NCBI GenBank assembly: GCA_008632985.1
Contig: QPGO01000091.1
Coordinates: 248,001-312,000 of the forward strand
Length of the DNA stretch: 64,000 bases
Reading direction: 5' to 3'
DNA from: Psammoneis japonica
Lineage: Eukaryota
The notes under the pieces: generated by a model
Told to the model about the DNA's origin: nothing
Databases searched by the model: none
What the model saw: only the letters and a program-made list of their open reading frames with translations
Translations under genes and position numbers: made by a program
Shown here: positions 1-64,000 of the stretch, in pieces
Layout of the letters: each line of letters begins with the position of its first letter
Numbering within the stretch: position 1 is the first letter of the stretch

Positions 1-2920
1 AACCATTTTTTGCATTGCAAAACAAGCAGGGGGGCATGTGGGCAAATGCCTGATGAGTTGAGTGAATCAGCTGTTGAGTGCAACAAATGCACATCAGGAG
101 CTGTTGGCACATGAGGGAAGACAGTTGGATCTGGATTTTTTTCATTTGGGGCCACAACCAGATGTTTCTTCTTCAAACTTTCTGTGAAAAGAGCAGCAGC
201 TGCAAGGCTGGCTTTGCAAGCACCAGTCATGGGACAGCACTGTGCAAATGCTGAACATGTGTTTGTGGCAAAGGTTGTTGTGGGAGTCAGTGCCAGCATT
301 CATTGTCTCACCCCCAGGCTTGTCATGGATGATGTAAGAAACACTTCATTTCTGAGCAAACTTGTGGTGGAATTTGTGCATCAGATGAGTGCCAGTTGCT
401 TGTGGATGAGACCAAGGACATTGCAGTCACCTGTGAGATGCCTGTTTGAAAACAAAAATGAAGAGAAATGCAGTGTGATGCTGTTTCTTGGCAGATGCTG
501 GGTGGTCACAACTGCCTTTCTAATCACCCTTGTGGACATTGCAAATGACAACAATGATGTTGCAGATTGCCTGGATTTGCTTTGGATGACAGCATCCCCA
601 TTTTCAAAAGTGTCCCCCCAAATGCAGCAATGTCATCTGGTGCAAATGGTCCAGAGTGTTTTGGTTGGTGCATGGCTAAAATGAGTGCCTTTTCAACTGG
701 TCAGCCGCTGGGCACATCTCTTGCCTGTGCTGTCCATGATGCAAAAAGAAACAGGTCTTGTTTCAACAAGAATGAACAGCTTGCAAATGGGCTTTGCAGT
801 TGCACAGATGGATTTGAAATCACTGCATTTGAGCTCAATCTTATGATGCTGAGATGACAAATGTCCGCTGGGTTGCATCAAACCACATGGACCTGTTTGC
901 GTGCACAGAAATGAAGAAGAGCTGTGCATGGCATGTGGTTGTTCCCCCAAATGCTGCCAAAGTGACAATGGATGGCATGGGGGCTTTTGGCTCAAAAATA
1001 AGTGCCTTTTCTTGTTCAAGTTTCTGCTCACTTCGTTGATGTAATTCATTGCACCCATGGCATTTCTGGGTGCTGTCTGAGACAGCACAAGAAAACAAAC
1101 CTTTCAGAAATGGCAAGTGCCCAGGAAAAAGGTCTTTGACAGGATGGATTTGATGGTGCTCTGTCTGATTCAAACTCAACAATGTTGAAATGAACAACTC
1201 CAATGGCCCCAGGCTTGTGCACAGGTGGTTCATTCCTTTTGAAGGATCAGAGATGCTGATGTCCTGATTCCATGGCTGCAATCAAATGGGTGCTTTTCAT
1301 GGTTTCCTGCTTTCCTTCTTGCTCAATGTGATGCAGAGCTGCCATTGCTTGCTCTCCACATGGCACCACAGCCATGGCAGCACAGTGTTGTGACACATCT
1401 GCAATGGCTTTGCACAACAAACCTTTGGTGTTGTCAGTGGTTTGTTCCATGTGTGTTGACTGGCTTCGGTCATGCCAGCCAATGACAAGTGACAAGGCCA
1501 ACATGATTGTGCCTCCATGCTGAGGCATCACAGGGTGAGCACCCATTGGGAGATTGGCCAAAGCAATCAACGATGCAAGCTGCGCAATCACGATGCAAGC
1601 TGCGCGCATCTTCCATTGGCGCTGCAATCCCAACTCAAAAGAAGCAGCAAGCTGGTCAACCCCACATGACCCATTTCCAACAAATCAGCCTTCGGTTCCA
1701 TGGCATGCTGGAAAAGCAGCGGAAAAATGCCACCAACAAGCAATGCAACAATCAAGTGATTGTCGGTGTCCCTGTCTCAGAAACCATTTTGCTGCAAAAT
1801 TTGGAGAAGCTGGGCGGCGGCTTGACGGCATTCCTTTTGTTGAGACAAGACTTTGCCAAGAAAATGCTGTGAGCCATGCAAACCAGGCAGAGTGCAGGTC
1901 CTTCTCAACAGCCATGACAGGTGAGTTTCAACATGGAAACAATGCGTTGCCCAGTTCAGAGTGTGTCACAAGTGCCTTGGTTAAAAAGATGAAGGAGGGC
2001 ACTTGCTCCCATTGATTTGTGGATGCTGCTCAAGGAATCCAGCAATGCAAAACAAACCGGAAGAATGTCTTCCAAGACTGCAGCAGTGACATGCGGCAAC
2101 AACAAGAGTGCAACAAAATTGAGTGCCGCACAAATCTGTGACAGTGCTTCCTTGAATGGCATTTCCATTTTGTGTCCCAGTTCTTGGTCCATGGTGGAAT
2201 GTTCTGCAGTGGTTTGGAAATTGCCAACGATTCCTCCTTGATCTCGGGAAACTGATGTCACCCAAAGAAATGAGCTTGAACAGACCTTGCCATGAGTTCC
2301 ATGCCCAGTTCACAGCAAATGCATCCCCAAAGAGAATCAGAATCTTCTGGTGGTTTGACAAAGCACTTGCCCATTGCGTTCCAGCAACCAAGTGCTGCTC
2401 GAGTTGAAATTCTGGAAACTGGGTTGTTGCGCACTGTTCCATCCAATTGAATGCTGTTGAAGCAATCATCTTGAAACAGATTCACGTTGCATTAAAAATC
2501 TGTTGGTGGCCAGGTGCAGTTCGTCATCAAACTGATGGCATTTCCTGGAAGATCCTTGGTCACACTCCGTGGAGTCAGTTGAGGTGTGCCAAAGGTGAGA
2601 AGTGCTGCAGCTGCAACCATGGAAAGACACCCTGGATCCTGATTGTCTCCACAGATTGAACCAAGTGCATGACATGGAATCCTCAGCATTGTGGGAAGTG
2701 TAAAATTGCATGGCATGTTGACAGCTTCTTTCTCCAGCTCTTTGTCTTTTTGTGTGTTGCTGCCATCAACAATGCAGTGTGTCGGTTGCAAGTGGTGTGA
2801 GCACGGACTCCGTCAACTCTGTGCGAGCTTTTGTTTTGTTTGGACCCATCATTTCTTTTTTACAATTTTGCTCAAGAGGAGTTCACAATGCTTCAAAACA
2901 TCATTTCCACAACACCACGG
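1..2920. repeat. Hypermutated (TpA- and CpG-depleted) block 1; degenerate repeat/pseudogene sequence, left end outside the window
   Basis: Almost no TA and few CG dinucleotides, strong TG/CA excess; overlapping ORFs in all frames almost lack Tyr; abrupt return to normal TA content at about 2925. Confidence 0.75.
1250..2790 (-). pseudogene. Decayed host-like helical-repeat gene, TTI2-like (tentative)
   Basis: Frame-broken minus-strand segments LEDILPVCFALLDSLSSIHKSMGASALLHL, LIVALLVGGIFPLLFQHAMEPKADLLEMGHVGLTSLL and AQLASLIALANLPMGAHPVMPQHGGTIML read like one HEAT-type protein resembling the TTI2 family; family assignment is from recollection, not a search. Confidence 0.35.
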
Positions 2921-4489
2921 TTCATCCATAACATTTGCGTCTGTAGAGCGATATTTTTAGTACCAGCGTAGAAATAGTACTTAGATCTTGTGTAGACTTG
3001 TGACGGCAAGACCGCAACGGAAGATTGCACATTTTTTTTCTCAACCCGAAACCTTCACCATGACGCTGGAAGTGTTTCGACGGCCATCGTAAGTGTATCA
3101 TGTACTGACAATCAGCGTATTGTATCATTAACCTTCGAAGGAATATCTCACAATGCTTGTTTGCTTGAAATTGCGCGGAAATTAAAGAAATTCAGTTGCC
3201 AACAATCAGGAAGAAATGTTGTAGCATTCCGAGGGTGCCGACAAGTAGTAACACGGCGGGGTTTCGTGTCTGTTCATCTTATTGAACCGACAGCTGGAAT
3301 ATTGTCTCTTTTGAATATTCAAGGTGAGTTAAATGTGAACATTACAATTCAAAACAATCCCAAAATATCGAAATGTGCTTTTCAATTTTCTCACTTTCAA
3401 TTTCTTCTCTCTTGTGCACTCTGAAGAAGAAGCAAGAGTACTCGATTGATTAACGCTTCTGTTACAGTATCAAGGTCTAACATTGTCATATGAGAACGCA
3501 AGAATGCGAGTGTGGTGGATCAACTGCCACATTTAGCACCGCTGGTTTGTTTTTTGCTCCGTTCGACACCAGTCGTTGCACCTGTCGATTCCACCCGCTG
3601 CGCCGAGGAAAGAAAGTGAGAAGGCCTTTTAGTTTTCGTTTCATTGTGGCGCAAAGCTCTTATGTTGTCGTCAGTGTGTGTAAGAATGCGAATGTATGGT
3701 TTGAAGTGTTTGGTATTGACTAAACCTTGCTTTGCCTTTTGTTGCACATTCTCACTTTCAACATGTTCTCTCTGTGGACTCCGAAGAAAAAGAAGCGAGC
3801 ACTCGTTTGATTTTAGCTTCCATTGCAGTGGTAAGCTCTCATATTGTCAAGTGGATATTCACGAATGAGAATGTGGGTGCATCATGTACCACCATGTTCA
3901 TCGGCTCGTTTGTTGCTTCCTACATTCGACACAAGACGTTGCTCCGATCCAAACCAACCGGTGCAGAGGAAAACAGTGAGAAGGCTTAATGGCTTTTGGT
4001 TTTATGCGGTACAAAGCTCTCATGCTGTAGTTTAGACATGTTAGAATGTAAATATGGCTTACACTTTTTACTACTGACTAAGTCTTTGCCAAAACAGTCG
4101 ACAAAGAAGGCGCATTAGCTAGCAGACGAAGATGGCGAAACAGGATTCCAAAAATGTGTCGGTGATGTTCGCAACATTCCCGCTTCAAACCCTCGGTACA
4201 GGCTTCCCATATATGCTCGGTATGTATCAAGGTTGGCATATGGAGCCATCGAACCGAGGGTCTTCATACCTTTACCCGACATTACGCAACGGCTTTCGCT
4301 CATCGTCGAAGAAAAAAAAAAATGTTTTGCGCTACGATCTTTGTTTCTGGTAGAGCACTCGTAGAAATCTACGTGCTAAGTAAGACATGTGTTTATTCTG
4401 AGAATTCCGAATTCCTACAACATCGTCTGTAATTGACACGAAATATTTTTAGTCATATGATTCGACGCTAACACCACCGCACGTAGAAG

Positions 4490-5050
4490 TTGAACCGTGG
4501 TGACAAGCAGTCAAATGACAATCCTTTGTCGTCAAGATGTTGCCGTGTGCCGTTGTCACGCAACCCTTCGCAAGACGTTGCGCAAGGTGTCTTGTGGTGT
4601 TGTGAATCTAACTCACACAGCTGTGCCACCACACAAGATGAGTTGCAATGGGTGGCATGTTCATGGGCTGACCCAGAAGCTCATCAAATTGTGGTGCATC
4701 CACCACTGTTGTTTCATGGTGTGTGTTGGTTGCTTGCAATGTTCAACAAGCGCCGACCCAACTTTGTTCTGAGTCCAAGCTCCCTTGGTTTGGTTCGATG
4801 TTCGATCAGCATGTTGTCTTTCGAATCCCACGAACAGAAAGAGTTCCGAAACGTGTGGCAAGAACAAGAAGTGATTGATTGTCACAGCCAAGGTCACCAC
4901 GCGAGAAGCAGCAGGAAAAGTGTCGCGGCAGAGTGCACACGGAGACGAAGACGAAACGGCATCATTCTGAATTCGCTGTTCGTTAGCGCGGAGCTCTGTA
5001 GAATTCTACACATTCTCAGTGCCAATGAAAAAAGTGCGCCAAAATGGGAG
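4490..5050. repeat. Small TpA-depleted, CpG-retaining island (probable TE fragment)
   Basis: About 550 bp with very few TA but many CG, flanked by TA-normal intergenic DNA; the 212-aa ORF over it has no Tyr. Confidence 0.5.
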
Positions 5051-5390
5051 AGCGAGCGGCAACCTTGTATGAGCCTAACTCGACAGAAAAACTTAGCCCA
5101 AAAACAAAAACGTTTTTTGTTTTCGTGACACGCGCGACGGCCTTATCGCCGAACAAAAACAAAAACACCCCTTCCATACATTTCTACGCCAAACCACGTA
5201 TGTACGGATCCACGCGCTGACAATACCGGCTCCAGACGACCGCAACAAACAGAAGGGGCAAGACACGCAATGGCGTGTTCGAATCCATTTTATGACGGCA
5301 ATTGTCGATCAATCATGACACAAGGCAATACAGTCGATACTATTGATTGAATGTCATCTATAGCATAAAAGATAAGGTGAAATATGGTAG

Positions 5391-5745
5391 CTTATGTGCA
5401 GAATACTAGTACAACAGATCGGTTGTCAGAAAAGCACTGTTCTTGTGTCGTGTCATCACAAATGCGAATCATAAGGCGACTAGAGTGATGGCTAAGGCAA
5501 AAGTAGAACCTTATATGGCTAATAAAAATATGGCGGATTGAATAGTCACGTTCTTTCCTCCCTTCCACGTATCTTATGTGCAGAATACAGCGGATCGTTT
5601 CATCATGCTTGTGTTGTGTGGTCACAAAAAATGCAAGCCATAAGGCATCTATAGTAAAGGCTAAGGCCACAGTAGAACCATATATGACTAATGTTAATAT
5701 GGAGAATTTAATGGAAAAGCTTTTTCCTCCTAATTCTACCACAAG
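5391..5745 (+). repeat. Diverged tandem duplication, period about 170-180 bp
   Basis: CTTATGTGCAGAATAC at about 5391 and 5573; CATAAGGC..TAGAGTGATGGCTAAGGCAAAAGTAGAACCTTATATGGCTAAT at about 5470 versus CATAAGGC..TATAGTAAAGGCTAAGGCCACAGTAGAACCATATATGACTAAT at about 5639. Confidence 0.7.
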
Positions 5746-6090
5746 GGGGCGCATCGCGTCGATGTGTCGATGTATCAGCCATGGTCGTCGCAGGTAGTGG
5801 ATTTGTACGTGGCGAGACACGTAGCTGCGTTTTTGTGAGCATTTTTTTTGTTTCCACAAAAACGTGGGGTCGTTTTTGTTCACGAGTACTCGTGAACAAA
5901 AACGAAAGTTTTAGTCGAGCGAGTCAATGTGAAGTCGAATGGGTCAAATGCGTTTTTGTTTTTGTGCGACGATAAGGGAGGGGCTTATGCCACCGGGGAT
6001 TTTCGCAATGCGCTTTCTCCTCATTCATCAAGCCGAGTTCTGATAATACCGACTGGAGTGGCAAGTCTACATCTGATTGACAATTCATCA

Positions 6091-6669
6091 ATGGTTTGCA
6101 TTCCTGGCTTGACCGAGGATCTTTACGAGGCTGGCACGAAGCATTCCGCGGCGACTCCGAGACTCATCAAGTCGCAAGCGAAAAAGGATGGCAGTTTTGA
6201 CTTTGAGTGGGAGGCTAGGGGTAGCAGCACCTACGAGCTTACAGCGACTGGTAAGCTCGGTAGCGACTCCTGGAAAGGAATGAATGTATATTGTACCTGT
6301 CCTAACTATGATGAGCAGGATTTAGCGACCACAGAATCTGGGTGGAGGATTCTGTATGTTTGCAAGCATTTGAAGGCTGCACTCGATAGTGTGTGTGACA
6401 CGGTTGACAAACAACGCAAAGCAAAATCAGCTGTAAAACGTAAAAAGGATCAAGATCAGGAGCTTTCAGGAGAGCGAGAGCGGCTGGAGTGTGGATTTTC
6501 CAAGCGAACGAACGACGAAATTGTTGAGCTATTGAAGAAACGGATGACAGAGTCGCTCGATGGCCTTCAGGCCGTCGCCAATGTCTTTCCGCCCGAGATC
6601 ATGCCTCCAGAGCAAAACAAGTCGACTGAAAGCCAAGCGACCAAATCAAGGAAATGCAGGAAAGCTTAG
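6091..6669 (+). CDS. SWIM zinc-finger domain protein
   Basis: ORF contains YCTCP-x(n)-VCKHLKAAL (CxC...CxH SWIM motif); first in-frame ATG at 6091; normal dinucleotide composition. Confidence 0.7.
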   Translation: MVCIPGLTEDLYEAGTKHSAATPRLIKSQAKKDGSFDFEWEARGSSTYELTATGKLGSDSWKGMNVYCTCPNYDEQDLATTESGWRILYVCKHLKAALDSVCDTVDKQRKAKSAVKRKKDQDQELSGERERLECGFSKRTNDEIVELLKKRMTESLDGLQAVANVFPPEIMPPEQNKSTESQATKSRKCRKA

Positions 6670-7219
6670 AAGATGCCTTTGAGCAATGAAAATTTAGTCG
6701 GTTATTATCCGTTACCTGTGAATGCTTTCAGCATATAATAAGTTGCGATCCTACCATACACTATTCGACTTCAAAATTCCTAGAGAGGATAAAGTCATAC
6801 AGTACCTCTAGAGGGCCTACCTCGTATAAATACATATCTAGATCTTGTGGGCGGGAAGGCGGGAAACCCTACCGGTACTGTACAACACTCAGTTCCTGCA
6901 CAAATCTGAACTTGGACGCAGAATGAATGAATAGTTCTGTAATGACACGTTCTTGAGTGGCGATTGCATGTGCTTGCCTTTCTTTGGCTGTTCCATCATG
7001 ATAAGATACGGTATGCTAATTGATTTTTCGAATCACAGCAAAGAGAGGAAAATCGCGGGCAAAAACGAAACAGGCTTTACTGCTGAACTTTTGCTACTGG
7101 TAGGATAATTTACCGCAAAAGCCGAAACCTCAATATGTATTCTTCCATGATGTCTTTCCCGATCTATGGAACTCAAACGTGCAAACAGCATGCAGGATGC
7201 GTGCATGATAGATCTTGAT

Positions 7220-8297
7220 TTAAGCATTCTTTTTCTCCTTTGAAATTCTCCACTTGAACGCAACGAATCGTCGGAGAAAGACTTGCAGAAACAACACCAG
7301 AAAGAGACCGTACATTATTCCCATTTGCTGCACCGTTTCTTTTTGTACGACGCATCCAGGAATATCCTCCACATAGGAAACCCAATAGAAGAACGGCGTC
7401 AAGGCCACGCCCACCACCATTTGTGAAATTTGAGCAATGGTAATCCACTTGGGATTGAACCAAGCCGGTTTGGCACGGATCGACATTAAAAAGTAGTAAA
7501 AGTACATGATGGAGTGAACCCCGTAGTTCATGGTGACAATAAAGATACCCATGGTAGGAAACTTGTTGTATCCGTGCCACAAAAGGTAAAAGACAGTGGC
7601 ATGGTGAAACCAGTGAAGAAAAATGAGCTTCTTTTTGTGGATAATGATGAAGAATGTATCCAAGAGCTCACTGTAATAAAGATTGAGACGCGGGAAGAAA
7701 GAGCGAGTATACTGAGAACGACACAAGCCACATATCATTCATACTCATCAAACTCATTTTAAGGAATACGTACGGCATTTTGGAAAGAGTAAAGAGTTGT
7801 CCCCACAGTCCGGAACTACCACTGCCACCGGTGCTAAATGGATCCAAACACAAGCACGTGCGCCAATCGTAGTAATAAAAGTTGTGAGCCAGTTGAGGTA
7901 AGGCGCGGATAAAGCCCACCAGACTGAAGACCGACAAGAGCAAGTTCCAAGCGGCCAACGCACGACGCCAGTTCCAGGCGGGTCGATTGGCAAAGTATGC
8001 ACGTCCACCAAGAATCATCAAGAAGTAACCTACAAGGACGACGTTCGGGAACCACGAATTTTCTGCCATCCAGTCTTTCACTGGAGTAGGATCATAGAAG
8101 GGCTCGAATCTGAACCAATACAAGAAATTTGGATGAGACGCTCGCGTGGCGCAAAGAAAACAACAAATTCTGCGAACTCACGGGAGATAGAATCGACCGA
8201 TTGTTTTCGGATAAAGACAGGACAGTTCCTCGTAGGGAACGCCCGCGCCATTGTGGCTCATGCACGTTCCGGTGGGGTCCGACGGGTGGAACTCCAT
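7220..8297 (-). CDS. ELO: Fatty acid elongase (GNS1/SUR4/ELO family, ELOVL6-like); exons 8297-8182, 8109-7774, 7670-7220
   Basis: Spliced product MEFHPSD...FEPFYD...LSKMPELLDTFF...FLHWFHH...MNYGVHSIMYFYY...ITIAQISQM...KEKKNA (ER-retention-like tail); GT-AG introns 8181-8110 and 7773-7671 restore the frame and the KxxExxDT motif. Confidence 0.93.
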
Positions 8298-8426
8298 GTT
8301 GCCTACAGCTCGCCGAGTTTGATGAAGCTTTCACACGAAAGAGATGAATGATGCGTTCACTTCAAATGGAAGCAAATAATGCGCACGAAAAATGAAAAAT
8401 TGGTTGCACTATCTGCAACCGCCACG

Positions 8427-11400
8427 TAGTACGCGCGGTCGCGAACTCTCGGGTACTATCCAACAATGAGAGCCCTGACTTTAACGAACCTTCATAGATT
8501 TGATACAGAATCGCCGAACGTTGCAAGCAACCAAAAATCGGTAGATTCTACACTGATGTAATTATTAATGTACAAATACTCTATAAATTTTTAAGCGGGA
8601 CAAAGTTTCCCGAAATAACGTCCTGAACTGTAGTTTCGATATTTTTGAATCATACTATTTTAACGACCACGGTTTTGGTTACCAATGATCAGCGATTTGA
8701 AAAAACCTAAATCCCTTATTACTTTCTAGGTGACGTACAAAGATGATAACTTTCTCTACAAGACCCACCATTTGGCTGGCGTTGCCGTGTAACCGTCAAC
8801 CGTCAAGCTTCCAATCGATTCATTCTCTTTGATGACGGTTTTGATCCCACTGTGCTGTTGAGTTTTGAAAATCGACAGACGAACTGTGTTGTTGTGTGCG
8901 GCACGACGGAAACAACAGGCGTCTGTTTCTCCCCAACAATGCGTAGAAAATCGCGCAAACAGCCCCAAACCACAATGAAATGAAAACTGCAACAAGAAGC
9001 AGGCCTCATTTTGTCAAACTTTCAGTGCTTGCTCACGACAAGCAAGCTGTGATGAGCCAGAATCTCTTGGCACAACATGAACTGGTGGTGGTGTGTTGCG
9101 CAGCAGCTTCCACCAAAACCATGCTCCAAGTGACAAGCTTTGCATGCTTTCATTTTGACATTCCTGAATTTGCTCAGTGCACTTTCTTGGGGCAAGCACA
9201 TGCAAACATGTGCGCTTGCCCCGATTGTTCTGCGTTGCGTCCTGTGCTTTTTGCATGTGTCCCGTTTGTGCACATGAAAGCAACTTTGTGCAGTGTCAGC
9301 AGCCAGCTCTCATTTGCCTGCTTTGGCTCACCACACAGAGCACAGGGACTTCACACAGCGCAGCTCTCTTTTGGCGTTTGTCTGGAAGTCATTCCCGTCA
9401 CACTGCGCAGAACCCCGGCAACAACTCCAGTGCTGGCGGCAACACTCATTTTCTCTCTGAAACATGTTTCCTCATGCTGTGCACAGCCATCCACAACTCT
9501 GCTGCAGAGAAGCCCACTTTTCTGTTTGTTGCTCCTGCTTGCACTTTTTGCAGGTTTGTTTGGTTTTCAAGCATGCTAGCTTGTTGTTGCCTTCCTTTTC
9601 TGCAGGAGCACCCCTTTTCTCAGCAGAGAGAGCTGCAGCTTTTGCAAGCTTCTTGTGTTTGGCTGCTCCAACAAATCTTGGGGGGGGGTGCCATGCCAGT
9701 GAAAAACAAGGAGCTGTGGTGCAAATCATGAGCCAAGTGAGCACACCAGATTTTGAACAAAAACTGATCTTTGGAAGCAGAGATTCTCACCACAGCAATC
9801 TTTTTGTCTGCCTTTTGTTGCTGAAGTTTGTCATTTTGTTGTGCAGAGGAGGAGAGGCATGGAAAGAGCACCCCCACCCTTGCTCCTCTTGTTGTTGCTT
9901 GCCACAGTGGTGTGAAGAGATCACACCACCAGAGTTGAGTGTGATGGCTGGTGCTGGCCAAACTCATTTTTGTGTGTGTGCTCCTTTTCTCTCAAGGTTC
10001 TTCTCTTGCTGGCCCCACACCACCACAATGCAGCAAGCAAATTTCCAAGAAATGGGGAGCAGTGTGCCCACCATTGCTCACACACAAACTGTGCTTTGTG
10101 CACATCAAGTGACATGTTTTTTGAAAATTGTGGTTGATTTTGGCCAAATCAACCTGTTGTTTAAAAATTGCATCAGATTGCCCTGGGTTGCACCAAATTG
10201 CAAGGCAAATTTTCCCAAGAAGTGATGCAATGTGCACTGTTCTTTCAGCAACATCTGCTGCTCATGGCTGCTGGCTTGTGGCTTGTGTGCTGGATGATGT
10301 GGTGACTGAACACCATGCCTGTGTCAAGACACACAGATCCACATTTTGAACATGGACACACCACACCATGATTGTTGAAGATTGTCCTGCTTTGATGTGA
10401 CTGCACACAATGCTCTCAGATGCTGCAGCAGCCTGCTCAAAACATGGTGTGTGGTGGACAACAACTGGATGGCACGCCAGCACACATGTTGCCAACAAAC
10501 AACTGAGGATGCACGCAAATGCCTTGCAATGCAGGCCTTCTAGACAGAGGCAAAAGTGTGCAACACAAGCGCACAAGTTGGGCAAGCCCACACAACTTTT
10601 GCACTCAGCTAGCCCACTGAGCAGATCATGCATTGAGAACATGATTGCAAGCACTGCACACTCAACTGCCTCCCACAAAGTCAAGTAAAGTGTGCAAAAA
10701 GACTTTGCACACAAAGCTGTGCATTGTGCAGCACTTGCTCAGATCCAAGATGATCTTGGAGCAAAGAAGCCATTTGTTGATGTGACAGACAAGGAGAAGA
10801 GTTCTTTGTCCTGCAACTTGTAAAAAAACAACTGACATCACCGCCAGAAAATCCATTTTTGTGAAGAGGAGAACCTCTCCCACCTGGAGAGATGAGCCAG
10901 CCAAAATTTGCAGTCACACCCTTTGAGGTCCTCTGTCATCCAGATTGGGCAGCAGCTGCACGGATGGAGAAGACAACCAAAATTGACATTTTTCACATTT
11001 TCCCTCTCATTGTGGTGTCTTGCTGAGCAAGTTCACACATCTCACTTCACTTGAGCTGCTGCAGAAGCACTCCAGATCTCATGCATTTTGGAGACATTTG
11101 TGGCACAAGGCAAATCCCACACCTTTTCACCTGGATGATTTTGAACCCATGCCAACCCAGATGCAACCAACAGACACCACAGCTCTTTCAGCTGCAGCCA
11201 GCTTGGCCAAACAATCTGATGAGCAGGACTGTCCCTTGGTGTTGATGCCATGTGCCAAAATTTCCTTCCTTGTCTCAGAAGGGATGCAACTCTTGACACT
11301 CAAATGCTTTGTTCATCTGTGATCTGTGTTTGTGACTGAGCACTTCTTGCTGCCATTTCAATCACACTGCTGTTGTCTTCAAATGGTTTTGACAGAAAAA

Positions 11401-14400
11401 GCTCTGTTGCTTGAGTTCATTGGGCACATTTCCATGGAAGAAACAGCTTCTTGTTGCAAAAAGCATGATGAACCAGTGCACTCAGATTGTGGTGTGCTGC
11501 TTGGGCTGTTTCTCAGTCCACAGCTGACATTTTGTAAGAGTTTGGGCAGCCAAGTTGCAGTGTGCCTGCCCATGATGCTGCAGTTCCTTGTTTCCACTGA
11601 AGCAAGTGCCCACATGCAAATTCAAGGTCCTTGTCTTTGACAGGCTTTGGAGTTGTGCCCTTCTTGTTCCTGCCTGGTCTTGCACAAGCACCTGCCAAGC
11701 CACCGGGAGTCACTTTTCCATGCTTTGCCTTCAAATCCACCACAAAACTGTGTGCACTGGTGGGTGGTGTGATCAGTGCTGCTCTTCTGCAAGATGCACA
11801 TTTTTCCAATGACTCAGCTTTCCAACAACCCATCTGCAATTGACAGCGTTGCCAAAGGAGGCCAACCTGGAGCACCTCAACAATGTTTTGTGCCACAGGA
11901 GCAGCCTTTGGCACAGCACTTGGCAAATCCAATTATGAGGCCTTGAGAATGTGGTTGATTGAGAGTGCATTCTGTGTCAAATGCACTGTGCACCATTGTT
12001 TTTCTTTCTAACAACATTGATGCCCAGAAATTTTTGCACATCTCCTTCCACCATGATGTCCAGCTTTGTCTCTTTTCTGAGCAGCTCTTCGATTGCCTTG
12101 TTTTGTCTCCCGTCATCTTTGTCAAGGCCAGCAGCAACAGGCAAAATGTCACATCAGCGCATGAGAGATGAGGCATCTTTCCATGACAGAACTCACACTT
12201 GCATTTCAACAGAGTTTTGTCATTGCTTCCATCAGAGTTGGCTTCTGCACTGCCTTGTCCATTTGCTCTGTTGGCACACTGACACCACTTGGCAGCTCCC
12301 AACACTCAGCACCCCCTTTGAGATCCTTCTGGAGACAAAGTTGCAAGCACAGCACCACCTCCTGTCTCTTTTGGCACATTTGGAAGAGCTTGCAGCTCCC
12401 CTGACTTTTCATCAACAGTTTGATTGCTCTGACATTGTGACCAAGTGGCCAAGCAGCCAAGCAATTCACCGCTGGCAATGAACCTGTTTGGAGGGCAGAG
12501 ATCAAACTTGGCTTGCAACACTGGCAACTCAACCCCATGATTGCCAGCGGGCATGACCCAAGAAGAAGTTCGCAAAAGGAGCACCTCTTTTTCACCTTTT
12601 TGGACATTTTTGAAGCACAACTCTTCACAACTGAAATCACAAAGTCATGCCCAAACTCCATGGTGAGCAAGGCTTGTGTGCTCACCAAGTTTCTTTGATC
12701 ATGGAGGCAAATGCAGTGTGCCACAACAGCTCTTTTTGGTCAGAAGTGATCAAATCAATGGCAACCTCTGAAAAGCTTGAGCTGGGCTTGCAACAAGAAG
12801 GTCTGTCAAATGCCAGGTCAGGCATCAGGCAAGAGGCCCCAACCATTGAAAAACAGCTTTTGCAAGCAAGGGTGAAATCACATTGAGCCATCATTGCAGC
12901 ACGACCAACACAAAAAATTCATGCCATGCAATGCCAACAATTGACATGGCACACATTGCAAAGCATGCAAGCTTCAATCAAAAGAGCTTTCAAGAAGAGG
13001 ATGGTCATCAAGCTGCAAGTTCTGCAACTGGAGCATGCCACTTCATTGGCAACACCCCACAAAACAGCATGATTTAGGAAGAAGTTTGTGAAAGAATGCC
13101 TCCCACTCACATTTGGACATTTTTGAAGCACAGTGCTTCATCTGAACTGACAACATGCTGCACTTTTTCATCACCTTGTTCTTCACCACTTTCAGAAGGT
13201 TCAATGTTTTGCACCCCTCAGGAGCACAAACCGCCAATCTCTGGAGCCAAATCATCTTCAACTCTGCTTCTGATGGCTTCTCTTTGAATCAGAGAAAATT
13301 GGCAAAGTTTGCCTCCCAATCATGCACAACATCATGTTGGCTGGCATGCCGTGCAACCGTCAAGGATTGGAGTCAACAAAGGTTTTGATCCACATGATGA
13401 ACTTGGCCAGAAGCAACAATGCACAGAAAATTGTGCAGACAGCCCCAAGCCACAACTGGGTGAAAACTGCCAGAAGCAGACCTTTCATCAGACTTTGAGC
13501 ATGCTTGCTCATGGCAGAGAAGCTGTTGTGAGCCAGAAAATCTCTCAGAGCACAGTGTGAGCTGGCATTGCACAGCTTCTAAAACTGCACTCTAGACAAT
13601 GAGCTTTGCACATTGTCACTTGCACATCCCTGAGCCCACTCAGCATGCTTTGGAGCAAGCATGCACAAACACACTTGTTCAGCAAGTCCTGTGTCATGGC
13701 ATGTGTTGTGCACAAGAGCAACTCCTCTGCAGGGTGTTGGCAGCCAGCTGCTGCTGATGTTGCCTGCTTGGCTTGCCACACAAAATGTGTGGGGATTTCA
13801 GACAGCACAGCTCTCTTGCTTTTGACACCTGTCTGGAAGTCATCTGCTGGCTTGTGCCAGATGATGTGGACCATGCCCAGTCAAGACACACACAAATCAA
13901 AATTTTGAGCATGGACACACACGTGATTGTCAAATGTTGTTGTTCTGGTCTTGTGCAACTGCATGACACCCCCAGATGGTGCTGCAGCAGCCTGCTCAAA
14001 ACATGGTGTGTGTTGTGGACAACAACCTGATGGCGCACCAGCAAACATGGCACCAAAACAAATGGCCAGCACCAGCAGCCAAATGCCTTGTGATGCAAGC
14101 CTCTTCTGCTGGTGGTGAAAGTGCACAAAACAAATGCACATGTTGGGCAAACCTGCACAATTTTGCACTCAGTGCACAGAGCAGGCAGCAGATTGGCGTG
14201 CATCAAGAACATGAAAGAGATGACGTTGCAGCAAAGAACAAGCCATTTGTTGTCAACAAACATGGAGCTCTTTGTCCTGCAATTTGGGAAAAAACCAGCT
14301 GACATCACACAATCAGAACATTCATTTTTGTGCAGAGGAGCATCTCCCTGAAGCAATGAGCAGTTCAAATTTGCACAGACACAGCATTTGGGGTTGACTG

Positions 14401-15259
14401 TCATCAAGATTGGGCAGCTGTGCTGATGGAGCAGAAGACAACCAGAGCTCAACTGACACATTTTCACAGCCACTCCCTGTCATTGTGGTGTCTTGCTGAG
14501 CAAGTTCACAAATCATCACTTGAGCTGCAAAAACATGCCAGATTCCATGCACTTTTGAGAGATGTGTGGCAGGACAAAGCCCCCTCACCTTGTTGCATTT
14601 TCACACGGGTGATTTTGAGGGCTGCTTGCCAACCCCAAGGATGCAACCAATGGACACCACAGCTCTTTCAGCTGCAACCAGTTTTGTGAAACAATTGGGT
14701 GGCCAGTCTTGATGTGTGGTGTGCTAAAATTTCCTTCCTCTTGTCTCAGAAGGGGCACAACTTGACATTCAAGTGTGTTGTTCATCCATGATCTGTGCTC
14801 ATGAGCACTTGCCATTTCAAGCACAGTGCTGTTGTCTTCAGACAGTTTTGAGTTTTGACAGAAACAACTCTTTCACTTGAGTTCATTGTGCACTTCCATG
14901 GAAAGGACAGCTTTTTGCAAGGAGCACAATGAGCCAGTGTGCTCAGATCATGGTGTGCTGCTTGGGCTGTTTTTCAGTCTGCAGCTGACATTTCCAGAGA
15001 GTTAAATGGCCAAATTGCACAACTGCATTCCCATGTTGTCCTCCCTTCTTGTTGCCACTGAAGTGAGTGCCCACATGCAAAATTTAAGGACCTTGCCTTT
15101 GACAAGCTTCAGAATTGTGTCCTTCTTCTTCCTGGTCTTGCACAAGCACCTGCCAAGCCAATGGGAGTCATTTTTCTGTGTGGGCTTTGTTCTCAGATCT
15201 GCCATGAACTGTGTGCATTGGTGGGTGGCTGGTGGGTGCAGCACTGCTCTTCTGCAAGC
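8427..15259. mobile_element. Repeat copy A (6.8 kb) of a degenerate, unclassified element; nearly identical to 17389-24202
   Basis: Direct alignment with copy A' at an offset of about 8960 bp; starts TAGTACGCGCGGTCGCG; identity ends at ...CTTCTGCAAGC; interior depleted of TpA and CpG. Confidence 0.85.
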
Positions 15260-16689
15260 CATCTGCTTTTGTCGAATTTCTCGGCCGCTCAAGTTCTGGG
15301 ACATTTTCTTTGGCAGATCCCACACTCCGTCTGTAGAAAAATCCCTGTCTTGCTCCACTTCTTCTTCATTCGGAGGATGGCTGGAAGGGTTATACGCAGA
15401 ATCTGCATCCAACTTTACCCCCACAGACACGCGTATTGGCACTCGATTTCTGTCATCTTTTTTCCTCGACCTTTTGCGCCGGTGTGCAGTTTCCCATGGA
15501 AGCACGTTGTTCGCTTCTTCCACCATTTTTGAACTCCAATCTTTTTGAATGAATGCACCCGAGCGCTCACCAACGCACGCAGGAGACTGACAGAATTGGC
15601 CATTGAATGCTGCTGCTTTGACACGACGAACAAAATGACCCAAAGATGCGCGGCCACCTGGCGGGGGGGCGACAACAAATTTTGTGTTGGAATCAATCTT
15701 CTTCAAATTTTCCATCAAACAGGCAGTGTCAGTTTGGTGTTGCTTTGCAGGGCCAAGTGGGGACACTTCCAATTCGACTCCCACCCTTTCATCCTTGACC
15801 AGTTCTGTTCCACAACCTGCTTCCACGACTTGAGCTCTTCGATTGGACGACGCGGATGATTTTGGTTTCTTCGGCTTCTTGCAGCAAGACAGACAAGATC
15901 AAGGATCACCAAGGTGACTTTCCCTTGGCTGTCGCATCGGCGTTCTGCCACATGGTCTGCCGCCATTCGCCAAGACAAATCTGAATTCACGGGCTGCAAA
16001 ACAACCTTCCTCGTTGTCTTGAAGGGTTCCTCTGGCAGTTTAGGTTCAGATCGTGAGAAGAGAACTGCACTCGTTTTGTTGATGTCCGTGAGTGCAAGGT
16101 CCTTGCAAGATTCGATTGAACACATGAAATCATTTGTGGCGTCCTTGACATCACTGAGTGAGGAATGGAAGTGCAAACCAAGATTGTGAACGGTTTCACC
16201 TTGGTTGTTGTTGAGTGGGTGGTCACCAAACACCGGACTTGACTTCGTTTGGTGTAGCGAGAGACGCACTGCAACTGGAACATCTGAAGCTGCCTCCATC
16301 TCGTTTTCATTGGCAGCATCAAACTCCTCGGCTGTCATGCATCCACCAGTCAAATGCTGACTCAAATCCTCATGTTGTCCAATGTCAGCGCGTTCACTAG
16401 AAGAATCAATGGAAGAGGAATCACTGGAGGATTCGCTTGATGAGCTGCAAGTGCTTTGGATTTCGATGTTGACGAAAGGACTCCGATTCTCTTTGTCAGC
16501 ATTCGTCGCAACGGCATCGGTGCTTTCCTCCGTCGACGTGTCAACAATGGACTTTGCTTGGCGTTTCTTGGTGGAGCTGTTACACTTCCTTTTATTGCGG
16601 TTGAAATCTTCCTCTTCTTTTCGAGATTCGTCTGCTTCCCGTTGCTTTTGGGACAACACACGCTTGTGGGGAGATCTGGTTGACCGCAT
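15260..16689 (-). pseudogene. Segment B: long, mostly intact ORF of unknown (probably TE) origin, Tyr-eroded and truncated at its 3' end by copy A
   Basis: ATG at 16689 (MRSTRSPHKRVLSQ...), acidic/Ser-rich N-terminus, one frameshift near 15740-15800; the 430-aa ORF 15715-17007 has no Tyr while CpG is abundant. Confidence 0.55.
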
Positions 16690-17388
16690 GTCCGATGTAG
16701 CGTGATCTTTTCGAGACCACAAAGAAGAGATTCGATCAAAGAAGTGTGAGCAAAGAGACGAAAAGGATGAATGAACATCAAAAGACCACACGAGTGCGAC
16801 CGACATTTCTCTCCACAAAACAAACAGACAACATGCACAAGACAGGGGATGATTTTTGCATCTACAACAAAGAGATGACAGCAATGGCACGCAACAGAGG
16901 AGGTGCATTGAACGAATGAACATCAAAGTGTGGATTGTGTCAATTCCATGTGTTTTGGTGTTTCTTGTCGATGCGAGAGAACGATGTTTCTCGACACAGC
17001 CCCCCACTCACAGCACACCCAAGACACAGAAAACTTTTCGTGACTGTGGTCAGTCGATGTCAGCAAAGGCAGTCATCAGATGAAGTGAAATGAGCGAACA
17101 AACATCCGAGTGTGGGTTTTGCCGCTCAGAAATGGCCAAGACAAAAGCAAAAAGACCCATCTTTCGATTTCTGCACAACCACAACGCCGTTTCTCGCCAA
17201 ACCAAGGCTCTCACCTAACAAGTCGACCTCCCAAAAGCAACATCCGTGTCTTCAATGAACGAAAACGATGAAGAATGGGTCAAACAAGGCCGAGTGTGGG
17301 TCGGCGCAGCGTCATCTCCAAAAAAACAACTTCACGTTCCGAAAAAAAGTCTCGCCGCGCTTAATCCCACGGATCGCGCGAAAAGCAA

Positions 17389-20300
17389 TGGTGCGCGTGG
17401 TCGCGAACTCTCGGGCACTGTCCAACAATGAGAGCCCTGACTTTAACGAACCTTCATAGATTTGATGCAGAATCGCCGAATGTTGCAAGCAACCAAAAAT
17501 CGGCAGATTCTACACTGATGTAATTGTCAATGTACAAATGCTCCATAAATTTTTAAGCGGGACAAAGTTTCCCGAAACAACGTCCTGAACTGTAGTTTCG
17601 ATGTTTTTGAATCACACTGTTTTAACGACCACGGTTTTGGTTGCCAATGATCAGCGATTTGAAAAAACCTAAATCCCTCACATTGCTTTCTGGGTGACGT
17701 ACAAAGATGACAACTTTCTCTACAAGACCCACCATTTGGCTGGCGTTGCCGTGTGACCGTCAACCATCAAGCTTCCAATCGATTCATTCTCTTTGATGAC
17801 GGTTTTGATCCCACTGTGCTGTTGAGTTTTGAAAATTGACAGACGAACTGTGTTGTTGTGTGTGGCACGACGGAAACAACAGGCGTCTGTTTCTCCCCAA
17901 CAATGCGTAGAAAATCGCGCAAACAGCCCCAAACCACAATGAAATGAAAACTGCAACAAGAAGCAGGCCTCATTTTGTCAGACTTTCAGTGCTTGCTCAC
18001 GACAAGCAAGCTGTGATGAGCCAGAATCTCTCAGCACAACATGAACTGGTGGTGGTGTGTTGCGCAGCAGCTTCCACCAAAACCATGCTCCAAGTGACAA
18101 GCTTTGCATGCTTTCATTTTGACATTCCTGAATTTGCTCAGTGCACTTTCTTGGGGCAAGCACATGCAAACGTGTGCGCTTGCCCCAATTGTTCTGCGTT
18201 GCGTCCTGTGCTTTTTGCATGTGTCCTGTTTGTGCACATGAAAGCAACTTTGTACAGTGTCAGCAGCCAGCTCTCATTTGCCTGCTTTGGCTCACCACAC
18301 AAAGAGCACAGGGATTTCACACAGCGCAGCTCTCTTTTGGCGTTTGTCTGGAAGTCATTCCCGTCACACTGCGCAGAACCCCGGCAACAACTCCAGTGCT
18401 GGCGGCAACACTCATTTTCTCTCTGAAACATGTTTCCTCATGCTGTGCACAGCCATCCACAACTCTGCTGCAGAGAAGCCCACTTTTCTGTTTGTTGCTC
18501 CTGCTTGCACTTTTTGCAGGTTTGTTTGGTTTTCAAGCATGCTGGCTTGTTGTTGCCTTCTTTTTCTGGAGGAGCACCCCTTTTCTCAGCAGAGAGAGCT
18601 GCAGCTTTTGCAAGCTTCTTGTGTTTGGCTGCTCCAACAAATCTTGGGGGGGTGCCATGCCAGTGAAAAACAAGGAGCTGTGGTGCAAATCATGAGCCAA
18701 GTGAGCACACCAGATTTTGAACAAAAACTGATCTTTGGAAGCAGAGATTCTCACCACAGCAATCTTTTTGTCTGCCTTTTGTTGCTGAAGTTTGTCATTT
18801 TGTTGTGCAGAGGAGGAGAGGCATGGAAAGAGCACCCCCACCCTTGCTCCTCTTGTTGTTGCTTGCCACAGTGGTGTGAAGAGATCACACCACCAGAGTT
18901 GAGTGTGATGGCTGGTGCTGGCCAAACTCATTTTTGTGTGTGTGCTCCTTTTCTCTCAAGGTTCTTCTCTTGCTGGCCCCACACCACCACAGTGCAGCAA
19001 GCAAATTTCCAAGAAATGGGGAGCAGTGTGCCCACCATTGCTCACACACAAACTGTGCTTTGTGCACATCAAGTGACATGTTTTTTGAAAACCTGTTGTT
19101 TAAAAATTGCATCAGATTGCCCTGGGTTGCACCAAATTGCAAGGCAAATTTTCCCAAGAAGTGATGCAATGTGCGCTGTTCTTTCAGCAACATCTGCTGC
19201 TCATGGCTGCTGGCTTGTGGCTTGTGTGCTAGATGATGTGGTGACTGAACACCATGCCTGTGTCAAGACACACAGATCCACATTTTGAACATGGACACAC
19301 CACACCATGATTGTTGAAGATTGTCCTGCTTTGATGTGACTGCACACAATGCTCTCAGATGCTGCAGCAGCCTGCTCAAAACATGGTGTGTGGTGGACAA
19401 CAACTGGATGGCACGCCAGCACACATGTTGCCAACAAACAACTGAGGATGCACGCAAATGCCTTGCAATGCAGGCCTTCTAGACAGAGGCAAAAGTGTGC
19501 AACACAAGCGCACAAGTTGGGCAAGCCCACACAACTTTTGCACTCAGCTAGCCCACTGAGCAGATCATGCATTGAGAACATGATTGCAAGCACTGCACAC
19601 TCAACTGCCTCCCACAAAGTCAAGTAAAGTGTGCAAAAAGACTTTGCACACAAAGCTGTGCATTGTGCAGCACTTGCTCAGATCCAAGATGATCTTGGAG
19701 CAAAGAAGCCATTTGTTGATGTGACAGACAAGGAGAAGAGTTCTTTGTCCTGCAACTTGCAAAAAAACAACTGACATCACCGCCAGAAAATCCATTTTTG
19801 TGAAGAGGAGAACCTCTCCCACCTGGAGAGATGAGCCAGCCAAAATTTGCAGTCACACCATTTGAGGTCCTCTGTCATCCAGATTGGGCAGCAGCTGCAC
19901 GGATGGAGAAGACAACCAAAATTGACATTTTTCACATTTTCCCTCTCATTGTGGTGTCTTGCTGAGCAAGTTCACACATCTCACTTCACTTGAGCTGCTG
20001 CAGAAGCACTCCAGATCTCATGCATTTTGGAGACATTTGTGGCACAAGGCAAATCCCACACCTTTTCACCTGGATGATTTTGAACCCATGCCAACCCAGA
20101 TGCAACCAACAGACACCACAGCTCTTTCAGCTGCAGCCAGCTTGGCCAAACAATCTGATGAGCAGGACTGTCCCTTGGTGTTGATGCCATGTGCCAAAAT
20201 TTCCTTCCTTGTCTCAGAAGGGATGCAACTCTTGACACTCAAATGCTTTGTTCATCTGTGATCTGTGTTTGTGACTGAGCACTTCTTGCTGCCATTTCAA

Positions 20301-23300
20301 TCACACTGCTGTTGTCTTCAAATGGTTTTGACAGAAAAAGCTCTGTTGCTTGAGTTCATTGGGCACATTTCCATGGAAGAAACAGCTTCTTGTTGCAAAA
20401 AGCATGATGAACCAGTGCACTCAGATTGTGGTGTGCTGCTTGGGCTGTTTCTCAGTCCACAGCTGACATTTTGTAAGAGTTGGGCAGCCAAGTTGCAGTG
20501 TGCCTGCCCATGATGCTGCAGTTCCTTGTTTCCACTGAAGCAAGTGCCCACATGCAAATTCAAGGTCCTTGTCTTTGACAGGCTTTGGAGTTGTGCCCTT
20601 CTTGTTCCTGCCTGGTCTTGCACAAGCACCTGCCAAGCCACCGGGAGTCACTTTTCCATGCTTTGCCTTCAAATCCACCACAAACTGTGTGCACTGGTGG
20701 GTGGTGTGATCAGTGCTGCTCTTCTGCAAGATGCACATTTTTCCAATGACTCAGCTTTCCAACAACCCATCTGCAATTGACAGCGTTGCCAAAGGAGGCC
20801 AACCTGGAGCACCTCAACAATGTTTTGTGCCACAGGAGCAGCCTTTGGCACAGCACTTGGCAAATCCAATTATGAGGCCTTGAGAATGTGGTTGATTGAG
20901 AGTGCACTCTGTGTCAAATGCACTGTGCACCATTGTTTTTCTTTCTAACAACATTGATGCCCAGAAATTTTTGCACATCTCCTTCCACCATGATGTCCAG
21001 CTTTGTCTCTTTTCTGAGCAGCTCTTCGATTGCCTTGTTTTGTCTCCCGTCATCTTTGTCAAGGCCAGCAGCAACAGGCAAAATGTCACATCAGCACATG
21101 AGAGATGAGGCATCTTTCCATGACAGAACTCACACTTGCATTTCAACAGAGTTTTGTCATTGCTTCCATCAGAGTTGGCTTCTGCACTGCCTTGTCCATT
21201 TGCTCTGTTGGCACACTGACACCACTTGGCAGCTCCCAACACTCAGCACCCCCTTTGAGATCCTTCTGGAGACAAAGTTGCAAGCACAGCACCACCTCCT
21301 GTCTCTTTTGGCACATTTGGAAGAGCTTGCAGCTCCCCTGACTTTTCATCAACAGTTTGATTGCTCTGACATTGTGACCAAGTGGCCAAGCAGCCAAGCA
21401 ATTCACCACTGGCAATGAACCTGTTTGGAGGGCAGAGATCAAACTTGGCTTGCAACACTGGCAACTCAACCCCATGATTGCCAGCGGGCATGACCCAAGA
21501 AGAAGTTCGCAAAAGGAGCACCTCTCTTTCACCTTTTTGGACATTTTTGAAGCACAATTCTTCACAACTGAAATCACAAAGTCATGCCCAAACTCCATGG
21601 TGAGCAAGGCTTGTGTGCTCACCAAGTTTCTTTGATCATGGAGGCAAATGCAGTGTGCCGCAACAGCTCTTTTTGGTCAGAAGTGATCAAATCAATGGCA
21701 ACCTCTGAAAAGCTTGAGCTGGGCTTGCAACAAGAAGGTCTGTCAAATGCCAGGTCAGGCATCAGGCATCAGGCAAGAGGCCCCAACCATTGAAAAACAG
21801 CTTTTGCAAGCAAGGGTGAAATCACATTGAGCCATCATTGCAGCACGACCAACACAAAAAATTCATGCCATGCAATGCCAACAATTGACATGGCACACAT
21901 TGCAAAGCATGCAAGCTTCAATCAAAAGAGCTTTCAAGAAGAGGATGGTCATCAAGCTGCAAGTTCTGCAACTGGAGCATGCCACTTCATTGGCAACACC
22001 CCACAAAACAGCATGATTTAGGAAGAAGTTTGTGAAAGAATGCCTCCCACTCACATTTGGACATTTTTGAAGCACAGTGCTTCATCTGAACTGACAACAT
22101 GCTGCACTTTTTCATCACCTTGTTCTTCACCACTTTCAGAAGGTTCAATGTTTTGCACCCCTCAGGAGCACAAACCGCCAATCTCTGGAGCCAAATCATC
22201 TTCAACTCTGCTTCTGATGGCTTCTCTTTGAATCAGAGAAAATTGGCAAAGTTTGCCTCCCAATCATGCACAACATCATGTTGGCCGGCATGCCATGCAA
22301 CCGTCAAGGATTGGAGTCAACAAAGGTTTTGATCCACATGATGAACTTGGCCAGAAGCAACAATGCACAGAAAATTGTGCAGACAGCCCCAAGCCACAGC
22401 TGGATGAAAACTGCCAGAAGCAGACCTTTCATCAGACTTTGAGCATGCTTGCTCATGGCAGAGAAGCTGTTGTGAGCCAGAAAATCTCTCAGAGCACAGT
22501 GTGAGCTGGCATTGCACAGCTTCTAAAACTGCACTCTAGACAATGAGCTTTGCACATTGTCACTTGCACATCCCTGAGCCCACTCAGCATGCTTTGGAGC
22601 AAGCATGCACAAACACACTTGTTCAGCAAGTCCTGTGTCATGGCATGTGTTGTGCACAAGAGCAACTCCTCTGCAGGGTGTTGGCAGCCAGCTGCTGCTG
22701 ATGTTGCCTGCTTGGCTTGCCACACAAAATGTGTGGGGATTTCAGACAGCACAGCTCTCTTGCTTTTGACACCTGTCTGGAAGTCATCTGCTGGCTTGTG
22801 CCAGATGATGTGGACCATGCCCAGTCAAGACACACACAAATCAAAATTTTGAGCATGGACACACATGTGATTGTCAAATGTTGTTGTTCTAGTCTTGTGC
22901 AACTGCATGACACCCCCAGATGGTGCTGCAGCAGCCTGCTCAAAACATGGTGTGTGTTGTGGACAACAACCTGATGGCGCACCAGCAAACATGGCACCAA
23001 AACAAATGGCCAGCACCAGCAGCCAAATGCCTTGTGATGCAAGCCTCTTCTGCTGGTGGTGAAAGTGCACAAAACAAATGCACATGTTGGGCAAACCTGC
23101 ACAATTTTGCACTCAGTGCACAGAGCAGGCAGCAGATTGGTGTGCATCAAGAACATGAAAGAGATGACATTGCAGCAAAGAACAAGCCATTTGTTGTCAA
23201 CAAACATGGAGCTCTTTGTCCTGCAATTTGGGAAAAAACCAGCTGACATCACACAATCAGAACATTCATTTTTGTGCAGAGGAGCATCTCCCTGAAGCAA

Positions 23301-24202
23301 TGAGCAGTTCAAATTTGCACAGACACAGCATTTGGGGTTGACTGTCATCAAGATTGGGCAGCTGTGCTGATGGAGCAGAAGACAACCAGAGCTCAACTGA
23401 CACATTTTCACAGCCACTCCCTGTCATTGTGGTGTCTTGCTGAGCAAGTTCACAAATCATCACTTGAGCTGCAAAAACATGCCAGATTCCATGCACTTTT
23501 GAGAGATGTGTGGCAGGACAAAGCCCCCTCACCTTGTTGCATTTTCACATGGGTGATTTTGAGGGCTGCTTGCCAACCCCAAGGATGCAACCAATGGACA
23601 CCACAGCTCTTTCAGCTGCAACCAGTTTTGTGAAACAATTGGGTGGCCAGTCTTGATGTGTGGTGTGCTAAAATTTCCTTCCTCTTGTCTCAGAAGGGGC
23701 ACAACTTGACATTCAAGTGTGTTGTTCATCCATGATCTGTGCTCATGAGCACTTGCCATTTCAAGCACAGTGCTGTTGTCTTCAGACAGTTTTGAGTTTT
23801 GACAGAAACAACTCTTTCACTTGAGTTCATTGTGCACTTCCATGGAAAGGACAGCTTTTTGCAAGGAGCACAATGAGCCAGTGTGCTCAGATCATGGTGT
23901 GCTGCTTGGGCTGTTTTTCAGTCTGCAGCTGACATTTCCAGAGAGTTAAATGGCCAAATTGCACAACTGCATTCCCATGTTGTCCTCCCTTCTTGTTGCC
24001 ACTGAAGTGAGTGCCCACATGCAAATTCAAGGACCTTGCCTTTGACAAGCTTCAGAATTGTGTCCTTCTTCTTCCTGGTCTTGCACAAGCACCTGCCAAG
24101 CCAATGGGAGTCATTTTTCTGTGTGGGCTTTGTTCTCAGATCTGCCATGAACTGTGTGCATTGGTGGGTGGCTGGTGGGTGCAGCACTGCTCTTCTGCAA
24201 GC
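17389..24202. mobile_element. Repeat copy A' (direct duplicate of 8427-15259), continuing to about 25420
   Basis: Near-identical to copy A apart from TpA/CpG-type transitions, a deletion of about 25 bp (copy A 10128-10152) and small indels. Confidence 0.85.
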
Positions 24203-25420
24203 ACATCTTTCCAGTGACTCAGCTTTCCAACAACAACCCATTTGCAGTTGACAGTGTTGCCAAAGGAAGCTGAGCTGAAGCACCTTGATGGTGTCTTGCC
24301 ACCAGAGCATCTTTTGGCACAGCACTTGGCAAATCCATTCATGAGAAATTGAGAATCTGGATGATTGACAGTGTGGTTCTGTCAAATGCATTGTGCACCA
24401 AAATTGTTCTCACAATGTTGATGCCCAGCAAATCTTTCTCATCTCCTTCCACCATGATGTGTCCAGCTTTGCCTCTTTGCTGAGCTCCTTGATCACCTTG
24501 TTTGTTCCATCTTTGTCAAGGCTGGCAACAGCAGATGTCATTGGCATGTGAGAGATGAGGCATCTTTCCATTGTGGAAACTCATGCCAATTTCTGGTTGC
24601 CATTGGGGTCCTCAAATGCACAGAGCACCTTTGGCACCAACAAGACTTTAGATTGGTCTTGCCGAACCACAAAGCTCAACAATGCAAGCTTTCACTTTTG
24701 CTTCATCAGTCTTGTTGCTGAAATTTTGTTGACCAGCCACCACTTGTTCAACACTTTGCTGGCTTGTTTTCTTGGGGGATGTTCACATTTCAACAGAGCT
24801 TTGTTGTTGCTTGTGTCATCACTTCCTTTGGCCTGCTCACCAGCTGGCTTTTGCACCCTGATCCATTCACCCCCCTTGACACACTGACTCCACTTTGTGA
24901 CCCCCTCAAACTCACCCTCTGAGGTCCTTCCAGAGATTGAGTTGCAAGCCAGCACTGCCTCCTGTCTCTTTTGGCACATTTGGAAGAGCTTCCAGTTGCC
25001 CTGACTTTTCATCAACAGTTTGGTTGCTCTGACATTGTGACCAAGAGGCCAAACAATTCACCACTGGCAATGAACCTGTTTGGAGGGGGGAGAGATCAAA
25101 CTTCTTGGCTTGCAACATTGGCAACTCAACCCCATGATTGCCAGCGGGCATGACCCAAGAAGAAGTTTGCAAAAGGAGCACCTCTCTTTCACCTTTTTGG
25201 ACATTTTTGAAGCACAATTCTTCACAACTGAAATCACAAAGTTCTGCACTTCTTTGTCATCTTGTTCTTTGTGACTGTCAGAAAGTCCAACCCTTTGCAA
25301 CCCTTGGGAACACAAGCCATCAATCTCCAGAGCCACACCATCTTTCTAATCTGATTCAATGGCTTCTCTTAAACCGGAAAAAATTGGCAAAGTTTGCCTC
25401 CCAATCATGTGCAACACTGT
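22420..25420. repeat. Older, more diverged internal repeat unit of the A element
   Basis: Shared blocks recur, e.g. GGACATTTTTGAAGCACAA(C/T)TCTTCACAACTGAAATCACAAAG at about 12602, 21539 and 25199; AAATTGGCAAAGTTTGCCTCCCAATCATG at about 13296, 22240 and 25381; GCTGCAGCAGCCTGCTCAAAACATGGTGTGTG at about 10422, 13981, 19361 and 22925. Confidence 0.75.
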
Positions 25421-27628
25421 GAACTTTTTTTCATTCTTGAGCAAGGAGCAAGCATGGAACAAATGCAAGAAATCATGTGACAGAGTGGGTTTGCTTGCAC
25501 GTGCACATTTCTCTTGTCTGTTGTCTGGCATGGATGCTGTCCACAGCACACCCAAGAAATGCCACCCCATGCATTTCCCCCATGTTCCCTTTTGAAGCTG
25601 CTTGGAGCAGTTGGGTGCTGTCACAAAAGGCAGCACATGCAGGTTTTGGGGTGTTCCTCAGTTGTTTGCTGTTTGGAAGTGAACCCAGCCAAAACTTTGG
25701 CTCAATCGATGTGTCGATTGCCCTCCATTGCTCTCCAACTCTGCTTCCTGTTGTGTCCAATGCACTCTCAGTCGAGCACTCTGGTTGGTTGTGGCACAGG
25801 CCACAAGCACCAGACCTCAAGCCAGAGCTCCCGTTCCAGAACCCGGAGTTGGAACTCTGGCTGAAGAGCCGTGCAAAGGGTGGGCAGCGTGGGCTGCAAG
25901 CAAAACTTGCTCTCTCTTCTCATCAACGTGTGGCGCAACATTGACAAAGAAAAGGGGTGAGCTTGCTGCTGCTCAAGTGGTGCTTGTAGACTTGCGCGCT
26001 GCTTGCAGATCACGAAAACAACCCCCCACTTGTGCAGAGGGGAGGCACAGACCACTGTCTCTCATTGGTCTCCGATCTGCACCAAAGGCAAAGGCTCCAA
26101 TGGGCAGGTCATGTCTGCCATGCTCTGGTCATTGGCAACACCCACAACAGTTGTCAGACTGTGCTTTGCCAAGAGCGGGGCCACATTCAACTCTCCAAGC
26201 CCATCAAAAAGTGGCAGGCAAAGATGGCAATTTGATCAGGGCTGATTTCCCTCACCTGTCAGTCAGCACTCAAAAAAGCTGAGCCAAAACCTTTCATCTA
26301 ACCTGCACAGTTTCTTGAGCTCATTGAAGTCCATTTCTCATTTTTCCTCAGTTGACATCAGCTCAGTCACCAACTCCTCCATCAGAGACTTGATGTTGCT
26401 GTTTTCCTCTGAAAGGCAACTGTGCCGCCACAGAAAACCAGCACAGAACAGGTTCTCACAGTCTTTTTCTTCCTTCTTGTGTGCTCTCCATTGAAGGGAG
26501 AAGCTCTGCAGCTCAAAGAAAGGTCTTCAAAACTGCCCAAAGTGGCCTCAGTTTGCAGTTGACAAATGATCTGATGCCTCAAAAATGTTGCAAGCAGAAG
26601 GTGCAACATCTGCAAACATTGAAGCAACTCCTCTTTGTTTTGCAACACGGGCAAAATGCCTTGAAAGCAACATCTGACAAACCAGTTTCTTCAGCCATGC
26701 ACACAATGAGGCTCTGTTCCATGAATTTTTCTACAATCTTGTGGTTGCACTGCACAAAATGAAGATGTCTGGGACCAGATTAAGAGTCAGGAACACTTCT
26801 TCCAGCCTCGCAAAATCACGCAGTGTTGCACAAATGTTCTCACCCCACTCTTCCAAAACTTTGTCAAAAAAGCCATTGTGCTCCCCTTCCCCAGTGATCT
26901 GGGCACCACAAAGAGCTTCTGCATCATGACATTTTTCATTCTGAGCAGCTTCCTCAATGGATTGGAGAACACAACCTTGTCCCAACAAGAAAACACTTTT
27001 CTCGCAATGGGAGCTGCTGTCCACCCATGTGTTGCTGTTTTCTGCAAAACCTTTTGCAAGACTTGTGATGTTCCCCACAAACCACTCATGATGGATTTGC
27101 AAAGAATGCAAACAAGAGTTTGTCTCTGTTTTGCCAGCTCCAGAGCCACGCCAGTTTCCCCAGTTCCCCATGCAAATGGCGGACACAGGTTTGTTCCTGT
27201 CATGCACCAGGTCCAATGAATTGGCAATGAGTTCTTGCAACTCCTTCTCCAAGAGATCATCCACTGCATGATTGGATTTGAGAGGTTTGAGAATGGCTGC
27301 CAATCAAATCACGCCGCTTTGGGCTGGTCAGGACAGCTTGCGCCGTGGTGGCCCAGTTGCTGTGGGAGCACCTTCTGCCACTTGTTTTTGTTGTCATCAA
27401 TCTGCTTGCAGCAGGCAAGCTGAACATGTGATGTTGCCATTAACCGAGGATCTTTCAGTGTCGCTGTTTCATTTGGGTGCCCATTTCACCTTGTCCTCGT
27501 TGTCAGGGATTTCCGAAAGTGCCTGTTTGAAGCCAACCCTCAGTTTTCTTCTTCCATTGATCATTCTCTTGTGATGAACTGTCTTCTGATTCCATGGATC
27601 TGCTCTCGTCTGACGAAGCAGTCGTCAT
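25420..27628 (-). pseudogene. Decayed gene of unknown function inside the hypermutated block
   Basis: ATG at 27628 (MTTASSDESRSMESEDSSSQEND...), then a broken frame including a 190-aa Tyr-free stretch with a P-loop-like GSGAGKTET. Confidence 0.35.
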
Positions 27629-28043
27629 TCGTCTGATTGAAAAAGAGGGAAACAGAACAACTGGGGACTTAAGACCAAAGAAAAATCCAAAATGATGGCG
27701 GCGAAATGGCCACGCTCGCTCCGACTCCTCACGATGGAGAGTGCGCTCGCTCCACTCTCCACCCGCGCGCGCTCGGCGCTCAGACGAACAATGGCACATG
27801 CGCTGCTGCTGCAAAAACAACTGACGGGAGATCGTTGGATTGCCAACCTTGGACGCCTGTTGAATGTCTAATAGGAGGGCTCTTTTTTACCATGCCATCT
27901 ATCTTAGGATACTGCAGCGAATAGAAACGAGACACCGGCAGCTAGTAGCTAGATAGCACGCCAGCGAAAGCGATCAGGCAGAGCACTTCTCTTTCTCCTC
28001 TTCAAGATACGAACTCGTGTGCAGAGAGAGCGATTCCGCTGAC

Positions 28044-29019
28044 ATGACAAGCCCTTCAGAGTACTTGGTGGGTGCCACCATTGGAGAGGGCTCATTCGGT
28101 CGAGTGGTACATGCACGGCACAAGGCTTCTCGAGGGATGTAGCAATAAAAGTGGTGGAGAAAGTTAGCCTAAGAAGTTTCCTCATCTTTACGACAGCGTG
28201 TGGAAAGAACGAACGCTTTTATCAAAATGGGATTCCGAGTACGTGGTGAAGTTATGGGCGTCCTTTCATGATTCAGAGTGCCTCTATCTTGTGATGGAGT
28301 GCGAAATGGGAGGAGACTTGACGCGTCTTATAAGAGACGGCAGAGAGACGAATCTGGAGCAATGGTTGGCATCGATTCCACAATATGGATTGCAGCTTTT
28401 AGCTGCATTAGAGTTTGTGCATTCTCAGGGTGTGATACATGCCGATGTGAAACCCGACAATATCTTGTTGTCTACTCGCGGCCGAATAAAGTTGGCCGAT
28501 TTTGGATCGGCGGTTGTCCTCGGTGAAACGAGAAAGCAGGAGCAACAGCATCCGATGGGCACGTCGGACTTTGCTAGCCCCGAGGTGTTGAGGGCGTCCA
28601 GCAATTTGTCCTTTGCGGTAGATTTATGGTCGCTTGGCTGTATCTTCTATGCCATGATTGTGGGCCAGTCGCCATTTCACGCGCAAAGTGATGATTTAGC
28701 GGTTCGGGCGTTGCTGAACTACGTCGACTCCAACAATGCAGATGATAACGTTATACGGAAGAATGTGAACGATGAAACATGGCAGAGATTGATACTTGGC
28801 TTGCTATGCCCTGAGCCTTCTCAAAGAACCGGAGTATCCGACATTGGGGTTTCTGGGCATAAGGTCGAATATGCGTCCATTAGATCATTCGATATCTGGA
28901 GGGATGTGGTACTTTCGTTAGAGCCTCAGTTCGTGCCATCTACACAAGAGTGGGGCAGCAAGACACAGGATTCTGAAATGAGAGATGGAGACGTAGGCTG
29001 GAGTGCGTTCTTGCTTTGA
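28044..29019 (+). CDS. Ser/Thr protein kinase, AGC group (PDK1-like); two apparent single-base frameshifts near 28130 and 28172
   Basis: MTSPSEYLVGATIGEGSFGRVVHARHK / DVAIKVVEK / ...IHADVKPDNILL...KLADFGSA...GTSDFASPE...DLWSLGC; all kinase subdomains present. Confidence 0.85.
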
Positions 29020-30853
29020 TGCTCGTCTCTCTTTCACATCCGTGAAATGTCTGTGATCGCTGCCTGTCATGTTCAATGTGCCTTCGCCGTGTGTCCGTCA
29101 CCGACACCGACCTTTTGCCATCTGTTTGTTTTAAATATGGTGGGAAACAACAGCCAAATCCAGGATCCAAAGCCGATGCGACAAGACTGATACAATCAAT
29201 TGGATCCCACCGACTTGAATGTGAAAATACTATGTCGAACCTCTGCTGTTGCGGGGGTCGATATGCCAACGCATGAGATGCGGATCACTCCTTGCCGAGA
29301 GTGCCAGCTGTAATTCAATTCAAAGCAAACGCTACTCGAGTATTCAAGAGCTTTGTACAAGAAGATATCGTGTTGCAGTATCGCTGACTGGTCCGTCGTT
29401 GAAAGGCCGCGCTGTAAAAGTTGCTCGGGTTGCGGGCGAGATGTTTGAAAATGTGGCTGGAAACTGCCGTCTTTGTGGGCGCGTGAGATTCCTCTAAAGT
29501 ACCTTTTATTGAGACATGATAGATCCACACGTATAAGTTGTTTTTGTGCTCAGCGTATGATGAAAAGGAAGCATCACAATGTTGTTTGGTTATTTTCCGA
29601 TTTCTTTGCTTCGATGACCACCCTTATTTGTGCGTTCGTCGATTTCACCACTTTCTTCGTCAAGAATTTGCCATGTCATTACATGCTGTTAAAAGATCAA
29701 ATTATAGCATGCCGCTGTGAAGCTTTTGAAAAGACCTTTGGCTGCACTATTGTGCTGAGGATGTTGATCTTGTTTCAATCAACCAACAAATTTGTCTGTT
29801 CCTGAAGGATCTGCATGAGCAAGCTTGTTGGGCAGCACTCATCTGCACCCAATGTTGTCCATTTGACACACACAGCACACACAAATGTGTGTCAGCAAAA
29901 GGTTGCCACTGGAGGGTCACATGACCAACTGGCGATGAGGCACAATGATCATTGCAGCCTTTTGTCAAGTCTTTTTAGCTGGGTCTTGCACTGCAAATGC
30001 AGTCAACAGCACATGGCTGGCCCATTCCCCTCAATCATTTCCATGGAACCAAACAGCTCTGAATTTTCATTTTTTGAGTTGTGCTGACAACAGGAGAAAA
30101 GAGTGTTTTGCATGCTCACACAGCAACAATGTTCTCCTTGAATGATTTTTTCAAGACCCAGGAATGTTTGATCATGCCAAAAGTTCTCCTCTCTTGAGAC
30201 ATGGACTGAGCATTTGGAAAAATGCAAATTTTGTCAACTGGAAAAGCTTGCTTGTTGTCTGGCAGCTGATCCAGAAAGTCTGCACACCAGTGGGTTGTGA
30301 AAAACTGCCAAGTGGTTGAGAGCTGTTGACATGAGTCCTCTGGAGAGAATGATCTGTGGGTGAAGGGGGGAGCACACCCAGAAAACAAAGTTTGGTGCAA
30401 GCTGAGCAGCTCAAAACAAATCTTTGATTTGTCCCTTCTTTCAGCCAGATGAACAGGAAGCATTGAGAGGGCTTGCAAATGGATTGCAAGGGACAACTCA
30501 AGCTTCAGCTTGGTTGCTTCTGGCTGTCAGTCAGTTTGACCACTGGGCACATCCATGCTGCTGCTTTGTCAGCACATCAATGAAACAAGCACTCTGAATT
30601 AAGGAGCATTCAGTGAAAAAAATCCTTCATTCTCAAATCTGTTCATCAGCTGCTTTGCTGGGTGGTGAGAAAGCTGAAAAAACCAGATTTTGCATGTGCC
30701 ATGGGCACTCCTGTCATGAGTCAGACACAGCCAAACATTGAGCTTTTGTGCACACACCAGCTGTGCCAAGTTTTATGTTGGAAATGTGCACCACCTGTTG
30801 CTCACAACTCCAATCTCAATGGCAGTTTCACAAATTCAGCTCTTTCCTGCTGT

Positions 30854-31096
30854 GCCAGTCTCATTTTGTTTGTGTCAAATGCCCAGCACTGAAAATCATG
30901 TCCAGCACTGTTTGAAGCTGTTTTGCTGGACTTTTTTGGCAGTTTTGGATGAAAGGCATGTCACACAACAATTGAGCCAGCCTCATTTTGTTTGTGTCAA
31001 ATGTTCAGCACTGAAAATCATGCCCAGCACTGTTTGAAGCTGTTTTGCCAGATTTTTTTGGCTGTTGCACAAAAGGCATGTCACGCGACAATTGAC
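30854..31096 (+). repeat. Two-copy tandem repeat, period 122 bp
   Basis: GCCAG(T/C)CTCATTTTGTTTGTGTCAAATG...CAGCACTGAAAATCATG.CCAGCACTGTTTGAAGCTGTTTTGC at 30854 and 30976. Confidence 0.85.
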
Positions 31097-31208
31097 AATG
31101 TCGCTGTGAGTGAAGGCAAACCCTCCTGCACAGCATGCACACAAGTTGGGGCACCCAGCCATGCACTCACTGAGAGTGATCCACTGGGGCAGAGGGCGGT
31201 GTCTCATC

Positions 31209-31587
31209 TGCACTGTGCTCGAAGAACGAGTGTGAACGAAAGCAGAATCAAGTGTGAAAAGTGAAAATTGTGAGATTTGTTTCTGCTCAATCATTTTGGG
31301 TTTCTCTGAATGGGTTCTCAATGGCCCAAAGCATTTGCACTGTTCCTGCAGACAAGAGGCCTTTCGGAGAATGAGATCGTGACAACAGATTGTCCGGATG
31401 CGATTGACATTGACACACAAGATGTCAACATCATCGCACGATCGCATTTGCCATTTTCGACATCCGATCAATTCTGTGTGATTGATCTGTCCTTCGTACA
31501 AACCCACAATTGATGCATGATTGGAGCACAAATTCATTTAATGTCTTTATGTGTGCATGTGTGATGTGCACAACAACGCACATTGCA
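31209..31587 (-). mobile_element. Solo LTR (379 bp) of the Ty3/Gypsy family found at 44193-47300
   Basis: Homologous end to end with 44193-44575; TG...CA ends with a 9/10 terminal inverted repeat (TGCAATGTGC / TGCACTGTGC); 4-bp target-site duplication CATC at 31205-31208 and 31588-31591. Confidence 0.85.
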
Positions 31588-32720
31588 CATCTGTGGTCGA
31601 AGCAGGAGACAACGCTGTGTTCAATGACGAGAGTTTCTCTCGCCAGGAGGTGGAGGGCACCTTCTTTGATCAGGTGCCATCGGCAGGGGCCATTGTGGAG
31701 GGTGTTTGTTGCATTCAAAGACACACCAGCCATGCACAAGGCAGTGTTGGTGTTGGCACTTCGCTGGTGCACCTCACGCAAGGTTGTTGCGCAAGCAGAT
31801 GCATGCCACGCCACACGCAAAACATCGGCGGATGAAACCAAAGAAAGTGACAAGATGAATGACAATGAAAATGCCATTCACATTGACAGAGCGAAGGTGT
31901 TTACGTTGAAAACACTCGCCGCCGGTGTCGACAATGACGTGCTGAAGGAGTTGTGTTGTTTCACTGTGTGGTTCATGGGCCCCGCTTGCTTGCAGCAAAA
32001 GCACAGCTCATGACCTGAGAGTGAGCCACTGTCTGCATGGGAATTGCCCACTCACTGAGACTCACAAACAACAAATGTGTTAAAAAGCCTGGCTGCAAAC
32101 AGCGTGCACCGGCACCCAAACACTTCTTTTTTGTCGCACACATGTTTCTCTGCAAGCAGGGATGAGTGGCACACAAGCAGCTGCCACAATGGTTGCCAGC
32201 ACCAGCACTGGCATCTCCCCATGCTTCACCGTGTTGTTGTCCGTGGGAGATGGAAAGCACCACACCCCTTTCTGCAGTGCTTGACCTTGGATGCACAATC
32301 TCATTGTGGGAGGACGAAGAAGCGTCATGCATGTGCCGCAAGTAACGATGACCGTTAAGTGACCTTGATTTGATGCCATACAAGTCGTGAGAAGTGATTC
32401 AAAAATTGATTCACTTCAGTCATTATAAATGGATTAGCTGGCTTCGACCGTTGCATGCGTGACGTCGATTATTTGATATTTTTTTGGCGGGAGATTCGAT
32501 ATTTGAAATTTTCTGGTGTTCGCGAGAACTCCGATACGAGTTTTGATTGGCTGCCGTCTGGTTTCCGCCACCATTTTTCCTTTCTTCGTGATGACGGTCA
32601 CTTTTCTCCCGCTCCCGTTTAAAAAGTTCTCTGCTTCCCATGCCCATTTGTTCCAATACAAAGCTCTTGTGCGACTCCGTTACTCCATGAATCTCAGTGT
32701 CGCCTCTTACCAGTTCAAAA

Positions 32721-34532
32721 ATGAACAAGAACATGGACAGCAAGAGCAGAAGTGGTAAGGCTGGCAAGCCTGACGGCGATTCTCTCATGGCGATGCAGGC
32801 ACTGCTCACGATTCGGAAAGACAGTACCGCCGACAGCGAATCATCCGGATCAATCACAGCAGGCGCCTCTCCTCATGTAGAATCACCGACCTTAGCTATG
32901 CTTAATTCTGGCACTGATGCATCCATTCTTCTTGAGGCTGCACCCAATGCGAGTCAACCTCGTGCTTCCGTCAAAGCCCATGACTCCGAGGCTCATACCA
33001 ATCCATCCGGATCCGTGTTTTCTTCAGCAGTGGAACCCAATGTTGGGAACCCTTTTGTCTTGCCCGGTCACGTACCCATTGGATATGGGACGACCATATT
33101 TCATCAACATGGTTTTCATGCGCCTTCTCAAGCGCAGCAACCGGGATACGGCGCATTGTTCCCGATGGTGATGCCTCGGGAAGGCTCAGTGACTCCATCA
33201 CCAACTCTGGCATCAGTAGAGGCGCCCATACCAGGTACAATGACATCTCAGAATCTAGTAAGCTCATCCGAAGGCAAGGTCCAAAGCATTCAACAGCAAA
33301 AGGTAGAAGCAGGAGTAGAACCACCGCAAGCCGTTGTTAGGAAAGGAGAGATTGAAGCTGCGCTCCGGTCCAAACCTCAACGAGGACGGAAGCGAGAGAA
33401 TCTCAGCGCAGAGGAACGTCTTGAGCTTACGAGAACTCGGAATCGAGAGCACGCAAAGAGCACGAGGTGAGTTGCTACCTTCAATACTTTTGAGTTTTCA
33501 TGTGTATCAATCCAAATACATTCTCAAAACCTGTTTTGTTATCGTATCACCCAGAATTAAGAAGAAGGCTAGATTTCATGAGCTCGTTGAGAAGGAGAAA
33601 CAGTTCAACGAGATCGTCAAGCTACGAGATTTGGCATTTCAGCGTCAACAGTGCATCACGAGCTTTATCTCGTTCAGATCCACCATGCTCAAGAGTCTCT
33701 GTGTGTCACTAGCACACGGTACAGCACATCAAGACGTTACTTCGGTTGTAGACCGTAATGCCAAGACTGGTGCTGAGGCCAAGAGAGTAGTCAGTTTTGC
33801 TGTCGGACTGAATCAGCTTAGCCAGGAACCGACCCAAAACACAACCGTTGATGTCTTTTCGAGCTCTAGCAGTGGTGGTCCGAACCTTGTAGATATGTTC
33901 TTCAGCGTAGAAAACTTTCAGTGTGCCCCGATGGGAGCTTCGAAGGTACATTCTGAAGCGGTGAGTACGGTTATGCTTTGTTGTTCTACACTACCTAGGA
34001 GGGTCGTTCTGAACCTTCGTTCTGCTTTGTTACTTATCAACAGGACGCATCTGCACATGGCGTGGCCGCTATGCATCAGATGGACAGGGACCTTCTTTCC
34101 CGTGTGAAAACGGACCTTGGAACCGACGTTGTTCCGTCGCTCCATTATAGATTGAAGTTCCCGGGCGATGGTGTGGTGGTAAATCACCAGGGTACCGGAT
34201 TTTCGGAGGTGGACGTGATTCTAAAAGGCGGTGGAGGAAGTGAAAGCGTCGTGAAGACCCTTGTGTTCAAGTTTCAGTTTGCGTCTGACTCGAACAAACT
34301 CTTGTCTGTTAGATGGGGAGAGCTGCATGTGAACAACTCGGAAGCTCTTCCGGAGGATGATGCAAAGTACTCGTCCTCGACGTCCTCAGAGGAGTCCTCG
34401 CTGGGATGCCAAACGTCGCATCCCAGCGTGGTGTCCTTGGACCAGGGAGCATCTACCGCTGGGGAGAACAGTGGTGAGAAGGGAGGACGCAAGGAATCCG
34501 CGGGAACGAACGGACTCGGCATGCCCATCTAA
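32721..34532 (+). CDS. bZIP transcription factor (diatom type); introns 33467-33554 and 33961-34043
   Basis: LRSKPQRGRKRENLSAEERLELTRTRNREHAKSTR|IKKKARFHELVEKEKQF basic region restored by GT-AG splicing. Confidence 0.85.
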
Positions 34533-34679
34533 TGCTGGGTTCCTCCTTTATACTTATGTTTGTGAAGTTTGATAGATAGAGGTGCGCAATTCTTTCTTGG
34601 GTGGGGAGAAGGGGCTGCTGTGTTATAGATGATAGAGATAATAGAGATTGTTGTACGTGAACAGTCGACTATTTGTGGT

Positions 34680-35723
34680 CTATGGTAACTCACGTTCATC
34701 ACTTTGACACTCCATGGCAGTATGACCAACTCTACGACACGAATGGCAATGCTCATGGTCAAAAGGGCACCCGTCATCTTTTTTCTTACACCCGTACCGA
34801 TGATAGTTGTGATATCGGCAAATGGGGGTTTCGTTGTCAGCGGGAGACAGGACCATTGGAGCTTGCAGCGGATGAGATGGCATAATGGGCCCCCTCGGCT
34901 TTCTACACGAACCTAGCTTTTCTATGAACCACTCATGTGCATTCAAAATACAACCGCTGTCTTGCAAAAGTCTATCGCTGTTTGCGGCAACGTGCTGAGC
35001 CAGCTCTCGACTCTTGACTACAGCTAGCCGCGGTGAAAAGGATTGAAGTACCCATGCAATCATTTGTAAAACACTTGACAAATCTCTGTTTCCACCAATA
35101 TCTATAAACACCACACTAGGACCGTCATTGCAAAATGTATTGGCACACTTAATTGCTTGAGCACTAGCCACAAAAGGGTCCAGCTTGACTGCTATTGTTC
35201 TATCGGTTGTATCATGCAGAGAAAGCTTGGTGGTGCACTTCAGAATCATTTCGGATGACGTATCAAATCCGACCCAAGATGAAGCATATCGTGCCATTAC
35301 GGCGGAAGCTTCCCCAGTCGAGCACCCTATTTCCAAAACATGATCATTTTGGTCACACAACTGTGACGCCGCTAGATGTCGATACGGCGCGGTTTCCGCC
35401 GTCACAACGACCAAAACGTTGTGCTCTTTCTGACTGTTCTCGCTGGGGTAGAAAACAGGAATTACACGATTTCTTGCAAGAGACTTTTCCCACTCTCGAT
35501 CTTTTCCAGCAGCCTCGTCTTTAATCTCGCTCTCCATCTCCATGGATTGCACCAACACGCGAGAACCGCGTGCACACCGCACAACACCTCGACGTCCCCT
35601 TTCTTTTGCTGATTTTGTCCTCACAAAAACGATGTCTCCTTCACGATACTCTTTGGGTTTTGGAGGAGGGAATACGTGCCATTCAGAGCAATTGGTGAGG
35701 CTTGACGGAAGCTCAGTGCTCAT
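34680..35723 (-). CDS. Class I SAM-dependent methyltransferase-like protein with KOW-like N-terminus and C-terminal CCCH and CCHC zinc fingers
   Basis: VLEIGCSTG motif I, VGFD motif II, VFIDIGGNR; C-terminal CRYHNY..GCKK...CPFDH then CHSCRRVGHTAMEC; single 347-aa ORF. Confidence 0.75.
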   Translation of the reverse strand: MSTELPSSLTNCSEWHVFPPPKPKEYREGDIVFVRTKSAKERGRRGVVRCARGSRVLVQSMEMESEIKDEAAGKDREWEKSLARNRVIPVFYPSENSQKEHNVLVVVTAETAPYRHLAASQLCDQNDHVLEIGCSTGEASAVMARYASSWVGFDTSSEMILKCTTKLSLHDTTDRTIAVKLDPFVASAQAIKCANTFCNDGPSVVFIDIGGNRDLSSVLQMIAWVLQSFSPRLAVVKSRELAQHVAANSDRLLQDSGCILNAHEWFIEKLGSCRKPRGPIMPSHPLQAPMVLSPADNETPICRYHNYHRYGCKKKDDGCPFDHEHCHSCRRVGHTAMECQSDERELP

Positions 35724-36149
35724 CTTAAATCTGATGTATTCAGCATGCTGTTTTTTGGGGCATCTCTTCTCTTTTCTCTTTTGCTCCTGTCATTCCGATG
35801 ACGGGCGGACCTCTCTGCGGACAGCAAGCCACAGCGTATTGTAGCCCCGCCCCCTGAATCGATGCACACCGATTCAGACCTCTCGTGCTTTTTCACTGCC
35901 GAGGTTGAATGGGAGTGGCGGCATGAATCTTATGTACAGCGGACACAGAGGATGTTCCCCCCTGAAGGCCAACAAAGAGCCAAGTTCAACCCTCTGGGTG
36001 TTTTCGTTGACTTTGAAATGCTGGAACACTCGGGGGTCATGCTCTGCAGTTTTTGCCCCCCGGACCCATTTCAACACACACCCACATGTCTGCAGAATGC
36101 ATTAAAATGCCAACAGTCCAAATCAAATCATGTTTAGCATCTCAAAATT

Positions 36150-38840
36150 GTTCCACCATTTCAGTTCCTCGCCAATCAAAGAAATGAGGCACAACACCAG
36201 TTGTTTTGAGAGAATTGAGTGCACTTCAATGATCACACCCAAAGCTGACACCTCATCTTCCTAAAAAAACACCAGAGCCCCCCCACACACACACACAGAA
36301 TGCACAGACTCTCAGCTTTCCATTGATGTGTCACATGTGGGGCAACTGTGCACACACAAAATTTCAACGCATCACAAATGCTCAAGTGCACGGTGTGAAA
36401 GTGGACATGCAAACATTGGGCATTCATGGTGGGAAAAGTTGTGCAGCTTCTGCGTGTGTGTGTTTCTGCATCTTTTTTGCATGCAAAATCATTGTCGTCA
36501 CCTGGATTTCTCTTGCTTCACCCAGAAATGCTTCTCAACAACAAAACAGGATCGGAAGTTTTTACGCCTCATTTGTGCTTTCTGAGTTGCGGCAAACAAA
36601 ACAGTTGTTGTTGGAGAAGGAGATGAGCCAACCAAACCCCAGAAAAACAGCATGAAGTGCTTCAAGCATCTTAGAAGACAAGGATGCATTGGAGATTGTT
36701 GTTGCTTCTTAGCTCAATGAAGAAGAGAGGCAGCATCTCAGATTGACATGGCAAGTGACACCGTCATTGTGCAGTGCATTTTGCTCATTTCATTTTGGGC
36801 TGATCTGCTGAACAGAGTGGCAATTGGTCCTCAATCTTGGGCACTGCTTGCTTTGTGGACATTGTTGACACTGATGACAATGGAATGTTGGCTGTTGTTG
36901 ATGATGATGATTGCAGCGAAATGCCGACATGGTCAACAACAAACACGAACGATGCAACAACAACAAAAAATGGTTTGGAGGCAATGATGGACAATCCCAG
37001 CAGCATCATGGAGTGTGGATGGCAGCATGTCAAGCAGAGATTGCCTGTGCATCAAAACATTGGTGTGGAAATGCAACTCTGCTCATGCATTTTTGTGGCA
37101 TTGCTCAGTCTGCATGAACACTGTGGATCTCAAACAAATGCAAATGAACACAATTGGTGCAATCCAACATCAATCAACTCCATCTTGGCTTTGGCTCTCA
37201 ACAATGACAAAGGAGTGTGGCATGTGGGAAGAAAGCACAGCAGCAGCAAAGTAAACTGGCAGCAAATGAAACAGCAAGACTCATGAATCAGCATCTCTGC
37301 AACATGGGGGAGCAGTTTGCATTGTTTCTGTTCTCAGCACTGGTTTGGTGGAGTCAACATTTAATTTGCAGCAGGAAAAATGGCCACTCCACAAACACAA
37401 CACTGACCACACCAAGCCAGAAAGGAAACATGCAAAGGATCCCCGAGTGCTAAAATGCCGCCATTCAAGATCTTTGAGTTTGGGCTGCTTGGCTTGCTGA
37501 TGGACTTGGCACTGGCAGCAACATGCCCAGGGAACAGAATTGATTGTTGGACAGAATGGAAATTTTGGCCAAAAACCAATTCAACTCCAGGGACACGCTC
37601 TTCCAGAGACAGAAACCAAAACCTGCAAGCAGATTCTTCAGGGTCTCAGTGGAAAAGGGTGCTGTGTTCTTGCTTGGTGCCAACAATTGATGACAAAAGA
37701 GATGGGAGATCCTCATGCATGCAGCAACACTGTCTTTGACCAATCAACCAGCAACAAAAACCCAGTGTGAAATGTGCACTGGTCCTTGCTCTCAGAAGTG
37801 GCAGCACTGGCAATGGAGACACCAAGCTGTGTTGGAACCACAGATTCTGTCAAAAGTCCAAAATGAAATTGGCATTGCAACAAACCACTCTTTCACCTGT
37901 TTGTCTTTGTCAAACAAACTTTTTCCCAGTGTGCAGCAGAGACAAAAGAACACTGGCAAAGAGCAGCAACTGAAATGTCCTGATGTGCCAAAAAGAACCA
38001 TCAGCTCCTGGAAAAGAAGCAATCAAAGACCTTGGAGCAAGAGGAGGTGCCAAGGGAAACTCCTTGGTGAAACTGCAACAAAGCAGAGAAAGAAGGCGAA
38101 ACAAGTGTCAGTTTCCTTTCCAGCTTTGGTGCAATGCCATCAAGCAGATTTGGTTGACAATTCAAAATCAACGCAGTGCAAGCCAGTCCATGATGTAAAA
38201 GAGAGCAAAGACTGGGTCAGACAAAAGTGGTGGCTTGCCCTCTGCCAGTGGTGGGATGCAAAAAATGCAGGCAAGCATGAGGGCACCACTGCCTGGGGAT
38301 GCACCATGCCAAGCACAGCGTCAATGGCAGATCTCAAATTGTTGACAGCAGATCAAAATGTGGCGCATTCATCTGCAAGGACTGTGCAAACAGTGGCGAC
38401 AGAGATGGTCACCAACAGATCATCAGAAGGGGCTGCCAAGCCAGCAGCAATGGCATTGTCATCTGATGTGAGGGCAGGTGCAATGCCCTTGTGCTGCAAC
38501 ACTGGCACGCAAGACCAGGATGCAGCTGGGGCCAACTGAGAGGAGGGCCAGAAGGCTGACCACCAGAAAGAAGGGGCAGGATTGAGCCCAGAAAAAAGCC
38601 CACAACCAAATGTGGATGGCAAAACTTGTGCCACCAGATTTGGTGCTGGAGGCTCTGTGACAGCGGGAACTGCAGCAGATGCCCTCAGCAACCACTGCAA
38701 GTTGCAGAGGACATTGGTGAGAAGATCGTCAGGATGACAAGAATCAGAAAAAGCAAGCAAAACTTGCTCTCAGCTCAGCAACGTGCAATGCAAGAACGTT
38801 GAAGAGAAAAAGAAGTGAGCTTGCAGCGGTTTGTTCTGAT
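36150..38840. repeat. Hypermutated block, probably a decayed plus-strand gene or TE
   Basis: TpA and CpG depleted; long Tyr-free ORFs (e.g. 37715-38539, 274 aa); no recognisable motif. Confidence 0.6.
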
Positions 38841-39334
38841 TGTCTCGTAGCACATGGTGCCACTTCTAGCACCCAATTGTAGAGAATGGCAAATAATTCT
38901 TGACGTCATCAGAAGTAGAACGTGAGTGAAAACCGAACCCCCCGCCCCCAAATGTGCCATGGTAGTCTGTCCGACATGTCGTTTGTAACAAGAAGCGGCG
39001 AGTTATATGGAACCGACCGCAAGGAGCACGAGTTAGGCCCGCCGCAGAAGTGATGGAAGCTGTAGCGTACCTGGACTCCGATGTTGTTCGCGGCACCAGC
39101 AAGCAAGCAAAGGGCATATTTGTTCGACTTGATCACCTTGATGACAAGTTTGACCTTCTACCCAGACTTCCAAATTGCGCTGATAGAATCAAGCTACTGG
39201 AAGAGAAGACTGTCCTCGATTGAACTGGTACAAGTCTTCATTCTGCTTGTAGTCCTTGTTTTTCTAAACCCAATATTGTTTCCATTTTTTGCCTCGTAGA
39301 CTAACAGCTACCGTATAGTACTAGAGCTCTTTAG

Positions 39335-41841
39335 TTATCGTCTATTCTTTCCTCGGACCTCTTTTCTCAAGTCTTCCTTGTACTTGCCATACAAGTCGTC
39401 AAAGGTAGTCAGCTCTCCATCGGCGACTTCTACCTTGATTCGTCCCTCGGACACGGTCCACATTTCCTTGGCGCTCTTGGACATGAAGCTTTGGTGGTGC
39501 GAAACCATGACCACGGCCCCTTGAAAGTTTTCTACGGCAGTCGCCAAAGATTCCAAGCTGTCGCGGTCCAAGTGGTTCGTCGGTTCGTCCAAAATCAGCA
39601 CGTGCGGCGCGTTGTACATGACAGTAGCAAAGGCAAGACGAGCCTTTTGCCCACCACTCAACGTTCCGATAAGTTGTAGGGCCAGAGATCCCACCAATCC
39701 AAACTGTCCCAAAAACTGCCGAGCTTCTTGTTCGTTCTTGGCATGGTGTTGCTGCAAAAAGTACTCGACCGGAGTGCATCCCAAGTAGTCGCCGAGTTGT
39801 TCGATATGATGCTGAGCGATATGGGCTACCTTGAGGTTGGGGTGGCGATGATAGTCACCGCCATCCACATCGAGTTCTCCACAGAGCAACTTCAACAAAG
39901 TAGATTTGCCAACACCATTCCTCCCTGTAATAGCAATCCGACCTCCCTCGGAAACGTTCAGCGTCATGTGTTCTAGCAGCCACGGCCCTTTCTTGTCGTA
40001 CCGAAAGCGACAATCCTCCATGGTAATATACGGCATATTGGCGCCTCCTTTGAGCGGTGCCGCAGCGGGAAACTTGAAATTGAGCAATTGTCGGTCTTCG
40101 CCAAACGCATGGGTTTCGTTGCTGACAAAAAACGATTGAAAGCCGGCGGCATTGGTATAGTTGCCAAAAACGTGGCCGGCTCGATTGGACCCACCCGTCT
40201 TGGTTTTGCCTTCGGCCAGTAACTTAAACTTTTGTCCATTCTCGGAAAACAAACCAATGCGGCCCAGTTTCTTTTGTCGTTCGGCCGCTTGTTGTTGCTT
40301 GTTGTCGTCGCGGTGCTTGCTATTGGCCATACTCCGTTGCTTGGCAATAAAGTCCTTGGCCTTTTTTTCTTGACGGGCCACGGCATCGGCCTTCCTACAA
40401 TTGCGGGCCCAAGATTGTTCTTGCATTTGTCGAAACGACGTGTAGTTACCAACGTGGTACTTGAGTTGTTGCTTGGAGGGTTCAAAATATATGATGTCTG
40501 TGCAAACCGCATCCAAAAAGTGACCGTCGTGCGACACTACCACTGCCGTCATCTTGTGATCGACCAAGTACTGTTCCAAAAAGAGAATGGCCGACAAGTC
40601 CAAGTGATTGGTAGGTTCATCGAGCAACAAGACATCGGGTTCGGCATAGAGAGCTCGAGCCAACGCCAATCGCATGCGCCATCCTCCACTCAACACGTTT
40701 CCAGGCGTCTCCAGCATGGATTCTTGGAATTGCAATCCCTTGAGAATGGTCTTGGCTTTTTTGTCCAGTTGGTTCCAGCCCATCTTGTTGTTGTTGTCTT
40801 TATCTGAGGATTCTTGTAGCTGTTGTTCCAAGGCTTCCAATTCGTCATAGATTTCGGAAAGTCGTTCGCGGCAGATTCGAGTTGTTCGGGTTCCACGGAA
40901 TCGTCTTCCAACATCGCTTCGAGTTCGGATTGTTCTTGTAGCAATGTTTCTTGTTTGGCCTTCGTGACTTTATTGTTTACTTGAAAACAGTTGACAACAC
41001 ATTGAGCCGTTCCCAACACTTCTTGTTCGACCATGTCCACCGTCAAGTGCAGTGGCCACCCCGGAATGTTGCCCGAGGCCATTCTCCTCAACAAAGTAGT
41101 TTTGCCGACGCCGTTCGGGCCCATCAATCCATATCGATGACTCTGCGAGAGTGCCAAGTGTGTTTCTTGTAGCAACGTCTTGCCCGCAAAACTCAGTGTC
41201 AATTGCTGAACCACCACGTCTTTTCCCTTGTGGGAAGCAAGCCCTCGATTGACGCCTCGTCCGCCATGGCCACGGCCGCCCCAGACACGGCCCTCGGCTT
41301 GCGCGTCGCGCCAGGCACTGGAATAATCGTCGAGTTGGTCCAATTCGGTTGCCGTCGACTGTTGGATCCTTTGGACCACGTCGTGAATATCATTGCTTTC
41401 TGTATTCTTGGATGGTTGTTTCGTTTTCTTTTGGCGTTGCCGTTTCTTTTGTAGTCGCTTGGCTTTGCGAAGTTCCTTATTGTGACTCTTGGCAGTTGCG
41501 GGTTCCGTAGAACTAGTTTGTGATGCTTTCGTGTCATTGTCGCCCGTGGAAGACGAGGACGCTGCGTCGTCGTCGCCTTGATGGTGCAAGGGCAGTTTTG
41601 GGGGTGTGGGCTTTGGAGTATTTGTAGAAGTGTGTTGCACAAGACTCGCCAGGTCTCTCACCAAGGCCTCGGCCGCACTGGCATTGTCGTTTAGAAACGG
41701 CTGGACGGCTTCGGCAAGTGCTTCTAGGTCATTGTAGGCGTCTTCATCCGACAAAATTTGCACCAAATAATCGAGCATCGTCTCGTCATTCTCTGTCATT
41801 ATGGGTTTCAAGGCCTCTTGAATAACGGCCGTGTCCATCAT
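39335..41841 (-). CDS. ABCF3: ABC-F family ATPase (ABCF3/GCN20-like); one apparent frameshift at about 40866
   Basis: Two ABC cassettes: GPNGVGKTT...LSGGWRMRLALARAL...LLLDEPTNHLD and GRNGVGKST...LSGGQKARLAFA...LILDEPTNHLD; no transmembrane domain; helical N-terminal domain. Confidence 0.85.
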
Positions 41842-41866
41842 TTTCTTGATTGAATGGGTGTTAGTA

Positions 41867-41899
41867 GTTGTTGTTGTTGTGGTGGTGGTGGTGGTGGTG
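41867..41899. repeat. Compound (GTT)n(GGT)n microsatellite just upstream of the ABC-F start
   Basis: gttgttgttgttgtggtggtggtggtggtggtg. Confidence 0.9.
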
Positions 41900-42059
41900 A
41901 TTATGATCAAGGTGTTGCGACAACGGCACACAAACAGCCACAGCGCGAGGAAGGTGTTCCCTCACACAAAACACCACCCAGTCGTGCGACACCGCTCTTT
42001 AAGGATCATTAGGGAACATTCCCTCGGAGTCAGTACTGCTTTCAGGTAGACTTCTACTT

Positions 42060-44190
42060 GTCGTGCGGTTCTGCTTTCAATCGTGTGTGTGATCTGCATT
42101 GTTCGCCAGAATGACTGACAGACGACGGCAGCCTGGGCTGCTGCTCTTGTTGATTGACTGAGCTCTCTCTCTCTCTCTCTGTCTGCACCATCCCTCTACT
42201 GCTGATACTTGCATGGTGGTTGGCTGTTGCTGGATGCTGGCCACTGCTGCCCCCAAGCCAAGTGAACATGTGTGGCTCTGGATGGTGATTGCTGCTGAGC
42301 TGCTTCTTGCTTCACCCTGGATGCTGGCCACTGTTGTCCCCAAGCCAAGTGAGCATGTGGCTCTTGGTGGTGATTGCTGTTGCTGCATCTTGCTTTGTCC
42401 ATGGCACCACCACCTGCTGGCTGAGGAGTCTGCCCTGCTGAGGGTGCTTCTTGCTCTTCTTTTCTTGGGGCTTGCTGCAATGCACAACTCAGCTGCCAAA
42501 GCTTCATTTGCTGTGTGTGGCTGAGGCCACTTGCCAGCACTGACCATGCCCCATGGTGCACTGTGCAGTGATTGCAAGCTGGTGTGACCTTATCCAGCAT
42601 TGCCCAAAGCACCCCCAAAGCCCACCACATGGAGCCCTGCAGTGGCTGCTTCTCATTGAGCACTGAGAAAACCCCTCTCTGACAGTTTCCTTGCCTGCAA
42701 GGCTTTGATCACTCTCACAGCTGCTGATTGGGGTGAGTGCCACTCACATTTGGGGCCTGGTTGGAGGGCATTGCTTTCCTCAGCTGGCTGGGCTGCCAGC
42801 AGAACAAAGTGGATCCAAAGTTCTTGGCTCTCTTTTGTGCCCAGCTTGCACTCACAGCAGGGCCTTGTTGTTGCTCCTGGTGCCACAATGATGGCCAGTG
42901 GCTCTCTGCGTTGGTGTTTTTGCCACAAAGTGAAATGTCAGGAGAAGCAGCCGAAAGGCTGTCCATCATGCTTTGGCAGTTGTCAAAGCTCACACGACAT
43001 TTCAATCTGTCGCTGCCTCTGCAGCATTCAACGTGGCGAGCAATTGACACAACTGGGTGCTTGGATGTTGCTCAGCACATGAATTTGCAGAGACTGCGCT
43101 GCACAACAAAAGGAACCCAAGGCATCTAATTTGCTTTGGATTTTCCATTGTCTTTTGATTGCAAGGAAATTGCATCTTGTTGGCATGGTGACTGTTTGCT
43201 CCAAGAATTCCCATTTGTGGGCCTGTTCCAGCCCCAGGTGCAATGTTTTTTGACATTCGCGTGGTCCCACACAAATTTCAGCACTGGCTGAACAAGCAGC
43301 AGATTCTGGAGCTTGCACTTTTTGCCTTTCCGCAATGAAAAAACATGTCCGTCATGGAACAATCCTGTCTTCAGCATGCATGCTCTGGTCACTTGACAGT
43401 GCACACTGGCGTGGGTGTGTCACAATGAGAATTTGGCAGCTTGCACATGCAACAACCACCCACCACACACAACAACAACATCAGTTGCAGAGCAGCAACA
43501 GCAACATTCCAAATCATCATGTCCATTGCCGGTGTTGCTTTTTCTTGTTTCTTTTTACCTTTGTTTGCCATTGTTGGACAAAGAAAGTCTGTTCTCCAGA
43601 GGATTTCTGTTCTTTTTGGCAGATTGTCATTTTCTGTTGTTTTGCGTGTTTCTGGTTCATTCTCCATGCCGCGTTGCATTTGTTGTTTCAGCATCAGTGT
43701 TGGTTGATTGCGGTTTGATTGTGTCCAGTCTCTTTCAATTGTGAAAAGTGGAACTGCCTTGCAAGGCTGCCATTGGCTTGACGGTGACAATTTGTCATTG
43801 CAACTGAATTTGGAGCACTCAGCAGATCCAGTTTGGGCAGCTTGTGATTTGGTTGCTGGTGGTTTTGTGATGACTGTTGACTGGGCTCTTGCTGCTGCTT
43901 GTTGGCAGATGCTCTCCACTTGTGTTCTGTCTTCTGAGGTGCTGTTCTGGAGTGGACATCCAGTCAGTGCCAGGAAGGCACTCGGAGCTCTGTGTGTGTG
44001 CAAGCTTCGGCTGGTTGGCTCACCCAGTTGGGGCAATTCCCAGGCCAGAGCAACCATCTGCAGCTCTGACACCATCAATGCTGCACTCTGACTGTGCTCC
44101 ATGCCCTTGTTCTTGAGCACTCCAACTGACTCAATCAGATTCTTGACCAGCAGCTGGCCCCGACACAGAAGGTTCATCATTGAGTTTGCA
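42060..44190. repeat. Hypermutated unclassified repeat; includes (CT)n at about 42163-42180 and an 88-bp-period duplication at 42231-42386
   Basis: TpA/CpG depletion; GGATGCTGGCCACTG.TG.CCCCAAGCCAAGTGA.CATGTG occurs twice. Confidence 0.65.
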
Positions 44191-44192
44191 CG

Positions 44193-44575
44193 TGCATTGT
44201 GCTCAAAGAACAAGCATGAACAAAAGCAATGTAAAGAGCAAAAAGTGAAAATCACAAGATTGGATTCTGCTCAAGAATCATTTTGGATTTCTCTAAACTG
44301 GCTCTCAACAGCCCAAAGCTTCTGCGCTGCTTCTGCAGAACAAAAGGCCTTTCGGAGAATGCAGCAATGACAACAGATTGTCCGGATGTGATTGCCATTG
44401 ACACTTAAGATGTTGACATCGTCAAGCAATTGCATTTGCAATTTTCAGCATCTGATCAATTCTGTGTGATTGATCTGTGCTTTGCACAAACTCATGAGCT
44501 GACACAAGATTGAAATGTGATGACATTTGAGTGTGTGGATGTGCGTGCAAAATGCACATGACAACGCACATTGCA
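44193..44575 (-). mobile_element. 3' LTR of a Ty3/Gypsy retrotransposon
   Basis: Begins TGCAATGTGCG immediately after a purine-rich tract (GGAGATGGAGATGGA, plus-strand 44576-44590) downstream of integrase; homologous to the solo LTR at 31209-31587. Confidence 0.8.
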
Positions 44576-47300
44576 TCCATCTCCATCTCCACAATTGCAC
44601 ACCAGAGTCATTTGTTGAACGGTGTTGTGCAACAAATGTTGACAGTGTCAATGACATCACCACATTTGACCTGCACTGTGCCATCAGCCAGCATGTGCTG
44701 CCATTGTTGTCACATGCGGCCCAACACAGGGCTGTTCTAATTTTGGGAGTCTCTTTTGTACAGTGTCTTTTCTCCTGCCCCATGCATGTGCGGAGCATGT
44801 CAAGCATTCTCACAAGCATTGTTTTAATTTGTGATTTCTTGTTTTTGTTTCTGGACAAAGTTCCAACCAGCAATGTGCTGGACACTGAAAATCATGTCTC
44901 TGTTGAAGAAGCCTGGTTGTTCTGGTGTGGCTTGCACAGCAGCATGACACACAGAATGCACTGCAAACGCCACTGCTGACAGCTGACAACATGCCAGAGA
45001 GTGGATCATCTGCATCCAGGGGTGCATTTTGCAGGTCCAATGTGCACAGCACACATTGCCTGGCACTTGATGCAGCATGTGTTCAATGATTGTGCTTGCT
45101 TGTGGATTTTGTGCAGTCATGAGCTCACATTTGGTGCCACAGTCCTCTTGAACCATGTTTCTGAGTTGGTGTCCGACAAACTCATCACCACAGTCAACAA
45201 TGGCCATGGACATCTGCTCAACCACATTCTTTCTAATGGCCCAGCTGCAGTTGTGGATTCCTCATTTGGAGTTTCCAAAACTTCAAACCATCCAGTTGCT
45301 GGATCAACCATTGTCAAACATTTTAGGACCAAGGGTTTCTTCTTCCCCTTGCAATGCATCTTGTGTGGTTCAATGAGATCCACACATGGCCATTCCCATG
45401 GCACCAATTCTGTGCACTTGGGGGGCAAATGTCCACATTTCTTCTGTTTCTTCTTGAGCTGTTGGCGTGTCTCACATTTTGACACAGTTGTTGTGAGATT
45501 GTTTCTTCTGTTCCATTTGTGCCAGGGTGAAGAAGGCACATGTGGCACCAATCTGTCACTGCCTTTTACAGTGTCTTTGGTGCAATGACTTTGTTCTCAT
45601 GACATGTGAGCAACCGGTCTTGCTCACCTCCACAGAAAGTGTTTGGATGACATGTTGCATTCTTTGACAATTTAGAGAGAATGTCTTTGTCCTGTCACTG
45701 TTCAGTGTCAAGAACTTTGCATGATGATGGAAAGACATTATCACAGGATTTTGGTGGGACCTTTTCAGTCAATTCTTCTGTGCTGAGATTTTCCATGGGC
45801 TCCATTTTTCTCACAGTGAGTTGGCTGATCACATTTGCAACAATGTTGGCCTTGCCCTTGAGGCAAATTGTTTTGTGACTGCATTTCTTCTGTCACTGGA
45901 CACCAATGCATGACTCTGTCTGTTGTGAAGTTCTTGTGTGTGAGATTTTTGTGATCTGTGCACACACTCATCTGTTGGCCAAACAGCACATTTCAGAACT
46001 CTTTCAGTGTGTTTCCACAACAGACAGCAATTGTTTTTCTGCTGCAGCACAATGCGTCTGTGCTCCATTCAGCTTGCGGCTGCAGAAAGCAACAGGCCAG
46101 TTGTTCTGCACAACAACCACCCCCAATTGAGAATTGCTCACACCAGCACATGTCTCAAAGGGTTTGTTGAAATTTGGGTTTGATGACAGCACAACTTTTG
46201 AAATTGTGCGCTCTATGTTGTGGAAGGCTTTTTGTTCCATTTTGGTCCATTGCCACTTCACCTTGGATGAGGCATGTGATTGTCAAGGCCACATGTCTCA
46301 ACAGCAGTTGATCACCCCCACAAAGCTTTGCAATTCCTTGCAAGTTCTGGGAGGAGCTGCAATCATGCAAATTGCCTCCACTTTCTTTGATGTTGGTCTG
46401 GCACCTTTGTGGGCAACATGAAAGCCCAGACAGCCCACCTTCGATGTTGGGCAGAGGGAAATGGAGTGCACATTGATCTCTTGCCCAGTTCATGAAAGTC
46501 AGACAGGAACCAAACTTGACCATTTTTCTTTGGTTGAATGAAGGCAAGAGCCACCCATTTGAAACAATTTGTTTTTCTTAAGACTTTCAACTTGCACAGT
46601 CTTTCAACTTCCTTTCAAGTGGTCACATCCAAGGCTTGTGGTGCAGGAAATGGCTTTGTGTGACATGGACTTGTGCCCAACCTCAACTTGAGATCCACAG
46701 GTTTCCCGGTCCACTCACCCAGAGAACCATTGAAAAGGTCTTCAAATCTTTTTAGGAGGAAATTCAGCTGCTTCTGCTCCTCTGGAGTTAGATGAGTTGC
46801 CGCTGCAGCCACATTGTTGGGGGTGGCAGCATGACAGTCTGAGCCAAGCATCCAACTGACCCTGTCATTAAGACCAGTCACGGCATGAGATTCCTCAACA
46901 TGACCAGCAATCAACTTGAAAACATCAGCATTGAAGAGTGCATCAACATTTTTCACAGGTGCAGTTGCATCCTCTGTGCACATGAAATGCACACGACAGT
47001 GCATGTTGCAACTGTCTCAGGCCCTGCTCCATTCCATGACCCCCACTCTTTGATTGAGAATGTCCCAGTCATTTGACCTGCATTGACAGCTTCAAGCACC
47101 ACTTTGACAGACATGGCTGACGACACGAGGGTCCAACAATCACCCAGCAAACCCTTTGTTGCTGCACTCTTTGCACTTTCAAGTTCACTGGTGTGGGCCA
47201 CAGTTCTTTCACAGGATGGCATCAATGCATCCCTTGCTGAACTGTTGCTCATTGGACTTGATGTGATGAACCTGTCTCCTGGCATGCTTTTTTGAAACAA
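44576..47300 (-). mobile_element. Degenerate Ty3/Gypsy pol (RT N-terminus, RT thumb, RNase H, integrase, GPY/F); RT catalytic core deleted; matching 5' LTR not found
   Basis: LLKRFEDLFNGSLGEW...FIQPKKNGQVWFLSDFHEL..FPLPNI; FVGVINCC*DMWP; QLGVVVVQNNWPVAFCSRKLNGAQ..EKQLLSVVE; VCTDHKNL; GHLPPK..PWEWPCVDLIEPH..LTMVDPATGWFE..WLSRCPWP; NPQASTIIEH; KLEQPCVGPH. Domain order RT-RH-INT is Gypsy. Confidence 0.92.
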
Positions 47301-48193
47301 TGAAACACAGCAGAAACTTGAAAAGATCATTGTGCTTCAGCTGCAACAACGTTGACAATGTGGAAGCCACAGCACTCAGAAAGTTGCTGAAAATGGCACA
47401 CAACACCCAAAAGATGCCCCCCCCCCCCCAACTCAAATGGATCTTCCTCCAGCATCATTGTGGTCACCTGGGGTCTCCAAGACAATGACTCTTTGGTGCA
47501 CCTTGGTCTGTTGGGGAGCAAAATTTCTGCTGGCGGGGCTTTGGCTCTTTTGAGTGCAGTTAAAAAAGAGCTGTGCCATTGAGCAGCTGGAAATGCAGCT
47601 GCATTGTCTTGATGAAAATGCAGTCTCATTGACCAACCAGATCAGGTTCTGCTGTCACTTAAACCAGGTGTGGGATGTCAGCGCATTGGAGACATGTCCC
47701 TGCTGTTTTCCTTGTTGCCCCTCATCTCAGCCAAGAAACAAACCAATGAAAATTCAGGTTTGCTTTTTGGGATGATTCGAGAAAAGCCAGATCCCGCAGT
47801 CACAGCCCAAGGCCCGGTGCAAACTAAGAAGCAACGACACGGCAAAATCTGAGCTGAGCTGAGCTGAGCTGCAGACCCGTTTAGAAAACTGCTCAGGCGG
47901 GAGGGCGATAGAAGCATCGATGACAGCAACGTTTGGATCACAGAGTAAAGTGTCTCTCTGTAAATAGTGCAATTCGCTTTTGTAAATAAGAAAAATTTGT
48001 TAATCTAGATGACATCACTTTGGCATGCGTGCATGAGGGGGTTGCCAATGCGGTGGATAAGCTTCGAACACCTCGCTACGACAAATCCACAAAAGTTTCA
48101 TGCCGTCAATCAAGCAAGAAGGTAGCGGTAAGTGTGCTATCTATTTAGCAAGACAATCATTTGGGGGTCCTTGAAAGAGTTAACAACATATAC

Positions 48194-49264
48194 TCATGGT
48201 GAAAAGTATACTTCGGGTCGTTCCTTTTGGAGCACGGCAACATTCTCGGGAGACAGGTCACTCCGAAACCATTTCAACTTTTTGGCGTTTCGCACAAACT
48301 CCATAATGCATTCCTCTGGCACACTCCTGGCACAGCGTTGACCAAACAACTTGTAGGTTGGACTCTTGAAGCTGACTCGTTCCAAATTGGAACTGCAATG
48401 CTCCAAGACGCCCTCTTTGAAAATGGAGTTTTCTGGCGAGTACATGCAGGCATGGTCAATGTACAGCTCTTGTAGCATGGAGCAGTGTCGTAGGTCTTGT
48501 CCCGAATACGAAAATCCACCCGTGGCGCCATTCCAATGAAACACACGAAGGCTTTCGAAGTGACGCATTGAAAAGTCTGCGGCAGCCGTGTGACGGACGT
48601 TCATGTAGCTCATATCGACTTCTCGGAGATTGGTCAGCATTATGGATAAAATCTTGGGGACGCAATTCTGAACCGTCGTGTTCCAGTGATCAGAAGGAAA
48701 GGAGAGATCCAAACTGGTGACGGAATCAAGTCCACCGTCGTCATTGGACGTATGGAGGAGGGTCTTGAGGCGCTTATCACCCATGGTGACTTTTCCTAGA
48801 TGTTCGTGCCCCTTCACTTTCAACCGATGGCGAGGAGACGCGAATACGTCTCGAATATTCCACTCAATGATACGATAGAGCACGTCTGTAACTCTGGATT
48901 TGGTTGTGCATACAATTTCGCACGTTCGAGTCTGGGGCAGAGCTGGGTTTCGACAATCATCTAAACACCTTCTTGAAACTAGAGCAAAGCTACCGTGAAG
49001 GAAATGAGGATCCAGAAACTTGAGGATAGAGATTCGACAATCTTCAGGTAGTACGCTCAGAGGACATTCGTTTCGAAAGGATGACTCGGGTCTTGTCACG
49101 ACATTATTCTTCTTGCTAGCAAGCCGCTTTTTCTTGGTTTTTCTCCCGGCGTCTCTCGCGTCAAGTCTTGCCCTCTTTCTAACAATCTTTGGTATGTAAA
49201 TAGTATCAGGAATACTGTCAAGGTCAACCTGAAGCCTATGCTCTAGTGGTGCAAGGCGGATCAT
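48194..49264 (-). CDS. F-box / LRR-like (RNI-like) protein
   Basis: F-box-like PLSVLPEDCRISILKFLDP...FALVSRR; LRR-like repeats VTSLDLS, LREVDMS, LQELYID, LERVSFK; ends LKWFRSDLSPENVAVLQKERPEV. Confidence 0.75.
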   Translation of the reverse strand: MIRLAPLEHRLQVDLDSIPDTIYIPKIVRKRARLDARDAGRKTKKKRLASKKNNVVTRPESSFRNECPLSVLPEDCRISILKFLDPHFLHGSFALVSRRCLDDCRNPALPQTRTCEIVCTTKSRVTDVLYRIIEWNIRDVFASPRHRLKVKGHEHLGKVTMGDKRLKTLLHTSNDDGGLDSVTSLDLSFPSDHWNTTVQNCVPKILSIMLTNLREVDMSYMNVRHTAAADFSMRHFESLRVFHWNGATGGFSYSGQDLRHCSMLQELYIDHACMYSPENSIFKEGVLEHCSSNLERVSFKSPTYKLFGQRCARSVPEECIMEFVRNAKKLKWFRSDLSPENVAVLQKERPEVYFSP

Positions 49265-49823
49265 TGTTCATTCCTCTCGAATGGAAAGCAAGTACAATGA
49301 CAGCAGTTGATGCCAATCCCATCAAATACCAAATTCGCGGTTTGTTTTTCAGCACAAGATCAAAATTTGGAATCGTTTCAAATTTGTCGTGTCTCCCTCC
49401 ACCTAATTCAACGACGCTTGTACGTAGGATTTGTATGAGACTGAGGTCATTGATCAATGTCGCAACGCAATCGTGAATAAATAGAGAAACGTCAGTGTTT
49501 AACCAAAGGTTATTTATGCAAGAGTCATTGTCTTGTAAGATTTATGGATTTGATTGCTTAGGGAAGGCACATACAAAATGTCTCGGTATGAATTTTCATC
49601 CATTTCCTTAGAAACGGAATGATAGGGTCACACAAACGGGGTGCAATGACAGACGGTGTATGTCGACAACCGTTCAATAAAAATTTCTAAAATCTCCATC
49701 CAACACTCGACAATCGTTGCGGTTGCTGTTTTGTCACTCTGCAGCATACCGTAGCAGGAATAATCATCGTAGATCGCAAGCTACGTTGTTTCATCTCTCA
49801 AGTCTGCTCCAACCACTATCAAC

Positions 49824-52500
49824 ATGGGCCGTCGTTGGAACAAAAAACGCAAGGCCGAAGATCGGGCGAGAAAGAAAAATAGCAACAAGTCACGCAAGGA
49901 CTATGTTCCGATTTTTCAGGGACACCCGCGCATGGAGGCCTACTATGCACTTCAGGGATTGCACTCTCACTCGATTCAAAAAGATGGAACGTTGAAAGAA
50001 TGCAAGACAAATCAAGAGCATGAAGACGAACGTGCCTTGTGGTTGAGCACCATGCGTCACACTTTGCCCGCATCGTTTCGGATTGGAACTTACGTCGACG
50101 AGTCGTTGCGGGAACGATTGGAACACGAGTTGGACGTGCACGTGGGGACGGAAATGGAGATTGTCGTCGAAGAAGACGAGGAGCGGCATTTTGTGGACCC
50201 ATCCAAACAACCTGCCGCTTCGAAGGACCAAGATGAAAAGAAGACTAAAACGAACACGAAACAGATTGCTCCCGCGAGAAAAATTCCCTTTGTTCCACAC
50301 GCTTATCAACTCAGTGTCGATCGTCAAACCATTCGTCGTAACGAAGCCTTGACGGTCTTTCATGAATGGCTCAAGGTTCAAACGACTGCCGGGTTCATTA
50401 CAAGACAGGAAACCGTCTCTATGATTCCTCCCGTTGTGTTGGACGTACAACCTCATCACATGGTATTAGACATGTGTGCAGCGCCGGGTTCCAAAACGTC
50501 ACAACTCTTGGAACAAGTATCAACGCCATGTAGTAAGGGTGATTACGAGCCACGCGGATGCGTCGTGGCGAATGATTCCGATGCCAAACGGGCCTACATG
50601 CTGGTGCACCAGTTGCGTCGCATCAACAGTCCAGCCGCCTTGGTGACGGCGTGTGACGCACAATTCTTTCCTCTGCTGAAATCTAAAGAGGATACGCAAA
50701 ACGGCAAGGAGGGCATGTTTGATCGAGGTGAGAATATTCTATTGTTGATTATGAGTGTCTTTATTGTTTCGTCGTATTGCTAAGCTTCTCGCTGTTATTT
50801 TTCGTCTACTTTCAGTTCTCTGTGACGTTCCCTGTTCGGGAGACGGCACGGCGAGAAAGAATCCAGGGATTTGGAAACACTGGAATAACCTTGGTGCCTT
50901 GGCGTTGCACCCCTTGCAAATCTCAATCACCTTGAATGGCGCTCGGCTCACCAAGGTTGGTGGTTACGTTTGTTATTCCACGTGCTCCATGAATCCCATT
51001 GAAAACGAAGCCGTCGTGGCCGAAATTTTGCGATCCACGGACGGATCTCTGGAATTGGTGGATAAACGTCCGGACCTGCCAGGCCTCGTGGCACGTCCTG
51101 GTTGGACATCGTGGAAAGTGCTCGCCGAAAAGGGGACTCGCAAACAAGCGAAAAACAAGAAAAAGAAGAACAATGCCAAAATGAGGGCAAGGAAAGCGGC
51201 GTGGGAAGAAAAGCAGAATAAAGAAGAGGCAAAAGGGGACGGAGACGAAGAGCCTCCGAACAAGATTCAGAAAGACGAAGAAACGGCAGATGTTACAGCA
51301 GAAACCAAGGACAATGTCGAGGATGACAAGTCATCAGAAACGGCAGATGACGAAGAAGATACGATCAAAAACTTAGGTCCTCCGCCTGCGTGGGATGAAG
51401 AAACCCTGTCTGAGCGAGCCAAGTTGGCAGGCTTGGAGGAATTCAAAACGTTTCAAGATGTTCCCGAGGAACGTCGCCGTAGGATTCGTGAGTCCTGCTT
51501 TCCTCCTACAGAGGAGGAGGCGGCAAAGTTTGGTCTAGAGAAGTGTTTGCGCTGTCTTCCCCATGATATGGATACGGGTGGATTCTTTGTCGCACTCTTT
51601 AAAAAGGTCGCCCCGCTTGGTGAAAAGGCAAAGGAGCGTGCAAGGATTCTTGCATTGGAAATTCGTGGTGACGTGAATGAAGACGGGACATACAAGACTG
51701 CAGAGGATGGTACAGACGTCAAGGACTCCTCGGCCGTGTCCGCTTCTGAGACTGGAGACGACGTCCTTATGAAGGACGCAGCCGAGGAAACTGAATCGAA
51801 CATATCGGTCAAAGATGAAGACAATGGCGTTAATGAGGAGGAGAAATGTTCTACTAACGCCAACAACAAGATTGTTAAAGGGAACGCCCTCCATCGTGGA
51901 CGAAACAGGACTCGTGGCAATTTGGGGAACGAAAATTTTATACCAATTAGCGAGGATATCTGGGAATCACATGTTGAGTATTATGGATTTTCCTCGTCCT
52001 TTCCTAAAAGCCAGTTCATGGTGAGAGCAAATGGCGGCGCCAAGGTGCTGTATTTCATTTCGAACACCATCAAGACAGAATTGATGGATCGTGGTATCCA
52101 GGAACGTGTCACCATTATCAACTCGGGTCTCAAGGGATTCGAACGCAACAACAAGGATTGCGACGTCAAGTATCGTGTTTCACAAGAAGCCATTCATTAC
52201 GTTGCGCCTCACATGACAAAACGAAAAATCGTTTGCAGCTTCCAAGACTTTTCTGCCTGTTTAGCCCCAGGAGCTGTTCGCTTTGATAAGCTTTCTTCGG
52301 AATTTGTGGATGCCGTGCGGCCATTTACGGTGGGGTCCTTTGTTGTAGCGTTGGAGGGTCACGAGGACAATATACTCAAGAAAATGTTTATGGTGATGTG
52401 GAGATGCAGGGTTGATGCTATCAACTGCTTGGTGAACAAGGCCGAAATGGATGGGATGAGAAGCAAGCTCCGAGCGATCGAAAACGAGGCAAAAGAGTAA
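49824..52500 (+). CDS. NSUN2: tRNA (cytosine-5)-methyltransferase NSUN2/NCL1/Trm4; intron 50728-50815
   Basis: ITRQETVSMIPP, VLDMCAAPGSKT, FDRV|LCDVPCSGDG, YSTCSMNPIENEAVV, CLRCLPHDMDTGGFFVA. Confidence 0.93.
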
Positions 52501-52544
52501 ACATCATTCGTTCGTCTACTCATACAAAATGTAATGTCGCACAT

Positions 52545-54350
52545 CTATCTTATTAATGTTACGCATACGTCCGCGACGTTCGTACCTGTAGGTCCCGTCT
52601 TGATGAGTGGACAATGGGTGTCATTGCCATTCTGGTTTTGAAAGTAGTTGTATGCATCATGATTCTGCAGTGCATCCTCCGCAGTAAAGGATGACGAGTC
52701 CAAGCGGTCAATTGTACTTGCGTCGACAACAGCGCCAGCGGCATCTGTAGGCCCGTCTGTTCCGTCTGTACCAGCGCTGGCAACTACAACATTCTTCAAG
52801 TTAAGATTCTTTAATCTCACTGCAGCAGCCAACGCAAGTTCTTGGTTCCGTCCACCCTTGCCGTTGCTATTTGTCAATGTGACTGTAGTTTCGCCGCCGC
52901 CAATCAGTGCCGCGGGTAGTTTTGCCAAGGCGAAATTGCTGGAAAGCGAATTGGATTCTTGTTGTTTCGCCAAATGCTGAGCCATGGCTACGTACATTCC
53001 AGCAGCCTCTTTCGCCTCCCCTTCTATTTGTGTTCCCAAGACCACCGGATTGTAACCCCGTCGTTGAGCTTCCGTAGCAGCCGCATGGACAGCCAGCCCA
53101 TTGTTTCCAACCAAGACAGTTTCGCATTTTCCCTTTGTGGCAAACACGGGGTGGTCACTCGTTGGTGTGTCGTCAAGCTTACCGTCGAGTCCCATCTTGA
53201 GCACGCCAAGAGCGGTATCTGGTAGACAGAAATCGTTTTCTGACTTGTCCAATTTGTATTTTTCCACAAGCGTCCATGCGTCCTGCCATGTACTGGAATC
53301 AGGCACGGTCGGTCCGCTCGCAATCAAATCCAACGGGTCCCCGATAACATCACTCAGAACCAGTGTCAGGACGGTGGACGGATATGCCTTGGCTGCCAAC
53401 CAACCACCCTTTCCATCCTCCAATCGCTTCCGAATGACATTGATTTCTTGTATTGTCATGCCAGACGCCAACAAACAAGAATTGGTTTGTTGCAAATCGT
53501 CAATTGACAACAAGTTTGATTTTGGATAACAAAACAAGGACGAACCACCTCCACTTATACAACAAACCAACAAGGTACGATCCGATGCCGCAGAGGTTAC
53601 CGAGTCCATAATTAACTCTGCCGCCTTTACAGAACGCTCGTCTGGAATGGGATGAGATGCTTCAAAAACGTCAACGCCAAAGCTCTTCAAGTAGTCCTTT
53701 TCAGCTGTTGCATCGTCACAAAAACGAAATGTGAGCATCTCAAGATTAACCCTATTCAATCAAATATATCTCCCCCCTATTATCCTCACCTTGTGATGCA
53801 TGAGTATCTTTCACCACCACTATACCCTTCATTTTCGCATCCGGCATGGCTTGCTTGATTCGTTCTGCAGCTGCCGTGGCCATGGCCGATGAAGCCTTGC
53901 CAAACGATATCAAAAGCACATTGTCGTAATCTTTTGCAAGGTATATCCGTGAATCATCAGCTCGCAGCTCTCCCTCTTGAGGAGCTTCCAAGTGCGATGC
54001 TACTGCCGTCTGTGGATCAACAGCCTGAATCGCTTCTCGAATCATGGCTAACGCATCCACTGTCATTTCGTCCGTCACGGATTGTTTGGCAGAAAACAAT
54101 CGTCTCTGAAGAGTAAATCTGTCGTATCGTCGTCTCGACAAACCCCATTGCTCATGTCGGTGTTGTGTCAGTGGAATCGTTCCAAACGAATCGACTGAAG
54201 TGTGAAACGACGACACCAGAGCCGCCGTTGCCAATACTTTGGAACAGGGAAACCGCACGACGCCACCTCTTCTTTTTCTGGGTTTGATATGGAATACCGA
54301 AAGCTATACGTATTACTAGATGGCGGCTTCATTTTCTTCATCATGAACAT
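52545..54350 (-). CDS. GLYCTK: Glycerate kinase, MOFRL/TtuD (GLYCTK-like) family, probable organelle-targeting N-terminus; intron 53789-53705; start uncertain (apparent frameshift near 54280)
   Basis: SFGKASSAMA, EASHPIPD, CISGGGSSL, LSDVIGDPLDLIASGPT, GGETTV, GGRNQELAL, GTDGTDGPTDAAG, TGPTGTNVAD. Confidence 0.88.
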
Positions 54351-54659
54351 TGTGAAAGAGATCAGAAGCGACGAGTCAGTGGTGGCATGTGTCGAGCGAT
54401 TGTTGCCTCCATTTTTGTTCTCGGATTCCATTCTTTCATCGCGCGCCAATGACGTGGATTCTTCAACTTGCCCTCGCATCTCGCGCGCGCTCGAGCGTTG
54501 TTTGTGTGTCCTCCTCCTACATGGGTGTGAGCATTCGATTCCCAGCGTTTGGAGTTCAGAGTGAGGTCTCCGAGAGGTTACCTCTAGAGCAGCAGACTAG
54601 GAAACGGAGCAATCAGCGGTTCTCTGCTCTAGCATTAAGCAAGGTAGACTTTAATTCTT

Positions 54660-55947
54660 GTGTTGTTGAGAAATGCAAAGAAGGATTGAATTTCATCAGC
54701 TTGGTTCTTGCTCAGGTCTTGAAATGTCCTCCACACATGAAATTCCAAGAAAACAAAAAACCCGCAGCACCAGCTTTGTCATTGTTTCGTTTGTCAACGA
54801 GATGTCACTCGACAATTGATTTGCACTCAGTGACACAATGCTCCACACTTGGTCAGTGTGTGATCCTCATGCGAACTGAGCTGAGTGGTGGAATTGCATC
54901 CGTCGTTCTTTGCGCTTGAATGTTCGCAGCGTTCACAAACTCGCACTCCTTGTCTTCCAAATTCTTGAAGCGTGGGCCAGATGGGTTGGGGTAATTTGCT
55001 CATTCACATTCTCTCTGTGGGCCCTGGTTCCCATGCATCTCGCATCGAAAACAGGCAATGTCCAGCTGGCGCAAAAAGCAATCATGTGGTTTCTGCACAT
55101 CGCGTTTCACACAAGGAGCCGCCATGCCACGCCATCAAGTCCTTGCAAGGGTGCCTCCTCATCATCTGAGTGCGCAAACATCTTGGATGCAGGCCCTGTT
55201 GGGAATCAGCCAGCCTTGGTAAATGCCGGGCTGCACACATTGAATCGACTCCTCATCGCGCATCAGACAACTCGCCCAAATCGTCAGCGAGCTCTTTGGT
55301 CATCATTCTCCAATCTGCAGGTGCTCAATGTGTTACGTTCATTTCCTGCTAAGATGATTTAGACATGGGACGTAGGTGGGGATGCAGCTCCTTGTCCGAC
55401 AAGGTAAAGTTTTGGTCACATCCCATGCAAAAAAAAAACTGAATCCACACTTTTAAAGGACCGTCTCTTCTCCGGTGTGGCAACTGCATTCAACACTGGC
55501 AAGTCGAATGTGACCTTCCTTGTTTGCTTCAATGGGAACAGCACCAGAATGAGCAGTGACCTTGTCCATGGCCATGAAGGTGTGCTCACAACAATGCTCT
55601 CTCTGCACCCAACTTGACGCCCACAAACACGCAATGTCTTCCGACAAATGTGCTCCCAACAAGCAACACCCGTTTGCCTTGCACATTGGCTTTCAAGTCA
55701 CGAGCTTCATCAGAATGAATTACCGTGCCTTTGAAAGGCTTGCAAAGACCTTGACTAGAGATTCTGGAATGTGCGAAACACAGTCCGGTTGAGGAGTTCG
55801 TTCAAAGCATGTGAAAAACGGAAGAGGACAAAAGGCGCCAGCAGTCTTCCTCTTCATTCTTTTCTTGTGTCATTTTTCGGTGTGTCTTAATTGCTTGACT
55901 AAAGCGCCACACCCGAACACGGCAATGGTTGGAGCTTTTGTCGTCAT
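54660..55947 (-). pseudogene. Flavin-containing monooxygenase (FMO) pseudogene, internally deleted and TpA-eroded
   Basis: MTTKAPTIAVFGCG (first Rossmann motif, ATG 55947); PFKGTVIHS (FxGxxxH fingerprint, about 55711-55738); GKRVLLVGS..SEDIA (second Rossmann motif); VDSVFF/CMGCD corresponds to DxVIFCTGY; frameshifts and stops. 3' limit approximate. Confidence 0.7.
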
Positions 55948-56361
55948 TGTCGATGTTGTTTTGTAGGGCGTCAGTTCGTTGGTGAAAATTGAAATTGTGA
56001 GACGGCCGTTGTGTTTGGGTTAGCGGTTTGTCTCACCGAACACCAGAACGAACCCCCACCATAAATAAGAGCTCTCAAAATTTTCATGAACGCGAACTAT
56101 CTACAACGGCTACATATTATTAATATTCTACATATTCAAATATATTGGATAATCGACGAATTTTCCCTCACACTTTGAATGCATCAACGCGAGAAAACCG
56201 GTTGTCGTTTGGCATCTCTTTGTGCTGACAAAAACTCCAAAAAGTACCGCAACCTTCCTTTTGATAAAACACCCTAGAGGTGCCTGCCTACCTACCTACC
56301 AGTATAATCTTCTCTGGTGATTCGTAAACTGTATTGAAATCACGGCAGAGTTCTTCAGCAC

Positions 56362-58342
56362 ATGCTGAAATCGAAAGGTTCACACATGCTGCCAAAGCGG
56401 CAAAAAGTGGAGGGTCAAGGTACACCTGGTTTTCCCCATCCAAACGAGAACAGAGACTACCCGATACTACCAGATTTGTTCATTCCCCTGGACAACACAG
56501 AGCAACCTTATCCTCCGCCATGGCTCAACAATACTCAAACGGCACAACGCGACGACTACCCTCAACAGCATCTTGCAAGCGTATCGGCGAGACAAATAAT
56601 TGACGGTATGTTTGAGCCTTAAAGAAGATTGAAGATATCCTCAGAAACTCACTTGTAACGTTTTCCTTGATATTATATCTAGGGATCAATCATGCAGTGT
56701 CATACAGTCAACGGATCGAATCTATCCAAACAGCACTACAAGCGTTTCATCACAAAAATGAGCAAATGCACAATTACGAATATGATCTTGGTGCGACGAA
56801 TGCGCTATGTCTCAAATTAGGCTATGTCGTTTTACAAAGTGGTGTTCTTTCTCCACAGCAGCAGCAAGACGGAGTTCAAAAGAATGCTGGCAAGCTCTAT
56901 TCAGAGATTGCCATGATTTGCTTTGCGCTTCGAATGGTGTATGGATGCTCGGCAGACCGGAGGATACATTCGTTTCAAGAAATTGCCGAAAGCGAACTTC
57001 TCCCACTTCTTATACAGATTCTGGACAGCGTCACTCACGACACCACCGTATCAGACAAGATTTTTTGTGCACGAAATGATGTAGTATTCAGAAGTCTGCA
57101 GGTCGTTCGTGTCTTTTCGAAGCTCAACGTTGCCAAGCATTATCTTGTCGGGTCAAATCTACTGAGCACTTTGGTGGACGTGCTACAATCATTTCCAGCA
57201 CCAGACTTTGTCGACCAAAACAACACTGTTTTTCACATACGAATGGAAACGCTTGGTTTGATCAAGGACTTGGCGTTTCGAAGCAACGACGATGACAAAC
57301 AAATAATATTTCACACGAGCAAGCTTGTTCCCGTAATGATCAATCTTTGCTCACCTCAGGATTATCTTGATACTGGGATATCCACAATGCCAATCGAATG
57401 AGAGAGACTGTAGCAGCAATCTTTTGGAACATCGCTATGTCGACCCATGTCAGCATTGAAATGACAAAACGACCTGATGCGCTCTCTATCTTGATTCAAA
57501 TGATTTCGGATGAGAATTCCAAGACGAGAAAGAATGCAACTAGTGCATTAGGAAATCTAGCAACCATGCCGGAGAATCACGATAGACTTCTAACCCACGA
57601 CGGTGGCGCTTTGATTCGAGAGCTTCTTCGAGCTACAACGGAAGACGCAGACAGCGACAGCCGTAGACGATCCATGAGGACGATTCGATGTCTTTCATCC
57701 AAAGCCACTGCACCAATTTTGCTTCAACATGATCATTTTGCTGATATCCTGGTTCAGTCAATTTCAGATGAAACCGATCGAGATACGAGAATACAAGCCT
57801 GTGAAGCCGTGGCGCGCATTTCGTCGTTCGACGGGAGTATTGTTCCAAAACTGGTAGATACATTGGTGCACGTTGTCGAATCAGAGAAGGATCCAAAGCT
57901 AATCGTTGCAGCTTGTAGAGCACTAGCATCGTTTATATCGCAAACTGAAGAAGCTTCGAAACAAGAATATTCTGTTGCCTTTTTTCAGAGTTTGGAGAAC
58001 GCTATTCGCAATTCGAGAAGCAGCGTTGGTGCCCACGACACTACTGCGACGCTGATCAGCCAATTAGAGCAAAACGAGAGATCGAAAATAGAAATGACAA
58101 GTGTCGAAGTGCTAAATTGTTTGGCTATGCTAATATCACAGGTTGGTCCAGAGTTTGATGCTTCAAGGTCAGAGGCGGTAAGGCTTGTTGCCAGACTAGC
58201 AAGCGTGGAGGCAAACAAAAGACCGATGGCAGAGCATGAAGCGCTATTATCATCTCTCGTGAACTTTGCTCTCGTCGCGCCCGAAGGCGATAAGAAGAAT
58301 GATGCAAAGGGAGTTATTCTTAAACTTGTACCAGAGCTATAA
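56362..58342 (+). CDS. Armadillo-repeat protein; intron 56606-56682; apparent frameshift at about 57397
   Basis: ARM-like helices (RKNATSALGNLA, RRRSMRTIRCLS, RIQACEAVARIS, EAVRLVARLASVEANKRPMAEHEALLSSLV); GAATGAGA junction needs one extra base. Confidence 0.75.
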
Positions 58343-58355
58343 ACTTTACAATAGA

Positions 58356-61349
58356 CTACTTTGCCACGATGTTCAAGATTCGCCCAGGTACATAAATAAT
58401 TTTCTTGACGTCTTTTCCATCCACTTGCGCTGCAACTTTGTTCTGTTCCATCGCTAGTTCCATAGCTTCATCCTGACTTGCATCCTTTGCAATTTCAATT
58501 GACGCTCTTGCCTTTCCATTCACTTGGACGCCCATTGTGATTGTGTTTTCAATGCATAGCGCCTCGTCGTATTCAACCCATGGATGGTATGCGAGAGAGT
58601 CTTCGTTGCCAAGCATGTTCCAACACTCCTCTCCAAGATGCGGAGCAAACGGTGACACCATGAGGGCTAGCTTCTCCGCAGCCTCGCGAGGCACGTTGTC
58701 TTTCAAAGATTGGAGATGATTTGTAAAGACCATCAGAGTGGAAATTGCCGTGTTAAACGCCATTGTTTCGATGTCTTCTGTTACCTTCTTCATCGTTTTG
58801 TGAAGAAGTCTTTCTGTCTCCTCGTCCATTTCCTTCACATTATTGGCAGCAGCTGTTTTTACAACATTGTAAGCCTTTGCCTCAAATCGAACGACACCGG
58901 CAACTTGACTAGTCTGCCACGGCTTGACCGCCTCAAGCGGTCCCATAAACATTTCGTATAATCTCAAGGCATCCGCGCCTTGACCATCCACAATATCATC
59001 GGGATTCACCACATTACCACGACTTTTCGACATCTTTACAATACGATAAGAGCGAGGGAGAGTTCAGAAATCGCTTGAGTAGAAGAATCGCAACATACAG
59101 ACTGTCTAGTGTCATTTCAAAAAGACCAACCTTCTCGCCATCGGTGCCAAGAATCATTCCTTGGTGCACAAGTTTCTGGAAAGGCTCCGGATGCTCAGTG
59201 TAGCCAAGATCATATAGGACCTGATGCCAGAAACGAGCATAAAGCAAATGAAGAACAGCATGCTCTGAACCTCCCACATAAAGGTCTACCGGCATCCAAT
59301 CCTTATCAACCTGCTTGCTGAATGCTTCCTTGTTGTTCTTTGGGTCGAGGAATCGAAAGTAGTACCAACAGCTCCCGGCCCATTGCGGCATGGTGTTTGT
59401 TTCACGAGCAAACCACTTGCCATCTTTTTGAAAATAACGCCAGTCCTTGGCTCGTGCCAGACATCCAGCAGGATCATCACCAGGCTCAAAGTTATCCATC
59501 TCGGGCAGTTTTAGTGGCAAATCGGCTTCGTCAACCGGAATGGGTTGATCGAAACGAATCGTGTGCTCGCAGTCAACGTCTTTTGGATTGACAGACGCAG
59601 GATCGACGCCATCGGGGAAATCAACTGGAAAGTAGATTGGAATGGGTTCTCCCCAGTATCGCTGTCTCGAAAAGACCCAATCGCGAAGCTTGTACGTGAC
59701 TTTTGGTCCGCCCTTGCCGAGCTCCGAGAGTTTCTTGGCAACCGCCTTTTTCGCCTTTCCAGTCGCGAGTCCATCAAATTCCCCGCTATTGATGTTCACT
59801 CCTGGTTCTGTGTACGCTTCTTCCGTGTTGAGTTCTCCTTTCTTTGGTTCGACCACCCACTTGACATCGAGTCCAAACTTGGCCGCAAAGGCAAAATCAC
59901 GGCTATCATGAGCCGGTACCGCCATGACGGCTCCCGTTCCATACGACCCCAACACATAATCACCCACCCATATTGGAACGCGATCACCAGAAATGGGATG
60001 AATGGCGTATCCACCCGTAAAGACACCCGTCTTTTCCTTGGCAGCCGTACGATCCAAATCCGACCGTGATGATGTTTTCTGAACATATTCTTCAACAGCA
60101 TCCTTTTGCTCATCGGAACAAATGGACGACACCAAGGGATGCTCTGGTGCCAGAGTCACATAGGTGACACCCATGAGCGTATCGGCGCGCGTCGTAAAGA
60201 CCGAAATATTCTGTAGGGACGTCTGGGGTGTGAGTGTCGTAGTTCAATCCGATGCGTCTCGTATTCCTTTTACCAATCACACTCACCTCATCTTCCATTC
60301 CTTCAATGGCAAAATCAATATTGCATCCCGTACTTTTTCCAATCCACTGTTGTTGTGCCGTAAGCGTTCCACTCGGCCATTGCAACCCATCCAAACCCGC
60401 CTCGAGCCGATCGGCATAATCGGTAATTTTCAAGACCCACTGACGAAGAGGCAAACGTTCGACGGGATGATCTCCACGCTCTGACAGGCCGTTAATGACT
60501 TCCTCATTGGCCAACACGGTCCCAAGTGCCGGACACCAATTGACTGACACTTCCGACTGTGTGGCGAGGCCTTTTTTGAAAAGCTACAGTGGTGTAGAGT
60601 GTGAAAAAAGAAACGAGTCAATTCAATGCATACAGCTACGAAAACCAGCTTTCATTTACACATTTTTCCCAGGCAACAACATTCACTCACTTGCAAAAAG
60701 ATCCATTGAGTCCACTGCACATACGCCACATCGGTCGTGGCGATTTCTCGGTCCCAATCATAACTGAAACCCAACATTTTGAGCTGTCGTCGAAAGTTAT
60801 CGATATTTGATTTTGTGGTTTCGGCCGGCTGTGCACCCGTTTGAATGGCAAACTGTTCCGCAGGTAATCCAAACGAGTCCCAACCAATGGGATGCAACAC
60901 ATCGAAACCCTTCATGCGCCAATAACGAGACATGACGTCGGAAGCTAGAAAAACGGGAAAACAGTTAGTGAGCTTATGCTGAACACAAAAGTGATCAACT
61001 ACTACAACACTACCGTACCTGTATAACCCTCGGGATGCCCCACATGCAATCCAGCTCCGGATGGATAGGGAAACATGTCTAAAACATATTTTTTCGGCTT
61101 GTCGGGAGATCGTTCCGGTGTTTTAAATGTCTGATTCTCTTCCCAATAGGCTTGCCATTTTTGTTCCACTTCGGCAAAAGGATATGTCGTTGATGCAGCT
61201 GCTGCTGGCTCTTGTTGTTGTTGCGTCGTGCTCATCCATGTTGACGAAGAAGAAGCTCTTGCAAACCGGGCAACTCGACAAGGTACAAACGCGGATGCAA
61301 CCCGAAACATCATCATTACCACCACCCAACAAAAAGCCGATTGTTTCAT
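58356..61349 (-). CDS. leuS: Leucyl-tRNA synthetase, bacterial/organellar type with ASAF bipartite targeting signal; introns 61018-60945, 60690-60584, 60286-60211, 59130-59034
   Basis: [18 protein letters not shown] (HIGH), [58 protein letters not shown] (KMSKS across an intron), [12 protein letters not shown]-terminal RVASAFVP. Confidence 0.95.
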
Positions 61350-61883
61350 TCTGATTTTCTCGAAAAAAAAGAAACCTCTTGCCTTTCAATCAAAAATTCT
61401 CGATACCAACAGACAATCAGCCCTTCAATCTTTGATATTCACAATCTCAAACAAACAGCAATAGCTAACAGACGAAGATCGTTGTGATGGTCCTATCCGC
61501 ATCACCGCACCTTTGTCAGATTTCAGAAAGAACGTCAGATTTTTTCTTTGTCATGTTGTGCGGTGGCGGCAGGGTTCGTCAACAAAATTCCGGATTCCCA
61601 CATGATACGTATCGGCAGGAATGGAGTATTCTAATCTTCAAGACTGAAGTAAAACATTATATATTTATCCCGAAAATCGTAATATAAATATTTATGATCA
61701 TTCCTAATCCACAAATCTGAATATTCATTCGTGCGAAACAAATTCCAAACCAACGCAAGAGGAGAGTGGCTCACACAAATAATAATAATGCCATTGTTGT
61801 TATATGTTTCATGGGACTGTTTGTTGTTGCGGATGCAATAGAGAGTGAGGCGTCTATTGTTTGACAAGACCACAAAAAGAAGG

Positions 61884-63322
61884 ATGATGAGGTCGCTGTT
61901 GCTGTTGTCATTGTCACTATCGTGTCTTTTGTTCTTCTCCGCAAGAGCAGAGATTGACTTGGATGATTTGAAATTAAATCAACACACGTTTATAACCTCA
62001 CACAATGCCGCCACGGGCGAAGACAATCTTTCCAATGGCCTTGCGAGGGATGTAGACAATCAAGAAGTGCCCATTGCCCAACAACTCGAGTGCGGAGCAC
62101 GTGCTCTCGACTATCGTCCTTTTTTGCGTTCGGACGGCAGGTTGGTGGCACGGCATGGCATTGCACGCATTCAAGTGCTCATGAAACAATCGGTGCAATC
62201 CATAAAGACGTGGTTACAAAACAATCCCACGGAACTGGTAATCCTATATATCAGCAAAGCGGATGCGGAAGGGTCCTTTGACAGTTTGGATGCTTATAGT
62301 TTTGCCGAAGACGTGTTGTTATCGGAAGGAGTGAAATGGATTCGCGATTGCAACGAAATGGTAGGTCTCACGGTGCGACAAGCAAAGATTGATTCACAAC
62401 TCGCAAATGGCGGACACTTGTTGGCTGTGTTTGGATGTACCGATGAACAGTACGATCCCAATATTCGTTGCTATTTTGGGAGCCATGACTGTACCGACTA
62501 TGATGTCCTTCCCTTCATACAGTATGACAGCTACATGGTTGAACACACCAACTTTCCCAAGGCCTCGTCCGTCACGAATGGAAGACTCTACATGTCTCAG
62601 GCTCATTGGCAATACGATGCTTTTGCTCTACTCGTCAAGTCTCCAGCCATTACTTGGGACGAACGCGACTCGGGTCTCAATGCTCGTACGGCCCAAGCCG
62701 TGAGCCGTGGCGAGTACAACTTTTTGAATCTGTTGGAAGTGGACAATGTTTGCAACAACGGCGCTCGACTCAAGGCAGCTGTGGAGAAATTCATGGCGCC
62801 CAATCCTCAGGTCAATTGTCTCTCCAACAACAATCGACTACGAGTAGGAGAATTTATAGAGAGTGAGAATGGACATATAAAGCCATGCTGCGTCCAGATG
62901 GACAATTGTGCATCAACGGTGGTAGTGGCGTCTCGCAGTGGTGCACCGGCACGTCGGCTCCATCCTACGAGGGTGGCGCCGGTATTGTCAAAATGAAGGA
63001 CACTGGAAATCTCCAAATGTTTACTCCGACCGACAACAATTACTGGTCAACCGGTACCCAAGGCGGCGGATTGGAGTTGGTGCTGCAAAACAATCGAGAC
63101 TTGGTCATTCGGAATGCCCGCACGGGTGTCGTCGAGTGGTCGTGCAGCAACAATGGGGGTTGCCCAACAGTTTCGTGTGGAAGTGATTGTGGAAGCAATG
63201 CTTGTCTCGACAAGAGTACGGTGCGTTCGTTTACTCCCGCTCCGTCGCCGGCACCGCCACCACCCAACGATGGTGGAGGAGGAGGAGGTAAACCTTGGTA
63301 TTGCTTTTGGGTTTTTTGCTAG
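61884..63322 (+). CDS. Secreted PI-PLC X-box-like phosphodiesterase fused to a bulb-type (B) lectin domain and a Cys/Pro-rich tail; apparent frameshift at about 62876
   Basis: Signal peptide MMRSLLLLSLSLSCLLFFSARA; SHNA and NQEVPIAQQLECGARALDYR (PI-PLC-like); ESENG..KAMLRPDGQLC, MKDTGNLQ, YWSTGT, LQNNRDLVI..EWS (B-lectin). Confidence 0.7.
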
Positions 63323-63544
63323 AGTAACTCGACAAGAAATGATATCGGCTATCTCTCTTATTCATTGCTGATTGACAAGCATTAATAAAAATAAGCATTG
63401 TTTACTTTCTGTAAGTCAAATACGACTACTTCAAGTTAATGAAGAAGTAGACCAACGTCAGCTGCAGCATTCCAAATAGTCAAAGTCAATTCTGGTGACC
63501 TTCTGTCACGTTGTGTGTTATATTTTTAGTTTTCTGGCGTCTAG

Positions 63545-64000
63545 CTAACTTGGAACATTTGTATCTCGGGTTTTGGGTTTCTTATTTAGAAGTAACCTTT
63601 GTCGAGGTTCGATTGAATCGACTAAAATTCTTCTCCTTTGGCGCTCAAACTGGGGGGCGTCTTTGGAAGTGAGATCGTCGAAGGCGGTCTGATCGCCAGT
63701 GCGTTTGGGGGTTTTCCCAGTACAATTTGTACGCACAAGAAAACACGTAGGATCTGTCCAGAGGTCCCAAATACCCAATCGCACTGATTGACAGACTGTT
63801 TTAGTACAAATTCTACGTAACTTTCTTCGACAGTCTCACTTCCGAAGACGTCCCCCAANTTGGTCATGTTTTGGTTGTTCCCAAGCGTTCCTACCTCCTC
63901 ATCTTCTGTTCCACCCGCAACAGACACGAACCAAAGTTGTTTCTCACAACGATCCAACCTACGACGACTTGTACCTCACACTATTTTTCTCCCCACTACA
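63545..64000 (-). CDS. Probable 3' end of a gene extending beyond the window
   Basis: Coding-like minus-strand ORF fragments (DLWTDPTCFLVRT..GKTPKR); contains an N at 63859; identity unknown. Confidence 0.3.

Follow-up and report, generated by a model that had tools for sequence, protein, structure and literature searches.

The window analyzed here, a 64-kb stretch of the Psammoneis japonica genome in which the glycerate kinase has its best matches in diatoms (56-63% identity), alternates between DNA of ordinary composition and DNA almost devoid of the dinucleotide TpA, raising the question of whether this composition is intrinsic to the sequences that carry it or was imposed on them by the host. 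When windows of 200 bp with two or fewer TA were joined, eight sharply bounded void blocks were obtained (1-2844, 4570-4907, 8858-17357, 17771-27788, 29804-32279, 36204-38780, 42156-47809 and 54737-55788), adding up to 33,459 bp (33.5 of 64 kb). Observed/expected (o/e) ratios in the pooled blocks were 0.05 for TpA, 0.23 for CpG and 1.8 for TpG/CpA, versus 0.54, 1.01 and 1.2, respectively, in the gene-bearing remainder. Only 113 TA were counted in the blocks, versus approximately 1283 expected from the TA density of the remainder.

The initial annotation had described a two-state genome with seven blocks void of both TpA and CpG (35,126 bp), and for TpA this description held. Within this 64-kb window the distribution of TA o/e was bimodal rather than unimodal: among 213 windows of 300 bp, 90 had values below 0.1, a trough was found at 0.2-0.3 (n = 9), and a second mode at 0.3-0.7. 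The seven blocks had TA o/e values of 0.05, 0.11, 0.05, 0.04, 0.04, 0.07 and 0.15, and the seven stretches between them 0.50-0.70; the hand counts reported for 12001-12300 (1 TA, 3 CG) and 57901-58200 (15 TA, 15 CG) were exact. The CpG half of the description did not stand, since CpG o/e reached 0.85 (4490-5050), 0.71 (54660-56050) and 0.68-1.14 (15501-17500) in three TpA-void parts; TpA is therefore two-state, and CpG graded. TA density flipped within approximately 100-150 bp at the block edges, and at some of them the CpG boundary lay 100-200 bp further in than the TpA boundary. The G+C content was 0.47-0.48 in the blocks and 0.44-0.50 elsewhere in the window, because loss of TA raises G+C and loss of CG lowers it, and the blocks are thus invisible to G+C-based scans. 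Simple repeats did not account for the blocks, as TRF detected just two short arrays over the 64 kb. The features referred to below are the following:

1-2844: TpA/CpG-void block, truncated by the window start; TA o/e 0.05, CG o/e 0.21; ORFs without Pfam match; unclassified
4485-4983: small TpA-void island, CpG near-normal, one TA inside; without Pfam match; unclassified
7220-8177, minus strand: host gene (ORFs 7220-7738 and 7668-8177), with flank A as its upstream region
8429-8857: flank A, TpA-normal, unmutated copy of a duplicated fragment, at the block edge upstream of the host gene; 31 TA, 25 CG
8858-15264: void block within copy A of a 6.8-kb duplication; a repeat of approximately 4.5 kb is present in it as diverged units with 66-75% identity
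15265-17390: spacer repeat S1; TpA-void, CpG-normal, high copy
17391-17821: flank B, half-converted copy of the duplicated fragment, between void blocks
17822-27788: void block made up of copy B of the duplication as far as 24208 and then of more unclassified void sequence; TA o/e 0.04 and CG o/e 0.16 over 17771-27788, which is covered by contigs of the public sequencing run X1
29804-32279: void block containing a repeat of very high copy number (30641-31974; word depth 4232-9354) and a 122-bp tandem array (TRF, 30854-31095); TA o/e 0.05
36204-38780: void block; TA o/e 0.05, CG o/e 0.16; without Pfam match; unclassified
42156-47809, minus strand: void block with the degraded remains of a Ty3/Gypsy element, its pol (RT, RNase H, integrase) lying at 44611-46974
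54737-55788: partly depleted block in an intermediate state; TA o/e 0.15, CG o/e 0.65; without Pfam match; unclassified

The blocks are best read as relics of transposons and repeats, four of the eight being unclassified. A transposable element domain was found by Pfam in one of the 240 void-block ORFs scanned, and no independent sign of being repeats was found for the blocks at 1-2844, 4485-4983, 36204-38780 and 54737-55788. Two void blocks shared a segment with 79% identity (31209-31506 and 44193-44494). The gene copies that had been listed among the block contents were not recovered, as tblastn of 139 ORFs from the TpA-normal parts gave no matches in the blocks; the sole host-derived piece there was the duplicated promoter fragment. 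Judging by eye from its translation, the product of the host gene next to flank A looks like a putative ELO-type fatty-acid elongase.

The Gypsy element that had been proposed was confirmed by an RT_RNaseH_2 domain at 46007-46282 (E 1e-13, minus strand) and by tblastn with the pol ORFs of loci L001-L007, whose matches were collinear on the minus strand (46974 to 44611) and placed RT, RNase H and integrase in the order expected of a Ty3/Gypsy retrotransposon. No LTRs of this element were found in the self-comparison of the window. The pol remnant was degraded, with frame breaks and 10-12 stops in the aligned columns, and conserved Tyr and Arg had been lost from it. At the 26-33 aligned positions with Tyr in the relatives, the most frequent window residue was never Tyr, Cys being found 13-15 times and His 2-5 times; a single Tyr was present in all aligned columns, while Trp was kept at 10-12 of 12-16 positions. 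TA o/e was 0.08 over the window pol versus 0.70-0.94 in 11 related Gypsy loci from other sources, so the loss of TpA is not a property of the element lineage. CpG o/e in related Gypsy loci from other hosts was 0.09-0.3.

The direction of change could be read from the 6.8-kb duplication (8429-15264 and 17391-24208, 98.6% identity), which includes flanks A and B. Over 429 aligned columns the flanks differed by 22 substitutions, in each of which flank A has TA or CG where flank B has TG or CA, so that 22 changes fell in the embedded copy and none in flank A. They comprised 11 A>G, 8 T>C and 3 CpG transitions, without transversions. From the 31 ancestral TA in flank B, 12 were kept, 11 had become TG and 8 CA (61% converted), none had become CG (0/31), as expected of single hits, and 3 of 25 CG were converted; no change was found at the 317 remaining positions (non-TA, non-CG). 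In the void part of the duplicate, 13 of 6243 other positions differed (0.21%), and relative to this background the per-base rate in flank B was therefore roughly 450-fold for TA and roughly 60-fold for CpG. Losses had also continued between the void copies, with 6 of 19 TA dinucleotide sites differing (3 lost in each copy) and 15 of 48 CG sites differing as CG versus TG/CA. Selection on a functional promoter, instead of chromatin protection, could be the cause of the intactness of flank A.

The same signature was found across the window. Compared with the remainder, the blocks lacked 1169 TA and 1413 CG (2582 lost) and had gained 1350 CA and 1276 TG (2626 gained). The composition of the blocks thus records directional mutation and is not intrinsic, and the claim of the initial annotation that it was imposed by the host and is not a trait of one transposon family was supported by the directional changes and by the normal TpA of the 11 related Gypsy loci. 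Diverged void copies were mutated independently of each other: TG in one copy versus CA in the other accounted for 23 of 69 and 14 of 52 sites between units of the block at 8858-15264, and for 6 of 19 in a further comparison, versus 2 of 28 for a tandem repeat of normal TpA content. Both strands were equally hit, with TG close to CA in all eight blocks (e.g. 896 vs. 979 and 1081 vs. 1185) and 11 TG vs. 8 CA in flank B. Survival of TA depended on its neighbours, with counts in void versus outside DNA of 64 vs. 197 for YTAR, 43 vs. 611 for mixed contexts and 6 vs. 363 for RTAY (YTAR versus RTAY, Fisher p 2e-20). A per-strand model predicted a survival of 0.073 in mixed contexts, and 0.070 was observed; A in 5'-TAY was hit approximately 3.6 times faster than in 5'-TAR. 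This rule was obeyed by 14-15 of the 19 TA conversions in flank B (contexts read by eye), and by just 4 of the 8 late conversions checked in S1 (7 at 15486-15824, and 17070). In the Gypsy pol, likewise, Tyr codons (TAY) had turned to Cys 13-15 times and to His 2-5 times. Loss of CpG is slower than that of TpA, and separable from it.

The explanation that best accounts for these observations, with a probability of roughly 0.7, is an in-situ, region-targeted hypermutation of repeat DNA by the host, turning TpA into TpG or CpA, together with a slower decay of CpG; it is read from the footprint left in the sequence of one 64-kb window. A host process would change chromosomal DNA in place, through an A:T>G:C transition at the A of either strand of the palindromic TpA, while CpG would be lost to TpG/CpA in parallel, more slowly and separably. 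The changes stop within approximately 150 bp where gene-bearing DNA begins, and the copy of the promoter fragment was mutated once inside a block. Chemically, an enzyme may deaminate adenine in the DNA to inosine, candidates being a TadA/ADAT-type protein or another with a deaminase fold; because TpA is self-complementary, A>G on one strand equals T>C on the other, and adenine deamination is therefore only what we infer. Targeting would follow chromatin or silencing state rather than homology, and CpG would be lost because methylated CpG in silenced transposons deaminates in the ordinary way. A single enzyme could be behind both losses, and the CpG-normal S1 is weakly inconsistent with a 7:1 TA:CG preference of such an enzyme.

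Given that palindromic site, T>C in 5'-RTA describes all observations equally well, and the same in-situ signature would arise if the T of TpA were oxidised in silenced DNA (to 5-hydroxymethyluracil or further) and misread or misrepaired as C. In dinoflagellate DNA 5-hydroxymethyluracil occurs preferentially at TpA and TpC; we know of no report of a modified thymine of this kind in diatoms. Such a modified T normally still pairs with A, and in the accessible part of their preprint the authors of the Bigelowiella natans study compared below favour adenine deamination, without proof. We regard thymine chemistry as unlikely.

An analogue of repeat-induced point mutation (RIP), where duplication sensed through homology rather than chromatin state triggers mutation, seems no better placed. 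It fits with the checkable blocks, which are or were repeated (the 6.8-kb duplicate, the 4.5-kb units and the high-depth segments), and with flank B itself, a duplicated 429-bp sequence; but one flank copy only was mutated (22 changes in B, none in A), and although most void DNA now has the depth of a single copy, both duplicate copies kept losing TA and CG (6/19 and 15/48 sites differing).

Far less probable is the editing of transposon RNA or cDNA by an ADAR- or APOBEC-like deaminase before integration, with block edges corresponding to element ends. Sharp edges would follow naturally, and one block does hold a retrotransposon; strands were, however, equally hit in every block, a promoter fragment that is not a transposon was mutated in place, and loss of TA continued in both copies of the segmental duplicate (3 differing sites lost in each). 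Moreover, ADAR favours a 3' G, unlike the pattern found here, in which a 3' purine was disfavoured.

A base-calling artefact, with modified bases in silenced DNA (6mA, 5mC or others) miscalled as G or T in unpolished long reads, would also yield transitions that track chromatin state, and is given even less weight. In its favour, the only X1 contig placed over 15486-15824 had TA (7) or CG (3) for the TG/CA of the window at 10 of 10 differing sites, in a copy or allele of a part of S1; the TG/CA versus TA/CG state is thus still variable in this region, by copy or allele variation in X1. S1 is probably young, with word depths of 132-1211 in X1 and TA o/e values of 0-0.13 within 15501-17500. Void blocks were otherwise reproduced by X1, probably the sample behind the assembly: a contig of 5201 nt spanned void, gene and void DNA (26051-31247) with 7 other letters and a word depth of 65, genes in this run having depths of approximately 56-70, and contigs also ran across 17644-24202. 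Blocks reproduced at gene-like depth argue against a base-calling artefact, and X1 excludes an assembler or base-caller origin provided that it consists of accurate reads, short or HiFi, as word depth and contig accuracy suggest; word depths of 55-110 at k = 31 would be unattainable with error-prone reads. In addition, diverged copies carry TG versus CA differences, and the Gypsy element has frame breaks and stops, as genuine old decay would leave.

Least probable of all, a composition evolved by the elements themselves to avoid TpA and CpG, e.g. against a host nuclease or sensor, might apply to the high-copy, CpG-normal S1, which may have spread already TpA-poor, but is refuted in two cases, the Gypsy element and the duplicated flank, given the directional change in a fragment that is not a transposon, the independent TG/CA outcomes in copies, the disappearance of conserved Tyr and Arg in pol and the normal TpA of 11 related elements.

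If in-situ hypermutation by the host is the right reading, a TpA-erasing mutational defence, so far documented only in one chlorarachniophyte (in a 2026 preprint), would be placed by this saturated footprint in a second, ecologically dominant algal lineage, and would act on transposons too, not on integrated viruses alone. The window offers mechanistic constraints on such a process, namely action on both strands, single hits, preference for TAY, boundaries at genes and independence from CpG decay, and hints at a natural DNA adenine deaminase that would recognise a defined motif. Such a process would also explain why such regions escape repeat annotation based on G+C or homology. Gene finders may call long Tyr-free ORFs in the blocks, because the stops TAA and TAG have been erased, and a track of TpA o/e is a simple candidate annotator of repeats and heterochromatin. 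As a tentative extension, a silencing-guided diatom DNA adenine deaminase may edit A in 5'-TAY on both strands of chromosomal DNA and be homologous to the Bigelowiella system, either ancient in SAR or spread among marine algae; if so, diatoms would possess a natural A>G "base editor" specific for TpA and acting as a permanent genome defence, and a large share of diatom genome sequence would have been shaped without a change in G+C.

Among known systems, RIP in ascomycete fungi acts mainly at CpA, raises TpA, forms AT-rich isochores and hits both duplicate copies. It consists of C>T changes in duplicated DNA. As in ascomycetes, context-specific transitions permanently inactivate repeats here and leave a dinucleotide footprint usable for annotation; unlike RIP, the diatom blocks have had TpA erased (o/e 0.05) with G+C unchanged, and the embedded flank copy alone was hit. 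The loss of CpG to TpG/CpA resembles methyl-CpG decay, which affects silenced transposons of vertebrates, plants and many protists, in being limited to the repeat blocks (CG o/e 0.23 vs. 1.01); methyl-CpG decay spares TpA, however, while in the diatom CpG loss is the slower of two processes. Cytosine methylation is tied to transposon control, and diatom methyltransferases have been studied, as far as the accessible text of PMC9998398 goes.

The substrates of ADAR and APOBEC enzymes are RNA or single-stranded cDNA, and their footprints are asymmetric between strands. The diatom relics are similar to those that arise when these enzymes edit the nucleic acids of viruses and retroelements in animals, in that a restriction, here probably of deaminase type, leaves hypermutated remains, but differ from them in the equality of strands in all eight blocks and in the change of a host promoter fragment in chromosomal DNA. 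ADAR usually prefers U 5' of the edited A, as stated in the available part of the preprint considered next (10.64898/2026.01.13.699255).

The closest system is that of Bigelowiella natans, in which, according to the accessible parts of the same preprint, mutation-accumulation lines revealed TpA-only hypermutation to TpG/CpA, as new mutations in some of the lines only, in the DNA of integrated giant viruses and virophages (Mettrop et al., bioRxiv 10.64898/2026.01.13.699255). Nearly all changes there were A>G/T>C, arising orders of magnitude faster than the background, and an adenine deaminase was proposed; coding sequences low in TpA were enriched in reverse transcriptase and DDE domains, and the long-term footprint was mild (Rho TpA 0.45 in the viral region). 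The preprint text, as far as available, contained no occurrence of diatoms or of CpG, and our literature searches found no report of TpA hypermutation in a diatom. The diatom pattern is alike in that 19 of the 22 substitutions in flank B were A>G/T>C, all 19 at TA and giving TpG or CpA, and in its localisation to mobile DNA (the Gypsy remnant and repeats, with four blocks unclassified), with 61% of TA converted against a background of 0.21%. Unlike the B. natans process, which was seen live, that of the diatom is known from its footprint alone, which is saturated (o/e 0.05) over approximately half of the 64-kb window. Moreover, B. natans is a rhizarian with integrated viruses as targets, and the targets in the diatom, a stramenopile, are transposon and repeat relics with sharp edges against genes. 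Relative to what the accessible parts of the preprint describe, the diatom adds the decay of CpG, the 3' neighbour rule and the spread into an embedded host fragment.

A 500-bp scan and segmentation by TA count were used to define TpA-void blocks in the window. Eight were delimited, totalling 33,459 of 64,000 bp:
1-2844, TpA-void block
4570-4907, TpA-void block
8858-17357, TpA-void block
17771-27788, TpA-void block
29804-32279, TpA-void block
36204-38780, TpA-void block
42156-47809, TpA-void block
54737-55788, strongly TpA-depleted block

The blocks and hand counts of the initial annotation were matched exactly on recount, and the presence of TpA/CpG-poor blocks in the window was confirmed. 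Observed/expected (o/e) ratios in the blocks were 0.05 for TpA, 0.23 for CpG, 1.81 for TpG and 1.82 for CpA, as compared to 0.54, 1.01, 1.17 and 1.20, respectively, in the rest of the window, and 113 TA were counted within blocks against approximately 1283 expected from the outside density. TA o/e was bimodal across 300-bp windows (< 0.1 in 90 of 213, with a trough at 0.2-0.3), the TpA edges were sharp, switching within approximately 100-150 bp, and G+C in the blocks (0.47-0.48) did not differ from the rest. The initial description of the blocks as void of both dinucleotides held for TpA and failed for CpG: CpG o/e was 0.68-1.14 in three stretches, of which 4490-5050 and 15501-17500 were TpA-void and 54660-56050 was strongly TpA-depleted (TA o/e 0.15). 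The depletion of CpG comes in degrees and can be separated from that of TpA. The sole ambiguous letter in the window was an N at 63859.

TpA-normal DNA held ordinary eukaryotic genes, namely those for an ABC-F protein, an NSUN2-like methyltransferase, a glycerate kinase, a leucyl-tRNA synthetase, a protein kinase and an ARM/HEAT protein. The best matches of the glycerate kinase were diatoms (Seminavis, Nitzschia, Fragilariopsis, Skeletonema and Cyclotella, 56-63% identity), so the source is a diatom, and one with no near relative in the searched database. The NSUN2-like RNA methyltransferase gene (49773-52500, + strand) lay in two overlapping frames (49773-50783 and 50755-52500), a split that suggests an intron or frame change. 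A tandem pair of about 335 bp (70% identity) occurred in TpA-normal DNA at 3388-4081; lacking a TpA void, it would be overlooked by a TpA track.

In the void blocks, a Pfam search of 240 ORFs returned one TE domain, RT_RNaseH_2 (E 1e-13; 46007-46282, minus strand). The 124 ORFs of ≥ 90 aa yielded this match and a weak DUF5000 below the cut-off, and the 116 ORFs of 55-89 aa had zero Pfam matches, so that blocks other than the Gypsy one stay unclassified. Used as tblastn queries, the pol ORFs of related elements placed RT, RNase H and integrase collinearly at 46974-44611. Self-comparison revealed that 8429-15264 is a duplicate of 17391-24208 (98.6% identity) and that units of about 4.5 kb recur at 66-75% identity; beyond these, it detected no similarity of the blocks to one another. 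The suggestion that the composition is imposed by the host, rather than being a property of one TE family, was supported, while that of gene copies within the blocks was not borne out, since 139 TpA-normal ORFs gave 0 tblastn matches at E 1e-3. Read-contig depth indicated multi-copy to very high-copy sequences at 16634-17300, 25305-26638 and 30641-31974. In the public sequencing run X1, word depth was 4232-9354 at 30641-31974 (with a 122-bp tandem array inside it, at 30854-31095) and about 1200 at 16634-17300, with genes at about 60; these two stretches are very high-copy repeat families.

The composition of the blocks is the trace of mutation that ran in one direction. Relative to the rest of the window, the blocks lacked 1169 TA and 1413 CG and had an excess of 1350 CA and 1276 TG, a balance of 2582 dinucleotides lost against 2626 gained, and minor changes elsewhere (GC rising and AT falling, among others) are a side effect on dinucleotides adjoining the TA and CG changes. 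The direction could be read in the 6.8-kb duplication, which includes 429 bp of TpA-normal DNA from upstream of a minus-strand host gene (7220-8177). One copy of this fragment, flank A (8429-8857), lies at a block edge adjoining the gene; the other, flank B (17391-17821), is embedded, with void sequence on either side. Among the 31 TA of flank A, 12 were kept in flank B, 11 had become TG and 8 CA, while 22 of 25 CG were kept and none of 317 other positions differed. No TA had become CG, and no difference ran in the reverse direction. As background divergence of the same duplicate was 13 in 6243 positions, the TA change rate is estimated at about 450 times background per base, and that of CpG at about 60 times. 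In old copies of the 4.5-kb unit, aligned TG-versus-CA pairs made up 23/69 and 14/52 of the double differences, and 6/19 in another repeat pair, against 2/28 in a control, the TpA-normal tandem repeat at 3388-4081; such an excess is expected if every copy resolved ancestral TA or CG independently. The host gene itself (7220-8177, minus strand) consisted of two overlapping ORFs (7220-7738 and 7668-8177) with a histidine-box-like FLHWFHHATV; by eye only, it resembles a fatty-acid elongase of the ELO type that contains an intron or a change of frame.

The hypermutation acts on DNA in place, since a host promoter fragment was mutated and both copies of the duplicate kept losing residual TA (each had lost 3 of the TA sites at which they differ). 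Both strands are used equally, given that TG approximated CA in 8/8 blocks (11 vs. 8 in flank B), and changes are single and destroy their own target, TA>CG being found in 0/19 conversions. The process halts at gene-bearing DNA. Surviving TA in void versus outside DNA numbered 64 vs. 197 for YTAR, 43 vs. 611 for the mixed class and 6 vs. 363 for RTAY (YTAR vs. RTAY survival, Fisher p 2e-20). Mixed-class survival was 0.070, as compared to 0.073 predicted if each strand's A is mutated independently, and by this fit A in TAY mutates about 3.6-fold faster than A in TAR, the 3' base ranking T>C>G>A. In the flank, 14-15 of 19 conversions obeyed the TAY rule, with contexts read by eye. In S1, a high-copy, TpA-void and nearly saturated spacer repeat (15265-17390), 4 of 8 late conversions examined did so, a weak fit that is expected if refractory sites alone remain and that gives the rule no support.

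Owing to the TAY preference, Tyr codons (TAY) became Cys far more often than His. When the Gypsy pol was compared with four related pol proteins, the window had Cys 13-15 times and His 2-5 times at the 26-33 aligned Tyr positions; Tyr was not among the commonest window residues there, and the window had 1 Tyr across all aligned columns. Arg of the relatives was frequently His, Gln or Cys, and Trp was retained in 10-12 of 12-16 cases. A search for longer-protein homologues of the mutated RNase H ORF found 1, and against P0124 the window had Cys at 3/3 aligned Tyr. TpA o/e was 0.08 in the window pol and 0.70-0.94 in 11 related Gypsy loci (9 metagenome, 2 IMG/VR), several of them low in CpG; these 11 served as controls, and none of them pointed to another host with the trait. 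Whole-locus CpG o/e was 0.09-0.29 with normal TpA (0.72-0.88) in metagenome loci L002, L004 and L006-L009, so CpG decay alone is the common state in the hosts that carry this lineage of elements. Erasure of TAA and TAG leaves the void blocks with TGA stops only, resulting in many long open frames of up to 430 aa, for example:
15718-17007, minus strand, long open frame, Tyr-free and Cys/His-rich
18242-19285, plus strand, long open frame, Tyr-free and Cys/His-rich
Gene finders could call such frames orphan genes.

The chemistry would be adenine deamination to inosine, although T>C chemistry would look identical, TpA being self-complementary. As a lead, a TadA/ADAT-like enzyme is a candidate: the substrate of these enzymes is A34 after the invariant U33 of tRNA, bacterial TadA reading U-A-C-G, and this context would fit T-A-Y. 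Targeting appears to follow silencing state and not homology, since, of the two flank copies, only the embedded one was mutated; alternatively, selection on the functional promoter copy may have kept flank A intact. CpG loss is probably ordinary methyl-CpG decay: in flank B it was slower, reaching 12% versus 61% for TpA, it was absent from the TpA-void S1, and at some edges the CpG boundary was set inward of the TpA one by 100-200 bp. The same enzyme may also deaminate C to a minor extent. Under methyl-CpG decay, CpG o/e would serve as a clock, with TpA acting as a fast switch, and S1, 4485-4983 and 54737-55788 would be the youngest targets.

A long-read base-caller that misreads modified bases would likewise produce transitions following chromatin state, yet such an artefact is very improbable. 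X1 contigs (library unrecorded, probably the assembly's source sample) contained 89% of sampled words of 24300-34299 and reproduced the void blocks. One of 5201 nt ran from void sequence through the kinase gene into void sequence again (26051-31247), with 7 letters different and a word depth of 65, like neighbouring genes (56-70), and further contigs covered 17644-24202. Such depth and accuracy with 31-letter words would need accurate reads that read modified bases as the parent base. The only X1 contig aligned at 15486-15824 differed at 10 sites, all TG/CA in the window versus TA (7) or CG (3), and was taken for another copy or allele of a high-copy repeat, less mutated than that of the window; of all the observations, it alone would also follow from the artefact. 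Runs X2 and X3 gave little or no cover of the window.

Known processes fitted less well. RIP is described as a C>T mutation of duplicated DNA; it increases both TpA and A+T, and mutates both copies of a duplicate. It was rejected for its chemistry and because only one flank copy is mutated here. ADAR/APOBEC-type editing of intermediates was rejected given the lack of strand asymmetry and the change in place, and GC-biased gene conversion because CpG shifts the opposite way and TpA alone is affected. UV photoproducts at TpA, reported to give A>T and AC>TT instead of A>G (PMC10160025), would ignore block edges, and the blocks are not simple repeats.

A literature search covering a minority of the subscription journals turned up no account of depletion or hypermutation at TpA in diatoms. 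The closest case known from the literature is Bigelowiella natans, in whose mutation-accumulation lines two integrated viral regions are described as mutating about 1000 times faster, almost exclusively by A>G/T>C and all at TpA (to TpG/CpA); reverse transcriptase and DDE domains are over-represented in its low-TpA coding sequences, and the enzyme proposed is an ADAT2-like deaminase (10.64898/2026.01.13.699255). The preprint text has 0 occurrences of diatoms or CpG and lacks 'context' and 'trinucleotide' (10.64898/2026.01.13.699255). The present case covers one window, with read support probably from the assembly's own sample. It joins this very recently described kind of hypermutation and adds new mechanistic constraints: the mutation signature is the same, whereas the diatom host is a stramenopile, the targets are transposon and repeat relics, the footprint is saturated over about half of the window, CpG decay is added, and the edges are sharp against genes.

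What the first reader, a model, noticed from the sequence alone, without database searches (positions are those of the whole stretch)
8427..17775. Reverse-RIP-like system: polarised TpA->TpG/CpA hypermutation caught between two copies of a repeat
Seen directly: a hand alignment of 8427-8810 (copy A) with 17389-17775 (copy A') gives 20 TpA->TpG or TpA->CpA differences, 3 CpG->TpG/CpA differences, one 2-bp indel and no other substitutions. Examples: GGGTACTATC->GGGCACTGTC, ATTATTAATG->ATTGTCAATG, AAATACTCTATA->AAATGCTCCATA, CATACTATTT->CACACTGTTT. About 20 of 32 TpA sites changed against about 3 of 23 CpG sites, and A' carries the TG/CA state each time. TG and CA products are the same A->G event on the two strands. 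Established: 5mC deamination explains the CpG loss, and fungal RIP creates TpA (CpA->TpA); neither destroys TpA. Inference: this genome has a repeat/heterochromatin-targeted A:T->G:C mutator specific for TpA, possibly a genome-defence system. I know of no description of this in diatoms, but could not check the literature.
Basis: partly seen in the sequence, partly recalled or inferred. Interest (0 to 1): 0.97.

Follow-up and report, generated by a model that had tools for sequence, protein, structure and literature searches.

The report
TpA-destroying hypermutation tracts in a diatom
In this diatom, silenced stretches of DNA have had almost every TA and CG changed to TG or CA, and a recent duplication has caught the TA-specific change part-way, much like a hypermutation first reported in 2026 in an unrelated alga.

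Summary
There is one 2-bp indel and nothing else.

The "repeat" is really the edge of a 6.8-kb direct duplication (8429-15264 vs 17391-24208, 98.6% identical). That edge is also the border of something much larger. 53% of the window lies in tracts with TpA o/e 0.04 and CpG o/e 0.19, and CpA/TpG rises by the same amount that TpA and CpG fall.

One tract holds a decayed Ty3/gypsy pol. At 36 Tyr positions of an intact relative it has 0 Tyr, 14 Cys and 3 His, so TA loss is the derived state.

Copy A' lies between an old tract and a TA-stripped copy of a high-copy repeat. Copy A, with the same sequence, lies next to a gene and is untouched. Targeting therefore follows position, not repetition.

My reading is a domain-targeted TpA->TpG/CpA mutator, about 1000x background, plus slower CpG decay. 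The same signature was shown experimentally in Bigelowiella natans (2026 preprint). I found no diatom report.

Polarity at the edge itself is inferred. Copy A's composition leaves a RIP-like rival at about 8%.

The parts
8427..8810 (.). Copy A edge. An unconverted, AT-rich intergenic island upstream of the ELO gene, with 32 TpA and 23 CpG.
17389..17775 (.). Copy A' edge. The same sequence, with 20 of 32 TpA and 3 of 23 CpG turned into TG/CA. 12 TpA remain, mostly in T-flanked contexts.
8429..15264 (.). Copy A of the 6.8-kb direct duplication. From about 8800 onward it is fully converted tract.
17391..24208 (.). Copy A' of the duplication.
15265..17388 (.). Spacer between the copies. It is TA-stripped (14 TpA in 2,124 bp, TA/AT 0.12) but keeps its CpG (o/e 0.7-1.1). 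About 16225 to about 17310 is a high-copy repeat (k-mer depth 280-1740 against about 45 for single copy). Other copies in runs X1/X2 carry TA or CG where this copy has TG/CA.
1..2940 (.). Converted tract (TpA o/e 0.05, CpG o/e 0.22).
8751..17450 (.). Converted tract (TpA o/e 0.06, CpG o/e 0.34). It includes copy A's interior and the spacer.
17671..27880 (.). Converted tract (TpA o/e 0.04, CpG o/e 0.17). It includes copy A's partner A' from its interior onward.
29711..32420 (.). Converted tract (TpA o/e 0.06, CpG o/e 0.34).
35941..38890 (.). Converted tract (TpA o/e 0.06, CpG o/e 0.19).
42051..47900 (.). Converted tract (TpA o/e 0.07, CpG o/e 0.18).
44617..46968 (-). Decayed Ty3/gypsy pol (RT, RNase H, integrase) inside a tract. 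Tyr codons have become Cys or His, and Arg codons have become His, Gln, Cys or stop.
54631..55350 (.). Short, partly converted tract (TpA o/e 0.13, CpG o/e 0.67).
7220..8177 (-). ELO (GNS1/SUR4) fatty-acid elongase gene with normal composition. Copy A's edge lies in its upstream region.

Best explanation
The diatom genome that this window comes from has a mutator that destroys TpA. It acts on defined chromosomal domains: transposon-derived DNA, other silenced DNA, and short stretches enclosed by them. In these domains the A of 5'-TA-3' is changed to G on either strand, so TA becomes TG or CA, at roughly 1000 times the background rate until almost no TpA is left. Sites with T 5' of the TA (TTA/TAA) are the most resistant and ATA/TAT the most susceptible.

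A slower, separable loss of CpG to TpG/CpA affects the same domains. This is the ordinary decay of methylated CpG.

The two 385-bp copies are a natural experiment. After a 6.8-kb duplication, copy A kept its place upstream of an active gene and stayed unchanged. Copy A' ended up between an old converted tract and a copy of a high-copy repeat, and lost 20 of its 32 TpA and 3 of its 23 CpG.

Shown here: the spectrum, the tracts, the derived nature of TA loss inside a tract, the context bias, and the dependence on position.

Inferred: the polarity at the edge itself, and the targeting signal, which is probably a heterochromatin-like state that a transposon insertion can nucleate. The chemistry is also inferred: I favour enzymatic adenine deamination to inosine in DNA (about 55:45 at best), with thymine modification as the alternative.
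For: 1. Spectrum. In the edge, 20 of 23 substitutions are TA(A) vs TG/CA(A'), 3 are CG(A) vs TG/CA(A'), and 0 run the other way.

2. Tracts. 34,080 of 64,000 bp lie in 7 tracts with at most 3 TpA per 300 bp. TA-free gaps reach 1,132 bp (P about 2e-19 at the normal TpA density).

3. Mass balance. In tract cores vs normal regions, TpA is 0.31% vs 3.79% of dinucleotides and CpG is 1.07% vs 5.66%, a combined loss of 8.07 points. CpA+TpG is 22.87% vs 14.76%, a gain of 8.11 points.

4. Polarity inside a tract.
- One ORF matches RT_RNaseH_2 at E=1e-13.
- tblastn of the intact relative P0127 covers 44617-46968.
- At the 36 aligned Tyr positions of P0127 the window has 0 Tyr, 14 Cys and 3 His. Among 5 intact relatives the figures are Tyr->Tyr 320 of 467 and Tyr->Cys 1 of 467.
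- 21 of 48 Arg positions are His, Gln, Cys, Trp or stop.
- All 3 Tyr of P0124 in the aligned stretch are Cys, encoded TGT/TGC.
- 79 of 79 related gypsy loci from metagenomes have TpA o/e 0.52-1.06.

5. One process in the old tracts and in the edge.
- In tract cores, the base 5' of the T at the 93 surviving TpA is T in 48% and A in 7%. At the 1,000 TpA of normal regions it is T in 20% and A in 30%.
- Tract-to-normal count ratio (residual count in tract cores over count in normal regions): TTAA 19/33 vs ATAT 0/96.
- The 12 TpA retained in A' show the same bias: A flank 2 of 24 (p=0.012) and TTAA 3 of 12 (p=0.006). Converted sites score higher on the tract-derived scale (Mann-Whitney one-sided p=0.04).

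6. Substrate logic. In the duplication's interior, where TpA is already gone, TA differences are 3 vs 3. The restriction of the differences to the edge therefore needs no extra assumption.

7. Contiguity. The spacer next to A' is also TA-stripped. Of the 31 printed difference rows at 15486-17279, 20 are window TG/CA vs reads TA, 6 are window TG/CA vs reads CG, 5 are other and 0 are the reverse. At some sites nearly all copies carry TA (1608 of 1608, 2154 of 2217 and 4865 of 5423 depth).

8. Rate (my arithmetic). -ln(12/32)=0.98 per TpA. The background is 13 other substitutions in about 6,460 bp for two lineages, or 0.001 per lineage. The ratio is about 1000x.

9. Precedent. In mutation-accumulation lines of Bigelowiella natans, all but one of 231 mutations in two integrated viral regions were A->G or T->C on TpA, at more than 1000x the background rate (preprint 10.64898/2026.01.13.699255).
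Against: 1. No outgroup exists for the edge itself, so its polarity is inferred.

2. Composition alone leans the other way. Copy A's edge has TpA o/e 0.92 (98.6th percentile of 504 normal 384-bp windows). Its TpG+CpA o/e of 0.85 and its (CpA+TpG)/(ApC+GpT) of 0.75 are below all 504 windows, and its TpA/ApT is 1.10. These are values a RIP index would flag. A' looks typical (17th, 86th and 47th percentiles).

3. The TA-rich stretch starts at the duplication boundary: 2 TpA per 100 bp to the left and 7-11 to the right. This is softened by unduplicated intergenic islands of the same make-up (6641-6760: 22-23 TpA and 17-20 TpG+CpA per 200 bp; also 39221 and 61601).

4. The context tests in the edge rest on 32 sites, with p values of 0.006-0.06.

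5. The 'normal' regions are only a proxy for what the tracts once looked like.

6. Only 1 of 135 tract ORFs has a family match, so most tracts are of unknown origin. The large tract has only duplicate-level read depth, so it is not a high-copy repeat.

7. The read evidence consists of Logan contigs of one sample with no library on record. Only 40 of 203 difference rows were printed, and the letters of the A' edge were not among them.

8. The metagenome control was retrieved with peptide patterns of which 4 of 6 contain Tyr, so converted copies could not have been found.

9. No enzyme, methylation data or chromatin data are available here.
Confidence: 0.8

Rival explanations
1. RIP-like polarity. 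The ancestral edge looked like A'. Copy A then gained 20 TpA by C->T at CpA/TpG, as in fungal repeat-induced point mutation. Separately, A' lost 3-5 CpG.
For: Copy A's edge is a compositional outlier in the RIP direction and A' is typical. TpA/ApT is 1.10 and (CpA+TpG)/(ApC+GpT) is 0.75. The TA-rich stretch begins at the duplication boundary. Diatoms carry DNMT4 enzymes related to fungal RID, with unknown function (PMC9998398, passages).
Against: - Under this reading, CpA/TpG sites mutated at 20 of 83 in the edge but 3 of about 1,900 in the interior of the same copy (p=4e-26). That needs an ad hoc boundary at the tract edge.
- The other copy shows 0 such changes, whereas RIP hits both copies.
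- The TpA sites shared by both copies have the survivor-type flank bias, not the normal one.
- No other sign of TpA gain exists in the window, while TpA loss is proven in the gypsy pol.
- Unduplicated islands with copy A's composition exist.
- Two different mutators on two copies are needed where one suffices.
Confidence: 0.08
2. Same phenomenon, different chemistry. The primary lesion is on thymine, not adenine. An example would be TET/JBP-type hydroxylation of T in TpA to 5-hydroxymethyluracil in silenced DNA, which then mispairs with G and gives T->C. This rival is nested in the best explanation and competes only with its chemistry step.
For: TpA is palindromic, so A->G on one strand cannot be told from T->C on the other. 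In dinoflagellates a TET/JBP enzyme makes 5hmU, which marks and silences transposons, and older work found 5hmU preferentially in TA and TC (PMC11572971, passages).
Against: There is no TpC signature here. The 13 other interior differences show no TC excess. Base-resolution mapping in Breviolum found no motif for 5hmU (PMC11071213, figure legend). 5hmU is not known to me in diatoms (recalled). That 5hmU mispairs with G often enough is also recalled, not checked.
Confidence: 0.3
3. Sequencing or assembly artefact. Modified bases in silenced DNA made the base-caller or polisher write TG/CA for TA and CG.
For: In 15262-15880 all laid depth of runs X1 and X2 (45.3 of 45.3 and 9.11 of 9.11) disagrees with the window at 10 sites. 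At each of them the window has TG/CA and the reads have TA (7 sites) or CG (3 sites). The A' edge letters were not independently seen.
Against: Contigs of X1 reproduce the TA-free tract interior exactly or nearly so: records 2 and 6 have 0 differences in 613 and 527 nt, and record 1 has 3 in 1,771 nt, all at A/A' variant sites. The disagreeing contigs start at the spacer boundary, or continue into other sequence for 830 nt in X2 record 10, as other copies of a repeat would. The gypsy pol also has frame breaks (4 separate tblastn pieces). An artefact would not be expected to reproduce an NTAN hierarchy shared by old tracts and the edge.
Confidence: 0.03
4. The edge of A' was patched by gene conversion from a third, older paralogue. 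Alternatively, the tracts are foreign DNA whose native composition avoids TA and CG.
For: The region is a tandem array of older paralogous units (66-85% identity). RNA viruses are known to avoid CpG and UpA (titles and abstracts listed).
Against: A patch from a 70%-identical paralogue would bring transversions and indels, yet 23 of 23 edge substitutions are YpR->TG/CA transitions. Native avoidance cannot explain Tyr->Cys/His in a retrotransposon pol or the closed mass balance.
Confidence: 0.02

Closest known systems
TpA-restricted hypermutation of integrated viral DNA in Bigelowiella natans (Mettrop et al., bioRxiv 10.64898/2026.01.13.699255; outline, Results and Discussion read)
   Same: Only TpA is hit, giving TpG or CpA depending on the strand. 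The rate is roughly 1000x background. It is confined to particular regions of foreign or transposon-like origin. [quoted passage not shown]
   Different: This is a different lineage (a diatom, a stramenopile; that one is a rhizarian). The evidence here is comparative, not from mutation-accumulation lines. Depletion here is at saturation over half of a 64-kb window (o/e 0.04, against Rho 0.45 for their giant-virus region). It is coupled with CpG loss. The targets include a Ty3/gypsy element, a copy of a high-copy repeat and 385 bp of ordinary host DNA caught in between. A flank preference (A>G>C>T 5' of the T) is seen here; the parts of the preprint I read report none.
Fungal repeat-induced point mutation (RIP)
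   Same: Dinucleotide-specific transition hypermutation that wrecks transposons, acts on both strands, and can reach neighbouring DNA.
   Different: RIP is C->T, mainly at CpA, and creates TpA; here TpA is destroyed. In tract cores TpA/ApT is 0.05 and (CpA+TpG)/(ApC+GpT) is 2.09. RIP is triggered by duplication and hits both copies; here one of two identical copies is untouched.
Decay of methylated CpG in transposons (diatom transposons are CpG-methylated by DNMT5a; PMC9998398, abstract and passages)
   Same: CpG->TpG/CpA loss in the same tracts (CpG o/e 0.19).
   Different: It cannot touch TpA. It is also slower and separable. The spacer and several tract borders are TA-stripped with CpG o/e still 0.6-1.1. 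In the edge, 20 of 32 TpA changed against 3 of 23 CpG.
ADAR or APOBEC hypermutation of retroelements and viruses
   Same: Deaminase-type transition clusters in selfish elements. ADARs favour U before the edited A, as stated in the preprint's Discussion.
   Different: Those marks are written on RNA or single-stranded cDNA before integration and are coordinated by strand. Here A->G and T->C alternate within 3-5 bp (for example 8454/8458 and 8564/8566). Non-transposon DNA is also changed in place. ADARs are metazoan enzymes (recalled).
ADAT2/ADAT3 deaminases that can edit DNA (amphioxus BjADAT2, PMC10354150; title and start of abstract seen in a search listing)
   Same: A known enzyme family reported to do both A-to-I and C-to-U on DNA. 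The preprint proposes it as the candidate.
   Different: No enzyme was identified here, because no genome is held for this window.

Membership tests
TpA-restricted A:T->G:C hypermutation (Bigelowiella type) | Mutations fall on TpA only and give TpG or CpA. | tested here: met
   In the edge, 20 of 23 substitutions are at TpA and the other 3 are at CpG. P=6e-12.
TpA-restricted A:T->G:C hypermutation (Bigelowiella type) | The direction is AT->GC, so TpA is the ancestral state. | tested here: met
   Met for a tract: at 36 Tyr positions of an intact relative the gypsy pol has 0 Tyr, 14 Cys and 3 His, against a control Tyr->Cys of 1 in 467. For the edge the direction is only inferred, and composition there leans the other way.
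TpA-restricted A:T->G:C hypermutation (Bigelowiella type) | Confined to particular regions of foreign or transposon origin; long-term TpA-poor, CpA+TpG-rich clusters. | tested here: met
   7 sharply bounded tracts cover 53% of the window. One holds a Ty3/gypsy pol and one a high-copy repeat. The origin of the others is unknown: 134 of 135 ORFs have no convincing family match.
TpA-restricted A:T->G:C hypermutation (Bigelowiella type) | Rate about 1000x background. | tested here: inconclusive
   The estimate is 0.98 per TpA against 0.001 per site (arithmetic). It assumes equal exposure time and the stated polarity.
TpA-restricted A:T->G:C hypermutation (Bigelowiella type) | Arises de novo in cultured lines. 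| not testable with these tools
   This needs mutation-accumulation lines or dated resequencing of this diatom.
Fungal RIP | C->T at CpA, which creates TpA and depletes CpA/TpG. | tested here: not met
   Tract cores have TpA/ApT 0.05 and (CpA+TpG)/(ApC+GpT) 2.09, and Tyr codons are lost. Only copy A's 384-bp edge has RIP-like indices.
Fungal RIP | Triggered by duplication; both copies are mutated over the duplicated length. | tested here: not met
   The edge shows 20:0 asymmetry. In the interior, TA differences are 3 vs 3.
Fungal RIP | Depends on a RID/DNMT4-type enzyme in a premeiotic stage. | not testable with these tools
   No genome is held. Diatom DNMT4 has no known function (PMC9998398).
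Methylated-CpG decay | CpG->TpG/CpA with low CpG o/e. | tested here: met
   CpG o/e is 0.19 in tract cores and 1.02 in normal regions. 19 CpG-type differences separate A and A'.
Methylated-CpG decay | The DNA is actually 5mC-methylated. | not testable with these tools
   No methylation data are available.
RNA-level or cDNA-level editing of retroelements (ADAR, APOBEC) | Strand-coordinated clusters confined to the retro-copied element. | tested here: not met
   Changes on the two strands interleave within a few bases, and host-derived flanking DNA is changed in place.

The most novel reading that the evidence does not exclude
Diatoms have a dedicated, chromatin-guided DNA editing defence that erases TpA from transposons and other silenced DNA. 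A new transposon insertion can nucleate it, and it spreads over a few hundred bases of neighbouring host DNA. It is run by an enzyme with a readable NTAN preference. It is the same system as the one just found in a rhizarian alga, so it would date back to the common ancestor of the SAR supergroup, or have spread within it. It would have rewritten a large share of diatom genomes without changing their G+C content.
Probability: 0.35. Interest if true: 0.9.

Novelty: new member of a known kind. Interest (0 to 1): 0.8.

Why it matters
TpA-specific DNA hypermutation was first reported in 2026, in one alga, with no enzyme known. A second, distant lineage showing it at saturation would turn a curiosity into a widespread genome-defence principle.

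The duplication here adds something the mutation-accumulation data do not give. Two identical sequences had different fates according to where they sit, so targeting is by domain, not by sequence or copy number.

The flank hierarchy (ATA/TAT most susceptible, TTA/TAA least) is a fingerprint that candidate enzymes can be tested against.

There are practical consequences:
- The process does not change G+C, so the tracts do not show up in G+C plots.
- It removes every Tyr codon and two of the three stop codons. That creates long false ORFs and makes transposons unrecognisable to annotation: 134 of 135 tract ORFs had no convincing family match.
- A simple TpA o/e scan would map silenced DNA in diatom genomes.
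- A natural DNA editor specific for adenine or thymine at TpA would also interest the base-editing field.

Tried and rejected
- Whole genome: none is held for this window, so no family-wide alignment or enzyme search was possible.
- Earlier notes of this scan: none.
- RNA: no RNA holder listed.
- Read laying: only 40 of 203 difference rows and 16 of 340 contig pieces were printed. Cover of the A' edge (bin 17509-17800, depth 24.6) could not be read letter by letter. Run X3 laid nothing.
- Pfam on ORFs of the duplicated region and on 135 tract ORFs of 85 aa or more: one real hit (RT_RNaseH_2). The other 10 listed matches had E values of 0.004-0.05 and were below their cut-offs.
The origin of tracts 1-2940, 8751-27880, 29711-32420 and 35941-38890 stays unknown.
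- The word-index homologue search with 'longer' lengths gave only 1 protein. The exhaustive search gave 2,084.
- Strand-resolved -2/+1 preference of the edited A in the edge: 20 events, no clear signal.
- Gradient of conversion across the A' edge: 5/7, 6/11, 6/9 and 3/5 per 100 bp, so none (counted).
- Using the older paralogous units as an outgroup was rejected. They are themselves fully converted and only 66-74% identical.
- Composition as a polarity test proved ambiguous.
- Literature: six searches found no report of TpA-specific hypermutation or TpA-free tracts in diatoms. Subscription journals and bioRxiv supplements are not covered, and the supplementary tables of the Bigelowiella preprint were not seen.

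Full report
**1. What was checked**

I read both copies, found their true extent and aligned them.
- Within 8427-8810 vs 17389-17775, 20 of 32 TpA sites of copy A are TG (12) or CA (8) in copy A'.
- 3 of 23 CpG sites are TG/CA in A'.
- There is one 2-bp indel and no other substitution.
- At no site does A' have TA where A has TG/CA.

This is far from chance. The sign test gives p=1.9e-6, and the placement on TpA gives P=6e-12.

**2. What the repeat is**

The two 385-bp pieces are the left end of a 6.8-kb direct duplication, 8429-15264 vs 17391-24208. It is 98.57% identical, with 56 mismatches and 9 gaps in BLAST. In my alignment 55 of 57 substitutions are transitions.

The duplication sits in an older tandem array of units that are 66-85% alike. 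Between the copies lies a 2.1-kb spacer, 15265-17388.

Contigs of a public run of the same organism (X1) have k-mer depth of about 90-105 over the duplicated part and about 45 over 15262-15880, as two copies against one would give. They reach 280-1,740 over about 16225-17310, so that part of the spacer belongs to a high-copy repeat.

The organism is a diatom. A glycerate kinase in the window is about 60% identical to proteins named from Seminavis, Nitzschia, Fragilariopsis and Cylindrotheca.

**3. The larger phenomenon**

A sliding dinucleotide count shows that the edge is the border of something much bigger. Seven tracts total 34,080 bp, or 53% of the window: 1-2940, 8751-17450, 17671-27880, 29711-32420, 35941-38890, 42051-47900 and 54631-55350. 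Each has at most 3 TpA per 300 bp, and TA-free gaps reach 1,132 bp.

| Observed/expected | Tract cores | Gene-bearing remainder |
|---|---|---|
| TpA | 0.04 | 0.54 |
| CpG | 0.19 | 1.02 |
| CpA | 1.86 | 1.20 |
| TpG | 1.82 | 1.17 |

The books balance. TpA plus CpG fall by 8.07 percentage points of all dinucleotides and CpA plus TpG rise by 8.11 (arithmetic). G+C does not change (0.47-0.48), which is why a G+C profile shows nothing.

The normal regions carry ordinary genes: ELO elongase, a protein kinase, an ABC-F ATPase, an NSUN2-like methyltransferase, glycerate kinase and leucyl-tRNA synthetase. The tracts end within a few hundred bases of them.

**4. Direction of change inside the tracts**

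Of 135 tract ORFs, one matched a family convincingly: RT_RNaseH_2, E=1e-13. An exhaustive search gave 2,084 relatives. The 1,004-aa relative P0127 aligns in four pieces over 44617-46968 on the minus strand, a decayed Ty3/gypsy pol.
- At the 36 aligned Tyr positions of P0127 the window has no Tyr, but 14 Cys, 3 His and 7 Phe.
- Among five intact relatives Tyr stays Tyr in 320 of 467 cases and becomes Cys in 1.
- Arg positions are His, Gln, Cys, Trp or stop in 21 of 48. That is what CGN->CAN/TGN gives.
- In the stretch aligned with P0124 all three Tyr are Cys, written TGT/TGC. Neighbouring Thr and Ile codons that would follow a T have become Ala and Val.
- The three minus-strand frames of 42000-47700 hold 3, 1 and 1 Tyr in about 1,900 codons each.
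- All 79 related gypsy loci fetched from metagenomes have TpA o/e of 0.52-1.06, median 0.75. That retrieval used mostly Tyr-containing peptides, so it could not have found converted copies.

TpA loss is therefore derived, and a TpA-destroying process exists in this genome.

**5. A sequence preference beyond the dinucleotide**

The 93 TpA that survive in tract cores are not a random sample. The base 5' of the T (equivalently, the complement of the base 3' of the A) is T in 48% and A in 7%. At the 1,000 TpA of normal regions it is T in 20% and A in 30%.

Counts in tract cores relative to normal regions run from 19/33 for TTAA to 0/96 for ATAT. An additive model with susceptibility A>G>C>T fits most of the classes.

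The 12 TpA retained in the A' edge show the same bias: A flank 2 of 24 (p=0.012) and TTAA 3 of 12 (p=0.006). Converted sites score higher on the tract-derived scale (p=0.04). The sample is small, but it ties the change at the edge to the process that made the old tracts.

**6. Why only the edge differs, and why only in A'**

In the duplication's interior TpA had already gone before the duplication. There TA differences run 3 one way and 3 the other, and CpG differences 12 and 4. One site (9068-9069) is TG in A and CA in A', as expected if one ancestral CpG or TpA was converted independently in each copy.

The only place that still had substrate was the 385-bp piece left of the old tract border at about 8800. 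In A this piece lies upstream of the ELO gene and is unchanged.

In A' it lies between the old tract and the spacer, which is itself TA-stripped (14 TpA in 2,124 bp) while keeping CpG o/e at 0.7-1.1. Where contigs of X1 and X2 differ from the window in the spacer, the window has TG/CA and the reads TA in 20 of the 31 printed rows. In 6 rows the reads have CG, 5 are other, and none is the reverse. At several sites nearly all copies of the repeat have TA.

The disagreeing contigs begin at the spacer boundary or run on into other sequence, so they are most simply other copies of the repeat. A strain or haplotype difference is also possible.

I read this as a repeat copy that was inserted or brought next to A', was silenced and edited, and drew the enclosed 385 bp into the same domain. 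Two identical sequences with different fates mean that position decides, not sequence or copy number.

**7. Two processes, different speeds**

Several places are TA-stripped but still CpG-rich: the spacer, 27251-27500, 31001-32250 and 54501-55750. In the edge TpA conversion is 20 of 32 against 3 of 23 for CpG (p=3e-4). From, the loss per TpA is 0.98 and per CpG 0.14, against about 0.001 per site per lineage for other changes. That is roughly 1000x and 140x. These figures assume the stated polarity and equal exposure.

**8. The evidence against, in full**

There is no outgroup for the edge. Judged by composition alone, copy A looks like the odd one:
- Its TpA o/e is 0.92, the 98.6th percentile of 504 normal windows.
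- Its TpG+CpA o/e is 0.85, below all of them.
- Its TpA/ApT is 1.10.
- Its (CpA+TpG)/(ApC+GpT) is 0.75.

A' sits in the normal range. The TA-rich stretch also starts at the duplication boundary. This is what a RIP-like C->T at CpA in copy A would give.

I keep that rival at about 8%, for five reasons:
- Unduplicated intergenic islands with the same make-up exist 2 kb away and elsewhere (6641-6760, 39221, 61601).
- The rival needs a mutation rate of 20 in 83 in the edge against 3 in about 1,900 in the interior of the same copy.
- It leaves the flank bias of the shared TpA unexplained.
- It needs two mutators on two copies.
- Nothing else in the window shows TpA gain.

An artefact of base-calling is unlikely (about 3%). 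X1 contigs reproduce the TA-free interior with 0-3 differences per contig. However, the library type of X1 is not on record, and the A' edge letters were not printed.

**9. Comparison with what is known**

The closest match is a 2026 preprint on Bigelowiella natans (10.64898/2026.01.13.699255; Results and Discussion read).
- In mutation-accumulation lines, 231 of 302 nuclear mutations fell in two integrated viral regions.
- All but one of those 231 were A->G or T->C, on TpA, at more than 1000x the background rate.
- The genome has TpA-poor, CpA+TpG-rich clusters.
- The authors propose an ADAT2-like adenosine deaminase.

The signature, rate and regional nature here are the same. The lineage, the saturation, the coupling with CpG loss, the transposon and host-DNA targets, and the flank hierarchy are new.

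Fungal RIP works in the opposite chemical direction and hits both copies of a duplication. Both features were tested here and not met. CpG decay of methylated transposons, known in diatoms (PMC9998398), accounts only for the CpG part.

RNA-level editing of retroelements is excluded, because the changes on the two strands interleave and host DNA is edited in place.

A thymine-modification route remains open as the chemistry. 5hmU made by a TET/JBP enzyme silences transposons in dinoflagellates and was reported to prefer TA and TC (PMC11572971, passages).

Six literature searches found nothing on this in diatoms.

**10. Verdict**

The full picture is larger than the finding: a domain-wide conversion of both self-complementary pyrimidine-purine dinucleotides (TpA and CpG) into TpG/CpA, with the TpA arm fast and specific.

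It is best filed as a new member, in diatoms, of a kind described only months ago in one other alga. Confidence in the phenomenon and its direction is about 0.8. Confidence in adenine deamination as the chemistry is no better than even.

Noticed in passing
window 15262-15880: All laid depth of runs X1 (45.3) and X2 (9.11) differs from the window at 10 sites in 619 bp. All 10 are transitions: at 7 the window has TG/CA and the reads have TA, and at 3 the window has TG/CA and the reads have CG. No window-identical contig was listed. This could be another copy of the repeat, another haplotype or another strain; it is unresolved.
   Followed up: partly
window 9068-9069 vs 18032-18033: An adjacent double difference: TG in copy A and CA in copy A'. 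This is as expected if one ancestral CpG or TpA was converted independently on opposite strands in the two copies after the duplication.
   Followed up: no
window 4501-4750: A small island with only 3 TpA per 500 bp but normal CpG (o/e 0.87), inside otherwise normal sequence. It overlaps an ORF (4487-5125) with no family match.
   Followed up: no
window 7223-8177, minus strand: The ELO (GNS1/SUR4) elongase is split over two overlapping ORFs in different frames (7671-8177 and 7223-7738). That suggests a short intron or a frame error.
   Followed up: no
window 3388-3723 vs 3749-4081: A tandem pair of units of about 335 bp, 70% identical, in normal-composition DNA.
   Followed up: no
window 31209-31506 vs 44193-44494: A 300-bp segment, 79% identical, shared by two different converted tracts. 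One of them is the gypsy-bearing tract, so this may be a piece of the same element family.
   Followed up: no
window 42050-42600, minus strand: A repeated peptide-like motif (HLAWGQQWPAS twice, in one frame) points to a short tandem repeat at the end of the gypsy-bearing tract.
   Followed up: no
loci L042 and L044 (metagenome gypsy relatives): CpG o/e is 0.12 and 0.19 but TpA o/e is a normal 0.62. In other organisms, CpG decay of this element family therefore occurs without TpA loss.
   Followed up: partly
window 63859: A single N in the assembly.
   Followed up: no
window 34683-35789 (minus) and 49773-52497 (plus): A class I SAM methyltransferase-like ORF (below the Pfam cut-offs) and an NSUN2-like RNA m5C methyltransferase lie in the normal regions. 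Nothing links them to the editing.
   Followed up: no

What the first reader, a model, noticed from the sequence alone, without database searches (positions are those of the whole stretch)
15260..17388. TpA loss is uncoupled from and precedes CpG decay: a Tyr-free 430-codon ORF with CpG intact
Segment B keeps abundant CpG (about 13 CG against 1 TA in 15901-16200) and a nearly intact frame, yet ORF 15715-17007 has no Tyr, with His/Cys at plausible Tyr positions (GQHEDLSQHLTGGCMT, KCPHL). The same TA-lost/CG-kept state appears at block margins (about 8780-8960, 27600-27850, 31600-32000, 54800-55950). Inference: the TpA mutator is faster than, and not a by-product of, 5mC deamination. The TA:CG state gives a two-stage clock for how long a sequence has been silenced.
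Basis: partly seen in the sequence, partly recalled or inferred. Interest (0 to 1): 0.78.

Follow-up and report, generated by a model that had tools for sequence, protein, structure and literature searches.

The report
TpA-first erosion of a silenced gene fragment
A truncated gene lodged between two copies of an eroded repeat has lost nearly all its TA dinucleotides (hence its tyrosines) to TG/CA while keeping its CG, and comparison of copies suggests a fast TA-specific mutator, recently reported in one alga, that runs about five to seven times ahead of CG decay.

Summary
Segment B (15265-17390) has 14 TA against 110 CG. Host-gene ORFs in the window have 32 TA and 61 CG per kb. The 430-codon frame has no Tyr.

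The frame contains a real gene remnant of 474 codons, starting at the Met at 16689 and cut at 15265. Its only homologue, P0001, has 19 Tyr, so the family is not natively Tyr-free.

B lies between two 98.6% identical 6.8-kb copies, A1 and A2. In the 500-bp margin of A2 beside B, 19 of 31 TA became TG/CA and 5 of 31 CG became TG/CA. None of 377 other sites changed, and A1 lost nothing. Short-read contigs of the same coded organism carry the A2-type letters at 12 of these 24 sites. They also show a version of B's left end with 7 more TA and 3 more CG. Four of those sites are polarised by P0001.

In 200-bp windows, 67 are TA-low only and 0 are CG-low only.

TA loss is therefore a separate, faster process than CG loss, about 5-7 fold per site. 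Both act in the same domain, so "uncoupled" overstates it. The "clock" reading is plausible but unproven.

TpA-to-TpG/CpA hypermutation was described in a 2026 preprint on Bigelowiella natans. That text does not mention CpG.

The parts
15265..17390 (.). Segment B: single-copy-in-window insert between the two copies of A. TA-depleted (14 TA, o/e 0.10) with CG kept (110 CG, o/e 0.89).
   Evidence: no relative elsewhere in the window
15265..16689 (-). Remnant of a P0001-like gene of unknown family. It runs from the Met at 16689 and is cut exactly at the A1|B junction, which corresponds to about residue 475 of the 743-aa homologue. It has 474 codons, 1 Tyr, 13 His, 11 Cys, 0 stops and 8 CGA codons.
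15715..17007 (-). It is made of 106 upstream non-homologous codons, about 270 true codons and about 55 out-of-frame codons behind the frameshift.
15871..15885 (-). 1-nt frameshift in the window. A short-read contig of run X1 has an extra T behind 15878, which joins the two frames as in the homologue.
15262..15880 (.). Left part of B. The X1 contig differs from the window at 10 sites, and at all 10 the window has TG/CA where the contig has TA (7) or CG (3).
16716..17390 (.). Right part of B, upstream of the gene. Summed contig depth in X1 is 92-549 against about 45 for the rest of B. Other copies branch off at 17389, so this is the end of a repeated element.
8429..15264 (.). A1, first copy of the 6.8-kb duplicate. 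Its core from about 9000 is nearly free of TA and CG.
17391..24208 (.). A2, second copy, 98.6% identical to A1. It continues without a break into an older repeat copy beyond 24208.
8429..8930 (.). A1 margin, with normal TA and CG (31 each). It is the upstream region of the ELO elongase gene (7223-8177, minus strand).
17391..17892 (.). A2 margin, the duplicate of that upstream region, now beside B. 19 of 31 TA became TG (11) or CA (8). 5 of 31 CG became TG (4) or CA (1). 0 of 377 other sites changed.
   Evidence: X1 contigs carry the A2-type letters at 12 of the 24 sites; 4 had no informative cover; at 8 only an A1-type contig was seen
46007..46282 (-). RT_RNaseH_2 remnant (E 1.1e-13). It is the only Pfam match above the curated cut-off among 112 ORFs from the TA/CG-free blocks, and marks one block as a retrotransposon relic.

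Best explanation
Segment B is a fragment of a repeated, probably mobile, element. It consists of a multicopy terminal region plus the N-terminal two thirds of an orphan gene. It sits at the junction of a recent 6.8-kb duplication inside an old, fully eroded repeat block.

The block is the target of a domain-restricted hypermutation that turns TpA into TpG or CpA (A-to-G on either strand). This is the process reported in 2026 for integrated viral DNA of Bigelowiella natans. The same domain loses CpG to TpG/CpA at roughly a fifth to a seventh of the per-site rate. I infer that this second arm is 5mC deamination.

B and the neighbouring duplicated promoter fragment entered the domain recently, so they have lost most TA and only about 15% of CG. 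The old cores have lost both. The frame stays open and Tyr-free because TA-to-TG/CA removes TAT/TAC and TAA/TAG and can never turn a sense codon into a stop. CGA-to-TGA, by contrast, will break the frame later.

Shown here: direction, site specificity, relative rates, restriction to one copy, and the coding origin of the frame.
Inferred: the enzyme (an adenine deaminase, as the preprint proposes), methylation of the CpGs, silencing, and time rather than methylation state as the cause of CG retention.
For: 1. Whole window: TA o/e 0.29, CG 0.60, CA 1.53, TG 1.50. In the cores TA is 0.04 and CG 0.12. The cores lose 0.0859 TA+CG per bp and gain 0.0868 CA+TG per bp, so the books balance.

2. A1 against A2. 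In the margin, 19/31 TA and 5/31 CG changed, all in A2, and 0/377 other sites changed. In the core, 13 of 6164 non-YR sites differ (0.21%). This puts TA loss at roughly 900 times and CG loss at roughly 170 times the per-lineage background; that scaling is my arithmetic.

3. A1's margin is the upstream region of a host ELO gene. Only its displaced duplicate is hit.

4. X1 short-read contigs match the A2-type letters over 17437-17643. That covers 12 of the 24 differences, 11 TA and 1 CG. On this subset alone the figures are 11/20 TA against 1/11 CG, p 0.02.

5. In B, 15262-15880, all 10 window-versus-contig differences are TG/CA in the window against TA (7) or CG (3) in the contig. At codons 47, 115, 134 and 138 the contig's L, V, L, V equal the homologue P0001, while the window has P, A, P, A. 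The window is therefore the derived state.

6. The one homologue in 1.84 billion representative proteins (E 3e-45) has 19 Tyr. The remnant has 1 Tyr in 474 codons.

7. Nesting: 67 windows are TA-low only and 0 are CG-low only. Of 9 block edges, 4-5 have a TA-lost/CG-kept zone of 0.2-1.4 kb, 4 are sharp, and none is reversed.

8. Old repeat copies differ mainly by paired CA/TG mismatches: 28/112, 10/39, 6/19 and 4/11 of adjacent double mismatches, against 2/32 in a TA-normal control. This is the trace of independent loss after copying.

9. The preprint (Results and Discussion read) reports TpA-only A-to-G/T-to-C mutation at about 6e-7 per site per generation in two integrated viral regions, and 124 TpA-depleted, CpA+TpG-enriched clusters.
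Against: - The organism is coded and no genome is held. I could look for neither a deaminase nor a DNA methyltransferase, and I cannot say whether this is B. natans.
- Methylation and silencing were not measured. B's CG retention may reflect unmethylated CpGs rather than youth.
- At 8 of the 24 margin differences (17681-17863) only an A1-type contig was seen in X1, at depth 87. This could be bubble popping in contig building, a real difference between DNA preparations, or consensus miscalls in the window's assembly.
- The 10 differences in B's left end and the 1-nt frameshift could likewise be miscalls at modified bases in a long-read assembly.
- The polarity of the A-margin changes rests on parsimony and on A1's continuity with the ELO gene. 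There is no outgroup.
- In the B. natans experiment only 1 of 211 NCLDV-region mutations was not A-to-G or T-to-C. The CG arm seen here was therefore not seen there.
- Foreign origin of B is not shown. There is no Pfam, PHROG, PDB, Atlas, viral-contig or metagenome relative.
- Of 9 homologue Tyr positions, only 3 are His or Cys in the window.
Confidence: 0.75

Rival explanations
1. Space, not time. The TA mutator covers a wider footprint than CpG methylation. B and the block margins lie inside the first footprint but outside the second. Their TA-lost/CG-kept state would then be a steady state and would carry no age information.
For: Nesting (67 TA-only windows, 0 CG-only) and graded edges are equally expected under this reading. 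In the B. natans experiment the TpA mutator ran with almost no G/C-to-A/T change. Four of 9 edges are sharp, with no intermediate zone.
Against: In the A2 margin, CG was lost in the same 500 bp and over the same time as TA (5/31 against 0 in A1 and 0/377 other sites). In B's left end 3 of 34 CG were lost. CG decay is therefore active where TA decay is, only more slowly. B's CG o/e of 0.89 is slightly below the host value (P 0.049).
Confidence: 0.2
2. Technical artefact. The window comes from a long-read assembly in which modified bases at TA and CG are miscalled as TG/CA. Part of the apparent loss would then be consensus error.
For: The window has a 1-nt difference in a short T run that the short-read contig does not share. 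The 10 substitutions against that contig are all at YpR sites. From 17681 on, only A1-type letters are seen in X1.
Against: Short-read contigs agree letter for letter with the TA/CG-free A core (15100-15259) and with four contigs of B between 15851 and 16666. They also carry the A2-type letters at 12 margin sites. The window's remaining 5 TA and 31 CG in 15262-15880 agree with the contig. A1/A2 differences beyond 17644 include 2-bp and 25-bp indels, which miscalls do not make. At most a minority of sites is open to this reading.
Confidence: 0.1
3. One machinery for both arms. A single domain-bound activity, for example a deaminase that accepts both A and C as the preprint cites for ADAT2 enzymes, makes both YpR transitions. 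CG loss would then not be spontaneous 5mC decay.
For: Both changes occur in the same tracts, only in the targeted copy, and both far above background. The end product is the same, with exact mass balance. The preprint's text says BjADAT2 edits A and C in DNA (I did not read the source paper).
Against: The contexts differ: the mutated A follows T, whereas the mutated C precedes G. The B. natans experiment saw almost no C/G change. No enzyme could be sought here.
Confidence: 0.12
4. Native composition or selection. The gene family is naturally TA-poor and Tyr-free, or TA is selected against.
For: Coding DNA in the window is somewhat TA-poor (o/e 0.37-0.64).
Against: The homologue has 19 Tyr. B's TA is five times below the coding control. 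A non-coding promoter duplicate lost 61% of its TA while 0 of 377 other sites changed. 8 of the 10 changes in the gene alter the protein.
Confidence: 0.02
5. RNA editing followed by retro-copying. ADAR-type A-to-I editing of a transcript with a 5' U preference, fixed by reverse transcription.
For: The 5' T preference matches ADAR (preprint Discussion). One block holds an RT/RNase H relic.
Against: The A2 margin changed in place, after a DNA-level duplication of a promoter region, on both strands equally (11 TG, 8 CA). AA is not depleted (o/e 1.21 in the cores against 1.19).
Confidence: 0.03

Closest known systems
TpA hypermutation of integrated viral DNA in Bigelowiella natans (Mettrop et al., bioRxiv 10.64898/2026.01.13.699255). 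I read the outline and abstract, the Results and Discussion in full, and term-search passages elsewhere.
   Same: Only TpA is hit, giving TpG or CpA on either strand. The rate is about three orders of magnitude above background. The long-term signature is kb-scale clusters depleted in TpA and enriched in CpA+TpG. Many unannotatable ORFs lie in such clusters. Reverse-transcriptase domains are among the targets.
   Different: Here the end state is far more extreme: TA o/e 0.04, against a Rho of 0.45 for their NCLDV region. CpG is lost in the same domains. Their main text has 0 occurrences of 'CpG', and their experiment saw 1 non-A/T change in 211. A duplicated host promoter fragment is hit here. 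The organism is not identified; unaffected DNA has 3.9% TpA against the 6.0% they report.
Repeat-induced point mutation (RIP) of ascomycete fungi (general knowledge, and as summarised in the preprint's Discussion)
   Same: Dinucleotide-specific transition hypermutation that erodes repeated or foreign DNA and leaves blocks with skewed dinucleotide content.
   Different: RIP makes CpA into TpA, so TA rises and stops are created. Here TA falls and no stop can be created. RIP mutates both copies of a duplication, whereas here only the copy embedded in the block changed (0 losses in A1's margin).
CpG decay by 5-methylcytosine deamination in methylated repeats of vertebrates and plants (general knowledge)
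   Same: CG goes to TG/CA with matching CA/TG excess. It is confined to repeat blocks while genes keep CG o/e near 1.
   Different: Methylation was not measured here. The CG loss rate relative to background (5/31 against 0/377) looks higher than ordinary decay. It also always trails a TA loss that has no counterpart in those genomes.
APOBEC3 and ADAR hypermutation of retroelements in animals (general knowledge; PMC4866542 seen only in the search listing)
   Same: Deaminase-type, context-specific editing used against mobile DNA. ADAR prefers a 5' U.
   Different: Those act on replication intermediates or RNA and are fixed on copying. Here resident chromosomal DNA changed in place on both strands.

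Membership tests
TpA-to-TpG/CpA hypermutation (B. natans type) | Mutations are A-to-G / T-to-C transitions falling on TpA | tested here: met
   19 of 24 A-margin changes and 7 of 10 B-left changes are TA to TG/CA. The other 8 are CG to TG/CA. No change falls outside a YpR site in those tracts.
TpA-to-TpG/CpA hypermutation (B. natans type) | Rate orders of magnitude above the local background | tested here: met
   61% of TA sites were lost against 0/377 other margin sites and 0.21% (13/6164) in the core.
TpA-to-TpG/CpA hypermutation (B. natans type) | Long-term signature: clustered TpA depletion with CpA+TpG enrichment | tested here: met
   Cores have TA o/e 0.04, CA 1.89 and TG 1.86. Blocks are 1-9 kb long.
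TpA-to-TpG/CpA hypermutation (B. natans type) | Targets are foreign DNA (virus or transposon) | tested here: inconclusive
   One RT_RNaseH_2 relic. B's upstream part is multicopy. B's gene has no family assignment. One target is a duplicated host promoter fragment.
TpA-to-TpG/CpA hypermutation (B. natans type) | No accompanying C/G mutation | tested here: not met
   8 CG-to-TG/CA changes sit among the 34 recent changes, and the cores are CG-free. This may be a second, independent process in the same domain.
TpA-to-TpG/CpA hypermutation (B. natans type) | Episodic activity that differs between lineages | tested here: inconclusive
   The window and the X1 contigs of the same coded organism differ by 10 YpR transitions in 619 bp of B. 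An assembly artefact or a second allele is not excluded.
Fungal RIP | C-to-T at CpA giving a rise in TpA; both copies of a duplication mutated | tested here: not met
   The direction is opposite (TA lost). Only A2's margin changed.
5mC-driven CpG decay | CG to TG/CA with CA/TG gain | tested here: met
5mC-driven CpG decay | The CpGs concerned are methylated | not testable with these tools
   No methylation data. Only contigs of three runs were available.
Adenine-deaminase (ADAT2/TadA-like) DNA editing | A deaminase is encoded and acts on DNA in a T-A context | not testable with these tools
   No genome is held. The only hint is indirect: oriented TAC and TAT are depleted 5-10 times more than TAA and TAG in the cores, and the base after the mutated A is C or T in 14 of 19 margin events (Fisher p 0.05).

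The most novel reading that the evidence does not exclude
A chromatin-domain-bound, two-armed YpR eraser. One targeting system drives both TpA and CpG to TpG/CpA in whatever DNA lies inside an eroded repeat block, including host DNA that lands there by duplication. It is still active: two DNA data sets of the same organism differ by 10 such changes in 619 bp. It spares reading frames in its first phase, so it disarms genes by missense and by erasing stop codons rather than by nonsense. The TA:CG ratio then dates entry into the domain. This may be happening in a species other than the one alga where TpA hypermutation has been reported.
Probability: 0.3. Interest if true: 0.85.

Novelty: new member of a known kind. 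Interest (0 to 1): 0.64.

Why it matters
TpA-specific hypermutation of nuclear DNA has so far been reported once, in a 2026 preprint based on mutation-accumulation lines.

This window shows what the process leaves behind over evolutionary time: kb-scale blocks with TA and CG both near zero and an exact CA/TG mass balance. It also offers an internal calibration, a recent duplicate in which the same 500 bp is untouched in one copy and has lost 61% of TA and 16% of CG in the other.

Three things follow:
- an estimate, from one duplicate pair in one window, of the relative speed of the two decays;
- evidence that targeting follows position in a domain rather than sequence identity or copy number, which separates it from RIP;
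- an explanation for the many long, unannotatable, Tyr-free ORFs that gene callers will predict in such DNA.

If the CG arm proves mechanistically linked, the system would be a new kind of dual genome defence.

Tried and rejected
- Whole genome: none is held for this window.
- Earlier findings of this scan: none by place, words or sequence.
- Family searches for the ORF, the second frame and P0001: Pfam gave nothing at or above the cut-offs. PHROGs gave nothing. PDB sequences gave only low-complexity matches, best E 0.014. The ESM Atlas gave no usable hit.
- The search for homologous proteins with the 430-aa frame: 3114 candidates, none at E <= 0.001, lengths 236-753 only.
- P0001-like loci: none in viral contigs or metagenome contigs.
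- P0001's 90% cluster has one member, from one 2913-bp Logan contig, with no name.
- AlphaFold2 of P0001 without an alignment: mean pLDDT 35.5. The model is unusable, so I ran no fold search.
- Sequencing runs: 3 runs of one sample and one study, all kept as contigs. No RNA holder is listed, so there is no evidence on expression either way.
- Parts of the laid stretch without informative cover (17391-17436) are left open.
- B against the rest of the window: one 31-bp blastn match and no tblastx match.
- Literature searches for other cases of TpA loss in repeats found only the B. natans preprint. Two searches for DNA methylation in Bigelowiella found nothing relevant. bioRxiv supplements are closed, so the preprint's Fig. 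S8, which plots TpA against other dinucleotides, may bear on CpG and was not seen.
- Rejected: gBGC, because the CG-to-TG/CA changes go against it.
- Rejected: chance length of the ORF.
- The +1 pyrimidine preference is only borderline in the direct events (p 0.05). It was not seen in the 7 B-left events, where the following base is C in 3 and G in 4.
Full report
**What the window is.** The 64-kb window looks like nuclear DNA of a eukaryote with compact genes. Stop-to-stop ORFs match a protein kinase, an ABC-F ATPase, an NSUN2-type methyltransferase, a glycerate kinase, a leucyl-tRNA synthetase and an ELO elongase. No whole genome is held, and the organism of the only matching sequencing runs is coded. 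Between the genes lie kb-scale blocks in which TA and CG are both almost absent: 0-4 of each per 500 bp. In 25.6 kb of such cores TA o/e is 0.04 and CG 0.12, while CA is 1.89 and TG 1.86. In 27.3 kb of unaffected DNA the values are 0.55, 1.02, 1.20 and 1.16. The cores lack 0.0859 TA+CG per bp and carry 0.0868 extra CA+TG per bp. The missing dinucleotides can therefore be fully accounted for as transitions to TG/CA.

**The observation.** It is correct.
- Segment B (15265-17390) has 14 TA and 110 CG. The stretch 15901-16200 has 1 TA and 13 CG.
B's TA deficit has P 1.9e-15. Its CG is only marginally low, P 0.049.
- The listed margins hold up, except that 8780-8960 is too short to stand alone.
- Across the window, of 320 200-bp windows, 149 have neither dinucleotide low, 104 have both low, 67 are TA-low only and 0 are CG-low only.
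- Of nine block edges, four or five have a TA-lost/CG-kept zone of 0.2-1.4 kb, four are sharp and none is reversed.

**The ORF.** A Tyr-free open frame is partly automatic in TA-free DNA, because TAT, TAC, TAA and TAG cannot occur. Even so, the 430-codon frame exceeds all 1000 dinucleotide-preserving shuffles (mean 166, maximum 316-385).
- A search of 1.84 billion representative proteins found exactly one relative, P0001 (743 aa, E 3.2e-45). It comes from a single unnamed 2913-bp Logan contig.
- tblastn shows that P0001 residues 5-277 align to 16674-15877 in one frame, and residues 305 to about 475 align to 15793 to about 15265 in another. The start Met aligns at 16689.
- The confident homology stops at the A1|B junction, so the gene is truncated.
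- The frame change is a single missing base. A short-read contig of run X1 has an extra T behind 15878, which joins the frames as in P0001.
- The true remnant is therefore 474 codons with 1 Tyr, 13 His, 11 Cys and no stop. The last roughly 55 codons are out of frame.
- P0001 has 19 Tyr, so the family is not natively Tyr-free.
- Of nine P0001 Tyr positions in the alignment, the window has Cys, Cys and His at three, Tyr at one, Phe at three and Val at two. This is weak support for the Tyr-to-His/Cys reading, at 41-50% identity.

**Direct evidence for the mutator.** B lies between two copies of a 6.8-kb segment: A1 at 8429-15264 and A2 at 17391-24208, 98.6% identical. A2 runs on into an older repeat copy without a break, while A1 is cut by B. 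The arrangement is therefore a recent duplication of A with B at the junction.
- The left 500 bp of A is ordinary DNA in A1 (31 TA, 31 CG). It is the upstream region of the ELO gene at 7223-8177 on the minus strand.
- In A2 the same 500 bp, now flanked by B and the eroded core, has lost 19 of 31 TA (11 to TG, 8 to CA) and 5 of 31 CG (4 to TG, 1 to CA). A1 has lost none. None of 377 other aligned sites differs.
- In the core, 13 of 6164 sites outside TA and CG differ, or 0.21%.
- The per-site decay ratio of TA to CG is 5.4 (Fisher p 5.5e-4).
- Because only one copy is hit, duplication as such is not the trigger, unlike RIP. Position inside the block is.

**Independent reads.** Contigs of run X1 (same coded organism; depth about 45 for single-copy parts) were laid on 15100-18100.
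- They agree exactly with the TA/CG-free end of A1 and with four contigs of B between 15851 and 16666.
- They carry the A2-type letters over 17437-17643. That covers 12 of the 24 margin differences. On this subset alone 11 of 20 TA and 1 of 11 CG changed, p 0.02.
- From 17681 to 17863, at eight differences, only an A1-type contig of depth 87 was seen. Four differences near 17391-17420 had no informative cover.
- In B's left part (15262-15880) the X1 contig differs from the window at ten sites. At all ten the window has TG/CA where the contig has TA (7) or CG (3). Read in the gene's frame, the contig has Leu, Val, Leu, Val at codons 47, 115, 134 and 138, which are exactly the residues of P0001. 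The window has Pro, Ala, Pro, Ala. The window is therefore the derived, more mutated state.
- In that stretch 7 of 12 TA and 3 of 34 CG were lost. Pooled with the margin, the totals are 26 of 43 TA and 8 of 65 CG, a rate ratio of about 7.
- I cannot tell whether the window-versus-X1 differences are a later lineage, a second allele or consensus error at modified bases. The 1-nt indel shows that the assembly and the reads are not identical.

**Older copies.** Pairs of old repeat copies inside the blocks (74-89% identical) differ most often by paired CA/TG mismatches: 28 of 112, 10 of 39, 6 of 19 and 4 of 11 adjacent double mismatches. A TA-normal repeat pair shows 2 of 32. This is what independent resolution of an ancestral TA or CG into TG in one copy and CA in the other would leave. 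The blocks therefore descend from repeated elements that still held TA and CG when they were copied. One block keeps an RT_RNaseH_2 relic at 46007-46282. That relic is the only match above its curated cut-off among the 112 block ORFs scanned.

**Why the frame survives.** Enumerating the changes shows that T-to-C or A-to-G at TpA never turns a sense codon into a stop. TAA becomes TGA or CAA. TAG becomes TGG or CAG. TAT and TAC become TGT/TGC or CAT/CAC. Changes in other codon positions give no stop. The TA phase therefore removes Tyr and stop codons and leaves frames open. CGA-to-TGA in the CG phase can break them, and the remnant still has 8 CGA codons. This explains 'Tyr-free, frame nearly intact, CpG intact' as a stage and not a coincidence. 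It also predicts many spurious long ORFs in such DNA.

**What is known.** A full-text search found one directly relevant paper: Mettrop et al., bioRxiv 10.64898/2026.01.13.699255. I read its Results and Discussion.
- In mutation-accumulation lines of Bigelowiella natans, 231 of 302 nuclear mutations fell in two integrated viral regions. 230 of those were A-to-G or T-to-C, all on TpA, at about 6e-7 per site per generation.
- The authors propose an ADAT2-like adenine deaminase.
- Their main text has no occurrence of 'CpG' or 'trinucleotide'. Their supplements could not be opened.
- Further searches found no other case and nothing on cytosine methylation in that alga.

The TA mutator itself is thus already described. 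Its relation to CpG decay, its extreme end state and its action on displaced host DNA are not in that text. I cannot say whether this window is from that species. Unaffected DNA here has 3.9% TpA against the 6.0% they report.

**Verdict on the interpretation.** TA loss is faster than CG loss and mechanistically distinct from it. That part is supported. 'Uncoupled' is too strong, because CG-to-TG/CA is also far above background in the very same tracts and only in the targeted copy. The clock reading is consistent with B and the A2 margin. Both entered the domain at the duplication, and both show most TA gone and about 15% of CG gone. The alternative, that B's CpGs are simply unmethylated, could not be tested.

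**Mechanism.** I favour A-to-I deamination at T-A on either strand. The residual TA of the cores hints at this. 49 of 76 lie in YTAR, the one context in which both adenines are followed by a purine. Oriented TAC and TAT are retained at 0.034 and 0.014 of the normal level, against 0.171 and 0.107 for TAA and TAG. In the margin events, 14 of 19 mutated adenines are followed by C or T (p 0.05). The seven B-left events do not show this (3 C, 4 G). The enzyme, the methylation and the silencing are all inferred, not shown.

Noticed in passing
window 8429-24208: An A1-B-A2 arrangement: a 6.8-kb duplication (98.6% identity) with a 2.1-kb unrelated insert at the junction. A2 continues into an older repeat copy beyond 24208, whereas A1 is cut at 15264. 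It looks like a tandem duplication with a junctional insertion. The mechanism was not resolved.
   Followed up: partly
window cores (1-1400, 9000-15250, 18000-27000, 30000-31000, 36000-38500, 42100-47500): 49 of the 76 residual TA lie in YTAR. Oriented TAC and TAT are depleted 5-10 times more than TAA and TAG. This hints that the mutated A is preferentially followed by a pyrimidine. The B. natans preprint's main text does not mention it.
   Followed up: partly
same cores: Residual CG is enriched in GCGC and GCGT and poor in TCGA and TCGT relative to unaffected DNA. CG flanked by A or T seems to decay faster.
   Followed up: no
window 16716-17420: Summed contig depth in run X1 is 92-549 against about 45 for the rest of B, with several contigs branching away (loose ends at 16783, 16928, 17005, 17321 and 17389). 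The region upstream of the B gene is a multicopy element whose end coincides with the B|A2 junction.
   Followed up: partly
window 54800-55950: An isolated TA-poor island (12 TA, o/e 0.16) with moderately reduced CG (46, o/e 0.67). It lies between the glycerate kinase gene and the next gene, has no eroded core beside it, and its ORFs have no Pfam match.
   Followed up: partly
window 46007-46282 (-): An RT_RNaseH_2 domain remnant (E 1.1e-13) inside a TA/CG-free block. It is a relic of an LTR-type retrotransposon.
   Followed up: no
window 9068-9069 vs 18032-18033: A1 has TG where A2 has CA, a double change at one YpR step. It presumably passed through a TA or CG intermediate.
   Followed up: no
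window 3388-3723 and 3749-4081: Two adjacent copies, 70% identical, of a roughly 335-bp unit in TA-normal DNA. I used them as the control and did not characterise them further.
   Followed up: no
window 50688-50815 and 59033-59127: Pfam profile coordinates jump across about 90-110 nt between adjacent ORF pieces of the NSUN2-like and LeuRS genes. This suggests a few short introns. The arithmetic is mine.
   Followed up: no

Follow-up and report, generated by a model that had tools for sequence, protein, structure and literature searches.

Probable TpA-directed hypermutation and separable CpG decay around a dead Ty3/Gypsy element in a diatom genome

A stretch of the Psammoneis japonica genome encodes Ty3/Gypsy pol peptides with cysteine or histidine at positions where tyrosine is conserved, and the surrounding DNA is almost devoid of TpA. 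The questions raised by this locus are whether TpA is the ancestral or the derived state, and what process could have rewritten DNA located between ordinary diatom genes. They were addressed in a window of 64,000 nucleotides, the whole stretch of DNA analysed here. The original prediction, based partly on canonical family motifs, was that TAY tyrosine codons had become TGY or CAY, that CGN arginine codons had decayed in parallel to TGN or CAN, that TpA and CpG are the ancestral states and that the polarity of classical RIP (CpA>TpA) does not apply.

A degenerate pol within TpA-poor DNA

The peptide strings quoted in that prediction are all present on the minus strand of the window (Table 1). 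A relative of 1004 aa (P0003) aligns with the window by tblastn as four HSPs in differing frames, consistent with at least three frameshifts in pol. This protein and four intact metagenome pol ORFs with the same span as the window pol (L002, L003, L005 and L007) are collinear with 46968-44617, and the order RT, RNase H, integrase is that of Ty3/Gypsy elements. RT_RNaseH_2 at 46004-46282(-) is the sole Pfam match among 17 pol-region ORF pieces (E=1.1e-13), and no RVT or rve model reaches E<=0.01 on the broken pol ORFs. There are 14 in-frame stops within the pol HSPs (11 TGA, 2 TAA, 1 TAG), and residues 242-359 of P0003, 106-233 of P0026, 380-497 of P0068 and 332-459 of L002 lack a window counterpart, with the HSPs around this RT gap abutting at 46456/46459 or 46429. 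With its frameshifts, stops and RT gap, this pol copy is dead and has no intact coding capacity. Self-BLAST identified no LTR pair, and direct repeats of at least 40 nt are absent from 41500-48500 except for a tandem with 87-bp spacing; age, together with independent TA and CG conversion, could have erased the LTRs. The 2352 nt of pol DNA (44617-46968) contain 13 TA, 14 CG, 277 TG and 277 CA, whereas the pol ORFs of intact relatives have 53-103 TA per kb. The pol family is highly repeated, with a summed contig depth of 1000-6100 over 44170-46990 versus ~60 in the single-copy flanks.

Table 1. Positions of the features discussed, numbered from the first nucleotide of the window
Feature	Position	Strand	Remarks
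TpA-depleted hypermutated block with pol	42210..47900		5.7 kb; TA o/e ~0.04-0.08, CpG ~0.1
CpG-depleted core of pol-bearing block	42130..47530		on right side shorter than TA-depleted span
TA- and CG-free block	9501..15000		copy 1 of duplication
TA- and CG-poor blocks	18501..27000		copy 2 of duplication and what follows
TA- and CG-poor block	36001..38500
TA-only zone	15501..17500		0-4 TA per 500 bp; CG 19-34 per 500 bp
Flank, copy 1 of 6.8 kb duplication	8429..8950		normal composition; ancestral state; 32 TA, 32 CG
Flank, copy 2	17391..17912		between hypermutated DNA; 19/32 TA, 5/32 CG -> TG/CA
Degenerate Ty3/Gypsy pol	44617..46968	-	RT fragment 46968-46456, RNase H ~46282-46004, integrase ~45470-44617
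RT internal gap junction	46456..46459	-	~118-128 aa missing vs intact relatives
GCLG	46424-46435	-
INCC*DMWP	46286..46312	-	two Tyr columns TGC TGT; Arg column stop TGA
AFCSRKL	46070..46090	-	Tyr column 46084 TGC
VCTDHKNLTH	45936..45965	-	Tyr columns 45962 TGC, 45938 CAC
Integrase stretch	45201..45440	-	KCGHLPP (45437 TGT), EPH (45365 CAC), SRCPWP (45212 TGT)
KCGHLPP	45420-45440	-
EPH	45363-45371	-
SRCPWP	45201-45218	-
QPC/GPH	44714-44734	-

Fate of conserved residues

As an outgroup, 150 relatives obtained by an HMMER search of 1.84 billion proteins, plus 11 intact metagenome pol ORFs, were aligned to the window by tblastn. Tyr is retained at none of the 23 columns in which it is present in at least 50% of the relatives, the replacements being Cys (13), Phe (5), His (2), Asn, Gln and Val (1 each), whereas, with Tyr and Arg set aside, 263 of 436 columns retain their residue (Fisher p=1.4e-9). 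With a looser cut (Tyr >=30%), 34 columns have Cys 18, His 4, Phe 5, other residues 7 and no Tyr. The codons at Tyr columns of the window pol are TGY and CAY; in INCC*DMWP, for example, 54% and 80% of the relatives have Tyr at columns 46306 and 46303, respectively, and the Arg at column 46300 has become TGA, classed as CG>TG. The loss of Tyr from pol is far beyond chance, and the counted fates of the aligned Tyr codons are neither those of a background rate nor a random mix, in support of the predicted change from TAY to TGY or CAY. Arginine behaved as predicted, being kept in 8 of 35 Arg-majority columns and replaced mostly through TGN or CAN, with Gln (7), Cys (6), His (5) and stop (2) accounting for 20 of 27 replacements. 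Trp and His, with codons (TGG and CAY) that are end products of such changes, are kept in 12/12 and 10/10 columns. Over 587 aligned codons, the window and its relatives have, respectively, 0.0% and 3.5% Tyr, 6.0% and 2.0% Cys, and 2.9% and 6.4% Arg.

Classification of the 55 changed conserved columns by the step needed assigned 26 to a single TA/CG>TG/CA step and 13 to other transitions; the remaining 16 were not single transitions. The Phe residues at 5 of the 23 Tyr columns are outside the TA rule and, as 13 of the 39 single-transition changes also fall outside TA and CG, ordinary decay must be mixed in. Cys exceeds His at the Tyr columns by ~4 to 1. In a context test of this excess, with small numbers, a purine precedes 3 of the 4 His columns, and every Tyr codon is TAY when read on the sense strand; in the other relatives that appear hypermutated, Cys and His number 44 and 26.

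If active relatives naturally carried Cys or His at these columns, the argument from pol would fail and, at face value, some do: 16 of the 161 relatives have Cys or His at Tyr columns. These 16 have, however, <1% Tyr overall, with Cys or His at 70 of their 89 Tyr-majority columns, and thus resemble additional hypermutated copies more than active elements in which Cys or His would be native. Relatives can also be affected in one dinucleotide only. Arg is kept in 10/12, 4/4 and 10/12 columns of P0002, P0014 and P0111, respectively, all of which are Tyr-poor, and the metagenome relatives L004, L015 and L016 have a CG o/e of 0.05-0.10 with a TA o/e of 0.6. None of 17 metagenome loci related to P0002 is TA-depleted (TA o/e 0.5-1.18), and they were used as the source of intact outgroups.

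Hypermutated blocks and their margins

The pol-bearing block is one of at least seven hypermutated blocks in the window, which are separated by host genes whose composition is normal (ELO, protein kinase, ABC-F, NSUN2-like, glycerate kinase and LeuRS). A Pfam run covered 102 of the 151 window ORFs of >=110 aa, with copy 2 duplicates and overlapping antisense ORFs omitted; among these 102 there was no match in hypermutated-block ORFs, and all matches were to host-gene domains in regions of normal composition. Seven blocks, totalling 24,000 nt, contain 76 TA, 132 CG, 2742 TG and 2867 CA, with o/e values of 0.04 for TA, 0.10 for CG and 1.89 for CA, whereas 25,200 nt of normal DNA contain 955 TA, 1423 CG, 1811 TG and 1882 CA. 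On the premise that the elements were once host-like in dinucleotide content, the loss of TA plus CG (~2057 at equal length) is balanced by the gain of TG plus CA (~2092). In 1 kb windows of the pol-bearing block, the o/e is 0.03-0.15 for TA and 1.5-2.3 for TG and CA.

The margins of TA and CG loss do not coincide. At the left edge of the pol-bearing block, the last TA in a sensitive context is at 42206, and CG is absent between 42126, the last before the core, and 42909; 42001-47500 has 53 CG in all. CG returns from 47534, whereas 47561-47882 has only TAs of the YTAR type (TTAA, TTAA, CTAA, TTAG) and a sensitive TA does not recur before 47909, so that TA loss overruns the CpG-poor core by ~370 bp, at 47530-47900. 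Overall, TA loss reaches ~0.4-2 kb past the CpG-poor cores, including non-repeat flank, and around pol it continues past the repeated part into DNA of single-copy depth at 42000-44170 and 46991-47900. Every CG-poor block is also TA-poor, and none of 128 windows of 500 bp forms a CG-only zone, but TA-only zones are present at 1501-2500, 4501-5000, 9001-9500, 15501-17500 and 31001-32000. TA loss and CG loss are, therefore, separable.

Direction of change in a duplicated flank

A 6.8 kb duplication provides a polarity that is independent of any pol motif or outgroup. Copy 1 of its flank has normal composition (TA o/e 0.58 and CG o/e 1.31 in the 1 kb window 8001-9000), and copy 2 lies between hypermutated DNA. 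There are 24 changes in copy 2 and none in copy 1; at each of the 23 substitutions listed, copy 1 has TA or CG where copy 2 has TG or CA, and no change runs in reverse. TpA and CpG are, as predicted, ancestral, and the direction TA>CA/TG excludes classical RIP polarity. The TA sites changed to TG in 11 and to CA in 8 cases, with conversion rates of 59% for TA and 16% for CG; this ratio under-predicts the 90% loss of CG from the cores and therefore the two processes were not simply parallel. Only the block-embedded copy was mutated, and targeting is by position, not by homology. When diverged copies are compared, the double difference seen most often is CA<->TG (29/112, 19/93, 4/11, 6/19 and 9/38). 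In old copies TG/CA states are concordant at 235 and discordant at 29 sites, and therefore much of the mutation may predate the separation of these copies.

Context rule and strands

TA in a YTAR context largely escapes, and VTAY is sensitive. Survival in the blocks relative to normal DNA is 0 for ATAT, 0.007 for ATAC and CTAC and 0.015 for GTAC, versus 0.39 for CTAA/TTAG, 0.41 for TTAA and 0.23 for CTAG. For CG the corresponding survival is 0.025 for TCGA versus 0.21 for CCGG, and 0.05 for TCG versus 0.14 for GCG; all NCG contexts are 86-95% lost and the preference for T at -1 is weak. TG and CA are equally numerous in pol, and sites of the two strands interleave. Runs tests identified no strand-coordinated tracts of the kind expected from processive single-strand deamination (z -1.7 to +2.3, like normal DNA). 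The change occurred at the DNA level, on integrated DNA, on both strands and including flank that is not transposon.

Reliability of the sequence

Contigs assembled from k-mers of run X1 match the block over 375, 432 and 312 nt with no differences, a confirmation that is not independent if X1 is, as is possible, the assembly's own sample. An X1 contig of single-copy depth has 9 differences from the window in 1223 nt, of which 6 are in TG, CA or CG, in both directions. Next to none of the stretch is present in runs X2 and X3.

A probable mechanism and its alternatives

The explanation that we consider probable is TpA-directed A:T>G:C hypermutation of silenced repeat domains at the DNA level, accompanied by a separable CpG (methyl-cytosine) decay. 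The dead Ty3/Gypsy copy would then sit within a silenced repeat domain, one of several in the diatom nuclear genome that were rewritten by two context-specific transition processes on chromosomal DNA. The first would direct A:T>G:C changes to TpA, generating TG or CA depending on the strand struck, would favour 5′-(not T)-T-A-Y-3′ with low efficiency at YTAR, and would have removed ~93-96% of TA, acting faster and reaching farther than the second. It is presumably an enzymatic deamination of adenine in DNA, to hypoxanthine read as G, and, by analogy with the proposal for Bigelowiella natans, may defend the genome by targeting a chromatin domain. The second would be C>T at CpG, also generating TG or CA, with ~90% of the CG gone from the cores, and would most simply be deamination of 5-methylcytosine on methylated transposons, a dependence on methylation that is presumed from the substitution pattern: CG>TG/CA changes are present in the blocks, pol and flank. 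Jointly, these processes would change Tyr to Cys or His and Arg to Cys, Trp, stop, His or Gln, and would wipe out TAA and TAG stops while leaving the GC content unaltered. A wider proposal, offered tentatively and open to considerable doubt, is that diatoms have a chromatin-domain-directed genome defence that deaminates chromosomal adenine at 5′-VTAY-3′, maybe with the same TadA/ADAT2-like enzyme also hitting (T)CpG, and spreads from silenced repeats into flanks, irreversibly erasing transposons into TA- and CG-free deserts.

That a single TadA/ADAT2-type DNA deaminase with dual specificity causes both losses, through A>I at T-A together with C>U at (T)C-G in one defence system, we judge improbable. 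Both target bases follow a 5′ T, CG-poor blocks are always TA-poor with no CG-only zone, and TCG and TCGA are the most depleted CpG contexts. An amphioxus ADAT2 is described, in the available part of the report, as deaminating both A and C in DNA with 5′-TCG-3′ as the preferred cytosine context, but there its preferred adenine context is GAA, not TA. The TA-only zones with normal CG, the unequal conversion of TA and CG in the flank, and the existence of both TA-only (P0002, P0014, P0111) and CG-only (L004, L015, L016) elements argue for two activities, as do the general loss of NCG and, in the available text on B. natans, a process that yields no C>T.

The mutated base could instead be thymine, if a 5-hydroxymethyluracil-like modification at TpA in silenced DNA mispaired with G and resulted in T>C. 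T>C at T-A is indistinguishable from A>G on the other strand, so the context and flank counts fit equally well, and in dinoflagellates 5hmU occurs preferentially at TpA. We know of no such thymine modification in diatoms, and adenine deamination is the reading favoured in the available text by the authors of the B. natans study; we regard a thymine origin as quite unlikely.

Editing of retrotransposon RNA or cDNA before integration, by ADAR/ADAT-like A>I and APOBEC-like C>U activities with insertion of the edited copies, is very unlikely and, as the sole cause, is contradicted by the non-element flank at 17391-17912, which was mutated after a chromosomal duplication. CpG specificity is, moreover, not known as an APOBEC signature. 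The high depth of the pol family relative to single-copy DNA and the many TG/CA states common to old copies are consistent with such editing, and ADAR prefers a 5′ U, as noted in the Discussion of the B. natans preprint (bioRxiv 10.64898/2026.01.13.699255). Interleaved sites on both strands and the extension of TA loss into single-copy-depth DNA on both sides of pol argue against it.

Error-prone patch repair, in which T:G mismatches from 5mC deamination attract mismatch repair and a Pol-eta-like polymerase that causes A>G at WA, would account for the coincidence of TA and CG loss in the cores, and WA>WG is the Pol eta signature. AA is, however, not depleted (o/e 1.20 in blocks versus 1.18 in normal DNA), the change is nearly purely transitional and strictly at TpA, the TA-only zones have no CG loss, and TpA hypermutation occurs without C>T in B. 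natans, according to the available text; we attach scant probability to this mechanism.

Least credible is the absence of any directed process, since RIP in reverse is opposed by the observed polarity, the frameshifts, the 14 stops and the gap of ~120 aa exclude an active element under selection against TA and CG, and a sequencing or base-calling artefact, for which the miscalling of modified bases in long reads and the X1 contig with 6 of 9 differences in TG, CA or CG might speak, conflicts with X1 contigs identical to TA-free stretches, with contig differences that run both ways and with the same Tyr>Cys/His pattern in 16 of 161 public relatives.

Relation to known systems

In RIP, C>T changes occur mainly at CpA and create TpA, with a high TpA/ApT index, and the process is triggered by duplication and strikes both copies. 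As in ascomycete RIP, dense transitions on both strands, in a dinucleotide context, permanently inactivate repeated DNA in the window and leak into its flanks, but here TpA is destroyed (with the TA and CA o/e values given above) and only the block-embedded copy was struck, with 24 changes versus 0. Diatoms do encode DNMT4 enzymes related to RID, according to the available part of the source. Hypermutation of retroelements in a preferred sequence context is also a feature of animal APOBEC and ADAR enzymes, where it is caused by host deaminases; these act on cDNA or RNA, strand-asymmetrically and within the element, whereas in the window both strands and non-element flank were struck after integration. 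Methyl-CpG decay resembles the CG>TG/CA changes, which are confined to transposon cores, and the CG-only decay of L004, L015 and L016, relatives from other organisms, but accounts for CG loss alone, as TA was lost faster and over a wider span.

The closest parallel is the chlorarachniophyte B. natans, in which integrated NCLDV and virophage DNA is hypermutated specifically at TpA, according to the available text of a preprint (Mettrop et al., bioRxiv 10.64898/2026.01.13.699255). Mutation-accumulation lines there acquired de novo A>G/T>C changes at TpA only, at a rate ~1000-fold above background and active only in some lines, reverse transcriptase and DDE domains are over-represented in low-TpA coding sequences, and the authors propose a defence via adenine deamination (bioRxiv 10.64898/2026.01.13.699255). 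In both organisms A>G/T>C at TpA gives TpG or CpA according to strand, with a decrease in TpA and an increase in CpA plus TpG, in discrete foreign or repeat regions of chromosomal DNA with the remainder normal. The host here is, however, a diatom (Stramenopila) rather than a rhizarian, and the target is an LTR retrotransposon with the surrounding repeat blocks. Loss is near saturation, with a TA o/e of ~0.04 versus 0.45 reported for the B. natans NCLDV region, and is accompanied by ~90% CpG loss, but the TA-only zones show that a TpA-only component is present; 'CpG' has 0 occurrences in the available text of the preprint. In the window TA loss follows a wider context rule, with VTAY sensitive and YTAR resistant, and the evidence is comparative, whereas the preprint, in its available text, measures a de novo rate.

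Until now, the only description of targeted A:T>G:C hypermutation at TpA is a 2026 preprint on a single organism, and the window would add a second, distant lineage. The full-text literature searched, which includes few of the subscription journals, yielded no account of TpA being lost from the transposons of diatoms. Saturation on ordinary retrotransposons suggests that the process may be widespread in marine protists and not a mere curiosity, and the VTAY/YTAR rule provides a sharper target motif for testing candidate deaminases. The window also documents, by position, action on integrated DNA, and its combination with CpG decay. If the wider proposal is true, A-to-I hypermutation of DNA would, together with the chlorarachniophyte case, count as an ancient immune mechanism of the SAR supergroup as a whole, functionally equivalent to fungal RIP but opposite in its chemistry.

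Hypermutated blocks also defeat the annotation of transposons by Pfam or BLAST, with only 1 of the 17 pol ORF pieces recognized. With TAA and TAG gone, long spurious ORFs arise in all six frames and may contaminate gene sets; 16 of the 161 public 'proteins' related to the window pol look like products of hypermutation.

Dinucleotide loss is concentrated in blocks

Over the whole window, observed/expected (o/e) ratios are 0.29 for TpA, 0.60 for CpG, 1.50 for TG and 1.53 for CA. The TA and CG anomaly is localized: counts per 500 bp resolve it into sharp-edged blocks (see table). The seven blocks pooled (24,000 nt) contain 76 TA (o/e 0.04), 132 CG (0.10), 2742 TG (1.86) and 2867 CA (1.89), as compared with 955 TA (0.55), 1423 CG (1.01), 1811 TG and 1882 CA in 25,200 nt of gene-bearing DNA. 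At equal length, and assuming a host-like starting dinucleotide content, the blocks have a TA plus CG deficit of ~2057 versus a TG plus CA surplus of ~2092, and their GC content is that of normal DNA (0.47). The six frames of 42210-47500 have 21 TAA, 9 TAG and 266 TGA triplets, against 79, 76 and 191 in normal DNA of the same length. With TAA and TAG nearly absent, long spurious ORFs open in all frames, and 71 ORFs of at least 60 aa overlap 42000-48500.

The window is diatom nuclear DNA. The normal-composition stretches carry host genes recognized by Pfam (ELO elongase, protein kinase, ABC-F, NSUN2-like methyltransferase, glycerate kinase, ARM/HEAT protein and leucyl-tRNA synthetase), and the glycerate kinase is 56-63% identical to its best named relatives in Seminavis, Nitzschia, Fragilariopsis, Skeletonema and Cylindrotheca. 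An ACC/GTT codon run encodes poly-Thr in the ABC-F N-terminus and poly-Val in another frame.

Features of the window, in window coordinates
Feature	Coordinates	Strand	Remark	Basis
TA- and CG-poor block	1-1500			500 bp counts
TA- and CG-poor block	9501-15000			500 bp counts
TA- and CG-poor block	18501-25500			500 bp counts
TA- and CG-poor block	26001-27000			500 bp counts
TA- and CG-poor block	30001-31000			500 bp counts
TA- and CG-poor block	36001-38500			500 bp counts
TA- and CG-poor block	~42200-47500		contains pol	500 bp counts
TA-only zone	1501-2500		CG normal	500 bp counts
TA-only isolated patch	4501-5000		3 TA per 500 bp vs 36 and 27 in neighbours; CG 27	500 bp counts
TA-only zone	9001-9500		CG normal	500 bp counts
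TA-only zone	15501-17500		CG normal; 0-4 TA and 19-34 CG per 500 bp	500 bp counts
TA-only zone	18001-18500		CG normal	500 bp counts
TA-only zone	27001-27500		CG normal	500 bp counts
TA-only zone	31001-32000		CG normal	500 bp counts
Duplication, copy 1	8429-15264			
Duplication, copy 2	17391-24208			
Sequence following copy 1	15265-17390		2.1 kb	
Sequence following copy 2	24209-26350		2.1 kb	
25 bp indel	10126-10150		missing from copy 2	
7 bp indel	after 12818		extra in copy 2	
Shared 300 bp segment	31209-31506			
Shared 300 bp segment	44193-44494			
Degenerate pol	46968-44617	-		
ORF used as HMMER query	46004-46282	-	RT_RNaseH_2, E=1.1e-13	Pfam
Glycerate kinase ORF	52545-53759	-		
ACC/GTT codon run	41822-41961			
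C12 homopolymer	47419-47430			
(GAGCT)4	47850-47870		close to right edge of pol block	
Single N	63859			

A dead Ty3/Gypsy pol that has lost its tyrosines

The only pol-region ORF with a Pfam match was used as the HMMER query against 1.84 billion representative proteins. It identified 2084 relatives, of which the best 150 were used and, with 11 intact ORFs from metagenome loci, make up the 161 relatives evaluated here. One of these proteins, P0003 (1004 aa), aligns along the full pol region in four pieces in differing frames; intact metagenome pol ORFs of 600-1100 aa align over the same span, and the domain order, RT, RNase H, integrase, is that of Ty3/Gypsy pol. The copy in the window is dead, with at least three frameshifts, 14 in-frame stops, 11 of them TGA, and, relative to its relatives, a gap of ~118-128 aa in the RT at 46456/46459. 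No LTR pair was detectable around it by self-BLAST or direct-repeat search. Its 2352 nt contain 13 TA, 14 CG, 277 TG and 277 CA; pol ORFs of intact relatives have 53-103 TA per kb. The 300 bp segment common to two hypermutated blocks (79% identity) may derive from a terminal region of this family; the copy at 44193-44494 adjoins the downstream side of the integrase end, where read depth climbs to thousands.

All peptide strings quoted in the original prediction were found in place, and its observation, that conserved Tyr residues have become Cys or His, is confirmed. Tyr is present in none of the 23 columns in which at least 50% of relatives have Tyr (Cys 13, His 2, Phe 5, and one each of Asn, Gln and Val), as compared with retention of non-Tyr, non-Arg residues in 263 of 436 columns (Fisher p=1.4e-9). 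A looser cut gives 34 columns with 18 Cys, 4 His, 5 Phe, 7 others and no Tyr, and alignment with a single intact relative (L002) gives 14 Cys, 4 His, 4 Phe, 1 Tyr and 5 others at 28 Tyr positions. The predicted parallel decay of Arg to TGN or CAN codons is also apparent: Arg is retained in 8 of 35 columns, and 20 of the 27 replacements are Gln, Cys, His or stop. Ile (retained in 9 of 40 columns; replaced by Val 12, Met 6 and Thr 4 times) and Thr (13 of 32; Ala 10) are replaced in the pattern expected from ATA codons and from T|A across a codon boundary. Trp (12/12) and His (10/10), both encoded by end-product dinucleotides, are intact. Of 55 strongly conserved columns that have changed, 26 are explained by one step (TA>TG 10, TA>CA 4, CG>TG 7, CG>CA 5), 13 by another transition and 16 by more than one step, consistent with a dominant TA/CG process accompanied by ordinary decay. 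Tyr>Phe, in five columns, falls outside the TA/CG rule.

A duplication establishes the direction of change

A 6.8 kb duplication (start-to-start spacing 8962 bp) is 99.2% identical over 6806 columns, and 54 of its 56 substitutions are transitions. The sequences following the two copies are dissimilar, so this is not a simple tandem repeat; the copies also differ by two indels. The first 520 bp have normal composition in copy 1, where they border the ELO gene region, and lie between hypermutated DNA in copy 2. The 32 TA of this flank in copy 1 are read in copy 2 as 13 TA, 11 TG and 8 CA, and the 32 CG as 27 CG, 4 TG and 1 CA, conversions of 59% and 16%, respectively. All 23 substitutions listed are TA or CG to TG or CA, and there are no reverse changes. 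TpA is therefore ancestral, as proposed from the pol motifs, here established without an outgroup. Classical RIP is excluded, as also proposed, as it makes TpA whereas the change in the flank destroys it.

The target was chromosomal DNA, mutated once the duplication had arisen, and it included normal-composition DNA flanking the hypermutated repeat. All 24 flank changes are in the block-embedded copy 2 and none in copy 1. This pattern favours targeting by position or chromatin state over the homology-based targeting of RIP, and speaks against RNA or cDNA editing as the sole cause. Both strands were struck at interleaved single sites (15 runs in 19 events, 10.3 expected), and the blocks show no greater clustering in the order of TG and CA than normal DNA does (runs tests, z -1.7 to +2.3). 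Among double differences between older copies (74-90% identity), CA opposite TG is the most frequent (29/112, 19/93, 4/11, 6/19 and 9/38), the outcome expected for palindromic TA or CG sites resolved independently on either strand.

Sequence context and two processes

Survival, the frequency in blocks relative to normal DNA, depends on flanking bases. It is 0 for ATAT, 0.007 for ATAC/GTAT and for CTAC/GTAG, 0.015 for GTAC, 0.05 for ATAA/TTAT, 0.14 for GTAA/TTAC, 0.23 for CTAG, 0.39 for CTAA/TTAG and 0.41 for TTAA. TA is thus efficiently removed if at least one strand reads T-A-pyrimidine, less so with T at -2 on that strand. This rule fits the excess of Cys over His at Tyr columns (18:4 in the window pol, 44:26 among the other hypermutated relatives), as the sense strand of every Tyr codon reads TAY. 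In bacterial TadA, the natural substrate loop is U-A-C-G, and early TadA-derived editors favoured YAC, which resembles the sensitive VTAY context (V, not T). Loss of CG is favoured by A or T flanks (survival 0.025 for TCGA, 0.21 for CCGG).

TA loss and CG loss are two processes, as argued by the TA-only zones, the different rates in the flank and relatives with only one change. CG loss never extends past TA loss, which often reaches further, and at 500 bp resolution there is no CG-only zone in the window. On the right side of the pol block, CG reappears at 47534, the first sensitive TA is at 47909, and all four TA up to 47882 are in the resistant YTAR context. Among pol relatives, P0002, P0014 and P0111 are Tyr-poor and retain Arg in 10/12, 4/4 and 10/12 columns, and metagenome loci L004, L015 and L016 have CG o/e of 0.05-0.10 with TA of ~0.6. 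With L010 and L011 (CpG 0.05-0.27 and ordinary TpA, 0.5-0.63, for all five), these loci are cases of CpG decay without the TpA process; L004 retains an open 613-aa ORF.

The 15501-17500 zone has long Ser-rich minus-strand ORFs (298 and 430 aa) that match no Pfam family, and may be either a host gene into which the damage spread or a further element. The isolated TA-only patch, in otherwise normal DNA distant from any block, may be a small old insertion; its ORFs have no Pfam match.

Related copies and precedents

The original prediction raised the alternative that active relatives natively carry Cys or His at these positions. Sixteen of the 161 relatives do have Cys or His, in 70 of their 89 Tyr-majority columns, but their Tyr content is <1%, and they resemble gene predictions made on further hypermutated copies, from other assemblies or metagenomes. 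They include P0002, P0006, P0014, P0017, P0111 and 11 others, some keeping Arg (TA-only) and others not. TA depletion is absent from all 17 metagenome loci retrieved.

The interpretation that TpA was lost from an ancestral state is supported, and we regard the window as a further case of recently described TpA-directed hypermutation, plus ordinary CpG decay. The closest match in full-text literature searches, and the sole close precedent found, is Mettrop et al. (bioRxiv 2026, 10.64898/2026.01.13.699255). In that preprint, two integrated viral regions in Bigelowiella natans mutation-accumulation lines mutate ~1000-fold faster than the remaining genome; nearly all changes are A>G/T>C, and every one falls at TpA. 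Low-TpA CDS there are enriched in reverse transcriptase and DDE domains, and an ADAT2-like DNA adenine deaminase is proposed; the text mentions neither diatoms nor CpG. The window has the same TpA signature but differs in supergroup branch, in being saturated, in affecting a retrotransposon, in its wider motif and in its added CpG decay. We infer adenine deamination or thymine modification as the chemistry, and likewise the enzyme and a targeting signal. Many diatoms encode RID-related DNMT4 enzymes, and amphioxus ADAT2 deaminates both A and C in DNA, favouring TCG for C and GAA for A. This dual activity keeps a one-enzyme model alive without favouring it.

Support from sequence reads

A public run (X1) contains 74% of the sampled words of the window. 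Its k-mer contigs match the TA-free block over 375, 432 and 312 nt with no differences, which excludes an assembly slip, although X1 is possibly the assembly's own sample and the confirmation is thus not independent. Summed X1 depth is 1000-6100 over the pol segment (44170-46990) versus ~60 in single-copy flanks, and related X1 contigs have 419 transition and 85 transversion variant places. One contig of single-copy depth (69) over 42829-44051 differs from the window at nine places in 1223 nt. All nine are transitions, running in both directions, and six lie in TG, CA or CG dinucleotides; one adjacent pair is CA in the window but TG in the contig. Recent mutation, a strain difference or a separate haplotype could each account for them.
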